A DNA stretch of 64,000 nucleotides from NCBI GenBank assembly GCA_950097015.1, contig CATNEN010000038.1, positions 16,616,001 to 16,680,000 on the forward strand, in the 5' to 3' direction. The notes under the pieces are model-generated. The model did not search any database. It saw only the letters and a program-made list of their open reading frames with translations, and had not been told where the DNA came from. A program made the translations under genes and the position numbers. Positions 1 through 64,000 of the stretch are shown here, in pieces. The stretch comes from Macrostomum hystrix (Eukaryota; Animalia; Platyhelminthes). Within the stretch, counting starts at the first letter, position 1. Every line of letters begins with the position of its first letter.

Positions 1-99
1 TCTTGCTAAAGGATACAAATTGTTTCAGTGGAGTCGGGAATCGAACCTCCGACCTTCAAGTCGTGAGTCCGACGCTCTAACCACTAGGCTACAACCTCC
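1..99 (-). mobile_element. SINE-A (tRNA head + CORE-like domain), truncated by window edge, in a DPP9 intron
   Basis: Reverse complement: A box TAGCCTAGTGG, B box GTTCGATTCC; near-identical to 47037-47135. Confidence 0.85.
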
Positions 100-148
100 T
101 GTGGTGAATTCAATGATAGAATTCACACAATGAGATTAAAAGTCTCAC

Positions 149-3100
149 CTAGGATCCAAAATAGTACTATTAAAGTACAACCAACCAGTCGCCACATCAA
201 CAGACAAGAGATCGGATTGCACCTGCCAATTGCCAAATGTTATTTGTCTCCTATGGGATTTGGCTTGCGAATCGCCGGGCAGCCAGGAGCAGGTCACGTG
301 ATACAGGTGTCGAAAGCCGCTCTCCTCGCTGGCCCAGATTAGGCTGGCTGTTCTGTCCGCAGTAGATACAGACAATGGCCGGAGCAGGTCGTGCACCTCG
401 ATCCAACGATTCGGCGGCGCGGTCTCTTCTAGCAGGCTCACTGACGGCTGCTGATTGGCGCCTTCAACTGGCAGGTAAGCTAGCAATCTAAGCGAATCCT
501 GACTGCGGCTCATAGCCTGAACTAGGAGAGCCTCGCCGCCTGTAGTCCATTCAACTCGGACCAGGTATTCGCCTAAATCAAGGCCGCTGACTGGCTCAGA
601 TGAGCAGGATAAATTATTGTCGGCGTCGCTAATGACGCGAACGCGGGTAAGGCGCGACACAGCATTTGGGGTGCCGGCTCGGGGATAAGAGAATTTGTCT
701 GTCTCCAGGCCGCCCTTTAACGGGTCGACAATGTTGATCGACTGCACCTGGGATTCGTCAACAATTTCTACAATCAGATCAAAGCTGGCCGAATCTGTTG
801 AACAATTGGAAGCCGGACGCCACCAGAAGCCGTGGAAACGATCAAATTCTTCTTGAACGGCGAAGGGCGGAAGTCCCGCCGAAATGCTCTTGGAGCTGTT
901 GGACAGGTCGCAGGCCTGCGAAACAGACCGCCTTGCGAGATTAGCGAGCTTTAGTATAATGTTCTTACATTCTTTTGCTACACGTTATCCTATTAATCAG
1001 CTACCTGTCAATTAATCAGCTACCTGTCAATCAATCAGCTACCTGTCACTCTATCATTTAGCTACCTGTCAATCTATCATTTAGCTACCTGTCACTCATC
1101 ATTTAGCTACCTGTCACTCATCATTTAGTTATCAATCACTCTTTTATTAAGCTACCTGTCACTCTATCATTCAGCTACCTGTCACTCTTGCAATCAGCTA
1201 ATTGTCACTCCATCCCTCAGCTAGCCGTCACTCCATCCCTCAGCTAGCCGTCACTCCATCCCTCAGCTAGCCGTCACTCCATCCCTCAGCTAGCCGTCAC
1301 TCCATCCCTCAGCTAGCCGTCACTCCATCCCTCAGCTAGCCGTCACTCCATCCCTCAGCTAGCCGTCACTCCATCCCTCAGCTAGCCGTCACTCCATCCC
1401 TCAGCTAGCCGTCACTCCATCCCTCAGCTAGCCGTCACTCCATCCCTCTGCTAGCCGTCACTCCATCCCTCAGCTAGCCGTCACTCCATCCCTCAGCTAG
1501 CCGTCACTCACCGCAACAATCTGGCCGCTATCCAGACTGATGCAATAAACGTTTCGATCAGCAGCGTAGGCGGCTATCCTAGTGTTTTGAGGGCACAAAG
1601 CTAAATTCAGTGGCGAATGCGGCACTTCAATGCCGATAGGATTTAATTCTTCGTCCTGATTGGCGGATAAATTATCGATTAAATGGAATACAAAGTTCTG
1701 ACAGGCGAACACAATAGTACCGCTGGACGCGTCGAGATCGTAATCAACAATGCCAGTCGAGAATGATCTCTTGCGCTCCTGCAGTAGTTCCTCTTCGCGG
1801 GACAGCCCTCGACTCCCGCCAGATACAATCTGACTATTGATGCTTGCCAGGTTCAATAATCTTTTTGAGACATTGTTGGTAGGAAGCGCCGATGATGTCA
1901 CATCATCCGGATTCTGCTCAGATGCCGCCGACAAATTTGCTGGGTCTACATCGACGCACCAGAGAGTCTGGCCGAGAAAATCGTTAGCAACTAGATAGTA
2001 GACTCGAACTCGCGACCGACCAGTCGACTTATCTACGTAAGCGCGAGCTCGAGGTTTAGCCACGCTGCGCCAAGCGTATTGGCTGAGCTTGGTGCGCAGA
2101 GTGCTGAGTAGGCGAGCAACCTGAGTATGAGAGCGATTGAGAATTATGAAACATGGGATCTGGAAATGAGACTAGCTGTACCTAGGGATCTGGGAATGAG
2201 GCTAGCTGTACTTAGGGATCTGGAAATGAGGCTAGCTGTACTTAGGGATCTGGGAATGAGGCTAGCTGTACTTAGGGATCTGGGAATGAGGCTAGCTGTA
2301 CTTAGGGATCTGGGAATGAGGCTAGCTGTACTTAGGGATCTGGGAATGAGGCTAGCTGTACTTAGGGATCTGGAAATGAGGCTAGTTGTACTTAGGGATC
2401 TGGGAATGAGGCTAGCTGTACTTAGGGATCTGGGAATGAGGCTAGCTGTACTTAGGGATCTGGGAATGAGGCTAGCTGTACTTAGGGATCTGGGAATGAG
2501 GCTAGCTGTACTTAGGGATCTGGGAATGAGGCTAGCTGTACTTAGGGATCTGGGAATGAGGCTAGCTGTACTTATGGATCTGGGAATGAGGATAGCTGTA
2601 CTTAGGGATCTGGGAATGAGGCTAGCTGTACTTAGGGATCTGGAAATGAGGCTAGTTGTACTTATGGATCTGGGAATGAGGATAGCTGTACTTAGGGATC
2701 TGGGAATGAGGCTAGCTGTACTTATGGATCTGGGAATGAGGATAGCTGTACTTAGGGATCTGGGAATGAGGCTAGCTGTACTTAGGGATCTGGGAATGAG
2801 GCTAGTTGTACTTAGGGATCTGGAAATGAGGCTAGCTATACTTAGGGATCTGGGAATGAGGCTAGCTGTACCTAGGGATCTGGAAATGAGTCTAGCTGTA
2901 CCTAGGGATCTGGAAATGAGGCTAGCTGTACCTAGGGATCTGGGGCTGATGCTAATTTTACCTGCGGGTCTAGGAATGTTGCTATATTTTCCTGAGGATC
3001 TGGGAACTGCGATTATTCTAATAATATTTTAATCAATACGAGTATAGCACCTGTTCAAAGCTGAATCGACCATTGGTTTGCAGTTCTTCTTCAATCTGGA

Positions 3101-3206
3101 TTTGGCTAGTCCATTGTTTAGCCCAGTCCTGAGAGGCCGCTGAGCCACTGTCAGAAGCAGTCGCTGCAGTTGCACTACTACTAACAACAGTAGTAGAATC
3201 GCTCAT
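149..3206 (-). CDS. DPP9: Dipeptidyl peptidase 8/9 (S9B family), 5' part; exons 3051-3206, 1512-2120, 149-915; continues beyond the left edge
   Basis: Spliced translation contains LSREEELLQERKR...GIVDYD, SAGLPPFAVQEEFDRFHGFWW (Glu-Glu motif), YPRAGTPNA, LIWASEESGFRHLY and QITFGNWQV, all DPP8/9 propeller motifs. GT-AG junctions are phase-consistent. The catalytic domain is outside the window, and DPP8 vs DPP9 is not resolvable. Confidence 0.9.
995..1510. repeat. 23-bp minisatellite (CAGCTAGCCGTCACTCCATCCCT)n grading into AGCTACCTGTCACTCTATCATTT, DPP9 intron 2
   Basis: Direct tandem units; homogeneous on the right, degenerate on the left. Confidence 0.95.
2155..3008. repeat. 30-bp minisatellite (CTTAGGGATCTGGGAATGAGGCTAGCTGTA)n, DPP9 intron 1
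   Basis: About 27 near-identical units. Confidence 0.97.
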
Positions 3207-3825
3207 GCCGTTTTATCGAATCAAATAAGAACTCGATTTTTGTCTATTTTGTCAATTATTTTGAGGCAAAGTTTCCTGGAAATATTATTATTTACTAGTT
3301 ATAACGAAACATAAACTAATTTTTCTGTGTATAAGGCTAGACAATACTATTCTTAATACGAAATAATAAGAATGAATGTGAAGAGAGAAGTTATGTTAAC
3401 ACGAAAAAACCTATATTTCTTGAATTTTTTGTTGAGCAGTTGTTAAGTTAAATTCATGTTCAAACCTTAGTTAACAGTCACAACAAAACCAAATCAACGA
3501 AATTTGTTAAAATGATAACGAACAACAAAAACTATATCACAATTTTAACACAACACAAAGAGTCTAGACAAAAAAAACAAAGAAACAACGAGACTCTAAT
3601 GGATAATGTGCGATCTGTAAGAATAAAGCGATCAGATCTAGAGACATTGTGACAATAAAAACAGACAGATAAAAAGTTCTTGTGTACATGGCAATACATG
3701 AGAAACAATAAAAATTCGCTGATATGCTTTAACTGTAAGTAATAAATCGAATTCAATTCGGTTGTAAAGCTAAAACTATTGATAAAAATAACGGATTTTT
3801 TCAGGAAATTCCATTGTAATTCCAT

Positions 3826-3960
3826 TGCAGCTTAGTGATGTAGAGCTTCAGATTCAATACCGAGAGGTTCGGAGTTCGAATCCCAGCCAAAGAGAGAAAA
3901 ACTGTATCATTTAGCAAGACACTTTATTCCCTCGTGCTTCAATTTGCCCACGTGTCATGG
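3826..3960 (+). mobile_element. SINE-A, old degenerate copy
   Basis: GCAGCTTAGTG..GTTCGAATCCC..TTTAGCAAGACACTTT. Confidence 0.6.
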
Positions 3961-4472
3961 ACAAAACAGCTATTCTATCGATTCTATTTATAAGATTCTG
4001 TTTTAGTGCCCAAGAGAATATTAAATAAAATAATAACAAAGAAGCAATATAGCATTAACAATGATCAAGAATGATATATCTTCGTTGATTGCAAATCAAG
4101 AATCAAAATAATGTTATTATCGTTAAACAAATTTTGTCCAAGACTAGTCTAAACTGTTTATAAATTTAGAACTGATATAAAAGATACAAAACTAATCATA
4201 AAAATGATAAAGAATGATCATTAAAAGATTGGCTGTTAATGTCAGAAAGTAGTGCAAAAAAACATCAAATAAAAAATTGTAAATAAAAAATCTGAATATG
4301 CTTACCGAATAACAGCAATCAAGCGGGTAAAACAAGACACAAAGCAACTGAAAGTGCCTGCACCGAAACACAATCTCATTGGAATAGATAAGGAAATTTC
4401 TTACGCCTGAATGAATTACTGACATTGAATTTATAATGCGGGCTTTGTAACAAATTATTTGATTGAGATTTC

Positions 4473-5953
4473 TTAGCAGTGGAAAGACCTTGGGGTATTT
4501 AAAATACTAACTTTTTCATTTTTTGTATCTCCTAAAGCAGGGGTCGGCAAACTCCGGCCCGCGGGCCAGATCCGGCCCTCGAAGCTCCCAAATCCGGTCC
4601 GTTGCCCCTTCCAACACATACAGTATCCTGTTTAATCTCTCTCTGATCTGGAGATGGAGAGTCTCATACACTCCTCGGTCTCTTCTGTAATGTGTCTTAT
4701 CTCTCCTCTGTCTCATGTCTCCCTGGCTCACTCTTCTCTGTCCCATCTCTTCTTTGTCTCATCTCTCCCCTGTCTCGTCTATCCCGTGTCTCATCTATCG
4801 TGTACCTCATCTCTTCTCTGTCTCATCTCTTCTCTGTCTTATCTCTTCCCTGTCTTATCTCTTCCCTGTCTCATCTCTTCCCTGTCTTATCTCTTCCCTG
4901 TCTCATCTCTTCCCTGTCTCATCTCTTCCCTGTCTCATCTCTTCCCTGTCTCATCTCTTCCCTGTCTCATCTCTTCCCTGTCTCATCTCTTCCCTGTCTC
5001 ATCTCTTCCCTGTCTCATCTCTTCCCTGTCTCATCTCTTCTCTGTCTTATCTCTTCCCTGTCTCATCTCTTCCCTGTCTGATCTCTTCCCTGTCTCATCT
5101 CTTCCCTGTCTCATCTCTTCTGTCTCATCTCTCCTTGCCTCATCTCTTCCCTGTCTCATCTCTTCTCTGTCTTATCTCTTCCCTGCCTCATCTCTTCCCT
5201 GCCTCATATCTTCCCTGTCTCATCTCTTCCCTGTCTCATCTCTTCTGTCTCATCTCTCCTGTGCCTCATCTCTTCCCTGTCTCATCTCTTCCCTGTCTTA
5301 TCTCTTCCCTGCCTCATCTCTTCTCTGTCTTATCTCTTCCCTGCCTCATCTCTTCACTGTCTCATCTCTCCTGTGCCTCATCTCTTCCCTGCCTCATCTC
5401 TTCTCTGTCTCATCTCTTCCCTGTCTCATATCTTCTCTGACTTATCTCTTCCCTGTCTCATCTATCTCGATCCCGTTTCTCATATTCGAACAGTTAATGC
5501 GGCCCGCTGTCGTCTTTTAGGTTCTCTCTGTGGCCTGCACGCTAATAAGTTTGCCGACCCCTGTCCTAAAGCATTCAACCAACCGCCATGAAAATCCAGA
5601 ACATGTGCTAAAAGTTTACGCTCTATTCGATGAAACAACTTACAGAATCGCAAAGCATCGGCATCGTCGAGATATTCAACGATTGCCGTCGGGGTGCCTG
5701 TTTTGCTCCGATTGCACCGATACTGGCATGCGTTTCTGCTCACAAAATGTCATCATGTAACCTTGTCGGACAAGAAACTTTGACAAGAATCGCTGAATAT
5801 CTCGACGATGCTGACGCCGGACGGCTTTGAAAGTCTGTTTATCGCAAAGGGCGGAAAATTTTGTTTCAGATGTTGGGATTTCACGAAAATCTGTCATTCG
5901 GGAGCTATCGTGAAGTAGGAAATGCTTATTTTAAATACCACAGTAGTCCTTCC
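4473..5953 (+). mobile_element. Fold-back non-autonomous TIR element (family C, possibly piggyBac-like), interrupted by the hAT MITE
   Basis: Ends GGAAAGACCTTGGGGTATTTAAAATA (4481) and TATTTTAAATACCACAGTAGTCCTTCC (5952) are inverted. Internal IR GCATCGTCGAGATATTCAACGATT / AATCGCTGAATATCTCGACGATGC. The related copy at 34938 lacks the MITE. Confidence 0.72.
4538..5563. mobile_element. Non-autonomous hAT (Charlie/Buster-type) MITE carrying an internal 16-bp minisatellite
   Basis: TIRs CAGGGGTCGGCAAACT...AGTTTGCCGACCCCTG; 8-bp TSD TCCTAAAG on both sides; subterminal GGCCCGCGGGCC; internal (TGTCTCATCTCTTCCC)n. Confidence 0.93.
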
Positions 5954-6832
5954 TCGCGGGGAAATTGTGTTGTCTTTCTACTGTTAAATAATTACTTCAT
6001 TTAAGTTTTTCTCGACTTTTGGCAACTAATGAAAACTAATTAACAATAGAGACTGCCAAAATTCGTATCTGAAGTTTGAATTGTGATGAAAGGAAAGGCT
6101 AGTTGTCATTATGCGTTACAAAGTATGAAAAACCTTGTTTTAAAATAGTTTCAATGACTAAAAAATTAGCATACAGTGACGTTTTCTAAAAAAGTAAATA
6201 CTCACCATGTTGTATTCAAATTTTATTTTACAAATCAGAATGACTGTGCTTCTTCAATCGCAATGTCTATTGGTCATGGTATTGACGAACAAAAAATAAT
6301 ACATTTAATATCAACATAGCTTTGTAAGAAACAATAACTTGAGGGAATATTCTTTCAGTTCCACAGCCGAGAGGCATCTGCAGTAAGACTAAGTTACATA
6401 TGTTATTTAGATAATGAAACTTCTATTTTGTTAAACTTATCTCAAACCTATTTTATTTTGCTATCCGGTTTTCTTATACTAGCATAATATAAATAAACTT
6501 AAGGGGGTAACTTTGCTAGTCCTTTATACTAAATCTAGTATTATATGGAGATTGTACAGATTTAACAAATCAGAGACTACCTGTTTATTTATTATTTGGC
6601 AAGTAATTAGTACGATTGGGTAGCCATCGAATAACTAACTAGTGCCGCATAGTTATGTGGTGTTTTTAACGAAGCTAGTTCTGATCTAAAGGGGTTACAA
6701 TGGCTAGTCCTTCATACTAAACGGCACAAAGCATGATCAACACATTAAATATGTGTAGTCCCCATAAAATGTTTTCGTATTGTTTTTCTTCCATTTGCTT
6801 CCATAAGCTTGATTAAAAACAAAAAAGAGCAA

Positions 6833-8951
6833 TCAAGCCGTAGGCAGCTTTGTTCTACTAATGCCACCATCACCGCTGCCACCGCTAAAACTGACGCATT
6901 CGGCTAGCGACACCCAACGTCTGAGCTGGCTAGAGCAGCGAATAGCGGTCAGGGTCTGCTGCACCTGAGCCCAGTAGCTACCAGCCGGATAGTCTATGGA
7001 CTCGTGCATAGCAACAGAGTCTATTAATCCGGCGGCGCATTTTACTAAAGCCGGCGATGCCAATTGCTTCATAGGCATGCCAGCCGACTCGGTGATTGAT
7101 TTTAGAGTCCGCTGCTCGGCCTCCGTAATCGGATCGCTGTGCAAAATTTGAACAGATTCAGCATCGTCCGAATGGGCTGCATGAGTCAGTACAAAATCTG
7201 CCAGTGTTAGACGGCCCAGTTCGCCAATTAGCTCGATGGTGTGCGAGTGTCTGCAACACAGTGATTGTGTAATCTTTTTACAACTTGGTGCGAAGTCACA
7301 GAAATACAAAATATTTTACGCATATATTAAGCACCCGTTATATAGCGAGTCCAACCAGACGTGAACCCAACAGTCGCCAGTCAGCTGCAGATCAAAGCTT
7401 GCCACCTGATCAACGCAGATGCGTCTTATACCTTCAATCTGATCACTGTAAGGCTGGCAGGTCAATAGGTGACCAGAAGCGCGTATTATGCCACAGCCGC
7501 TGTTAGAGCCAATTGCACTACTGCCTTTTTTAGCTAGATCTGCTGAAGCATTGGTGGCAGCTGCCGGTAGGAGATAATGCACGAGATCGATGGCCAGAGC
7601 GCCATTGTAAGCTAGGACTCCACCGCCCATGTCTGGGTCGCAAGTCCAGTCGTAACTGCGGCAGGAACAATTAATTCAGAAAAAGATTGAAATTTCGCTA
7701 ACACATTTTAGGATAGAGGCGTTAAAATACTGTCAGGGGGTCAGTAGCAGAGCGGTTAACGCGTTTGCCTCACGCACCAAGGTCCCTGAGCTTGATTCCG
7801 TGGCGAGGCCACATTGAAATGGGGGCCAACCTTCAAGGCACAGTGAAAGTGTACACTGCATGACAATGAGAAAGTCAGAGCATATGTGTACACACCTGTG
7901 AGCGCGTGCCTGCGTACGGTATCTGTGTGCGTGTTTCTAAACATACAAATACTTTTTTAATTAGTTGGGAATGGGAAGGGAAGCGTTAGTGTTAACAATT
8001 GAGGGTCATTGAGGTACATGTACGAGTGTGTATAAGTCTTTATTAATTGGGGATGGTTGCGTACATTGATGGTCAGTTGGAAAAGGACGGGAGCGTAAAC
8101 TGAGTGTCAGTGTGGGATGAGTGCGTACATCAAGTAGGTAGTAAGAAACATTACTTACCGAGACCCAACTAGCCGAGGACAACGCAGAGTAATATTAACA
8201 ACCTGCAGCCGGCCAATCAGACCGCCTGCGAGGCGAGAGCGCATGCACTGTACAGAGGCTAGGTAACGATAAGAGCAACCGACCGCTACAGTTTCGGGCA
8301 CCCGGTGAGGCGGCGGCGGAGGCGGGGAGAGACGAATTGCCAAAATACCTGAAAATTCCGTTTGAAAAAAGGCATGAAAGAAAGGGAGAAAACATATCTC
8401 TAAGCAAGAGGGCGCTCACCTGTCTCATTAGCCAGCTTAGCTAGGCCAGTTTGTACTCGCTGGCATCGGCAGCACAGCAGCAGCAGAGCCACATCGTCAC
8501 GGCCAGCCAGCACCGCTGGATCTCCGCCAACAAGCACAGCGAAATCTTCCCCTACAGCCTCAATATCGGCATCTTTGGCGATGCCTTCGGCGTCTTGCTT
8601 TAAGAAGGCTTCAAAAGCGGCTCGCTCCGATTCGTCGGCTGTCCAGCAACCAATCAGACGCAGACTGCGCTTCCTAGGCTTATTATTATTATTATATACA
8701 TTAGTATTATTTCTACTGGTTGGGCTCGCAATATTATCAATCTGGCTAGCTAATCTGGAGCTAAAAATTATGTGACGCAAAGCGCATGCAGCGAATGGCG
8801 AGAAACCGAAAACGGCTACCCCTATCTGCTGCGTAGACGTTGACAATCTAGCTTCTTCTTCCTCGCCAAATAGATCTTCGCCTATGTCTGAGCCTGATTC
8901 GGGCGAAGCAGCCTCAACATTATCAATAGTGGTGGCGGAAGACTCTGCCAT
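6833..8951 (-). CDS. GFOD1: Glucose-fructose oxidoreductase domain protein (Gfo/Idh/MocA; GFOD1/2-like); exons 8420-8951, 8159-8348, 7335-7655, 6833-7250
   Basis: Four ORF fragments join with consistent phases (1,2,2). YDWTCDPDMGGGVLAYNGALAIDLVHYL, DQIEGIRRICVDQVASFDLQL, IELIGELGRL and AIRCSSQLRRW match my recollection of GFOD1/2 (YNWSCDDLMGGGGL..IIDLL; DHIKGIRQITSDDFCTF; IKRSSQTGEW). Confidence 0.82.
7736..7935 (+). mobile_element. SINE-B, internally deleted/truncated, in a GFOD intron
   Basis: GCAGAGCGGTTAACGCGTTTGCCTC..GATTCCGTGGCGAGGCCACATT..GTACACACCTGTG. Confidence 0.82.
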
Positions 8952-10459
8952 GCGAAACTGCTGAAATCTTGATGCCTCCTCCTAACCGCATGAGGGATTA
9001 GAATGAAAGGATCGAACGATTGCCACCTGAAAAATAGAATTCCATTTTATAGATTCGTTGAATAGATAAGGTAAAACACAGATTGTGATGCTTAGTGCAT
9101 TTGCATTTATTTAGATCAAGAAAAAAGAAAAAATGAGGGCCAAGTCTTTTTGTTTAAAATCTCTTAATTGATTTAATTTGAAGCAATTATATTTTCAAAC
9201 ATCGAAAACAATAGTCTTTTAAGTTCGCGTAGCAATTAAATAGGTTACTATATAACCAGCTTTTTCTGATATTTTCTGATCTTCTGATTGATAAAGGTTA
9301 CCAGCAATGTGTTGAAGCATTTTATTATCATATTTTTTTAATCCCACTAGTGTTAGCCTTTTCAATGGTCTAATTTCCCAATATAATTGTCTACTGATCG
9401 AGAGTGCAATGTCGACCATACTATTAGTAGTACAACTTACTGTGCAATCAAATATAGAGAAAAATATATCTAGACAAGATAAAACAAAAAAGTAACACGA
9501 TCAAACTTATTTTGAAGTAGAAAAGCACTTAGAAAAATATCCATTTTATCTTTTGTGTGATTTGATAGGTTGTGCTAAAATAAATCAACACAAATGATTT
9601 TAAGTAGGCTTTTCAAACCGATCAAACAGCCTTTAGGAAAAATTAATTGGCAATTTCAGAAGCAATCCATATTTAATAACTTCTTTAAGAAGCAAAAATA
9701 TTATCGTCTACTAGAAGCACTGGTTATCTGTTACGCAAACATTTGGATTGATTTATCCCAGATGGTCATTATTTGAATTTAAGAAGTAGGAAATGATCGA
9801 AAATGGCAGAGTCCGAATGTATATAATTTTTAGATGTAAAAAATTTGACAACACTTGCACAAACACTCTGGATTAATATTGAAAAAATTCTGAACCAAAT
9901 AAAACAAACAAAGCAAGATGTTTACTAGTTTCATCTTAATTTTTTTCATAGTAGATGCGGATATTTAGTATAACAAAAAAGTAGATAAGCAATGTGCTTT
10001 CTATTCTACTTTGTTCTGAGTAGTATATTGAGATAAAAGTGAATGGCCAAACAATCTCTATGTTAACTCTATGTTAAAGGGTCTAAAAATAGATTTCGAT
10101 TAGGAACAAGCAACGTTGTTCTGTTTTGAAGCCACGGGAGATACCACCACATTGGATTCTCGACAGAAAAAAATTCAATACCAGGCTAAATATGCTCGTT
10201 ACTAAACTCTCCTAGTAAAATTTATTTTTATATAATTTAGACACATTCGTTTTAAGCTAGTAATTATAATACAAATAAGCTTTTAAAAGCAACCTGCGTT
10301 TACAGGGGAGACAGAAAATCAGAGCTTTGAAGTACTTAAAATATCGGTCTGAATTTCGAATCCTACCCTAGGGAATTAAACCATGATAGTACCCAGATTG
10401 ATTAAAATGCGTATTTCCCATTTAAGAAATGACGCATTTAGAATCCAAATTTAGACTGT

Positions 10460-10657
10460 AGCACAGCGCGACGCATCTGGAAAGGCTGTGTACACGTGTT
10501 CAGTCCATGGACTGGGGAGACCGAAACAGAAGGGTGAACTGAATAAATTCTGAGTAAAGCGTCTTGCTAGACGACACAAATTGTTCCAATAAAGTCGAGA
10601 ACCGAACCCCATACCTTCAAGTCGTTAGTCAACGCTCTAAACACTAGATTACTACCC
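10460..10657 (-). mobile_element. SINE-A, degenerate copy
   Basis: GTTCAGTCCATGGACTGGGGAGAC..GGTGAACTGAA..GTCTTGCTA..ACCTTCAAGTCGT shared with full-length copies. Confidence 0.75.
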
Positions 10658-10812
10658 CTGAGTATTGAAAATTAAGTTCTTCTGAAATTCCTTCTAGTTT
10701 TAGTTTATAAGCAAAAAAGTCGAGAGTGGCTTGAATATAAATAAACAAGCACTATAGCTAAAGCACCCCAACAGAAAAGTTGGAAAGTTGTATCGAAATT
10801 TTTTCCGTGTCA

Positions 10813-13800
10813 CTAGCCGTCTGAATCAGGCCTGGCCAAATCGCTGCGAATATAAACTAGCACATAGGCAGACTTGGCCATCAACTGATCGCTGGTGCAG
10901 TCGCGCACGCTATTATCATCATAGTAGTGCCAGATGCCAGTTTTGTGATTCAACGCCGATGCTGTATAATGGCCGCCGCCTAAATTGCCGAAATGATGAG
11001 CCACAGCTAATAAATTGTACGTAGTTGGTCTATCATAATCCGATTGAATAATCCAGCGACGAAGGTTTAAACTCTTTAACGGATATTCAACCCAGGAGTC
11101 AATCTTGCTGCGATAATGTTTATCGTAGCTGAATCGTTTCAGATGACAGACAAGAACAGGCGGCAGGCTCCATAAGTCGATCTTTTTAGTGGCACATTGA
11201 AACACTTTGCAATTGGGACAATGCCAAGCGTCCTTCTTGTCTAGAGTTTCGGAATCTGTATATAACTTCAGACAGTCATCGAGGGTGATAGCTTTTTCAC
11301 TTTCAGAGGACTCCACTGCGCTTGAATGAACCTGCGTTAATAACAAACAAAAAATAATTTATGAGCTAGAGGTCAATCAAGTTGTCATTTGATAATGATA
11401 ATTAAAGCAGCAGTGATAATTAATTAGTAGTCGGCAAATGTCTAGACTCACCTGTTCAGCGTTAGCAGCTACCTCGTCATAGAACAGGCGCTTAGCAGTT
11501 TGGCTGGGCAGGCCAACCCAAATGTAGCTGAAATCGGCAGGCAAAGTGGTGCTAATTTCGTCATCCTCGGCCGGATCAAGAAGCATGGCTGTGTCGCGAA
11601 TAAAGCTTCCGTTTCGCGTGGCGTACAAATTGAAAGACGGCGGCTCAACCTGCTGCTCTGGTGCCTCCCGACGCCACCAATCGCTATAAGTTTCTGGCTG
11701 AGTCTTTCGACGCGCCGGATTGTCTAGGAAGCGGCGGCAACGATCGATCACAGCGCGACGCAAGGCCGCCTGGGAAACGCTGCCATCTTTACCAACATGA
11801 GGCACCGCTGCGGCTGTAGCGCCTTCTTCGGTAGTTGGCGGTTCACTGGCTTCTTGAAGAGGGGCAGCTTTTTCCATATCCAGCTCTAGCAGCAGCGGAA
11901 ATCCGAAGTACATAGTGGCGACGTAAGAGGATCTCGTCGCTAACGCCTCGTCCAGAAAGTAAATGTACTTAAACCTTGTGGATGTCGAAGATGCTGCTTT
12001 TGACTCTGGGTCAAATGGTTCACGCAGCTCGAACGCATGGAACTGACCCCGGTCAGTGATGTGCGCATATGAATCGCTGGCTACTAAGAAGCGGTGGAAT
12101 TTATGATAATATACTTCGCCGATTAAAAATCGATTCTGTGGTAATTCGAACATTTCACTTAGCCGGCGATAGGCCAGTGCCATTGTACCGTCTGGAGGCA
12201 GCGTCAGTTTGCACTTAACTATCGGCAAATCTGGGTCTAATCTAATAAATCGAAAAGTGAACGTGCAGCTCTGATCCTGCGGCAATGGCAGGCTAAGATA
12301 GCCGAACGGATCAAAGGTGACGCTAACCTTACTACACTCCGGACAGACAAGAGTGGACTTCAGCTGGCCATGAAACAAATCAACAATGATTGAATCATTT
12401 CGCAATTTGTAATTATTCCACGCCTCGGCAGCCACCTCAGCATCGGGCCGATTGTTGGCCTCTTTAATCTCTACGTAAGGCTTCGAAACAATGCGATTAA
12501 GATCTTCGTGTAAGCCGTCAAGTAAGAAAGCCATCAGCTCCTGGCAGTCGTGTTGCTGAAATCCGGAGAACTGAGGCGCGAATTCGCAAAGTTTGGCCTT
12601 GAAATCGCGTGGTGCAATGTAGGAATAAGAGCCTGACCATACGCTTTCAATTAGGGCAGCATAGGATTTGGCTATTTCACCACGCATTCCCAGAGGGTTT
12701 GTGGTGTTTAACTCTTTACGCCACTGGTCAGAGAGCATGAATTCAGTCAAAATTGGCACATTGCTAAGGCACTGAATAGCAGAATTCATGAAGCAAGTGT
12801 TGCCCATATTCACTAAGCCGCAGAGCCCAGGCTGTGTCGGAAATGGCCTGCTACTCCATGTAGAGGACAAGCTGGAGGTTGAAGCAAGCGAAGGCGGCGA
12901 AGAGGCAGGCGGAGGACCTAGAGGGATGGCGCCAGATTTCGGGGACTGCTGTTGCATCTGATTAGGCAGCTCTGGGCCGCTGATTCGAAGCTCTTCGAAA
13001 GGTCGCGAATAAACGCCATCAAAGTTAGCTAGCTCAATGAAAATCAGGTCGTTAGAATTAATGTAGCCATCTAAACGATCCTCCATTGATTTGACGATAG
13101 GCTCAAAGGGTCCGACACGGGAGCCACCAGATGAAAGCCAGAACCGCATCCCAGTTGATGCCTGATCATTTGATAATGATAACGCATCTCTGGCGCGGTC
13201 AGCCACATCGCCGAAAGTAGCTGATTTAGAAAACTGACAAGCTACAGTGCCATATTTTGAGTCGTCATCTAGTAGACCCAATTCAATAATTAGCTGGTAG
13301 ACCTCAACTTCGAGAATATTGCGCGTGTCGCCGCCACGTGAGATCACACTGCGGGTGATGGCCTCTTGTCCAGGCGCCAACTCGTAATATTCGACTAGCA
13401 TTGTCCATGCGTCACCCCTAATTAGTACGTAATCGCTCTCGTTCATAAGTTTTGGTTTAAGCTCTCCAGTAACTTCTAGGATGTCTGAGTTATCGATAGA
13501 ACCGGGAAAGTAAGCATCCTTGCCCATGTACTTCTCTTCGTATTTGCGATATCCAACGTACTGTTGCCAGCGCTTGAACCAGACCATGGATAAGACTTGC
13601 CATTGTTGGCCAGGCGCAAGGCAAGAAGCTAGACACTTCTTAACGGCCACCTTCTGTCTCTGTAGACAATCAATCAAATGGTTATTTGTCGCGATGGGAA
13701 TCTTAGCTATAGTCGATGGCGCCTTGCTAACGTGTGCTGATGGAGGCGTACCATCCGCTTCAGAGTTTACCGCTGCTAACTGTGGGGACTGACAGATTTC

Positions 13801-13983
13801 CATCGGTGTCTCCGCGTGTCTTTGAGCAATAGTCGAGTTACCATCGTTCATTTCTGCATCCTGGCTAGTGTTCTGAATTTGATTGCCAAGGTGCCGAGTG
13901 TCTTGCCCTTCGGATGATGCAGAAGAGGAAAGAGCTGTGGAAATTTCACTTTCACGGCCGCGGACAACACCGTCGACAGTCAT
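10813..13983 (-). CDS. USP15: Ubiquitin carboxyl-terminal hydrolase of the USP4/11/15 family; exons 11452-13983 and 10813-11331
   Basis: DUSP domain ([16 protein letters not shown]), Cys box [42 protein letters not shown] zinc ribbon, LKRFSY, His box [17 protein letters not shown]. Single 120-bp phase-0 GT-AG intron. Confidence 0.93.
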
Positions 13984-14652
13984 GGCGATAGAGTAAAAAG
14001 CGAAAAGCTAACGACCTAAGTTTATTTACAAGCGAAAGAAAAACAAGGTCTTCTCCCGCCCTTCTCTCTTAAAATTTTGCAACCTGACTGACGACTTCCG
14101 GAGTTGAAGCTGAAAAGATAGAAAAGCATTTTGAAATAAAAAACTTTGTATGGAGAAAGACAGGGAGATTGTGCAATACATACGAATAGAAGCCTATTGA
14201 ACTAGTCAAAATGCACCCTATAATTAAACTCCTGATTGGGCAGAAATTACAAATAAATTGCATTAAACTCTAGGCCTCAAACTTTCTATACAACTTATAT
14301 TGTGGTAGATAGTAAAAAACGCATATCAGAAATATCTGTGACATGTGAAGCAAATAAAGCGAAATAAAGAAAATTCCGAAACAACGATCGAGTTTTCCCA
14401 TTCTCGTGTTTAAGCTTATAAGCGTAGAATGTATTTTTTTTTGTACATGCTGTGTGTGTTTTAAACAGAAAGTAAAACGCTAACGCTTATATCTACTACT
14501 ATATACTGCTACACAAATGCTAACTTGATTGTTTAAACAATCCAGAGGCTTATCTTAGTTCCAGTCAGTTTCTTAGGCAGCTGTATTGAATATGACATTG
14601 AAAGACTAACTTGCATTCGTACTACGTTAGTTAAAACTACACAGTTAATTTG

Positions 14653-15141
14653 TCAAGGCAGTGTATCACAGAAGCTGTGAGCATCGGAGGCGGCAGCCTG
14701 ACGCAACACGTGGCACGGATAAGTGACTAAAAGTACACCAGCCGAGACGCGAATCAAGATCAAGCCACCAACGGGTGGAGCTAACTGACCGCAGGCTGTC
14801 CGGCTAGTGCCAATGTCACTGAGCGGAGAGCAGTGCACTACTGTTGGCGACTTTTCAAATGGTCGGTACTGCTGACACCCTAGAACTAGTCTGCTATTCA
14901 ACACTTTGGCATTGAAATTCGGTAGGCAATTGTAACGGAACAGGTTCAGGCACAGGCGGCACAGCTCTGGCGTTGGTCGTTCCGAGGACGACGCTAAACG
15001 ACCGTCGGCGTGGGCCAGAGTGCCCGACGGCGAAAGAATTAGGGCGACGCCGTCAATGTGGCCGCGGCAAAGCAGGTGCTGACGAATGCGTTGACTCCAA
15101 GCTAGACAATCCTCCGGCGGTGATGTCGCAGTGGTAATCAT
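14653..15141 (-). CDS. Divergent profilin-like protein, intronless, 162 aa
   Basis: AWSQRIRQHLLCRGHIDGVALILSPSGT, LVLGCQQY, GGLILIRVSAGVLLVTY and C-terminal AHSFCDTL follow the profilin pattern (W..YVD.HL...AAI.G.DG; L.LGG.KY; GG..I.KT..ALV.G.Y; .LGDYL). Confidence 0.65.
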   Translation of the reverse strand: MITTATSPPEDCLAWSQRIRQHLLCRGHIDGVALILSPSGTLAHADGRLASSSERPTPELCRLCLNLFRYNCLPNFNAKVLNSRLVLGCQQYRPFEKSPTVVHCSPLSDIGTSRTACGQLAPPVGGLILIRVSAGVLLVTYPCHVLRQAAASDAHSFCDTLP

Positions 15142-15339
15142 TGCTTTTTATTGACTCGACGTTTCAAAAAGATGCGCCTGCTTCTGTACTATCTTCGATG
15201 AAGAGGCTGAAAGCTGTTTATAGCAAAAATGTTTGATAGGCCGATTAAAAGTTTACGATCGTCAATTAATAAAAATGTTTGTCTATCATAATCAAAGTTT
15301 AACTGAATCAGAGAGGTCTGAAATTTATAAAGATAAAGG

Positions 15340-15560
15340 TTTAACGATTTGTTAAAAGGGTATTTGGGTTGTTAAAGAGTCGTTTATGACGTTAGATAAG
15401 CGTTTGAGTCGTTAAAGATTTTGAGTAGTTAGATAGGTATTTGAGTCATTAAAGAGTTTGAGTGGTAAACTTTTGAGTCATTAGAGAAGTGTTTCAGTAA
15501 TTTAAGAAGCGTTTTGAGTCTCAAGAGAAGCACTTGAGTCATTGAAGAAGCGAATGTGTC
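15340..15560. repeat. Degenerate ~20-bp tandem repeat (TTTGAGTC(G/A)TTAAAGAAGCG-like)
   Basis: Recurrent GAGTC(G/A)TTA motif. Confidence 0.7.
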
Positions 15561-16015
15561 TCTAATGATTGTAACTTTATATCTAGGCCTATGACTTTTA
15601 AATATCTTCCTGACTTGTCTAAAAAAAACAAATAATACATATACAAAAAATACAAAACACAAGCTAAATAAGCTGCATCAATTAATTTACCAAAAAAACA
15701 ACAGTCTAAAGAAAGCAAGATTAAATTGAAAATGTTTCGACATTAATCGTTTAATTGCAATGTTACATAAATAATTTCGCCATGAAAGCGACTTAAATTT
15801 TCAAGCTTATTCACTAGGCATCAGCTACAACGCATGAATAAAAATGCCACATACAACTGTTCTATTTATAGTAAATAGCAGCAAATAAATTGGGACAGAA
15901 CAAAGAAATATAAATTACTACTGAGAATAATTGTGTCATTCCTTCTATTTCTTTAGTAGACAAATTTGCAAATAAAGTGCGCTAGATGTCGCACTTCTAA
16001 TGTTTATCAACCAAT

Positions 16016-16357
16016 CAGTGTTGCTTTTGTCAGCCAAGTCGAGAATAAAGTGAATCACGTTGAGAATCGCCATTCACTGCAGCAGCAGTGAATTGAACTA
16101 CACTCGACCATGCAATTCCAGTAAAGATAAACCAAATGGTTAACAAAACAATAGAGAATTGGTTTAAAGTCCTCAACTTGATTGCCTTGATTTAGTATAG
16201 TCTATGGCCAAAGGAGAGTCCAGCTTGGAATTCTCTAATTAGTTAGCTTTGTCTATGGTCGAGTGTGTAGTTCTATGGCAGTGGCTGCTAATGCAGTGAA
16301 TCGGCATTATCAGGGTGTTTAACTTTATTCTCGACTTGGCAGACAAATGCGATACTC
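16016..16357. mobile_element. Palindromic MITE-like fold-back element immediately 3' of UCHL5
   Basis: Arms of ~90 bp: GCCAAGTCGAGAATAAAGT (16033-16051) is the exact reverse complement of 16322-16340. ATTCACTGCA/TGCAGTGAAT and GAACTACACTCGACCAT/ATGGTCGAGTGTGTAGTTC also pair. Confidence 0.75.
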
Positions 16358-16379
16358 AATGACAGTAGAAGTAGAATAG

Positions 16380-17435
16380 TTAACCACACTGCTCAGCCTC
16401 GGCGACCTCGCTGCCAGAAGCAGCTTCATCTTTCTTGGCTCCAATCCGGTCACCCTCAACCTTCCACGCCTGACGCTGGCGTGCCTTTTCAATCGCCGAG
16501 TCAACTAGACCATTGATTTGACCTCGCTCGCCAAGTATCTTGAACAGTTCAACCACCATCGGTATGTAATTGTGTCTGCGCCTGGCGTTCTCGCGCTTAT
16601 AGCGAGCAATCTTCTCCTCCTCGTGGCTAATTGCCTCGGTCAAGCGGCTAATCTCGCTGGCAACAGCCTCCGTGACCATGCCGTCTTCGCTTTCATCCAT
16701 AGTCGCTGTCACAGCTTCTAGCTGTTTCTGCAGTGTAATCTTCTTATCCGATATGACAGCTAGCAGGGTGAAGCGCAACTCGGAGCTGGCGTACCTCTGC
16801 ATTCGCTTCCTAATCACCGGGATCGCGTGTTGAACCCATTCGTCAGTGGCTAGTCCGTCTGGCAAACGGCCGTGATCAATCGGGCCTCGCTTGAGGCCGT
16901 CCAACTCGTACAATCGGCCATTTATCGGCACGTAGGCGATGAAATGCGAAGCCTCTTCGCGTTCGCCGGCAAGGCTATTGTCAAACTCTAGCATTGTCTG
17001 CCTACTAAAACTATTGTGCACCTGGCGAATTAGTGGCGAATTAGCTAGCGCCAAGCCTTTAGTTTTAGAGTCAAAGCTGGCGCTGAAAGATTTCAGATTT
17101 TGCAAAGTGTCGCCGAGTGCCACATCGTTGTGTTGCACATTTAGCAACAGGTTAACAATGGCTAGAGTGGCGCAGGCGTTATTAACCACCTGGTTGGCAA
17201 AGTAGATCTCATCTTCTAGGCGCGAGTCTAGCACAACGCTCTCATCTAAATCCGCAGGCTGTTGCTCCTTCTCGCACATGAACAAGAATATCAGGCCGTG
17301 CAAGGGTTTCAACTCGATTGAGTCTTCCAGACTCCAGATCTCTTCAACTTCGACGCCTTTGCAGCCGAAGCCGCGAATCAGTTCGGTGAAGACGCCAGGA
17401 TCGCTTTCAATTAGGCACCAGTCGCTTTCTGACAT
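16380..17435 (-). CDS. UCHL5: Ubiquitin C-terminal hydrolase L5 (UCH37), intronless
   Basis: WCLIESDPGVFTELI, GLIFLF, Q..NNACAT (catalytic Cys), HFIAYVP (His), LYELDGL (Asp), ULD tail ENARRRHNYIP. Confidence 0.96.
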   Translation of the reverse strand: MSESDWCLIESDPGVFTELIRGFGCKGVEVEEIWSLEDSIELKPLHGLIFLFMCEKEQQPADLDESVVLDSRLEDEIYFANQVVNNACATLAIVNLLLNVQHNDVALGDTLQNLKSFSASFDSKTKGLALANSPLIRQVHNSFSRQTMLEFDNSLAGEREEASHFIAYVPINGRLYELDGLKRGPIDHGRLPDGLATDEWVQHAIPVIRKRMQRYASSELRFTLLAVISDKKITLQKQLEAVTATMDESEDGMVTEAVASEISRLTEAISHEEEKIARYKRENARRRHNYIPMVVELFKILGERGQINGLVDSAIEKARQRQAWKVEGDRIGAKKDEAASGSEVAEAEQCG

Positions 17436-18187
17436 TGCTCAGAACTTATTAAATTACTAATTAATTACAAGGCTTTACAACACGTATTTTATAGCAGTTC
17501 TTTAATTCCGTTCCGTCGAGAATATAGCTGAAATTAAAAATAAAATCGAAGGACTATTTGGAACACTAGTCAAATAAGAAAAGTTAGGACGACATTCTAC
17601 CAGACGATAACAAAAACTCAATTAATCTATTAACTATTAAAGAGTAGGGCAGAAAATGTTGATCCATTTGGTCGACTTGCACGAAAATCGGTCATTCATT
17701 TTGGGAGCTAAATTGCGCCAAAGTAGGCAGTGGGTAGTTGAAATACCCCGTGGTCTTTCCTAAGTAGAAAAAATTGCGTGGACTATTTTTATAAATTACA
17801 AATAGGTAATTTACCTGATCTAATCGGAAATAAATTATAACAAGTAGGAAAATGTTTTTATGAATAGTGTGATCACAAAACTGCATTTATTTATTTCTCG
17901 TTGATTTTATGAGGAACAAATAGTCACAATTATCTTAAGTATCAAAGTTTACTATGACAATTATGAAAAATGATAGACGAAATGTAAGCATAGATAATCA
18001 AGTAAAAATTAATTATGAATGCAATTTATTATATAGTTACATTCGTTACATTCATGTGATTAAACTAATAGTCCTGGCACCTTTAACAAGACTGGAATCG
18101 TATGTACTGCACTGATAGCTTGAGTATGTTTAACTGTTACAATCAATGACAGTTTGATAGTCATTGAAAACAATCAAACTGATTCAG

Positions 18188-19617
18188 TCAGCCAGTGAGT
18201 TCATCCAGTTTGGCCTGAATCTCTTCCAACTGAAATGACAAGTTTGGTAATGCAATGTGAATCAGTGAAAATGAACTTCAAGGAAAATTTAGTTTAGAAA
18301 TAATTAAGTTCTGAGATTACGAATAGGGATTGTGTATGTTTGGGGGTTAGAAAGTATGTAATTAAGAAGTTTAAGAATAATCTAGTTAGGGGATTATTAA
18401 GTCTGAAAGAAGGAGTCTCAGGTAATTAATTAAATTCGAAATCATTCGGGAACAAAAGTAATGTAAAAATGAAGAAGAGAAAATTCTGTCATTACATTTT
18501 TTGAAGTATTGACATTAAACGAAACGAAAACGTTACTAAGACTACTAAACTAAGTAGATTAAAAACTGCAGATATTGAACCAACCTTCAGATAGAACTGA
18601 TACAGCTCATCGTGATTGAACTCAACGGAGACATGCTCAGCAGACGGTCCACCGGGTTTCTCATTGTCGCGCAGTACAAAATCTAGCGTAGCGATTGGCG
18701 CTCGAGTATTGGCCTTGGAGCTCTGCGCTAGAGTAATGCCCAGCTTCCAATTGATGTCGGACAGTTCTCGCGGCGCAAATGCTCTAGTCTTCAAGGCTTC
18801 AACAATGTCTTTGGCGCTGTTAGACCAGACGTCGGCTAGCGCGCGACAATGACCTTCGGCTAGGCCAGACTGGGCAAGCTGCTGAGCCAACTGGTTCGGC
18901 TTCGTGATGGAGTAGGCGGCGGATTTCAGCACCTATTATCATAGGGAAAACAGCTCAAGATATTAAAATCTGAGCTCAAATCCAAATAAACTCGCAGACT
19001 AAAAAGCGGAGGTGCGTGTACACCGCGTTCAGTGCGATTGAATGACAAAATACATTGTCTCGTACTTTATAATAATAATAATAATAATAATAATAATTGA
19101 TTACACCAGCCCCTATTGGGTCAGATGTGCAGCCAACAGCACAGCCGCAGCTAATGCATCTGAAGGCTGCGTACAGCTGTTCAGTCCATGGACTGGGGAG
19201 ACGTCACACCCACCTTCAATTATCCCAGCTGATGCTGGTACCCGTTTAACAGCTGGGTGAACTGAAGCAATGCAGAGTTAAGTGTCTTGCTAAAGGACAC
19301 AAATTGTTCCAGTGGAGTCGGGAATCGAACCCCCGATCTTTAAGTCGTGAGTCCGACGCCCTAACCACTAGGCTACAATCTCTTAATTCGTACTTACAAA
19401 CGTACTTACATCTCGTACTTACATTAGCCAAATAGGTGAGCAATGAGTTAAGATCTGTCCTGCTAATGCCCAGCACGGTAGCCAGCTTCTCAGCTTCATC
19501 ATCGGAGAAAACTGACTCAACTGAGTCATCGGATGCTAGTGTTGGCACCAGCCGAGCCAATATTGCTGTTAGCCGTTTCTCTTCTAAAGAGTTGACAATC
19601 TCCATGGAGTTTACAAG
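18188..19617 (-). CDS. COMMD10: COMM domain protein 10; exons 19423-19617, 18585-18932, 18188-18229; start codon source unresolved
   Basis: FSDDEAEKL, APRELSDINWKLGITLAQS, VSVEFNHDELYQFYLK|LEEIQAKLDELTG* match the COMMD10 pattern ([35 protein letters not shown]). All junctions are phase 0 GT-AG. Confidence 0.88.
19069..19382 (-). mobile_element. SINE-A full length (~310 bp) in a COMMD10 intron
   Basis: Pol III A/B boxes, CORE-like GTCCTTTAGCAAGACACTTAACTCTGCATTGCTTCAGTTCACCCAGCTGTTAAA, (ATT)n tail. Confidence 0.9.
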
Positions 19618-19709
19618 CTGTAATGAATTATTAGTGACTCTCACTACATACAAGAAGACAATATGAACACATATAGGAGATAGATTTGAAAAATATAGTG
19701 CTTGCTGCT

Positions 19710-19956
19710 TCTGGCGGGTTAAATGACATAACGGTCCCCCGAGATGACTTAGGGGCTTGTCGTGCAATTTACGCCCTTAAGGGCCAAAGTCCAAGGCACA
19801 GTGAGAGTACAGATGTACACACCTGTGCGAGCGTGTACCTGCGAACAGTGTCTATGAGCTTGTGTGCTCAGGAGTCAGCGAAATGGGCAGAATGGCAGCG
19901 GGTCTATTGTCCCCAAATGAAGTGCCAGTACCTAGAGTCCTTCTGTAAACATTATT
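19710..19956 (+). mobile_element. SINE-B, degenerate partial copy
   Basis: GGGGCTTGTCGTGCAATTTACGCCCTTAAGGGCCAA..GTGCTCAGGAGTCAGCGAAATGGGCAGAAT. Confidence 0.8.
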
Positions 19957-20453
19957 GCCATACTATAGATGCTGCTGATGTATCTCTTAAGTACTTAAAT
20001 AATGAAAACGAAAATGCCACAACCATAAATAATAAGCAAAAATCTATTAAAAAAACAAGAAAGTGTATTTTCGTATGCTTAGTATGCTGTTTCTGAGTTT
20101 CCTTTACAAAAAAAACGAGCGAACACATTTAATTTGATTTGATACACAGCAAACTGATAGATAGACAGACATGTATGATGAGAAAGTTGAATACGGACTG
20201 CTAGGCATAAAATCTGCACTTTTAAACTTAATTTAATAGTTACTCTTTGTCCAAATAGTAAAGATCACAAGTTACAAAAACTCTAATAACTACAATGACT
20301 AATTGAAGCCAAATGAAATTCTGCATGTACTCGTAAAGCAATGACAATATAGGATAAAAGAGTCCATTTTTAACTAGATCATTAAAAGTAGGAAATATAG
20401 TAAAAAGCAAGCGCCTACGACTCATCGAAATCAAAGATATTTCTCGCTATTCT

Positions 20454-20646
20454 TGCAGTGTAGTAGAGCGTCGGACTCACAACTTAAAGGCCTGGGGTTC
20501 GATTCCTGACTCCACTGAAATCTATTTTGTGTCCTTTAGCAAGACAGTTTAGTCTGCATTGCTACAGTTCACACAGCTGTTAAATGGGTACCAGCACTGG
20601 CTGGGGTAATTCAGAATTGGGTGTGGTGTCTCCCAGTCCATGGACT
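20454..20646 (+). mobile_element. SINE-A, 3'-truncated
   Basis: AGAGCGTCGGACTCAC..GGTTCGATTCC..GTCCTTTAGCAAGACA..CAGCTGTTAAATGGGTACCAGC..CCCAGTCCATGGACTG. Confidence 0.85.
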
Positions 20647-21447
20647 GCTGCTGCTACAAGTCTGGCCCTATTCATATCAAATTAATTTTTGTCGAGGCCT
20701 AAAAATTAAATTCTTAAATTGGGAATTTTTAAGAAAACAGCACTATATCAAAATATAATATCAAAATACACAGAACAGAAGCCAAAGAAGTAAAACAAAT
20801 GACACACAACAAAAAGCAGCTCAAAATGAATATTAACTGCAACAAAAAACATTATTTATATAAAAATCCACATATTATCTAGCATACAACCAGTACATAG
20901 AAGTCCTATGAAAGGAAATATACAATAAAACAGAACAGTAAGCTACTCGTACTTTACATATAACGAAGCATGGGTTACTTTAATTAATATGACTACTTGT
21001 TGCAACCAAAAAATACAGAAAAATCAACAAGACAACGTATTTATTTTTTATCAATCTGCGGCAGTAATTCGTTACATACTTGCTGAAATGGTTTGTTTAT
21101 TTCGTTAAATCGTTTTATGATTTTTATATCTATGGTTAAAATACCATGCAATGACGATAATCAGAGGTCAGAGGTCACAGGGCCTGACAAAGAATGATTA
21201 ATGCGAGCGCATTGTCTTTTAACCATAGAATTAAATTAACCCACTTAATCTAGGCAGAGCGGTGCTGTATGTGTATTGGAGAAGTATGTGTATTGCGTGG
21301 GTGTGCCCATCCTTTTAATCTCTATAACTATTGGCTTTTTAATGCATGCCATGCATAAGAACCATACAGTACATGTTATATTAGCCATCACCAATTGATT
21401 GATTTAGCAAGTCAAATATAAACAATCTAAACACTTAAACGCTAGTC

Positions 21448-22263
21448 TCAGGTGCCAAAAGCATCCTCGCTGAAGATGTCATTAATCACGGGATGCACAG
21501 AAGCGGATGCCGGCTCCGTTGTAGCCGGAGTACCAGAGTGTTGAAAGATTAATGCCATGCGTTCCCGTCTAAGCTTGACCATTTCATGGCGCAGACGAGA
21601 CATGTCCAGCTCAAACTTACGCCTCATAATTTCCACCTCCTTGGTTTTGGTCTCTTCCAGCACAGCCAGTGCAGTCTTGAGTCCCTGTCTAGTGCAAGAG
21701 TCTAGCTGTAGAAAGTGCGGCTCCTGTTCCAACTTGGCAATGGACGGATAGTAGCGAATTATTTCAGCCACAAGGACATACTCCAACTCTTCAATCTTGG
21801 CCGCTTTAACTTCGCTGAAGTAGCGAATGACATTCTCTTCTGTTAAAAAATTCTTTAAATAGCGCAAACATGTGGACCACAGCAGGCCGACTTGGTACTC
21901 TTTTGATAGGGACAGCAATGCGACCACATTCTCCTGTGTTATAAACTGTTCAGGCGGCGTGCACAGTTGAACACAATTTAGCAGGGCTAAAACAGCCTCG
22001 TAAGATTTGTCTGGCAATTCTAATTCATCGCTTCGACTCTCTTTGAAGTCGTGCGAAAACATTGAACGAAACACTGGCGACACTAGCGACAATAAACCAG
22101 TATTAGTGTACAGATATTTGCCTTCGACTTTTAGTTTGATATGACGAAACGGAATAGAATGGAATTGCGGATCGCAAGGATCAATGAGAACTGGCGAGAC
22201 ATCGCTGCTAGCCTCCGGGCAGCTGACGTTGGATGAATTCAACCAGGCGTCTATGCTGAACAT
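21448..22263 (-). CDS. BTB/POZ domain protein with BACK-like helices and C-terminal coiled coil, intronless
   Basis: IKLKVEGKYLY..LLSLVSPVFRSMFSHDFKES...ELELPD and NVVALLSLSKEYQV..L...C..YL are BTB signatures. Confidence 0.85.
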   Translation of the reverse strand: MFSIDAWLNSSNVSCPEASSDVSPVLIDPCDPQFHSIPFRHIKLKVEGKYLYTNTGLLSLVSPVFRSMFSHDFKESRSDELELPDKSYEAVLALLNCVQLCTPPEQFITQENVVALLSLSKEYQVGLLWSTCLRYLKNFLTEENVIRYFSEVKAAKIEELEYVLVAEIIRYYPSIAKLEQEPHFLQLDSCTRQGLKTALAVLEETKTKEVEIMRRKFELDMSRLRHEMVKLRRERMALIFQHSGTPATTEPASASVHPVINDIFSEDAFGT

Positions 22264-22589
22264 TGAACTCTTGGGACTTCAACTAAAAAAACTGTTTGCG
22301 ATGCCACTCTGGGCTTTCACTTTCACTCGTTATAATTTTTTTAAAATCTATCTTGACAGGTCGTCGTGTCGAGATCGGCACATAGGCTGCAATGAGACAA
22401 TTTTAAACAGGTGATTAAGCATTGATTTGACGGATTTATGATTGAGACGATTGTCTCGAACTCGCACAAAATAATAGGAAGATGCGTTTTAATTAAAAAG
22501 GGATTAGAGCTTCGGACTTCTGACCGACAGGGAAAGGGTTCGAATCTTGGCTCTATGAAAGCTATTTGTGTCCTTGAGTGAGACTCATT

Positions 22590-22950
22590 ATAATAATGAC
22601 AATGATTGCAGGAGTGCTGCGCGCAATGGCACATCATTTGAAACACTCGACCTACAGCCTGCGAGAAGGCCATTCTGCTTATTTCACTGGTTCCTGAGCA
22701 CACACACACATGCCCTACGCAGGTACACTCCCACAGGTGTGCACATCTGCACTGACTTTCACATCGTCAGGCAGTATAAACTCTCATTGTGCCTTGGAGG
22801 TTGGCCCTCAAGGGCGTAAATTGCACGACAAGCCCCCAAGCCTTCTCTCCGCGGCTGCGCCTCAAAATTAATGTGGACTCGCCGGGGAATCGAGCTCAGG
22901 GACCTTGGTGCGAAAGGCAAACGCGTTGACCGTTCTGTCACCGACCCCCT
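22590..22950 (-). mobile_element. SINE-B full length, abutting a SINE-A head fragment (~22500-22585)
   Basis: Reverse complement of the 47960-48320 copy. Confidence 0.85.
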
Positions 22951-23267
22951 GAGCGAGACTTATAATCTAGTACACCCAAGTGTAAAATTGGTACAATTTT
23001 TTAAAATACCTTTCTATGTTTAATTTTTCCCTATTTTTGAGGCGAATCTGAAAAACAGCGTTAGTCTATCATTTGCGATAAAATCAAAGCAAATAACAAC
23101 TCGGATTTTTCAAAAATATTTATTTAAAAATTAGGACAAATTTGTTGACCATGAAAAATTGAGAATAAAAAACAACGCATAATTATTTTCAATAAATAAA
23201 TTAACAAGAAGTTCTCTCTTGATATTAAAGTTTAGATAATAACAACTGAGACTTTAATTCACATCAA

Positions 23268-24092
23268 TCACAGCTTAGCAGTTGGACGCCGGTTTGCTGC
23301 GACAAAATTTTCCAACGCTTTAGCATACTCCACTGGGTGCTGATAGTAGTGCGCAGCGTGTATGGATTTGGGCCAGCTGAGAGTGGTCACGTGATGACCC
23401 CGCCTACGCATAGCTGGCAACAATGCCTGCGCTAGTTGTTGCGTATCGCACAGCGAGTCATTCTCGCCGTAGATAAACAATAGCGGCGTTGGAGCCAGAC
23501 TAGTCTGATAAAATTCCACACTGCGCTGATAAAACTGCAGCGTAGAAGAATGAAAAGCTTTGAAATACGCTCCGATTAGGGACTCGGATGCCTGTCGGAG
23601 CAGTCTAGGCCGTACAGCATTGTCAACTAGGCCAGTGATCATGCGATCCACTCCGCCAAATACAATGCTATCCATTATCTGACCACGCAAACAGCCATTC
23701 AATAAAGAATCTAGTTGATTGGCCTGATTCTGTTCAGCCAATCGCATCTGGAACAGGGTCAACAAGTACGCGCCTACCGATGTGCCATGAAAGAATAGAT
23801 CTCTACCATCTAGCCAATCCTGTTCACTGAGGCACTGATGCAGCTCGGAAACGAATCCTAAGCCAGATTGCGGAGCTAGGAAATGCTTAGCCTGACCCTG
23901 AGCAACAATCACATCTAGGCCAATGCGGTGATAGAGTTCGATATATTTTCTAACTGGCGCATCTTTGGCTAGCAACCAGGGAAAGAATATTACTAAAGGG
24001 CGTTGAGCACTTGAAGAAATTTTGGCCGTGTAGAGTCTGATATTGCGCGATAGGACTACACTGCCGGTTTTAGCTGCTGCTGCTGCTGCCAT
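23268..24092 (-). CDS. TMEM53/DUF829-family alpha/beta-hydrolase-fold protein; likely start MAAAAAAK at 24092
   Basis: PLVIFFPWLLAKDAPVRKYIELY, FHGTSVGAY, GQIMDS, LFIYGENDSLC, WPKSIHAAHYYQHPVEY fit the DUF829 motif order. An acceptor TATTTTCAG lies 24 nt upstream of the ATG. Confidence 0.75.
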   Translation of the reverse strand: MAAAAAAKTGSVVLSRNIRLYTAKISSSAQRPLVIFFPWLLAKDAPVRKYIELYHRIGLDVIVAQGQAKHFLAPQSGLGFVSELHQCLSEQDWLDGRDLFFHGTSVGAYLLTLFQMRLAEQNQANQLDSLLNGCLRGQIMDSIVFGGVDRMITGLVDNAVRPRLLRQASESLIGAYFKAFHSSTLQFYQRSVEFYQTSLAPTPLLFIYGENDSLCDTQQLAQALLPAMRRRGHHVTTLSWPKSIHAAHYYQHPVEYAKALENFVAANRRPTAKL

Positions 24093-24724
24093 GCTGACGA
24101 GTTGAAAGAAATCAGCTGAAAATATAGTTAAGCAATAGCTAGTTAATATAAAGGAAAACATGAAACAGTAGGTAACAAAATACCTGTCCTATTTAACCAC
24201 TGACTAAGCCTAAATCTATAAGGTTAGGACATAGACAAAGAAACTGAGTGAAAAAAATACAGTAACGAGGGCTTAGACGAGTCGTTTTAATTACAAGAAC
24301 TCAATTGACAGTTTATTTATTAAAAAATACTTACAGAATGCAATGTGTGTGAGTGCATTGCGAAACATTCCACAATAGCTTAATTTATTTACAACAAGCT
24401 TTCCTAAAATACAAAAAATTACTTTACGATTTTTAAGAGCATCAAAAATATTGGAACATAAAACAAGACACCATTCATAAAACTAGTACCGACAAATGAC
24501 ATGAATAACCTACATTTTATTTATTAACAATTAAGGTAAAGGAAAAACAGCGTTCTTTTTAAACCTAAAGCAGAAAAATGTTTAAATATCACCAAAAACC
24601 GATTTATCAGTGATCACAAGCAATACAAAAGTTTAAGAATTTTCAATGATTTCCGATAAAGAATTTTGTGCCAAAGCATTGACATGTTTAATTGTCAATA
24701 TTGAATGGTACTCGAGATATCCAC

Positions 24725-25112
24725 AAATCTGGTTTTACGACGAATCGGGATTTCTACGAATTGAGATTTCTACGAATCGGGATTTCTACGATTCAGGATT
24801 TCTATGAATTGGGATTTCTAATATTCGGGTTTTCTACGAATCAGGATTTCTATGAAGTATGATTTCTACGAATCAGGATTTCTACGAATCAGTATTTTAA
24901 CGAATAGGGTCAGGGATTTTAAAGAATCTGGATTTCTAAGAATCGGGATTTCTACGAATCCGGATTTCTACGAATCGAGATTTCTAAGAATCGGGATTTC
25001 TAAGATTCAGGTTTTCAACGAATCAGGATTTCTATGAATTGGGATTTCTATGAATAAGGATTTCTACGAGTCAGTATTTTAACGAATAGGGATTTCAAAG
25101 AATCGGGATTTA
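24725..25112. repeat. 16-bp tandem repeat (GAATCGGGATTTCTAC)n
   Basis: Direct tandem units with moderate divergence. Confidence 0.9.
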
Positions 25113-25242
25113 GAAAAATAAGGAATTAGAAGAATCTATATTTTGGCTATTCATTTTTTGACAAACAAGCATACACTTTGGCAAGTTTTAACAAAAAGGG
25201 ATATTTTCTCATTTAATCAAGACCTATTATTGAAGCATAGAG

Positions 25243-25584
25243 TCAATTTGCTCTACGAAATAGCGAAAATCCAACATAGTAGACTAGAATAAAGCAAAAT
25301 ACGGCGCCGCCAACAATATAGCACATTAGCCTGCGATCGCTTCCAGCCTTATTAGCGAAACCTTTCACTCTGCCCAGCGTGTTCTCCAACAGGCCCTGAG
25401 CTGAGCCGAAGTCCGTGCCCATACCGTCTAGCACAGTGTTGGATCGCTTTACTTCAGCGTCGATATCTTTAGCGTGGCCGCGAAGGGCCGACAATTTAGC
25501 CGCTAGAGCTTCAGCTCGTTGGTCATTCTCGTCCAGAAGAGTCTGCTCATCGTGCCAGTCGTGCCTCGGCTTACCGTTGGGCAT
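25243..25584 (-). CDS. BET1L: BET1-like Golgi Qc-SNARE (GS15/BET1 family), intronless
   Basis: 113 aa: LLDENDQRAEALAAKLSALR..AKDIDAEV..SNTVLDGMGTDF....GLL..TLGRV SNARE helix plus a C-terminal transmembrane segment. Confidence 0.85.
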   Translation of the reverse strand: MPNGKPRHDWHDEQTLLDENDQRAEALAAKLSALRGHAKDIDAEVKRSNTVLDGMGTDFGSAQGLLENTLGRVKGFANKAGSDRRLMCYIVGGAVFCFILVYYVGFSLFRRAN

Positions 25585-25709
25585 TGCAAACTATCCGGTT
25601 TTAGTATAGTAACAAATACGCACTGAAACAAATTATTACTAATAGCGTTTTAGTTATCTTACACTTTATTGATTATACAATTTCGACTTCCCTATATAAT
25701 CTGTGCAAT

Positions 25710-26300
25710 TCTCATCTCTCCCGTGTCTAATCTCTCCCGAGTCTCCCGTGTCTCATCTCTCCCGTGTCTTATCAATCCCGTGCCTTATCTCTCCCGTGCC
25801 TAACCTCTCCAGTGTCTCATCTCTCCTGTGTCTCATCTCTCCTGTGTCTCATCTCTCCTGTGTCTCATCTCTCCCGTGTCTTATCAATCCCGTGTCTTAT
25901 CAATCCCGTGCCTTATCTCTCCCGTGCCTTACCTCTCCAGTGTCTCATCTCTCCTGTGTCTCATCTCTCCTGTGTCTCATCTCTCCTGTGTCTCATCTCT
26001 CCTGTGTCTCATCTCTCCCGTGTCTTATCAATCCCGTGCCTTATCTCTCCCGTGCCTTACCTCTCCAGTGTCTCATCTCTCCTGTGTCTCTTCCCTCCCG
26101 TGTCTCATGTCTTCCGTGTCTTATCTCGCCCGTGTCTTATCTCTCCTGTGTCTCATCTCTCCCGTGTCTCTTCCCTCCCCTGTCTTATCTATCCCGTGTG
26201 TCATATATCCTGTGTCTCATCTCTCCCGTGTCTTTTCTTCCCCGCGTCTTATCTCTACCGCGTTTCATGTCTACCATGTCTTATCTATACCGTGTCTCAT
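25710..26300. repeat. 16-bp minisatellite of the hAT-MITE type, no TIRs seen
   Basis: (TGTCTCATCTCTCC(C/T)G)n with a longer-period variant pattern. Confidence 0.92.
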
Positions 26301-26876
26301 TCTATGGAAGCAGCTTTCGGATTTTAAATAGCGTCTGTTATGCCACTGCTTGTTCTAACATCTGGCCCCACTGAATATTCATAAAAAATGGTTAAAAAAA
26401 GTTGGCTAAGTTTACCAATAGTTACATGAATATATTTACTAGATCTGTTAAGAGCATTTTTTCGCTTCGCAAAAAATGAGAAATTTTCTTAACTAAAAAA
26501 ACTGACATTGGGACACAGGACCCAACAGGTATACGCTAAAATAGCAGCTGAAACAAGATAGCAAGCAAACGCAGGTGAGGCTAGAGCTATTCGTAACAAC
26601 TGAAATGGAAAAATGTATTGGTTTTATTCTAAACTTCAAGAGCAAAACTACAGCTTTGGAAACGATAATACAAAAAGACAAAAGCTAAATTGTGTGCAAT
26701 TCTTTTCACTCACTAATACTGTATCAATCTAGACATTTCAGTTTCGCAGATTAATTAATAAAATTACGAAAATAACTAAAATATCAGCTGGCAACTCGAC
26801 TTTAAATTTCTGATTAATAGTACACAGTCAAAAACATTGTTTCGTTTCTTGGCAATATATGCTGAAACTTTATGTC

Positions 26877-27486
26877 AGGGGTCGGCAAACTCCGGCCCGC
26901 GGGCCAGATGCGGCCCTCGAAGCTCCCAAATCCGGCCAGTTGCCCCTTCCAACACCTATAGTATCCTGTCTCATCTCTCCCGTGTCTCATCTCTCCCGTG
27001 TCTCATCTCTCTCGTGTCTCATCTCTCTCGTGTCTCATCTCTCCCGTTTCTCATCTCTCCCGTGTCTCATCTCTCCCGTGTCTCATCTCTCCCGTGTCTC
27101 ATCTCTCTCGTGTCTCATCTCTCCCGTTTCTCATCTCTCCCGTGTCTCATCTCTCTCGTGTCTCATCTCTCTCGTGTCTCATCTCTCCCGTGTCTCATCT
27201 CTCCCGTGTCTCATCTCTCCCGTGTCTCATCTCTCCCGTGTCTCATCTCTCTCGTGTCTCATCTCTCCCGTTTCTCATCTCTCCCGTGTCTCATCTCTCC
27301 CGTGTCTCATCTCTCCCGTGTCTCATCTCTCCTGTGTCTCATCTCTCCCGTGTCTCATCTCTCCCGTGTCTCATCTCTCCTGTGTCTAATCTCGCCCTTA
27401 TATCATATTTCTATAATCAAAGCGGCCCGCTGTCGTCTTTTAGATTCTCTCTTTGGCCCGCCAGCTAATAAGTTTGCCGACCCCTG
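26877..27486. mobile_element. Second copy of the same hAT MITE
   Basis: Same TIRs and subterminal sequence; 8-bp TSD CTTTATGT; internal (TGTCTCATCTCTCCCG)n. Confidence 0.93.
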
Positions 27487-27699
27487 CTTTATGTAGTCCT
27501 AAAAAGGGCCGTTTCTAAAACTGCTTTTCAATTGTTTTTTTCCTGCTTCATATTTCATGCGTGCTACTATCAGTAGAGTTTTAAGTATTTTGTGAGGTAA
27601 GCTAATGCCTTAGCAGATCGATCGCTATGTTACAACTGATGGATAGATTCTGTTATATAAAATCCTCGCAAACGATAATAAAGCTTCATATATAGACGT

Positions 27700-30080
27700 T
27701 CAGTGCCCACGGACCTGCACCAGATACTGTACCACAGCGTCAACAACATCCTTGGTAGTGGCGCTGCCGCCCAGATCAGGCGTCCGAATGCCGGAGCGGA
27801 GTACGGACAGTACAGCGTTGCGAAGCTTTGTTGCATCGGCCGAATCGCCAAGATATTCCAGCATATCAGCCGTGGTTAGCAACAGCGCGGAAGGATTGGC
27901 AATATTCTTACCGCGAATGGATCGGCCAGAGTTTCGTGTGCCAGCCTCAAAGACGGCGTACTTGTTGCCAATGTTCATGCCGGCCGCGATGCCGGGACCG
28001 CCGACTAGGCCGGCGGCGATGTTGCCGATGATGTTGCCATAGAGATTGGGTAGCACCATCACGTCAAACTGTTGCGGCCTCGATACCAGCTGCATACAGC
28101 AATTGTCAACAATGACATCGCGAAATTCAATGCTGGGATAGTCGCGAGAAACATCCCGGCAGACGTCTAAAAACAGACCGTCGGATAGCTTCATAATGTT
28201 GGCCTTGTGCACGGCGGTGACCCGCTTGCGTCTAGTCTTGATTGCCGTGTCGAATGCAAATTTAGCGATCTGGCGGCTCTTCTTCTCCGTGATGATTTTG
28301 AAGCTCTCAACGACGCCGGGCACATTGAAGTGCTCCAATTGGCTATATTCGCCTTCGGTATTTTCGCGAATCACCAGGATGTCAATCTTGTCATAGCGGG
28401 AGGGCACACCTTCGATAGTTTTGCAGCGTTGCACATAGGCGAATAGATCTAGCTTGGTGCGTAGCAATACATTCTTGGATGTCATGCCTGGAAGATGCAA
28501 ATTTGAAAGACATCGGCTGTTAAAGCTTGAAATCCACAGTCCGTGGACTGAACAGCCGTACACTTATTACACTTAGTACATTATTATAAACAAATTAACA
28601 GCAGAACTAACAAGAGGAATTCTCCCCCCCTGATAATTTTTGTGCTACACCTGAACGGAGCAGAGCAAGCACACGAAAAGCTTGTCCTTCAGACCGTCGA
28701 GATATTCAATGATTCTGGCCGAAGGTCGGATTTTTCCAATAAGCGCTAGTGTATTTGATACACAAATTAGCACTGCGCCTCAGTGAGGCCTTGCCAGGCC
28801 TTCAATTATTTATCAGCATGTCACCCGAATGTGCCTGCATCATCTCCGTCTTCGGTGGTCACCTAACTTTAACTAGACGGACTGCTGGGCCTTCAATGGC
28901 CTCAACAGGTGGAACTAGGCCACTATGTACACCCTGACACGAGTTTCTCTAATTTCGCTGATCAAGCCTAAATATTAGGCGCAGCTCAACCACAGGACAC
29001 CATCGCCTAGTCTGTCAACCAATCATTCACACCCAATGCTGCTAGCATTCAGGCGCTCACAAAAATATATCAGGGATTCCCCCTTGGTATAAAAACGGGC
29101 GGCAAAATTGTTAAGTAGTTCTATTGTTAAATAGTAAAAAACAATCCGAAAAATCAATGAGTCAGCACGACAACGATGGGATGGTTCAGTTTACTTACCA
29201 CCCATGCCAGTGAAGTCCGTATTAGCTGAATGAAAAGAAAATTTATGGGATGAAAATGTGGTTAGATACTAATTACTACAGGATGGCATAACAAATTAAA
29301 GCAACTAATCACAAGTTGGTTGTGTTATTAAATTTAGAAGCCAACGGTTATACTAAAAGCTTGTAAAAATCACACGGTTATAATTCATTAAAGGTAATTA
29401 ATGCGCTTGAATTAATAGGACTTATTGATTTACTTGTCTTCACCACCAAAGCAGTGGTCGGCAGCCTTTACCCAATCACATCTCTTTATTTTCTTATCTC
29501 GCAACTTCACTATCTCTTTACAATCAATGCGGTCGTCACTTGTATAATCTTTTTAACTTGCGAAACATATTAAATTGTCGACCCCAGTTTTCAAGCTAAT
29601 TAGAAAAAACAAAGCAACTACCCTACTACTCTACTTACAGTAGAAACACTAGAAAATATGTAACTAACCTTCAAACGTTTCCAGATTGCCTTTCAAACCC
29701 ACGCCGTTGCGTTTCACTGACAGAATCGCCCGGCGCATGTCTTCATCGGAGCCACGCTCGGCTGACAACGAAATCTCTTCGAAGTCTATGGGCGAACCGG
29801 CGACATTGACGACTCGCTTCACGGAATCCATCAGCTCCGGCCCGATGCCGTCGCCGGGAATTAGCGACACGTGATGCCGGCCGCCGTATTTCGCCGCAGT
29901 CAGAATTCCGCCAGCTTCGAGGCCTTGATCGGCGTGCTGCAGAGAGGCTTCATGACTAGCAGATGGAGGAGTACCATCAGCGGCTGACGAGCTCAAATGT
30001 CGACTAAAGATAATGCGGCTGCCCTTGTTAGCCGCAGAACGAACAGCGCCTAGGCTGGCGCAGAGCAAACGCAGGGAGGC
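27700..30080 (-). CDS. IDH3G: NAD-dependent isocitrate dehydrogenase subunit gamma, mitochondrial; exons 29669-30080 and 27700-28487; initiator ATG lies elsewhere (see findings)
   Basis: AKYGGRHHVSLIPGDGIGPELM, IRENTEGEYS, VTAVHKANIMKLSDGLF, QFDVMVLPNLYGNI, NIANPSA, RTPDLGG. Arg/Ser/Ala-rich transit peptide ASLRLLCASLGAVRS. Phase-1 intron 28488-29668. Confidence 0.92.
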
Positions 30081-30339
30081 CTTAAAAGAAAATAATAAAA
30101 AAACTTTAATACTGTGAAGGTTACTTTTACAAGTCGAAATGTTTTTTGTGTAGTTAACTAAACTATTGATGTCTTACATACTTATTATTATATATTGTCA
30201 AAAGAAATATGAAAATTAGACCTAGCCTTACACCTACACCCAGTTGAGTAGGTTTTTTTAGACAAAACCCTTCTCTTGCAAGGAAATTTTAATTGTAATT
30301 AAAGGCTGTGTACAGCTGTTCAGTCCGTGGACAATGGAG

Positions 30340-30610
30340 GTCACAAACTGGTTTAATGCATTTGCATCTTGCACCAAGGTCCCTGAGCTCGATTCTGCAG
30401 AGATGCTACAGTATTTAATGGTAGAACCTACCTGCTAGGCAAAGTCAGTATACACTGCCAGTGCACAACCCAATTCTGTGTGCCTATGTATGATCTTTGT
30501 CTGAGTGTGTGTGCTCGGGAGTCAGTGTAATGGGCATAAATACCTCCTGTCTGGCTGCAGCCAACTATTTATATATGATGTATGCCAGTGCACGATAGCC
30601 TTCCTACAAA
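30340..30610 (+). mobile_element. SINE-B, CpG-decayed copy
   Basis: GCACCAAGGTCCCTGAGCTCGATTC..GTGTGTGCTCGGGAGTCAG..CTGGCTGC; most family CpGs replaced by TG/CA. Confidence 0.72.
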
Positions 30611-32919
30611 AAAATACAACTTATTTCGATGGAAATTACACTTAGATCTTCATACCAGTGTTAAAAAAACAATGCTGGTTTATTTACTTACTTAGATATT
30701 TTTTAAATAGTGATTTGTTGGAACATTTTTACCAAATTGTATACTATATACAACATACAGTACTGTAGTTTCTCTAACGTATTTTTAGCTTAAAAAATAC
30801 TAATTCTTTCTTACTTATTAGTGAATAAACAGTCAAATCATGTTTATATCAGTTCAAATACAGTATAGATGTAAGTATATGCTCAATTAGCTAGTTGGCA
30901 TAATACTTATACATACTTAGCAATTGATTTTGGCAACTAACAACAGACAATACTGCAATGGACAATACTACAATAACTTCCTGCAATGGATTATTTTATC
31001 AAAAACTAAAAAACCTCCCAACCTGCTTTACTGGCTAATTAGACATTAAATAAATTAAACTAATTAACAAATCATAGAACTCATAACTATTTTAAGGAGT
31101 TGTAGTTTGAAACTATTATTACTCAAATTTTATCAATAAAACTTAAATTATTTGGTAATTCCAAGACATTTAAACCATCAGGTGAACTGGAAAAATTCAA
31201 TTTAAGAACAGCAATAGCCCCCATTCCAATCATAGATCTAAACAAATTTTAATAAAAATATTTTGGCACGCACCTTTTCTTTATACAGGGGGAAAACTGT
31301 CAGTTATTAAATAAAGCAGACACTTTTTAGTAGAAGACACTTCTGACCTTGCATTTAATGCATGCCAGTAAAGATGCATGAAAGATGAATTGGCAGCCCT
31401 CTCAGACTATTGCATTGTTATGAGACACTGTGACTGAAAAGTCTCTATATAGATTCTAATAATTTTGGAAACAAACATTTTTAATCAGGGAAATTGGGGC
31501 TCTTATTAATTTTATATAAATTTATTGGGACTTTTAGCTGTTACAGAAGGACTTAGCAACATTTTTTCATGAAATTTAGAACCAAAAGCTCACAATTGAA
31601 ATTTCTGCTTTCTTTGTCTAAAAGTAAGCCAATTCAGTTAATACTTTTTTCTAGATCTACATTAAATGGTTCACTTATTTCAATAAATAAACAGTTCAAT
31701 CTTAGCCTTCTATATAATTTCAAAATCCAAAAAATAATTTTGGTAAATTTATTTGATTAGCAAATGACTTAGGTTCTGGAACACTGAGTCACTTAGTCAT
31801 ATACTAGTGATTATTATTTTGTAAATACAAAATGTGATAATATTGCTTGCTTGTTTGTTTGCCATTGACTAACATCCAAGTACTCAACGATTTTGTGCAA
31901 TTCCTTCACCAAAGGATGCCATATGGGTCAAAAATGGTACAAATATAGTTATTAAGTTTTATTTTTTTAAAAGTTTTTTTACATAATTGACATTTGTCAA
32001 TTTGATATAGCTATATAGAAACATGCTACATAGTATTTTTCTTATACACTTGAGCTCACTTGCTTTTTGCTAAAAATTAGCTGGATTAACAATAGGCCTA
32101 AATAGCTAAGCTATGCAACTGTGTAATTACATTATGATAATTGGTACCTAGACAAATTGTCCTCTATTTATATTATAGTCTATATACATGACTAAGTGCC
32201 CAAGAGACAGTGTGTGAAAGATTGTAATAATATATATGATAGGGAAGAGGCCTAGGAATCCACTATATGCCTATAGTCATATACACTATACTAATTTAAA
32301 GTGAATAGTTGAATTTTGAGCTTTTTACGAGCTATACATTTACAAAACCAAAATCTTTTATTGCATTTTTAATTGTTTTATTTTTTCTTTGTGATACAGC
32401 TTTGTGCTTCTGATTTTTAGGTAATCAATTTATCAAGAGGAGTGGAAACTGACACTGTTTATAATTTTGCAGTTAGATGCCATTATCAAGACAATACCAA
32501 TAGGCCTAAGGTAAGGTAAGGAGGGTAGATAATGAGTGTTTAAAGAGTGGATAATAAAGTCTTTCACATTTACAATATGACAAATTTTAAGATGAAAAAG
32601 GGCAAGATGACAGTGTCTAGGAACCTGACAATCAAACTGCAAGGACTTTGCCATATGCTACAAGACTTATTTTAGCCTACATTTCATTCAAGGCTACAGT
32701 AAGCCTAGCAGTGTGAATAAAAAGCTAGGCCTAAATATATAATTTGCTAGCTTTATCTGATTATCTTTATTAACACCAACATTTTAGTAGTTCAATTATA
32801 CAAAAATAATATAAGCTAAATACTGCAAAACATAGCATAGGCTGCATAGATAGCCATATATAGTCAACATAACATAAGATAATCTTAAAGGCCAAGGCAT
32901 AAAAAATTAAGTGTCCAGT

Positions 32920-33700
32920 GTCGTGTTTCTACTTTATTTTAATTAGCTACTTAATATAAAAAATTAAACGCTTTCCCTCACACGCTTGATCACAGTATTA
33001 TACGCTTGATTCTAGATTTGATTCCGTGTACGTGTATATTTCTTGGTAAGTTCTGTCCCCATTCGAAAATTTTGTCGAATAAAGTCGATTTCAAATTCGT
33101 GCATAAAGTATAACAAGTAAGTGCCTTATCGCCAGCTGTCCTATCGTACTAATCATATAAAGAATAGGTTAAACGATACAAAGATGTTGCCTGGCAAAGT
33201 GCAACAGTCTTCTTTGTAGTGGCTGCATATAAGACAATTCTCAATGCAACGCCAATCACCTGGGCGCCTTCTTTAAGACGACAGCAAGGACTTCGAATGA
33301 GTTAGTTCGATAGGCCATCTGTTGAAATCACCGTTGACACCATCCTGGGAGGGACGTTGGCCCTAAATCTCATGTCTGTGCCCGCTGTGGGTCAGAAATA
33401 CGAGCTACGTTTACTTTGGGCGCCATAGTAACGGAAACAGCAACGGATTACTTAAAAGTATAGAAATGGCAATATATAATAAACGAAATTATGCTTCTCG
33501 GAGCTTCTCGACCGACAACCCGTATGCTGTCCGCTGCTTCTTATTAAACGAATGTCGATCGATGATGCACGCCTGGCCATGATGCGATCGTTTTTTTGTA
33601 GGCAGTAGTCTTACTGTAGGCAGAATTTGAATGTTCAAACAATATGTTACCTTACCAATACGAAGCACTTCCTTTATACATGCATATATACATAACACAA
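32920..33700 (-). promoter_or_regulatory. CpG-rich promoter-like patch, candidate promoter for IDH3G and the downstream cluster
   Basis: Abrupt return of CpG dinucleotides after a CpG-poor tract. The minus strand carries GTTACTATGGCGCC (RFX half-site/YY1-like ATGGCG) at ~33419-33432 and a TATATA at ~33475. Function is inferred only. Confidence 0.4.
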
Positions 33701-34302
33701 GTGCATATCTATTGCAGTGTTGATCATGTGAAAAAATATAATGCGTACCTACATGGATTATTTACTTACGCCCATAATTAAAACCGACTAAAATATACAT
33801 GTGAATATTAATGTTAATTATGTAAGCAGCTGCATGTATTTTTGAACTTTGTAACATCGAATTTGGATTCAATTAAGTGATCAAATGCAAAAAATGCTAT
33901 ATTAAGCTAAGAGCTTTTTGGAGCACTTAGAGCACTAAGAGCACTATAAGAGCTTTTCTGATAAATAGCTCTCAGATTTTGATTTTAATGCGCTTTATTT
34001 AGATTAATTGTAACAGGAAAGTACGTAAATTGCAAAAAGATCGGCGATATTCTCATATGAAACAAGAGATCGACATTTCAACGAATTAAAGAACGATGGT
34101 AAAGACTTGTACGCTCGTAAAAGAAAGCATATTCAAGATAACTTTTATGCCACTTTAGACATCGAGCCTTATTCAAATCATAAAAAGAAATGTAGATAAT
34201 TGAAAACAGGTAAGATTCTCTATCGACATTTATAAAGCATTTCAGTGGTTACTGAACCCGTTGATTATTTTAGGCCGAGCTGCCTTCTAAAAGTGCATGC
34301 TG

Positions 34303-35780
34303 CTACTGCCACGTGATTGGGTTGCGTCCAGTCGAATGCCTTCCAGGCCCCGGTGCCGCGTCCAACCTGACCTGTACAGTTTGCAACGACCACTGCCGAC
34401 TATCTGCCACGGCGTCTCTCTTCGGCGGAGCACTTCGGCATCGTCTATGCATCGGTTGCTGCTGCTGCTGTTGTTGAACCAGCATTGGCGAGCCGTCCAC
34501 GCGTAAACGGTCGTTAGCCTCGCTGGCCCACTCCGGATGGATGAAAAACTCGCCAGCGCCGCTGCCGCCGCCAGACGATCGAAAACAGGCGTCGCGATGA
34601 TTGCAGCTGCTCTGCTGACGACCGGTAAGGGGCCGCTGACGCTGCTTTTGTTGCTTCTGCTGCCGAAGCTGCTGCTGCTGCTGCGACTGCCTCTGGCTGC
34701 TGAGCATGATAGCTTCCGGTCCTCCAAAATTTACTGGACTTGTTGTTAACCTAAATTTTTTTTTCTAAATTTATTTCTTTGAAGTTTGTCTAGTTTGCAC
34801 ATTTCACGGTTGTTTTCTTTCAAATTATACGAGCTTACCTAGCTGAACAAGCTTGACACAATTTACAAAATTGTAACACACCAACAGAGTGGTGGCAACA
34901 TAGCGCAGGAGGACCAAAACCGTTTTTAAACCTTTTTTAACTGTGGAAAAACCACGGGGGTATTTCAAATACCCACATTTTTCTGTATCTCCTTAGGTAC
35001 TGAACCAATCGCCACGAAAATCCAGGAACACGGGCTAGACTTTGCCGCTCTATCCGATAAATGCGAAAGTTAATTTCGGCTTTGAAAGTTAATTAATCGT
35101 AAATGGCGGAAAACTTTAATTAATATGGTGGACTTTTACGATAATGTTTCATTCGGTTCGGGAGCTATCAATAGCGTGTTCTTTCTACAGTTATTCTTTA
35201 ACAGCAAAAGAGTTGGTTATATTTACAACTGTAATCTTGCCTTGTATGTAGCTGCTGTGCAAGCTCGCTATTGAGCAGCTGTCCGACACCAAAGTTCGGA
35301 TCAGGTGGATCTACATAAAAACAACGGCTGGAGGGCGACTTCGGAGGTTGCTGCTGCTGCTGTTGTTGCTGATTAATAATGTTAGAGCTTCGGCTGGTGT
35401 CCATACTAACTGATGCGACACGAAAGTGTCTGAAATGTGTCGTGAATATAGTTTAATAAAAAAATCTACCGTGTATTTCAAGCGTCTATTATAATATACA
35501 TTTAAAAGAGGCCTGCGCTTGGTTTGCACGAAAAAACGGAAATATAGATTTTATAGGAGAACGGTTGATCGGATGATTTTATTAGCTAGACTCGACATAG
35601 TAAACAAAAAGATGGATTCATTGAAGATACGATCGTAACTAACTTACCTGGCGGAAGGCGGCCGGCCGCTCATGCCAACTCGGCTGCCGCTCAACGGGCC
35701 TGAACTTCGCAAGTCTGGAGTCGGTAAGCGGACAAAATCTTCCGGAAAGCGCTTGATAAGGCTAGCCAGACTCACAGCCG

Positions 35781-35832
<52 letters not shown>

Positions 35833-37952
35833 AGAGTCTATGGTAAAGCTTCTGGAAGACGCTGCCGCACTTCTCGCCGTAGATGGCCTGCTTCGAGCGG
35901 AATCTGTGCAGTAGTTTATGTTTTTTTCCTTATTTTACATAGTGGCGCCCACATTTACCCTTTGGGATATGTTCAGTGCACTGCAGTGTACAGTGTCGGA
36001 TAGGAACACAATTTGTTCATAACAGGCTACGGTGGTACTGCTAGGATTTTTTACTAGTTTCCGATGTGTGTGCTGCTGGCATTGGAGGGGATAGACGGGC
36101 AGACTTGTCCTAAAGGCGAACACAGACTTCAGGTATTGCTTGTAAAGGACCTTAAAGCTTTCTGTTGCTTTCTGCTTTCTGGATTATGCCTGCCTATATG
36201 GATAGATGTTTGAAATTGGACGGTAATTGGAAAATATTCTGGCTGCCTAAACTATGGGTTTCCACCGATTCTCTCAAGAACGCAGTAGGAAAACTTCGCT
36301 TTAGTCTAATCTACCTGGATTTAATTTAATTTCACGCTGTAGAAGAGCATTTGCGCCAGGGTATATCAAGCAGTTTTATAAAGGAATCTTTATTTCTATA
36401 AATAAATGATATTGAGACGGAAGCGAGCAGAAACAAATTTATACAATGCGCGCTAATCCACAGACAGGAGGGACTCACGCGCAGGCCAGTAAGGCTCGCC
36501 AAGCACCTGAAGCAGATGTCCCCGACGGGAGTTCCTCAGCGCCCACCTTCGGCGCTCGAGGTTGGCCCGCTCGCCCAGTCGAGGCGTCACCAGAAAATAG
36601 CCAGCTGGCTGCGCGGAATTGGGTTGGTGACAGATTCTACATAATATTATTCGTCAAATGTAATCGACAAGAATCGAGAAAAAAATACTTTTGACACCAT
36701 ATGGAGCGTCCCAACATTTTGAATTTGAAATTTCACATGATATTTAGCACTATGATCGTCGCAATCTTAGCGTCACATGCATCACTATTATCGTCACAAT
36801 CTTAGCGTCACATATATCACAATGATCGTCACAATCTTATAGCGTCGCACGCATCACTATGATCGTCACAATCTTAGCGTCACATACATCACTATCATCG
36901 TCACAATCTTAGCGTCGCACGCATCACTATGATCGACACAATCTGAGCGTCACATACATCACTATCATCGTCACAATCTTAGCGTCACATGCATCACTAT
37001 TATCGTCACAATCTTAGCGTCACATATATCACAATGATCGACACAATCTTAGCGTCACATGCATCATTATCATCGTCACAATCTTAGCGTCACATGCATC
37101 ATTATCATCGTCACAATCTTAGCGTCACAATCATCACTATTATCGTCACAATCTTAGCGTCACATGCATCACTATCATCGTCACAATCTTAGCGTCACAT
37201 GCATCACTATCATCGTCACAATCTTAGCGTCACACGCATCACTATCATCGTCACAATCTTAGCGTCACACGTATCACTATCATCGTCACAATCTGAGCGT
37301 CTCATTTATCACTATCATCGCTGCATTCTGACTGCCCGTTGTTTCATAATGCTTGTCTCATTGTGCGCCAAATGCGTCCCAATAGTTTATATAGGATGCT
37401 TAAAAATGATTGCCATTTCCAGCACAGTATTCAATCGTCATCACTTTCTGGATCTCGACGATGATTTCATGATGATGAAGTGTGTGCCCTGTGATTAAAT
37501 TTTTTATCAAGGTACGCCAGTACTACAAACCCTGCACTGCTGTCCATTGAATGGCTTCAGAGCCGGCGGTTGAAACAGAGTCGCTGACACGGCCTCTCCT
37601 TGTGCATTCCGCCACAGAGCCGACGATGAATTTCGCAGAGGACGAGCTGCGGTCAGAAGCATGTTTTGCTGCTGCTGCCTTGGCTTCTTACGATTCTGGA
37701 TTGGTCTGGACGGCCGGGTGTCATCGAGTGAGGCAGAAATTTCCTCAACTTCTTCATCGTCGCTTCGATGACTGTCATGCAGCAGAAGTCCTTCGCGATA
37801 GCTTCGGGTCAAAGACTCTAATGTCACGACCTCATCCTTCTGGTGCTGGACGATTCCGCGCGATGGCGACGCCTCTGCTGGCAGCTTGACCACCAGCGAA
37901 GACACGGAAGCAGAGTCCAGCGCCTCAGCGGCTGTAGTACCATCCGCTGACA
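34303..37952 (-). CDS. Uncharacterised low-complexity (polyQ, Ser/Arg-rich) multi-exon gene; probable exons near 37530-37952, 36479-36600, 35648-35904, 35228-35405, 34303-34750
   Basis: GC-rich open segments bounded by GT/AG sites. The GCC AG|gtaag (35648) to ag|T ATG GAC (35405) junction is phase-consistent; other junctions could not be resolved. No recognisable domain. Confidence 0.45.
34938..35170 (+). mobile_element. Family C element, internally deleted copy
   Basis: TTAA-CTGTGGAAAAACCACGGGGGTATTTCAAATA start, then AACCAATCGCCACGAAAATCC and TTCGGGAGCTATC shared with 5575-5910. Confidence 0.7.
35785..35830. repeat. (CTG)n/(CAG)n trinucleotide run, polyQ on the minus strand
   Basis: About 15 uninterrupted units. 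Confidence 0.95.
36746..37321. repeat. ~35-bp minisatellite (CATCGTCACAATCTTAGCGTCACATGCATCACTAT)n
   Basis: Direct tandem units. Confidence 0.95.
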
Positions 37953-38676
37953 TGGCTTTGTTCTGCTCGCACACTTTTGTACGCTTTGTTTAAGCCTGGC
38001 AGGTACTCTGTACTGAACTACCAGCTGTTGTGCTATTATTTATCTATTTCTCAGCTCCTCAGTGGTTAAGACAGAATTAATCAAGCATGGAAATAATATG
38101 AAGAGACTGAAGACTCAAGACAGTTTTGAGTCTACTACACAGCCATGGCCAGCCATTTCTGTGCTCTCAGGCCTTGCTTAGCGGTGTATAAGCGCGGCAG
38201 CAAACTCAGACCCCCCAATGCCAATTTCTTTCTGCAGCCAATAATGCAAAACTATCTTCATTGTCATCATAGTGCTCAGGTGGCTAATCAAGTCTTTCTG
38301 TACGACAAAGGGCGACAGTCTCTAGTCTGTCCCGCTCTACAGCAATCTGCTGAAATCTACAGCGAAATGCACATCCTATTGTACTCTATGGCCAATGAGA
38401 GAATAGAGGCACTGAAAAATTAATTAGCGGTAAGAACTGTGTCGTATAGGTAACCAGAGTGCCATTTTGATAAATGTCCCATATAAAAATATCTAGTGGC
38501 TCTGTTGGTCAGTAGACTTTTATGCCTATTTTAAGATTTGCAGCAATACAAGCTAGTTAGATATTTCAAGAGTCTGGTAAGCAAAGCGGCCACAAATAGG
38601 CTACAAGCATCCTTGCCTAAAGTTAAGAGTATATCAATTCTTCTCATCAACCATTATTCTCATCAACCATTATTCT

Positions 38677-39800
38677 CAGCTGTCATATCTCCTGCCCTAG
38701 CTGTCACATCTCTCCCCTTGCTGTCACATCTCTCCCCTAGCTGTCACATCTCTCCCCTAGCTGTCACATCTCTCCCCTAGCTGTCACATCTCTCCCCTAG
38801 CTGTCACATCTCTCCCCTAGCTGTCACATCTCTCCCCTAGCTGTCACATCTCTCCCCTAGCTGTCACATTTCTCCCCTAGCTGTCACATTTCTCCCCTAG
38901 CTGTCACATCTCTCCCCTAGCTGTCACATCTCTGCCCTAGCTTTCACATGTCTCCCCTAGCTGTCACATGTCTCCCCTAGCTGTGACATTTCTCCCCTAT
39001 CTGTCACATCTCTCCCCTAGCTGTCACATCTCTCCCCTAGCTGTCACTTCTCTCCCCTAGCTGTCACATCTCTCCCCTAGCTGTCACATCTCTCCCCTAG
39101 CTGTCACATCTCTGCCCTAGCTGTCACACTTCTCCCCTAGCTGTCACATCTCTCCCCTAGCTGTCACATCTCTCCCCTAGCGGTCACATCGCTCCCCTAG
39201 CTTTTACATCTCTCCCCTATCTGTCAAACCTCTCCCCTAGCTGTCACATCTCTGCCCTAGCTGTCACATCTCTCCCCTAGCTGTCACATCGCGATCCCCT
39301 AGCTTTTACATCTCTCCCCTATCTGCCAAACCTCTCCCCTATCTGTCACATCTCTCCCCTAGCTGTCACATCTCTCCCCTAGCTGTCACATCTCTCCCCT
39401 AGCTGTCACATTTCTCCCCTAGCTGTCACATCTCTGCCCTAGCTGTCACATCTCTCCCCTAGCTGTCACATCTCTCCCCTAGCTGTCACATCTCTCCCCT
39501 AGCTGTCACATCTCTCCCCTAGCTGTCACATCTCTCCCCTAGCTGTCACATTTCTCCCCTAGCTGTCACATCTCTGCCCTAGCTGTCACATCTCTCCCCT
39601 AGCTGTCACATCTCTCCCCTAGCTGTCACATCTCTCCCCTAGCTTTCACATCTCTCCCCTAGCTGTCACATCTCTCCCCTAGCTGTCACATCTCTCCCCT
39701 AGCTGTCACATCTCTGCCCTAGCTGTCACATCTCTGCCCTAGCTGTCACATTTCTCCCCTAGCTGTCACATCTCTGCCCTAGCTGTCACATCTCTCTCTC
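38677..39800. repeat. 20-bp minisatellite (CTGTCACATCTCTCCCCTAG)n
   Basis: About 55 units. Confidence 0.97.
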
Positions 39801-40499
39801 CTGCCTGATCAATCCCCTGACACATCTCTCTTATGTCATGTATCGTACTTTGCGTAAACTGCACGACTTTTTAAAGAATAGTCAGACGGTTCATAATGAA
39901 AAGTTGATGAATTTAATACCAACGGAAAAAATTCTTAATAATAACGTATACAGCTCTTAGGTTCTTAGGTCAGTATTCTGTCTATCTGTAATTGTTAAAC
40001 TTATAGCGCAAGTGAACATAAAATTGAAGCTCGATACCTAGGTACAGAAAATACATGCAGAAATAGGATCGGCCAGTCTTAGCGTAAGAAAAGCGAGTTT
40101 ACAAAAACATTTATAATACAGATTTTATTAATACAAAGACTGCAAAAATATGTATCGAAACTTGCCAACAAAAATCTATTTAAACATATGCACTAAAATT
40201 AGACTTTTTAACACAAAAAATATGCAATTAAGATACTACTTATTGTAAGTATAAAAAGCGATTTTTTCGAACCATGTTTGTTTACAAACTATATTTCTAA
40301 GAAGAATCAAGCTAATCAATGTTCTGTGAACAAACAGTATACAATATGTGAGAGTATCGTCAGTGCGTGGCATGCAGAGAATATGCAGTTTGCTTTTAAA
40401 TTTAATTAACGCATGTTGCACAGCACGGATCAGAACCACTTTTTTGTGTACAATATTCGATGTCATATTGTTGATAGCGAATGTCATTTCACTTTTTAT

Positions 40500-40945
40500 C
40501 TCACTTGATGAACGCGGACTAAACTTATTCGCTCTAACCGATAAAACAACTTCCAGAAGCAAAGAAACATCATCATCGTCGAGACATTCAACGACTCTAG
40601 TCGGGGTATCTGGTGGCAAAATCAACAATAAAGGCATAAATTTTCTGCTCACAAAACTTCGTATTGTAAACATGTGGAATTTTTATTGCCGACTATAATT
40701 TATTGATTATATCATGAATAACTACGACTATATTATTGAAACAATATGGATTCGCCATAGAGGTTCATACAGGGCAATGATAGTTGTCCTTGTCACCAGG
40801 GTTCTTCGATAAGAATCGCTTAATATATCGACGATGCTGATGTTGGACGACTTTGAAAGTTAGTTCATTGAGAAGGGCGGAAAATGTTGATAATTTTGTG
40901 GACTTTCACGAAAAATCAGTTATTCGCTTCCGGAGCTGAATTGTG
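40500..40945 (+). mobile_element. Family C element, internal part with long central spacer
   Basis: CATCGTCGAGACATTCAACGA..GTCGGGGT..TTCTGCTCACAAAA and AAGAATCGCT..CGACGATGCTGA..CTTTGAAAGT..AAGGGCGGAAAA match 5660-5860. Confidence 0.75.
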
Positions 40946-41076
40946 GGAATTTGAAACGCTGTTAATAATTTCATTTGAAAAAATGCCATCTATTTAATCA
41001 ATGGCACGGAGCAATACTGGTCAAATATTCGTCTCGGTTGATTAAAATAAGTCCTCGATCATTATACTGCCGTGTG

Positions 41077-41405
41077 GTCGGTGGCAGAGCGGTTAACGCG
41101 TTTGCCTCTCGCACCAAGTTCCCCAAGTTCGATTCCGTGGCGAGGCCACATTTATTTGGGGCGAAGGCATGTCATGCAATTTACGCTCTTAAGGGCCAAC
41201 CTCCAAGGCACAGTGTACACTGCCTGACGATGAGAAAGTCAGGGCGGATGTACACACCTGTGTGAGCGTGTGCCTGCGTACAGTATCTGTGTGCGTGTGT
41301 GCTCAGGAGTCAGCAAAATCGGCAGAATTGCCTCCTTGCTGGCTGCGGGTCTAGTGTCACCAAATGGTCACCAGTGCACACAGTCCGCCTGAAAACATTA
41401 TTATT
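41077..41405 (+). mobile_element. SINE-B near full length, ~125 bp 3' of the protocadherin stop
   Basis: GGTCGGTGGCAGAGCGGTTAACGCG (A box), GTTCGATTCC (B box), body and ATT tail. Confidence 0.88.
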
Positions 41406-41530
41406 TTTATAAATGCGTTTAGAGTGGACTAGAATTTTATAGAATGTCTCCGTGATGCTGCTAATTATCATCTAGGTAAAATCCCGGGAAGCCACTGGGC
41501 GGGAGAGTCCGCAGGTGTTATCCCGCCCTG

Positions 41531-44500
41531 TCACACAAAACTGCCCGACTTGGCTTCCTCGGCTACTTGCAAATAGCGGCCACTGCCGCTGGGGCTCCCG
41601 CTGCTACCGTCGCAATGTCCGTTCTCTTGAAGGCGCCGCTGAAGATCGCCGCCCCTCAGCAGGTGGGTCTGCAGGTGCCTCGGCAGAGTGCAACAGGCCA
41701 CATCAAAGGGCGCCATTGTGCCTGCAGCTGCATCGCCCGCTGAGCGCTGTTTAAAGTGAACTGCGGTTGTCGAGGCGTTGCTAAGCGGCCAATTTTTGTG
41801 CCCGGAGCGCAAACTCTGATAAGGACTGCTGCTGCTGTTGCTGTTGTTATTGTTGTGTCGGAATGTGCTCATTGGCTGCTGCTGCTGCTGCTGCTGCTGG
41901 TTTATTCGTTTGCCGTCTATTCCGATTTGGTCTGAAATTGTGTTTGAGATTGCAACCTCGAAGTTTGAACTTTTATCAGAGAGGTCGGGAGTTTAAATCG
42001 CAGTCCGTAGCTGCTTTAGTACCGGGACTTGCTGCTGATTAGTTTGCTACTGAAGCATCAAACCAGACTACTTTTCAACAATAGTATGCTGCAGATATTT
42101 TAGGATTAAACAAAACAAAAAGTAAATATTTTTTGTTAATATGCAGAGCATCTTGGGTTTCCAGCCAGTTCTGAATCAGCAGTGACTTTCTATTTAAAAA
42201 ATGTTAAGTTTCAAATAATAGTACAAACTGGGATTTTTCAGGGATGGGTTATTTCTTTGCGGCCAGCTCAGTTTTGCTGCAAGGGTCAACTGAAAAATTC
42301 TCAACATTACACGCCTATTCACTTTAGAATAAGAAAACACTCCATACAAGAACTATATGGAGTTCTTTATTTGAATTCCTGCATTGGAAGCTCCATTTTG
42401 GAAGACCAATGCTCCATTTCATGAATTTTGAGAAGTCAAATCGAGCTTGAACTCTTCGTAAATGATTATAACAGTTGTAGGAGGGCTGCGGGCAATGGCA
42501 CATTATTTGGTGACACTAGACCCGCAGCCAGCGCGGAGGCAATTCTGCCCATTTCGCACACAGATACCGTACACAGGCACACGCTCACACAGGTCTGTAC
42601 ATCTGCTATGACTTTCTCGTCGTCAGGCAGTGTACACTCTGATTGTGCCTTGGAGGTTGGCCCTCAAGGACGTCAATTGCAAGACAAGCCCCCAAACCTT
42701 CCCTCTGCGGCTGTGTCCCCAAATGAATGTGGCCTCGCTACGGAATCGAGCTCAGGGACCTTGGTGCGAGAGGCAAACGCGTTAACTGCTCAGCCGCTCA
42801 CCCTCTTTGAACTCGCTGATATCTCGCGTGGCATTAGTTAATGAGGCATGCAACACAGCGGAGTATGCGGAATGGCCTGCCGCTTTTGTCTTCCATTTCA
42901 TTCGGACTTTTTTCGATTCGAAACAGCAAGCAGCGGGTTCCTTTTTAAGTTGAGTAGAGAGCTCAACTTTAATTAACAGCCTTCTACTATTCACCGACCC
43001 TTCTCAGCCTTAACTAATTGCAGTCTTTGTTTTTTAACCGCAGCTTTTATAAACAATGATCTGATCAAAGCTGTGATTGAACAGGCCGCACTGACTGGCT
43101 GTGAATGCCGTGCGGTTCCCAGAGGCTCCGCATTGTTTCTTAGCATTTCCCCATACTAGATCCCATTAAAGAGTGTGCCCTGATCATTTTCCCAGGCTTC
43201 AATCTCGGGTCTGTTTCTTTGGGAGGGCCGCGGGGTGATTGCGCAATGCTCAAATATTTGATCACGCAGGTGTAAAGTAAGAAATAGTTTTAGATTTTTT
43301 ACCAACTTCACTATAGGGAGATGCAGAATATTTGGCTACTGGGGCAGATTCAGAGAGTGTGAGGGAAAGAAAAACGAGGTGAGGTTTTAGAGATTGTAGA
43401 GGGATAAAGACAGTGAGAATTATGACATAGTTTAGTAGGAATGGGAGTAGAGTAAAGGGTTGAGAATTAGGGAGAGATTTTTGGGATCCAAGATAAATTA
43501 TTATATTCGCGAACAAACGAACTCACCTTTGGCTGATCTGGCATTTCTGCTGCCATTATCGCTACTGCAGCCTTTGCCGCTGTCAAGGCTGTCACCGTCC
43601 TCTCCTGTTGAGAGCATGCACTTTCCCTGAAAAATGCAGTTCGGTTTATAATTATTCACCAATAAAGTGAATACAAAGTTCAATGTACTTTAAATGAACT
43701 GCTAAGAATTTATGACCCCAGAAAGTTATTGCGAATAACGCGTTTGCCACTCGCACCAAGGTTCCTGAGTTCGATTCCACGACGAGGCCACATTCATTTG
43801 TTGCGCAGCCGCAGAGAGAAGGCTTGGGGGCTTGTCGTACAATTTACGCCCTTTGAGGGCCAACCTTAAAGGCACAGTGAGAGTGTGCACTGCCTGACGA
43901 TGAGAAAGTCAAGGCAAATGTACACACCTGTGTGCGTGTGTGCTCAGGAGTCAGCTGAATGGGCAGAATTGCCTCCTCGCTGGCTGCGGGTTTAGTGTCA
44001 CCAAATGATGTACCATTGCCCGCAGCCCTCGCGCAATTATTATTATTATTATTTGACAGTTCATCAGTTAAGAAATTCACTTGAAAGGCAAGAAGGGATA
44101 TTAGTTTTTGTTGGTTTTCGCCAGTCTTTAGGGGCTGATTAGCTAATAGAGTAAGGAAACGGACAGCCTGTCAGCCTTAGACTTACTCCCTACTCGAAAC
44201 ACCTGTATTTCTCCTTTCATCTGTTTCAAGCCTTCAAGCACCTTGCCTTCCTTCCTAACGTAAGATATTAGCTTTCACAAAGCCAGTCCCCCACTCACAA
44301 TATACGAGCTTCATTCACTAATTGAAAAGCTTTTAGACCGGTAGAGTGGAACACAACTTCTGCTCAAACATTTTCGCCGAAGCCGGGCTGAGCGTAAACT
44401 AATTCTGAGCGTCAGCTTTCAAGCTTACATTTTGCTCTTTCTTGTGTCTCAATTCTCGAGGCTCTTATGAAGGCCTGTGTTTTGTTGGATCATTCATTAA

Positions 44501-47500
44501 TTAGGCTTCTCTGACGATATAGACCGCGGGATAATAATCAACTGATGCAGACGCAACAAACATCATCTCAATCTCATTGTCCTGTTCTAAACATTAGGGA
44601 GACATCAGGCCAACCTCTGTGTGATCAGCCAACCTCTGTGTGATCAGCTACACTCTCTGTGATCAGCCACACTCTCTGTGATCAGCCACACTCTCTGTGA
44701 TCAGCCACACTCTCTGTGATCAGCCACACTCTCTGTGATCAGCCACACTCTCTGTGATCAGCCACACTCTCTGTGATCAGCTACACTCTCTGTGATCAGC
44801 CACACTCTCTGTGATCAGCCACACTCTCTGTGATCAGCCACACTTTCTGTGATCAGCCACACTCTCTGTGATCAGCCACACTTTCTGTGATCAGCTACAC
44901 TTTCTGTGATCAGCCACACTCTCTGTAATCAGCCACACTTTCTGTGATCAGCCACACTCTCTGTGATCAGCCACACTTTCTGTGATCAGCCACACTCTCT
45001 GTGATCAGCCACACTCTCTGTGATCAGCCACACTTTCTGTGATCAGCTACACTCTCTGTGATCAGCCACACTCTCTGTGATCAGCCACACTCTGTGTGAT
45101 CAGCCACACTCTGTGTGATCAGCCACACTCTGTGTGATCAGCTACACTTTCTGTGATCAGCCACACTCTCTGTAATCAGCCACACTTTCTGTGATCAGCC
45201 ACACTCTCTGTGATCAGCCACACTTTCTGTGATCAGCCACACTCTCTGTGATCAGCCACACTCTGTGTGATCAGCCACTCAGTAGTGATCTCTCCCGTGT
45301 CTCATCTCTCCAGTGTCTCATCTCTCCCGTGTCTCATCTCTCCCGTGTCTTATCTATCCTGTGTCTCATCTCTCCCGCGTTTCGTCTCTCCCGTGTCTCA
45401 TCTCTCCCGTGTCTCATCTCTCCCGTGTCTCTTCTCTCCAGTGTCTTATCTCTCCTGTGTCTCATCTCTCCCGTGTCTCATCTCTGCCGTGTCTCATCTC
45501 TCCAGTGTCTTATCTATCCTGTGTCTCATCTCTCCCGCGTTTCGTCTCTCCCGTGTCTCATCTCTCCCGTGTCTCATCTCTCCCGTGTTTACTCCCGTGT
45601 CTTACCTCTACCTTGTGTTATCTCTACAAGAGAACCATATCTCCACTAGGTACATACGGTTGCCGACCCTAGATGCTTTAAGTGTTTCAATAGTTTAAAC
45701 TAGAGCTCGGTAGTCAAGTAAGTCACTCAGTCAGACACCGCACATAGAGGATAAGAAGGCAAGGCTTGAGGAGCCAGTGACTCAGCTCAATTCTCTAATT
45801 AGGGTTGGGGACAATTTCTCCTCCTCTTATCCCATGCTCCTATATTCCCAGCTCCGACTCATATTTCAACATTCCGCTCAATATACATTATATACACTGT
45901 GCCAGCCATTCCCCTAGAATAAAACCTCACAAGTAAAGTTGAGAGTGAGAGTGAGATAAGCTAAGAGAGAGAGGGAGGAGAGAGAGAGCAGTTTGAGCAG
46001 TTCCGGCAGTGTGCAATTTCGCGGCTAATAATAATATCTCCCATCATATAGGTGATCGCAATCCAACAGGTAGGCATTGCGCCGCATAGAAAGGGATGTG
46101 ATAAGACACAAACGGGGAATAAAAAACGATTTTGCGAGTGGCTTATCGCAACATTTGCGCTAGCGCGATGCTGCTCAGATTTTAGCACTTGCCTAGTCAG
46201 TGGTGTCACGGATTAGACAGGTAGATGGGGGAGACAAGGAGTATGTGCTTGATGCAGCCCCGCTAATGAGGCGGGGCAGGCATAAAACAGACATGACTGC
46301 GCATGTCGATATCAATCAGTTGCCTCACGTCCTGCCCCTCCTAACAACAATTCTGAGCATGTCAATCAGGGAGATAAATCCTCGTTCAAAGATATGCTGC
46401 AGAATTTTACTGTGAGATCCTAATCAGATACGAAATAATTGATTATCTGAGGAACATGCATCTGGAAATGTGGTAAATCGAAAGTATACCGCTTGCAAAA
46501 TAGTTACCTTTCTGCAATTTAATTTTCAAAATTTTCTCTTCCCGAATCGGAAGTGCCTGAGATACTCGTAGAAACTGCGGTGAGCACCTTTGTTTGGTGC
46601 ATGCGATTCGAACAAAGATTGTGCACACATCCTCTCTATGGAAAGACAACAAGGGATATTTAAAATAACCACAGTTGAATTACATTATTTTTATGAAAGT
46701 CCACCATATTGATTAAAATTGACCGAAAGTCAGAATCATCGAGATAATGCACGATACTTGTTGGACATAAGCCTCTATGGCGTATTGGTCCATATTGGTT
46801 CACTAGTAATTATAATTAAAAATATAATAATAATAATAATAATTGATTACAACTGCCCCAATTGGGTCAGATGTGCAGCCGACAGCACAGTCGCAGCTAA
46901 TGCGCGGCGCATCTGAAGGCTGCGTACAGCTGTTCAGTCCACGGACTGGGGGGACGCCACACCCACCTTCAATTATCCCAGCTGATGCTGGTACCCATTT
47001 AACAGCTGGGTGAACTGAAGCAATGCAGAGTTAAGTGTCTTGCTGAAGGACGCAAATTGTTCCAGTGGAGTCGGGAATCGAACCCCCGACCTTCAAGTCG
47101 TGAGTCCGACGCCCTAACCACTAGGCTACAACCTCTGCTTTTTTATTTTTTATTTTATTTTTACATTATAAAATTATCACCAATGCAATATAACAAGCAT
47201 TATTATAGCCTACATGGTTACATGATGAAATTTGGTAGCAGAAAACTATGCCTATGTTGGTGATTTTTGCCACCAGTGACCATTCGACGAGAATCGTTGA
47301 ATATCTTGATGACACCAATGTTTTGTGATTCTGACAGTAGCATCATCGAAAATAAAGGAATGAGATTTTAGCCAGTCTCAAATCAAATATGCCTTGTTAA
47401 TAAACTGAAAAGTTGCAAACCTCAGCCGGTGGCAGAAAAGCCCGCATGCTCTTCTGTTCCGTCTCCAACGGACTCAGTGCCAGTGCCACCTGGTAGTGAT

Positions 47501-50500
47501 GATGAAGCTCATCTGGCTCACAATCGGCAGCTCTCATAGGCAGGGTGGAAACTGTGTTAGCGGCCTCACCTGCAGTTTGAATTGTGCAATATCGCTTCAT
47601 GAGTTTTTATAATTTACCTGAGCTTTGTTTTCGTATTATAAGAATTGGAATTGGTGCTTTTATAATTCCAGTTCAACAATTTTTCTCCTCTTAAATCACC
47701 TCGTGTAGATGAGCCCGCATTCTCCGTAGATTGGTTTCAGGGTCAATAAAAAGCAAATGTCAGGAAACTAGGCCGGCTGCACGAAAACGGCTGGACGAAT
47801 AGATGAAGGGCTTCTAGAGATGGCGTGCAGTCTTTGTTTCAAGGTTTTAAGCTAGCAAGGCTGTGTTTTTTGTTTGCTTTCACTCTTTCGCTTTTCTTGA
47901 GTTTAATTTTTTTTTTTTCTAGAAGAATAAGATTGCGAAAGATGTTGTCGACTTGAAGAAGGTCGGTGGCAGAGCGGTTAACACGTCTGCCTCTCGTGCC
48001 AGAGTCCCTAAGCTCGATTCCGTGGCGAGGCCACATTTATTTGGGGCGAAGCCGCGGAGAGAAGGCGTGGGGGCTTGTCGTGCAATTTACGTCCTTGAGA
48101 GCCAACCTCTAAGGCACAGTGAGAGTGTACACTGCCTGACGATGAGAAATTCTGGGCGGATGTACACACCTGTGTGAGCATATGCCTTCGTACGGTATCT
48201 GTGTGCGTGTGTGCTCAGGAGTCTGCGAAATGGGTAGAATTGCCTCCTCGCTGGCTGCGGGTCTAGTGTCACTAAATGATGTGCCATTGCCAGCAGCCCT
48301 CCTGCAATTATTACTATTATCATCTCGACCTTAAAGTAGAAAAATAGACAGTCAGCCCAACGAACAAAGAGCTCAACTCACCCCATTGAAAATTATCGCA
48401 ATCAGCTGGCGACAGTCGATAAGCCGGCGGATGCGGCTGCAATTCCTGCTGTTCCGGCTGCTGCTGCTGTCGAGCGCCAGCGCCCTTGCAGCGGCCGTTC
48501 TGCCGCTCATTGGGCCGCAACTGACCGGTGCAACAGAAGCTGCATCGCAGAAGGAATATTGCGCCAATGAGAACTACGGACACAACTAGAGTGACCACAA
48601 CCATGATCACAATGATGATCAGATTGCCTTCTGATGTTCTGTGTGAGCCCAGTCCATTGTTGCTAGGCGAGTGCTCCGATATGAAGACGCTCATCGATTT
48701 CACGCTGTAAAGCTGAAGCGGTGTGCCTCGATCGCAGGCGTTGAACACCAGATTGTGCAACAGATTGACGTCGCGGTTAAGTACAATCGGCCTGCCAAGC
48801 GTGAGATCTCCTGACGGACTGACCACAAACAGGTTGTCGTGCGGCTGCAGCGAGACCAGACTGTAGACCACTGTGCCGTTGTTTCCGTCGTCCGGGTCGG
48901 AGGCGTGCAGCTTGTAAACTGACTCGCCGACAGGCTTCTGCATGGAGATGTTCACCCGCAGCCCGGCTTCGCTGGGATAGACCCAATGCGGTGCGTTATC
49001 ATTCACGTCCAGCACCGAGATGGTCACTCTGACCGCATCGTTGCGACCTGCCTGATCGTCTGCCAGCACCTGCAGACTGTAGGTTCGTCTCTGTTCTCGG
49101 TCTAAATTTTTTGTGTTTGTGTAGACGAATCCCTCGGTAGACACGTCAAAAGCCAGATGGTGCAGTGGATTGCCTGGCTGCCGAACCAAGCGGTAGACAA
49201 TGGAGCGGTGTCGCTCCTCAGCGTCGCAGTCGGAGGCCGTCACCCTGCCAACCAGTGTCCGGTTGGGCATGTTCTCTTCCACCACGAACGAGTAGTGCCG
49301 CTGGCTGAACTCCGGAGTGCAGTCGTTGACGTCCTGGATCTCCACTATCACGGTTCCGGTGGCCGTGAGCTGCAGCTCAGTGTCGCCTGAGTCGCCCATG
49401 TCCTTGGCGTACACCGTGATATTCACTTGACTAGTCACTTCCCTGTCGAAGCGGAGCCTGGCGTAGATCGCTCCCGTGAGCTGGTCGATCTGGAATGCGT
49501 GCTCCGACTGTGGGTCCAGCGAATAGCGAATGGCCGCGTTCGTCCCCTCGTCGATGTCCTCCGCTTCCATGCGAATCACTGGCGTTGGTGGAGAAGCTTC
49601 GGTGTTCTCCCGCAGTCGAGCCACTAGCGGGCTCGTGCGAAACGACGGAGGATTGTCGTTCTCGTCCGTCACCCGAATTCTCATGTGCACTGAGGCCTCG
49701 CGGTTCGGGCTCCCGTTGTCGTGGCATGTTACAGCCGCTTGGTGGCTGGCCTCAAGTTCTCGATCAAAGCGCACATTGCTCACGATCTTAAACTGATGCC
49801 TGGCTGTCTCGTACAGCGGCAGCATTCCAAACAGACGCGATGGTTCTATGAAGCACGTCACAGCTTCCTGCATGGCCTTGTCGTCGGCGTCCTTAACGTC
49901 TACTGAGGCAATCAATGTGCCGACTGGCGCATTCTCTCGTATGAAAAGGTCCGAGGACGGCGCACCTGAGGATAGTGACTGCTGCTCTGGCAGAATGCTC
50001 TTAACCGTTATAGTTGGCGGATTATCATTTACGTTTATCAGGCGGACTTCAATTGTTGTCTCAACCAGATGCTTCCCATCAGACACTGTCACGGGGATGC
50101 TGTACTCCCGCCTAGCCTCGAAGTCGAGCGCTCGCGCTGCAAACAAGGAGCCGCTGCTAGGATCGACGCGAAAGTCGTCTAACACAGCCCTGCTGGCGGA
50201 CAGGCTGAAGCGATACCTCAGGTTGTTCGCGTCGGATGCGTCGCGATCTCCAGCTTTGACTCGGAAAATCTCTTTGTCCAACGGATAGTTCTCTGGGATG
50301 GTAACTGTACGCGACTCGTGTGTGAAGAAGGGCGGATTATCGTTGATGTCAGTGAGGCTTACATTGACAGTCACGGAGCCCGTAAGCGGCTGAGTTCCCC
50401 CGTCGATTGCGTGGATGACAATGGTGTGAGACGGGCGCATTTCGCGGTCCAAGTCGACAAGAACCTCCAGCCATAGTACGGCGGGCACGGCTGGGTCGGG

Positions 50501-51127
50501 ACTGAAGACTGGAGACACGCGAAACAGTTCAGTGCCGGTCACTAGCCGGTAGGTCTGAGTCGTATTGTCCGGCGCCTTATCCGGATCATCAGCGGAGGGC
50601 AGCCTGAACTTTGAGCCCACCGGCGTGTGCTCCGGGATCTCCAGCAGCAGGGAGGTTGAAATCCAGCGCGGCGCATTGTCATTCAGATCGATGACGTCCA
50701 GATCGACCTGCAGGATTTCCTGGAAAGCCGTGCCGCTCCGACCAGGATCGACCATGCCGACAGTCATGGGCAGTTTGCAGTCTGGGTTGATGCCTGGACA
50801 GCACGTTGCCGCCTCCTGGCAGAGGGACTCGCGGTCGATCTGGGCTCTGGCGAAGATCTCCCCCGTGCTCGGATTGACAGAAAAGTACTTTTCGCGCAGA
50901 TCGAGCGGCCGGAACTCGCACCGGTCCAGGCTGGCATCGCCGCGTCGGCCGCCCTGCAGCCGCAGGAGTTGCCGCAGGTCGGCGAGCTTGGACCCGCCCG
51001 ACTGCTCTTCGGCGAAGCCGTGGCGCAAGAAGATGCTCGTCTGAGCACGGACCACAGTCAACGACGCTGAGAGCAGCAGAAGCCAGTTGAGTGGAGGTGC
51101 AACTTCTCGTAGTCGTTGAAAACTCAT
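41531..51127 (-). CDS. Delta-type protocadherin with 7 cadherin repeats; exons 48382-51127, 47421-47569, 43527-43626, 41531-41931
   Basis: Signal peptide, EC repeats with PE/DRE/DxNDNxP motifs, Cys-rich EC1 (IDRESLC..CC..C) and a TM helix, all in one large exon. Three small cytoplasmic exons join with consistent phases (1,0,1), giving DSLDSGKG and a C-terminal SGSFV*. Confidence 0.93.
42465..42803 (-). mobile_element. SINE-B full length
   Basis: Reverse complement of the family consensus. Confidence 0.86.
43735..44053 (+). mobile_element. SINE-B, slightly 5'-truncated
   Basis: TAACGCGTTTGCC..GTTCGATTCC..body..(ATT)n. Confidence 0.86.
44604..45281. repeat. 19-bp minisatellite (GATCAGCCACACTCTCTGT)n
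   Basis: About 35 units. Confidence 0.97.
45288..45672. repeat. 16-bp hAT-type minisatellite ending in a TIR-like remnant
   Basis: (TGTCTCATCTCTCCCG)n followed by GGTTGCCGACCCTA at ~45658-45671. Confidence 0.85.
46640..47370 (-). mobile_element. Degenerate family C element interrupted by a SINE-A
   Basis: Reverse-complement matches to family C on both sides of the SINE (GAATCGTTGAATATCTTGATGA; AGCAGAAAA; CCTCTATGGCG; TIR-like GGAAAGAC..TATTTAAAATA). Confidence 0.6.
46826..47135 (-). mobile_element. SINE-A full length in a protocadherin intron
   Basis: Highly similar to 19069-19382 over its whole length, including the (ATT)n tail. Confidence 0.9.
47961..48320 (+). mobile_element. SINE-B full length (~360 bp)
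   Basis: A box TGGCAGAGCGG, B box GCTCGATTCC, body, ATT tail. Confidence 0.9.
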
Positions 51128-52399
51128 TGTCGCAGTTACTGAATTGAAACAGACCTGTCAAATGAAAACGATTGAAGTGATTAGAAATTGTCAATCGGCA
51201 TTTAGCGCCTGTTAGTGATGGTGATGAAAATTTTCTTACTTGCCTCTTACAACTTGAGTTTAGTACTGAAAATCAAATGAAAAACTTGTATCAGCAAAAG
51301 TTCAATTTCCACTGATTTAAATTGCCAGCATCCGCCAAGCCAAGGTCACATTTTTAGAGTAAAAGTGAACACAAGAATGGGGCTTAAGATTGCTTTCTTT
51401 TGTTGTCAATCTAGGATGAACTATTGTCGTCATAATGCCACTAAGCTGACTATTGTAGTATTAGGGGTATATTGAGCATTGCGAATCTAATGCACTTTAA
51501 TTTTTAGCACCTTCGCCTCTCGTCGATTTCGTGGTGCTCAATACTGATTGATAAGTAAAGCAGAGAAACCTCAATCATAGTAGGCCTCCCCAACTGAGGA
51601 TGAAAGCAACTGACAGAAATCATCCAAATTCCCACGCGCATGGGTCCCTCGGACACTGCTATTGGGACCATCGGGGGGTCACAAATCCACTCGCCTATCC
51701 CGCCCACCTTTGAGAGAGTGAAATCAAACTGACTCATTTGAGAACTCCTCTTTGGAACTTTCTTCATTTATATAAAGGTGAAATTAAACGACTGCTAAAA
51801 TTGAAAGTTCTAGAAAGGAAATTTTTCCATAGGCGTCAGTCACACAAGCTTCCAGAATCCTCAATATCCTACGGTAGGACAGCACATAGCAGACATTGTG
51901 TAGAATCTTTCTCGCTTTCTTTTTTTGAGGAATTGATGAGGCACGCTTGAGCCCCGCTAACAAAAGAGCCGGGCCATCTGCGCTTTCTGAGTTGTGCAGC
52001 AACTTGAAATGGGTAAGCTTCTTTCAGAAGAAAAACGCATTTTTGCAAATAAACGCAGGGCACTTCAAATGCTCGTGGGAACAAAAGTGGAAACTTGTAA
52101 GTTTCTCCCATTTTCACCCAGGTTATATGAGGTGACGTTTTTTAAAGCCGTTGTTTTGAACAACTTTAGTTATCAAATTTTGCATTGCGCTGAACACTTA
52201 AGTATGAAAAGCATGAGTCGCTTCATTCGGCTTGTTAGCACTGACATATCATTTGACGATAGTGCCTGAGCACACTCGGGCACAATGATACATACACTCA
52301 TACGTGGTGTGTACAGTCATCCTGGATTTTACTCCTCACCAAGCAGGAGGCGAGGGCTTGGCCCCTCACACCTCCGCGGCTGCGCCCCAAATGATTCTT

Positions 52400-53190
52400 G
52401 CTGATATTCAGTGATTCTTGTTGAAGACCCTCGTGTCAAGGACAACTAAAAATACTCTGTATTAACCTCTATGGTCTATGGCGAATCCATGTTAGTTCAA
52501 TAAAATGAAAGTTCACTATCTAGTAAATACAATATAATCACCAATTATAGCCGACATGGTTAAATATTAATAATAATTGCAGGGGCTGCAGGCAATGGCA
52601 CATCATTTAGTGACACTAGACCCGCAGCCAGCGAGGAGGCAATTCTGCCCATTTCGCTGACTCCTGAGCACACGCGCACACAGATACCGTACGCAGGCAC
52701 ACGCTCACACAGGTGTGTACATCCGCCCTGACCTTCTCATCGTCAGGCAGTGTACACTTCACTGTGCCTTAGAGGTTGGCCCACAAGGGCGTAAATTGCA
52801 CGACAAGCCCTCAAGCCTTCCCTCCGCGGCTGCGCCCCAAATGAATGTGGCCTCGCCGTGGAATCGAACCTAGGGACCGTGGTGCGAGAGGCAAACGCGT
52901 TAACCGCTCTGCCACCGACCCCCGCCGACAAGGTTATATGTTGAAATTTTGTGAGCAGAAAAATTTTCTATATTGGTGGTTTTGCCACAAGACACCCCGA
53001 CGAGAACCGTTGAATATCTGGACGACGCCGATGTTTTTGTGATTCTGGAGGTTGTTTCGTCGGATAGAGCGGAAAAGTTGAACCCGTATTCAGGATTTTC
53101 ATGGCAATTGTTTAAATATTTTTACAGCCATACAGAAAAAAAGAAAAAAACGTGGCTATTTTAATGCTCCCGTAGTCCTTCTTCAGTTAA
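52400..53190 (-). mobile_element. Family C element interrupted by a SINE-B
   Basis: TTTTGTGAGCAGAAAA..ACCCCGACGAGAACCGTTGAATATCTGGACGACGCCGATG..GGATTTTCATGGC; ends TAGTCCTTCTTCAG-TTAA at ~53190. Confidence 0.72.
52569..52923 (-). mobile_element. SINE-B full length with degenerate target-site duplication
   Basis: Flanked by GCCGACATGGTTAAATATT (52550-52568) and GCCGACAAGGTTATATGTT (52924-52942). Confidence 0.9.
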
Positions 53191-54028
53191 CCGCTCTGCC
53201 ACTCAGCCCCGTGTCGTAATATTCAAGAGTCAGGTATGAAACCTCACACTGTCATCCACGAGTAAACAGACAATAGGTTCTCAGGAGTGATGACTGCCGA
53301 AAACTGATTTAACTTCCGGACATTTCTACATCTAAATGCCGTCAATATAGTTAGAGCACTGTCAAATTAGCCTTATTCATTTCAATGTGGCGAAAAAATG
53401 CTTTAAGAAGCGAAACGTCTTGCTTAGTTAGGAAGATCCGATTGCGTCACAGGCCCCACCTCCTCTGCAGCTGACAGAATATGGCTCCGGGGAGAGCTCA
53501 CAGCAATGCCCAATTTCTCTCCTATCAAAGCATTTCATTTGCAAGTGGGCTCAATATATAGTCATTGAGTCATTGTGACTGACAGAATAAGAAGACATCT
53601 GCTAGAAGGTTTGAGATTAGTCAGTCTCTGGGCCAACATCATTTCCTGCCTCTGAAAGCACCCAGACTAGCATGAGAAACTATGAGAATGACAACTTTGT
53701 TTCTATACAATGACATCAGACAGGCTGAAGATCTGAAGATAGAGTGGTGTCAAAATACACTTGGATTCTAGGACTGGGGTTACCGCGTCATTGCTGATCT
53801 TATCACTCCGCATGCCTGAGCCTATGCGACACTATAACAAAACAACAAGCACTAAACAAGTGGCCCCTTCACAGAAGGCTTCTCAAATTATATTAGCTCG
53901 TATTCTTAATAAATAGATTGTCTTGTCTTGATATTTAAGTTTCGGTGTCATAACACAGCTATAGTAAAACTGTATTCTCAACAGCTGGCAAAAATTGTAT
54001 GCCCAACATTTGCTAAAATTTCATTTCT

Positions 54029-54450
54029 TTGCCTCACCTGTCATCCCATTAGCTCACCTGTGATCCCATTGCCTCACCTGTCATCCCATTGCCTCGCCTG
54101 TCATCCCATTGCCTCACCTGTCATCCCATTAGCTCACCTGTGATCCCATTGCCTCGCCTGTCATCCCATTGCCTCACCTGTTATACCATTCCTCACCTGT
54201 CTTCCCATTCCTCACCTGTCATCCAATTATGTCACCTTTCTTCCCATCGCCTCACCTGTCAACTCATTGCTTCACCTGTCATCCAACTGCCTCACCTGTC
54301 AACTCATTGCTTCACCTGTCATCCAACTGCCTCACCTGTCATCCCATTGCCTCGCCTGTCAACCCATCGCTTCACATGTCACCCCATTGCCTCACCTGTC
54401 ATCCCACTGCCTCACCTGTCATCCCACTGCCTCACCTGTCATCCCATCAC
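54029..54450. repeat. 20-bp minisatellite (CCTCACCTGTCATCCCATTG)n
   Basis: Direct tandem units. Confidence 0.93.
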
Positions 54451-55324
54451 TAACCGTCTTCAATCTCGTCAGCGTTTACAAAGTTTCAGACCAGACTCAG
54501 TTTGTTTAGTTGACTCAGTTTCATAATTTATTTTAGTAAAGTACGAGCTAAAATGTAATCTAAACGAAAAGCAATATGATCTTGCTTGCATTCTTCAGAG
54601 GTTAAGGTGAAGTGTGAAATCCCATTTCCCATTTTCCTCTGAGTTTGGCAGCAAACAATACCTGCTTTAACACTGCTAAAACACAGACTTTATAACACTA
54701 TTGGAACATTCAAGATCATAGGGGCTTCCATGGTGAAAAGCAAAGTAGCTTCAAAGTTAAAGAGAGACAATGAAAGAAGCCTTTGTGCAGAAGAAGTGTT
54801 CACAGTGATTAGACTATTATGTAATCAGTTTGTCTAACTTTGTCTTCTAGCGAGAATTTGAGGTCTTAGCTCATCGGTTTAGCTTTCACAATTCACTACA
54901 CCGTAGAGCCAAAAAATGGCGAGAAAATTGTTTATTACTTTTTTCACCTAGAAATTTGGGGATTAGCTTTGGTGCTTTTCCTGATTGAAAAACCCGGGCC
55001 GCCACAACGATCAATTGTTACCAATAGGGATCCGACAGACCCCGGTTCTCACAAATAATTTGGCAATAAAACTGAAATCCATATCTTGCTCCATTCATTT
55101 TAGTTTGGTAAGCAGCATGTTCGTATTCGGGCCAATTCATTCGTGAGAAACAACAATGAGAATAGCTATAAATCGTGTCGAGAACAATGGGGTAACAATA
55201 TTTTATTTGCGCGCACTTTGATAAGCGGAACTTAGCGCTAAACTTGTCACCTCTGTCACCTCATTGTCTGCCGGGCAGTCTAAAATTAATGGCAATATTG
55301 GACTTTTAAACACATTTTATATAC

Positions 55325-56222
55325 CTGACACTACAAAAGCCTCCTCCTGACACTACACTGCCTCCTCCTGACACTGCACTGCCTCCTCCTGACACTACAC
55401 TGCCTCCTCCTGACACTACACTGCCTCCTCCTGACACTACACTGCCTCCTCCTGACACTACACTGCCTCCTCCTGACACTGCACTGCCTCCTCCTGACAC
55501 TACAAAGGCCTCCTCCTGACACTACAACAGCCTCCTCCTGACACTACAAATGCCTCCTCCTGACACTACACTGCCTCCTCCTGACACTACAAATGCCTAC
55601 TCCTGACACTACACTGCCCCCTCCTGACACTACAAATGCCTCCTCCTGACACTGCACTGCCTCCTGACACTACAAATGCCTCCTCCTGATACTGCACTGC
55701 CTCTTCCTGACACTACAACAGCCTCCTCCTGACACTGCACTGCCAACTCTTGGCACTACAACAGCCTCCTCCTGACACTGCACTGCCTCCTGACACTACA
55801 AATGCCTCCTCCTGATACTGCACTGCCTCTTCCTGACACTACAACAGCCTCCTCCTGACACTGCACTGCCAACTCCTGGCACTACAACAGCCTCCTCCTG
55901 ACACTACAACAGCCTCCTCCTGACACTACAAATGCTTCCTCCTGACACTACAACAGCCTCCTCCTGACACTGCACCGCCAACTCCTGACACTACAACAGC
56001 CAACTCCTGACACTACAAATGCCTCCTCCTGACACTACAAATGCCTCCTCCTGACACTAAAAATGCCTCCTCCTGACACTACAATGCCTCCTCCTGACAC
56101 TACAACTGCTTCCTCCTGACACTGCACTGCCTTCTCCTGACAATACAACAGCCTCCTCCTGACACTGCACTGCCTCCTCCTGACACTACAACTGCTTTCT
56201 CCTGACACTGCACTGCCTCCTC
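55325..56222. repeat. 21-22-bp minisatellite (GCCTCCTCCTGACACTACACT)n
   Basis: Direct tandem units. Confidence 0.95.
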
Positions 56223-56659
56223 CCGCCTTGTCACTTTTGTCCAGGTGGTCGTTGTCATCGGCCCGCGTAACTTTATGACACAGGCTTCACCGTGACTTGG
56301 CATTCAGATCTCCCTCCTACACAAAAAATTCCTTATCTTATCTCCGTTTTCTAAAGGTGACTTTCAAAGATGATCAGAGACTGGAAGTCTGGCACAGCTG
56401 TAGCCACTTGAAACCCACGCGACCTTGCACCACCATGGGTCACCGGTCGAACAAACTTTTAAATGCTTTGGAATGCTCGATGTGCTGCTTAACAGACAAG
56501 ATAAAAGATGACCAGAAAACTGAACCCATAACGCCATTACTGCATCGTCCGCGCATTCTTGGACACAATTTAAATCAGCTTTAGTTGTGAAACTATGCAC
56601 AGTTCATGATGACGTCATGCAACGATTTGCGGATTTACTGATTGCTGCCTCTCCACTTC

Positions 56660-56972
56660 TGTTTGTCTACTTAGTCTACTTCTCACTGTCTATTTAATTT
56701 ACTTCTCATTGTCTACTTAATCTACTTCTCTTCGTTTATTTAGTATCCTTCTTAGTATCGACTTAGTCTACTTCTCACTGTCTATTTAATATAATTCTCA
56801 CTATCTACTAAATACACTTCTCATTGTCTACTTAATCTACTTCTCATTGTCTACTCAATCTACTTCTCTTCGTTTACCTAGTATCCTTGTCACTATCTAC
56901 TTGATCTACTTCTCATAGTCTACTTGTCTACTAATATACATTTCACTATCTATTGATCTACCTCTTCCTATC
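56660..56972. repeat. Degenerate ~23-bp repeat (CTACTTCTCATTGTCTACTTAAT)n
   Basis: Recurrent TCTACTT motif. Confidence 0.8.
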
Positions 56973-57306
56973 TGTTAGTTAAGAAGTAGTAAAAACGATG
57001 CAAATTTATAGCCTAGGCAATATTTTTGCTTTTGCATAACAATTTTCTAATAGAATTGATTGCGAATATTTTTCCAGACGGGCATTTATTCTATCAAGTG
57101 TCAAATTTTTGTGCGTGAAATTAAATTAGAGGCAATCGAATGGCAAGCCTAATGAGATTGAAATAAAAGTATGTCAATATGCCAGACACTTTAATTATAA
57201 TGCAGCTCATAATAGCTCAAACTGCAGCATTTTAACCAATTATTTCGACTTTTTTTTCAAGCAGACCAACGTTACTATACTCGTAGATTGGATTAGGCAG
57301 AAAATT

Positions 57307-59025
57307 ATTCTCTTATTTTCCAAATTCTCATTCTCATTCTCAAACTCATTCTCATTCTTATTCTCATTCTCAAGCTCATTCTCATTCATATTCTCATTCT
57401 CAAACTCATTCTCATTCATATTCTCATTCTCAAACTCATTCTCAAACTCATTCTCATTCATATTCTCATTCTCAAACTCATTCTCATTCTTATTCTCATT
57501 CTCAAACTCATTCTCATTCTTATTCTCATTCTCAAACTCATTCTCATTCATATTCTCATTCTTAAACTCATTCTCATTCTTATTCTCATTCTCAAACTCA
57601 TTCTCATTCTTATTCTCATTCTCGAACTCATTCTCATTCTTATTCTCATTCTCAAACTCATTCTCATTCTTATTCTCATTCTCGAACTCATTCTCATTCT
57701 TATTCTCATTCTCGAACTCATTCTCATTCTTATTCTCATTCTCAAACTCATTCTCATTCTTATTCTCATTCTCAAACTCATTCTCATTCTTATTCTCATT
57801 CTCAAACTCATTCTCATTCATATTCTCATTCTTAAACTCATTCTCATTCTTATTCTCATTCTCAAACTCATTCTCATTCTTATTCTCATTCTTATTCTCA
57901 TTCTCATTCTTATTCTCATTCTCGAACTCATTCTCATTCTTATTCTCATTCTCGAACTCATTCTCATTCTTATTCTCATTCTCAAACTCATTCTCATTCT
58001 TATTCTCATTCTCAAACTCATTCTCATTCTTATTCTCATTCTCATTCTCATTCTCATTCATATTCTCATTCTCAAACTCATTCTCATTCATATTCTCATT
58101 CTCAAACTCATTCTCATTCATATTCTCATTCTCAAACTCATTCTCATTCTTATTCTCATTCTCAAACTCATTCTCATTCATATTCTCATTCTCAAACTCA
58201 TTCTCATTCATATTCTCATTCTCAAACTCATTCTCAAACTCATTCTCATTCATATTCTCATTCTCAAACTCATTCTCATTCATATTCTCATTCTCAAACT
58301 CATTCTCATTCTTATTCTCATTCTCAAACTCATTCTCATTCTTATTCTCATTCTCAAACTCATTCTCATTCTTATTCTCATTCTCAAACTCATTCTCATT
58401 CTTATTCTCATTCTCAAACTCATTCTCATTCTTATTCTCATTCTCAAACTCATACTCATTCTTATTCTCATTCTCAAACTCATTCTCATTCTTATTCTCA
58501 TTCTTAAACTCATTCTCATTCTTATTCTCATTCTCAAACTCATTCTCAAACTCATTCTCAATCTAATTCTCATTCTCATTCTCATTCTTATTCTCATTCT
58601 CAAACTCATTCTCAAACTCATTCTCAATCTAATTCTCATTCTCATTCTCATTCTTAATCTTATTCTCATTCATATTCTCATTCTCAAACTCATTCTCAAA
58701 CTCATTCTCAATCTTATTCTCATTCTCATTCTCATTCTTAATCTTATTCTCATTCATATTCTCATTCGCATTCTAATTCTCATTCTCATTCTCATTCTCA
58801 ATCTTATTCTCATTCATATTCTCATTCGCATTCTAATTCTTATTCTCAAACTTTATTCTCAATCTTATTCTAATTCTCAATTCTCAAACTTATTCTCATT
58901 CTAATTCTCATTCTCATTCTCATTCTCATTCTAATTCTCATTCTCATTCTCATTCTCATTCTAATTCTCAAACTCATTCTCAATCTTATTCTCATTCTCA
59001 TTCTCATTCTCATTTTCATTCTTAT
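57307..59025. repeat. (TTCTCA)n hexamer satellite with 30-bp higher-order unit TTCTCATTCTTATTCTCATTCTCAAACTCA
   Basis: 1.7 kb array, almost G-free on the plus strand. Confidence 0.97.
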
Positions 59026-59485
59026 ACTAGTTTTTATTATCATTATTATCCTTACATATACTAAATCTAAATTCTATCCTCATTTTTTCATGTGCCAGAT
59101 GTGTCTGCTAAAACTGTTTTTCCCTACAACAAAAAGATCAGGCTACGCACTACATGCTGCTCTGCCGCTGAACGGGTGCTGAGCAGATCTGGAAATCTGA
59201 GAACAGTCACTCGCTCACACAAGAGCTGGGATCTGGGATGGTGGGCTTTGGGGGGCTTGGGAGGTTGTAAGAAAATTTTCATCCGCATCACGCGATCAAT
59301 GATGCCAAAGGAAGGGAATGAAATCCCAGAGCTATTTGTCGAATTCCCATAGATGACTGACAGCTGTGTCCAATGATCCGCCGTTCTTTTAATGACGGCT
59401 GAAGTTCTTTGACTTTTCTTTCTTTATCTCAATATTTCATTCACTGCAACTTCCGTCTGGGAGCTTTGGGACTCTCACACCGATG

Positions 59486-61290
59486 GATTCAAACTGTCAC
59501 TCCAATAGATTCACACTGTCACTTCAATAGATTCAAACTGTCACTCCAATAGATTCACAATGTCACTACAATAGATTCACACTGTCACTCCAATAGATTC
59601 ACACTGTCACTCCAATAGATTCACTCTGTCACTCCAATAGATTCACTCTGTCACTCCAATAGATTCACACTGTCACTCCAATAGATTCACACTGTCACTC
59701 CAATAGATTCACTCTGTCACTCCAATAGATTCACACTGTCACTCCAATAGATTCACACTGTCACTACAATAGATTCACACTGTCACTCCAATAGATTCAC
59801 AATGTCACTCCAATAGATTCACACTGTCACTCCAATAGATTCACACTGTCACTCCAATAGATTCACACTGTCACTCCAATAGATTCACACTGTCACTTCA
59901 ATAGATTCACACTGTCACTCCAATATATTCACTCTGTCACTCCAATAGATTCACACTGTCACTCCAATAGATTCACTCTGTCACTCCAATAAATTCACAA
60001 TGTCACTCCAATAGATTCACACTGTCACTCCAATAGATTCACACTGTCACTTATATAGGTTCACAATGTCACTCCAATAGATTCACTCTGTCACTCTTGT
60101 AGATTCATTCTGTCACTCTTCTAGACTCATCGTCACTTAGCTCGTATATAGTTTCACACGGTCACTTACATAGATTCAATCTGTCACTCTTGTAGATTCA
60201 ATCTGTCACTCTTGTAGATTCGTTCTGTCAATCTTGTAGATTTAATCTGTCACTCTTGTAGATTCATTCTGTCACTCTTGTAGATTCAATCTGTCACTCT
60301 TGTAGATTCATTCTGTCACTCTTGTAGATTCAATCTGTCTCTCTTGTAGATTCATTCTGTCACTCTTGTAGATTCAATCTGTCCCTCTTGTAGATTCAAT
60401 CTGTCACTCTTGTAGATTCGTTCTGTCACTCTTGTAGATTCAATCTGTCACTCTTGTAGATTCATTCTGTCACTCTTGTAGATTCAATCTGTCACTCTTG
60501 TAGATTCATTCTGTCACTCTTGTAGATTCATTCTGTCACTCTTGTAGATTCAATCTGTCACTCTTGTAGATTCATTCTGTCACTCTTGTAGATTCATTCT
60601 GTCACTCTTGTAGATTCATTCTGTCACTCATGTAGATTCATTCTGTCACTCTTGTAGATTCAATCTGTCACTCTTGTAGATTCAATCTGTCACTCTTGTA
60701 GATTCATTCTGTCACTCTTGTAGATTCATTCTGTCACTCTTGTAGATTCATTCTGTCACTCTTGTAGATTCAATCTGTCACTCCTGTAGATTCAATATGT
60801 CACTCTTGTAGATTCAATCTGTCACTCTTGTAGATTCGTTCTGTCACTCTTGTAGATTCACACTGTCACTCCAATAGATTCAAAATGTCACTCCAATAGA
60901 TTTACACCGTCACTCCAATAGATTCACACCGTCACTCCAATAGATTCACACCGTCACTCCAATAGATTCACACCGTCACTCCAATAGATTCACTCTTGCA
61001 CTCTTGTAGATTCATTCTGTCACTCTTGTAGATTCATTCTGTCACTCTTGTAGATTCAATCTGTCACTCTTGTAGATTCAATCTGTCACTCTTGTAGATT
61101 TAATCTGTCACTCTTGTAGATTCAATCTGTCACTCTTGTAGATTCATTCTGTCACTCTTGTAGATTCAATCTGTCCCTCTTGCAGATTCAATCTGTCACT
61201 ATTGTAGATTCAATCTGTCCCTCTTGCAGATTCACACTGTTACTTCAATAGATTCAAAATGTCACTCAAACAGATTCACTCCGTCACTCA
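59486..61290. repeat. 22-bp minisatellite with two alternating subtypes
   Basis: A: ACTGTCACTCCAATAGATTCAC; B: TCTGTCACTCTTGTAGATTCA(A/T). Confidence 0.97.
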
Positions 61291-62049
61291 GATAAATTGA
61301 CGCTAAAAAACAAATTCAAGATGAGCAGCAAGTGGCTCACAGCTGGAATGCCATTTCTCGAAAGTCAGCTCAATAAATCAGGATGAGCTTGCTAGAAAAG
61401 CTCCCCTATGAGTTTATATCCAAGAAAAATCTTTAATCATCATCTTGAGCAACACAGAATAACTGCATCTCGTTAACACTTCTGCTTCAATATCTCACCC
61501 GGGCCTCGAAATTTTTTTCAGACTTCAGACCCGGTGATAATTGCCGGCCCTACCCCTAGGCCGCATCTGGTAGTTCTATTTATAAGTTGCAGACAGCCTT
61601 CGGGCCAAAATAACAGCCCATGTGGCTAGGCTGATGTGGTCCATCGACCTACCAGCCTCAGAGTTGAAAGGGAAAATTAAGACTCATACCGAGTACTGGG
61701 GGTGGGTTTTCGGAGCAGCAATCAAGCCAAACCCCCGACGCATTCGATATGACCCCGGCAATCTTGAAACCTTCACCAAGAATCTTCAACACCAACCGAC
61801 TCGGAGTCGGGGGCCCCGTCTAAGGGCATGGGGCTAACTCAATTAGCTGTGTAGGAGGTTAAAATATTCAGCTATCTCTCGCTAGCAAGTGGCGTGAGCG
61901 AAATCATAGCCTATGGGCTAGCGAGCCAGTTCTAATCAGCCGAACATGCGGCCGATCCTTCCATATTCTATCATTCGACCAATTATTCCCATAAATCCCA
62001 TATAGCTCGTAGCATTCACCGAGTGGAAAATCTTGATTGGTATCTCTCA

Positions 62050-62600
62050 ATGAATCTTCCCAGGATGTTTTTCAGGAATCTTCCAAGGACTCTTCATAGG
62101 AATCTTATCAGGAATCGCAACTGGAACTTTTAATCGGAATTTTCCCTGGAATCTTCCCAGAAATCTTACCCAGAATCTTCCCTGGAATCTTTCCTGGAAT
62201 CTTCCCTGGAATCTTCCCTGAAATTCTCGACTGGAATCATCCCTGGAATCTTCCCTCGAATCCTCCCTGGAATCTTCCCTGGAATCTTCCCTGGAATCTT
62301 CCCTGGAATCTTCCCTGAAATTCTCAACTGGAATCATCCCTGGAATCTTCCCTCGAATCCTCCCTGGAATCTTCCCTGGAATCTTTTCTGTAATCTTCCC
62401 CGGAATCTTCCCTGGAATGTTCCCTGGAATTTTCCCTGGAATCTTCCCTGAAATCTTCCCTGGAATCTTCCTTGGAATTCTCAACTGGAATCTTAACGGA
62501 ACTCTTATAGATAAGAATTAGAATTATAATTAATTAGAATCATCCCTGGAATCTTCCAGGAATGTTCCTAAGAATCGTCATTTAAATTTTTCCAGGAAAC
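62050..62600. repeat. 12-bp tandem repeat (GGAATCTTCCCT)n
   Basis: Direct tandem units. Confidence 0.92.
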
Positions 62601-62913
62601 TCTGTCAATATCGTTGTTTGCATCCTCTTATCTGACAGTTGCTGTTTTGCTATTTATCACCTTTGTATTGGAAGATTTGAAGCAATATTATGTTTCGTGG
62701 CAAATTATGAGACCCACGCAATAGTACCCATTTTTATCGATGGCACTTATATTATTATTTCCCATGCAAAGCTAAGCGCCATGAGAATGTTACCCAGTGT
62801 CAGCTGAGCACTTGTCAAGAATCCAACGCTGCGTGTGAAAATGTAAAATTGCATCATTAATGAGCTCAGGTGAGAATGGAATCACAAGAAATGGATGGAA
62901 ATGGAATCACAGG

Positions 62914-63278
62914 AGGTGACACTGTTATTAGGAAAACTGTGAACACCCCACCATCACAGGTGACACTGTTATTAGGAAAACTGTGAACACCCCACCATCA
63001 CAGGTGACACTGTTATTAGGAAAACTGTGAACACCCTACCATCACATGTGACACTGTTATTAGGAAAACTGTGAACACCCTACCATCACAGGTGACACTG
63101 TTATCAGGAAAACTGTGAACACCCCACCATCACAGGTGACACTGTTATTAGGAAAACTGTGAACACCCTACCATCACAGGTGACACTGTTATCAGGAAAA
63201 CTGTGAACACCCTACAATCACAGGTGACACTGTTATCAGGAAAACTGTGAACACCCTACCATCACAGGGGGTGACACA
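62914..63278. repeat. 44-bp minisatellite (GGTGACACTGTTATTAGGAAAACTGTGAACACCCCACCATCACA) x8
   Basis: Eight near-identical contiguous units, no spacers. Confidence 0.96.
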
Positions 63279-63857
63279 GCGATGTGAAAAACCGTTAACT
63301 TTTCCGTTGAAAGTATCTATGCAACTTTTAGTTAGAATAGCATGAGTACAAGCATTACTTAACTTAAAATTCGTTTAAGACGGTTAGGGTCTTGGGTTTC
63401 GGGGTTGGTTACAAACAGTATCCAAGAGTTCTATGCCATTTACTACTTTGCTACACAATTAAATTGATTCACTTATATCTCGCATGGCATCTCTGGCCGG
63501 GACAGTTCCGACTGTCTATGAAGTGACAGCGCACTGGTCTGCAGGCTGAGGATGGTAGCATTGGGCTGCAAAATTCCCTCAAACTTAAGCGTCTGTCAGT
63601 TAAGGATGCGGTTTTGGGGATTCAAGAAGCAATCTCAGAGGGGCCCACTTTTCTTATTAAATCTTATCAAATAGATGCTTAGTCCCGCGAAGGCACTGCA
63701 CCCTACTCAGTGCTCAGCTCACAATTCGATATCGAGCTATGGGAATGAGCTGTCAGTCGAACCACATTTCTTAGAAATTGATTCCCATATTGGCTTGGCT
63801 TGAGTTGGCACTTAGGGTAATTTGGGCCCAGTTATCTTGCTGCTGCATCAGGTCAGT

Positions 63858-64000
63858 GGAAATGTAATGGAAATGGAATGGAAATGGAATGGAAATGGAA
63901 TGGAAATGGAATGGAAATGGAATGGAAATAGAATGGAAATGGAATGGAAATGGAATGGAAATGGAATGGAAATGGAATGGAAATGGAATGGAAATGGAAT
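63858..64000. repeat. 11-bp satellite (GGAAATGGAAT)n running off the window
   Basis: Direct tandem units. Confidence 0.95.

Follow-up and report, generated by a model that had tools for sequence, protein, structure and literature searches.

A co-oriented cluster of trans-spliced housekeeping genes in Macrostomum hystrix that probably holds one or more operons

Macrostomum is a transgenic regeneration model. Animals have few ways of co-transcribing unrelated genes, and spliced leader (SL) operons are among them. In C. elegans, they contain two to eight genes with spacers of about 100 nt, and the downstream genes are marked by a dedicated leader, SL2. An SL2-like specialisation of leaders is not known from flatworms, and the type of leader can therefore not be used to diagnose operon membership here. 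The units of trypanosomatids comprise tens to hundreds of genes, all of them trans-spliced, without gene-specific Pol II promoters. The stretch of pre-mRNA upstream of a trans-splice acceptor is known as the outron.

SL operons, or polycistronic "transcriptional units", have been described in the sister species M. lignano (Wudarski et al. 2017, PMC5730564; Ustyantsev & Berezikov 2021, PMC8629364), where 6.9% of assembled transcripts are precursors with multiple SL sites (PMC5730564). The M. lignano leader has 35 nt and its acceptor motif is [CT]TNCAG; an operon is called there when same-strand SL genes are separated by a repeat-adjusted gap of less than 1 kb, and operons of up to nine genes have been published (PMC8629364). 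The idea of an operon is therefore not new. In parasitic flatworms (Schistosoma, Echinococcus, Hymenolepis), only some genes are trans-spliced, there are several SL RNA variants without target specialisation, the leader AUG can initiate translation, and the cut-off for an operon is 300 bp or less (PMC12582326).

The gene array and the SL RNA genes

The window analysed here is a stretch of 64,000 nucleotides from M. hystrix. A preliminary description placed ten genes in tandem on the minus strand between 149 and 33700, and the open reading frames and Pfam matches bear this out: all ten recognisable genes in this interval follow one another head to tail on that strand. Every plus-strand open reading frame of at least 100 aa in the interval is a read-through of satellites or of a repeat (TE), and the ten genes are same-strand neighbours with no gene of the opposite strand between them. 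The spliced genes (IDH3G, COMMD10, GFOD-like, and USP15) were searched one exon at a time, not as joined models. The genes are as follows.

149 to 3275, minus strand: 5′ part of a DPP9-like gene that continues past the window start; Pfam DPPIV_N (145-747), E 3.7e-25; acceptor AG 3277-3276, predicted from the motif and the position of the ATG at 3206
6833 to 9026, minus strand: GFOD-like gene, multi-exon, of putative identity, from open reading frames; predicted acceptor AG 9028-9027, ATG 8951, stop 6833
10676 to 14109, minus strand: USP15-like gene; Pfam UCH and DUSP (10813-13983) and RNA contigs; acceptor AG 14111-14110, at which the mRNA 5′ end lies in the RNA contigs, ATG 13983, stop 10813
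14397 to 15213, minus strand: profilin-like gene, 162 aa, single exon; acceptor AG 15215-15214, ATG 15141, stop 14653
15736 to 17527, minus strand: UCHL5 gene, single exon; Pfam Peptidase_C12/UCH_C (16380-17435), Peptidase_C12 E 7e-61; acceptor AG 17529-17528, ATG 17435, and stop 16380 from RNA contigs and sequence
18071 to 19617, minus strand: COMMD10 gene, three exons (19617-19421, 18930-18585, 18229-18071); Pfam COMM (18492-18932) and spliced contigs; acceptor AG 19619-19618, ATG 19605, and stop 18190-18188 from contigs and a frame check
21448 to 22386, minus strand: BTB-domain gene, coding sequence 22263-21448; Pfam BTB (21448-22263); acceptor AG 22388-22387 predicted from the motif
23268 to 24115, minus strand: TMEM53/DUF829 gene; Pfam DUF829 (23268-24161); predicted acceptor AG 24117-24116, ATG 24092
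25243 to 25622, minus strand: BET1-like SNARE gene (BET1L), 113 aa, weak SNARE match; acceptor AG 25624-25623 predicted from the motif, ATG 25584
27700 to 30080, minus strand: IDH3G gene, exon 1 30080-29669, intron 29668-28488, exon 2 28487-27700; Pfam Iso_dh (27700-28563 and 29664-30068)

Compared with M. lignano, IDH3G shows 92% identity to its namesake and UCHL5 shows 89% identity to PAA76912.1. The SNARE match of BET1L (E 0.0014) is too weak to pass the Pfam cut-off. The label profilin-like, also taken from the preliminary description, is weakly founded: Pfam Profilin matches at E 0.25 only, and the Atlas places the protein with Profilin clusters at 0.92. A word-index search with this open reading frame found no homologue, and PDB sequence searches with the GFOD-like and profilin-like sequences gave no match for either. 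The name GFOD is tentative: the gene has no Pfam, PDB, or representative-library match (HMMER gave none for its exon 1 among 1.84 billion representatives) and its Atlas leads to GFO_IDH_MocA are weak, at 0.79-0.83.

The introns of the DPP9-like gene contain 23/46-bp and 30-bp satellites. A donor and phase check predicts an intron of 120 nt in the USP15-like gene (11332-11451), and the USP15 contigs finish at 10676-10713, on the edge of a SINE. UCHL5 has a long 3′UTR, which ends near an ATTAAA at 15755. There is a possible cis donor for TMEM53 at 24183.

The 35-nt SL of M. lignano, which ends in AUG, is found unchanged at 23 or more places in the genome. In some copies, GTAAG, an Sm-like AUAUUUUUAG, and a 3′ hairpin come next, which is the layout of genuine SL RNA genes. 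Copies identical to the M. lignano SL sit in 11.6-kb repeat units adjoining U1 snRNA, while a second SL RNA gene family carries a variant leader within a 927-bp 5S rDNA array. The main leader ends in ...GACTCAATTTATTGCATG and the variant in ...GACTCTCTTTTTTGCATG. The genome thus contains genuine SL RNA genes.

Evidence for trans-splicing at the predicted acceptors

Eight acceptors had been proposed, and each of the strings is present where it was placed (25623, 24116, 22387, 17528, 15207, 14110, 9027, and 3276); the published motif [CT]TNCAG, taken by itself, would be expected to turn up fortuitously in about 26% of 130-nt stretches. The region 13901-19900 was compared with RNA contigs from three runs of two studies (X5, X6, and X3). 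In nine contigs the match to the genome stops precisely on the G of an acceptor AG, at 14110, 15214, 17528, and 19618, and beyond these four acceptors each contig carries 20-22 letters that are unlike the genome there. For USP15, a 3337-nt contig of X5 and a 3299-nt contig of X6 stop at 14110, with 22 and 21 such letters respectively; for the profilin-like gene, contigs of all three runs stop at 15214, with 20, and for UCHL5 two contigs (1790 and 1815 nt) stop at 17528, with 22. The COMMD10 contigs are joined at 18229/18585 and 18930/19421 and have 21 non-genomic letters past 19618. They are spliced across the COMMD10 introns, and the contigs are therefore RNA.

We infer that these 20-22 letters come from the spliced leader. 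The alignments always include the acceptor G, as would be seen if the last letter of the leader is G (...GCATG), and the extra letters are constant at about 21 nt, which argues against a private cis-spliced 5′ exon. The mRNAs of COMMD10, UCHL5, profilin-like, and USP15 thus begin at a 3′ acceptor with what is taken to be the leader, and SL trans-splicing at predicted acceptors is supported in four of the four genes tested, if COMMD10 is counted. Three of the eight proposed sites fell within this comparison. The sites at 17528 and 14110 are exact, while 15207 is displaced, the real site being 15214, 7 nt upstream. The COMMD10 acceptor at 19618 is absent from the earlier list and is used in RNA. 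In COMMD10 the leader AUG is in frame and would add five residues, according to a frame check.

IDH3G differs in its start. A frame and splice-site check indicates that exon 1 has no ATG and begins at the predicted acceptor AG 30082-30081, where the terminal AUG of the leader is in frame and would give M-ASLRLLCASLGAVRS... (open reading M-ASLRLLCASLG...). With an ATG-less first coding exon and an in-frame leader AUG, IDH3G looks like a flatworm gene that borrows its start codon from the SL. The supposed first gene of the array is thus probably itself trans-spliced, at 30081. The N-terminus M-ASLRLLCASLGAVRS resembles a mitochondrial presequence.

Spacers and the extent of the probable operon

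From IDH3G to DPP9, the gaps between stop codon and next acceptor are 2077, 1127, 881, 1830, 662, 1166, 543, 1786, and 3557 nt, in agreement with the preliminary description. Its statement that the larger gaps are filled by TEs or satellites is correct for IDH3G-BET1L (about 62% repeat), half true for GFOD-like-DPP9, and wrong for USP15-GFOD-like (about 13% repeat). Five spacers were delimited in the window.

17529 to 18070, minus strand: COMMD10 to UCHL5, about 543 nt, with about 150 nt of dispersed repeat at 17644-17797
15215 to 15735, minus strand: UCHL5 to profilin-like, 522-547 nt, of which about 224 nt are satellite
14111 to 14396, minus strand: profilin-like to USP15, 287-340 nt by contig ends, unique (a genome search finds only itself)
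9028 to 10675, minus strand: USP15 to GFOD-like, about 1.65 kb, the sole repeat being a SINE of about 215 nt (10464-10678), with about 1.2-1.45 kb unique; likely a break between transcription units
3277 to 6590, minus strand: GFOD-like to DPP9, about 3.3 kb past the AATAAA at 6593, about half of it repeat (TE 5470-5992, satellite/MITE about 4560-5470, SINE about 3810-3945) and about 1.66 kb unique; likely a break between transcription units

Six junctions have a repeat-adjusted gap of less than 1 kb, three of them measured and three estimated from stop codons. The measured ones are the inner spacers, at about 390 nt (COMMD10-UCHL5), 320 nt (UCHL5-profilin-like), and 290 nt (profilin-like-USP15), and being below 1 kb they bring the block from COMMD10 to USP15 within the published Macrostomum definition of an operon. 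The BTB-COMMD10 gap is borderline, at about 1.0 kb, while USP15-GFOD-like and GFOD-like-DPP9 exceed 1 kb and fall outside the rule.

The explanation that we favour, by a modest degree of confidence, is a co-oriented cluster of SL trans-spliced housekeeping genes with an operon of the M. lignano kind from COMMD10 to USP15. Each mRNA would receive its cap with the SL, trans-spliced to an AG acceptor that lies 12-126 nt ahead of the ATG; in IDH3G, where the acceptor would lie at the first codon, the AUG of the leader would be the start codon. COMMD10, UCHL5, profilin-like, and USP15 (about 19618 to 10676, about 9 kb, spacers 287-547 nt) would most likely form one polycistronic precursor, which would be cut into four mRNAs by 3′-end formation coupled to SL trans-splicing. 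IDH3G, BET1L, TMEM53, and BTB may be a second unit, or may join the first to give eight genes. GFOD-like and DPP9, past 1.2-1.7 kb of unique sequence, probably form units of their own, each with its promoter and outron. It is concluded that the cluster probably contains at least one operon, of about four genes or possibly of eight; polycistronic transcription of the four-gene block is what we infer from its spacers and acceptors. Linkage in a congener, proposed as a check, speaks for it too: IDH3G and UCHL5 are linked in M. lignano, 3-4 protein accessions apart on both duplicate scaffolds (PAA76908.1 to PAA76912.1 on a 444,234-bp scaffold, PAA82502.1 to PAA82505.1 on a 426,231-bp scaffold). 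M. lignano tags such as "Mlig012936g2" were considered as positions in a transcriptional unit, and this was rejected: the prefix denotes 95%-identity clusters, and g1/g2 are duplicates on two scaffolds. Spacers of 290-550 nt speak against a four-gene operon: they could hold internal promoters, and they are long beside the mode of about 100 nt in the operons of M. lignano and C. elegans and exceed the 300-nt cut-off for parasitic flatworms (PMC12582326).

Alternatives to the proposed four-gene operon

The stronger alternative is that there is no operon: each gene would have its own promoter in the upstream spacer and a short outron removed by SL trans-splicing, and the co-orientation would be a historical accident or conserved synteny. 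Every spacer is at least 287 nt long, which is room for a compact promoter, and by our own estimate a genome of tens of thousands of genes would hold a few dozen same-strand runs of ten genes through chance alone. None of the RNA contigs from X5, X6, and X3 bridges two genes; rare precursors would not be visible in such assembled contigs. Among the four mRNAs, contig depth varies up to five-fold (12 vs. 45-67 in X5). The spacers profilin-like-USP15 and COMMD10-UCHL5 have no locus-specific RNA coverage in the small runs. A depth of 2-3 in bins 14101-14500 was considered as spacer RNA and rejected, as the ends of the flanking mRNA contigs account for all of it.

The UCHL5-profilin-like spacer points the other way. 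A 177-nt RNA contig (X5, depth 2.5) matches 15372-15548 perfectly, and other genomic copies of this satellite are only 72-76% identical, so that the spacer itself is transcribed at a low level. The transcribed part reaches back 334 nt or more from the acceptor, leaving at most about 190 nt for a separate promoter after the 3′ end of UCHL5. The three inner spacers are also below the published operon threshold, and in M. lignano polycistronic precursors are frequent (PMC5730564). We regard separate promoters for all of the genes as rather unlikely, though a serious competitor.

The preliminary description went further, to a single operon of ten genes and 30 kb or more from IDH3G to DPP9, read from one promoter ahead of IDH3G into a transcript that SL trans-splicing would resolve. 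In its favour are the co-orientation of 10/10 genes with no plus-strand gene among them, a plausible acceptor at every gene (the four tested ones being used), and precursors with intergenic distances of several kb, which have been inferred from chimeric gene models in parasitic flatworms (PMC12582326).

Against a single 33-kb pre-mRNA is the unique spacer of about 1.2-1.45 kb at USP15-GFOD-like and about 1.66 kb at GFOD-like-DPP9, with BTB-COMMD10 borderline; among the gene distances of M. lignano, these three gaps belong to the non-operonic mode (PMC8629364). Published operons of the genus reach nine genes at most, in two cases only, and 93% of them comprise two or three genes (PMC8629364). 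The single promoter had been argued from "only one promoter-like CpG patch". CpG observed/expected is 0.80 window-wide and mostly 0.5-1.3 outside satellites; CpG is not depleted, CpG islands cannot mark promoters here, and the argument is void. With no bridging RNA either, the ten-gene operon is improbable. If true, it would be the largest by gene count for a flatworm and unusually long for animals, and kilobase-scale, repeat-laden spacers would not block Pol II read-through. What survives of the original reading is the trans-splicing, in a genome with SL RNA genes, and an inner four-gene block within the published operon distance, and not the one promoter and one pre-mRNA for ten genes.

Set beside M. 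lignano, the cluster with its proposed four-gene operon has the identical 35-nt leader, the [CT]TNCAG acceptor, housekeeping genes, spacers inflated by satellites and SINEs, and the IDH3G-UCHL5 linkage. It differs in belonging to another species, in its adjusted inner spacers (about 290-390 nt vs. a mode of about 100 nt), and in the second SL RNA gene family, one SL being reported for M. lignano; ten genes would exceed the maximum of nine, yet two or three junctions fail the distance rule. With the SL2-type operons of C. elegans it shares co-oriented genes, and would share a spacer from poly(A) site to acceptor and resolution by SL trans-splicing. Parasitic flatworms are of the same phylum, but their candidate operons are mostly pairs, and at their 300-bp cut-off only the profilin-like-USP15 junction (287 nt) passes here (PMC12582326). 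The long same-strand runs of unrelated genes and the coupling of SL trans-splicing to polyadenylation are also features of trypanosomatid units; these organisms are not animals, however, and there is no sign of their regime at the Macrostomum locus.

The locus is another example of a published phenomenon and not a new one. Its four acceptors and mRNA 3′ ends are precisely mapped, which makes the spacers directly testable and would calibrate the limit of intercistronic length in flatworms. It would also test how reliable the distance rule is at 300-1500 nt, a rule by which 15% of M. lignano genes are called operonic.

Gene content and use of the acceptor sites

Homology searches on the spliced genes were run on single exons, one by one. 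The minus-strand cluster of ten genes in the preliminary description is backed by Pfam for the DPP9-like and USP15-like (UCH and DUSP domains) genes, UCHL5, COMMD10, BTB, TMEM53 (DUF829) and IDH3G. UCHL5 is a single-exon ORF (16380–17435, minus strand) with 89% identity to the Macrostomum lignano protein, its second-best matches being transcriptome proteins at 83–88% identity; on this basis the window belongs to a Macrostomum species distinct from M. lignano. For BET1L a SNARE match is present, but it is sub-threshold in Pfam. The 162-aa ORF described as profilin-like has a weak Pfam match (E 0.25). Its Atlas feature score is 0.92, and 29 of its 30 Atlas matches are Profilin clusters; a word-index homology search gave no match for it. 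The name GFOD was not confirmed: it has weak Atlas leads only, and no match in Pfam, PDB or the representative library. Plus-strand ORFs within the cluster interval come from reading through satellites or repeats.

All eight acceptor strings proposed from the sequence are present at their coordinates. The published acceptor motif, [CT]TNCAG, should turn up by chance in about 26% of 130-nt stretches, and acceptor motifs alone are therefore weak evidence. RNA evidence came from assembled contigs of four runs from two studies, over 13901–19900. Contigs from two runs, X5 and X6, show no mismatch to the window and are spliced over both COMMD10 introns (joints 18229/18585 and 18930/19421), and are therefore RNA of this species. 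The contigs of four genes continue beyond their acceptors into letters that are not in the genome.

Table. RNA contigs at four genes: contig end; non-genomic letters beyond it; mRNA 3′ end
COMMD10: 19618; 21; 18071–18076
UCHL5: 17528; 22; 15736–15761
Profilin-like: 15214; 20 (also in run X3, from the second study); 14397–14450
USP15: 14110; 22 and 21; 10676–10713 (inferred)

Every one of these four end points is the G of an AG preceded by a pyrimidine tract, which is compatible with a leader having G as its last base. A constant extension of about 21 nt on four unrelated genes is the pattern that assembled contigs should show with a shared leader, and it would not come from a private 5′ exon, an adaptor or a transcription start. 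We infer that the non-genomic letters are the spliced leader (SL). Two proposed acceptors (17528 and 14110) agree exactly with the contigs, while the profilin-like gene uses a site 7 nt upstream of the proposed one. The COMMD10 acceptor at 19618 is new.

The spliced leader and its genes

The M. lignano SL is 35 nt long and has an AUG at its end (PMC8629364). The first coding exon of IDH3G has no ATG and starts at the AG at 30082–30081, where the leader AUG is in frame and would yield M-ASLRLLCASLGAVRS..., resembling a mitochondrial presequence. On these grounds IDH3G itself is probably trans-spliced, the leader AUG being its sole start. At COMMD10 (19618–19603) the terminal AUG is also in frame and open, and would add M-L-V-N-S. 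In each of the remaining eight genes it begins an upstream ORF (7–40 codons), that of BET1L overlapping the main start out of frame.

The source assembly (220 Mb, 42 contigs; window at C38:16,616,001–16,680,000) contains the unchanged M. lignano leader at least 23 times. In 11.6-kb repeat units the exact leader (...GACTCAATTTATTGCATG) runs into GTAAG, with an Sm-like site and a 3′ hairpin after it, features that mark a genuine SL RNA gene; its neighbour is a U1 snRNA gene. A variant with three substitutions (...GACTCTCTTTTTTGCATG) also has a GTAAG donor, Sm-like site and 3′ hairpin, and lies in a 927-bp tandem array where it alternates with genes for 5S rRNA. There are two SL RNA gene families in this genome (C39:12,667,884–12,685,526 and beyond; compare contigs C15, C17 and C42), whereas a single SL has been reported from M. 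lignano.

Dispersed leader copies (C3:9,792,961; C7:8,561,392; C7:9,274,918; C8:3,485,170; C1:19,308,502) are joined directly to other sequence without a GT donor, and in one case a Tc1/mariner-like transposase ORF follows. They resemble retrocopied trans-spliced mRNAs or mobile elements carrying the leader. The few bases that stand before the leader of the SL RNA gene (…ccgtaaaga) are present in these copies too, so the leader as transcribed may exceed 35 nt.

Spacers, transcription and promoters

Stop-to-acceptor gaps across the cluster are 543–3557 nt, in line with the 0.5–3.5 kb described from the sequence. In M. lignano, operons were assigned where neighbouring SL genes share a strand and the gap between them, adjusted for repeats, is below 1 kb (PMC8629364). 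Repeat content was determined by own-genome searches and TRF.

Table. Spacers from upstream to downstream gene: raw length and its starting point; length after subtraction of repeats
IDH3G to BET1L: 2077 nt, stop codon; ~790 (~1290 nt satellite/MITE)
BET1L to TMEM53: 1127 nt, stop codon; ~720 (405 nt satellite)
TMEM53 to BTB: 881 nt, stop codon; ~430 (repeats read as SINE fragments)
BTB to COMMD10: 1830 nt, stop codon; ~1.0 kb, presumed 3′UTR also subtracted (borderline)
COMMD10 to UCHL5: 543 nt, mRNA 3′ end; ~390
UCHL5 to profilin-like: 522–547 nt, mRNA 3′ end; ~320
Profilin-like to USP15: 287–340 nt, mRNA 3′ end; unique
USP15 to GFOD-like: ~1650 nt, inferred 3′ end; 1.2–1.45 kb unique
GFOD-like to DPP9: ~3300 nt, predicted poly(A) signal; ~1.66 kb unique

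Six of the nine junctions are within the published limit, one is borderline and two exceed it; USP15 contigs halt at a SINE, and the true 3′ end may extend further. We slightly favour a genuine operon of COMMD10, UCHL5, the profilin-like gene and USP15, to which the GFOD-like gene and DPP9 would not belong, being separate units.

A 16-bp satellite (TGTCTCATCTCTCCCG and variants) occurs repeatedly as arrays in the intergenic spacers (4540–5560, 25700–26380, 26880–27490, 45250–45650). Inverted-repeat flanks (…gcaggggtcggcaaac…) occur at 26880–27490, and on one side at ~4540–4600, as if a MITE-like element had carried the arrays. Copies of a tRNA-derived SINE lie in a COMMD10 intron and several spacers (19150–19400, 10464–10678, 20460–20660, 22520–22960, 3810–3945). 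SINEs are very abundant in RNA contigs (summed depth in thousands) and interrupt the assembly of transcripts, as at the USP15 3′ end.

There is little direct evidence for polycistronic RNA. No gene-bridging contig was found among the assembled contigs over 13901–19900, from which rare precursors could escape. Depth in gene-adjacent spacer bins is accounted for by the ends of mRNA contigs, and high depth at 17529–17900 coincides with a dispersed repeat. The sole spacer signal specific to this locus comes from one 177-nt contig that matches perfectly in a satellite at 15372–15548; its depth is 2.5, while the flanking mRNAs have 54 and 12. Since other genomic copies of this satellite are at most 76% identical, transcription reaches 334 nt or further upstream of the profilin-like acceptor, and therefore at most ~190 nt past the UCHL5 3′ end remains for a separate promoter. 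A separate promoter for each gene seems rather unlikely.

The preliminary description took a single CpG patch as promoter-like. CpG o/e is 0.80 window-wide and mostly 0.5–1.3 over 1–30000 outside satellites, and as there is no background depletion a CpG island cannot mark a promoter here. The actual anomaly lies immediately upstream of the IDH3G acceptor: a CpG desert (30500–33000; 2.5 kb, GC 30%), nearly all unique in the genome, where o/e is 0.18, compared with 0.8–0.9 in other AT-rich spacers of equal GC content; TpG (1.14) and CpA (1.24) are only mildly raised. No recognisable gene was found in the ~18 kb between IDH3G and a protocadherin gene (34000–48300), only Q-rich/low-complexity ORFs and satellites.

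34287–35404 and 37507–37974: Q-rich/low-complexity ORFs
48320–51127, minus strand: protocadherin, single exon, six cadherin domains

A single pre-mRNA common to all ten genes, as originally proposed, is very improbable.

Comparison with other flatworms

In M. lignano 30% of genes are trans-spliced and 15% are assigned to operons, of which 75% have two genes and 18% three, the maximum being nine (two operons) (PMC8629364). Precursors with several trans-splice sites make up 6.9% of assembled M. lignano transcripts (PMC5730564). For parasitic flatworms thresholds of 200–1000 bp have been used, and chimeric precursors can extend over several kb (PMC12582326). IDH3G and UCHL5 are linked in both M. 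lignano copies, a 444,234-bp scaffold (PAA76908.1 and PAA76912.1, respectively) and its 426,231-bp duplicate (PAA82505.1 and PAA82502.1); between congeners such linkage is expected, and is no proof of an operon.

This is a trans-spliced gene cluster of the ordinary Macrostomum kind. Trans-spliced clusters and operons have already been published for the genus, to which this locus adds a further example rather than a new phenomenon.
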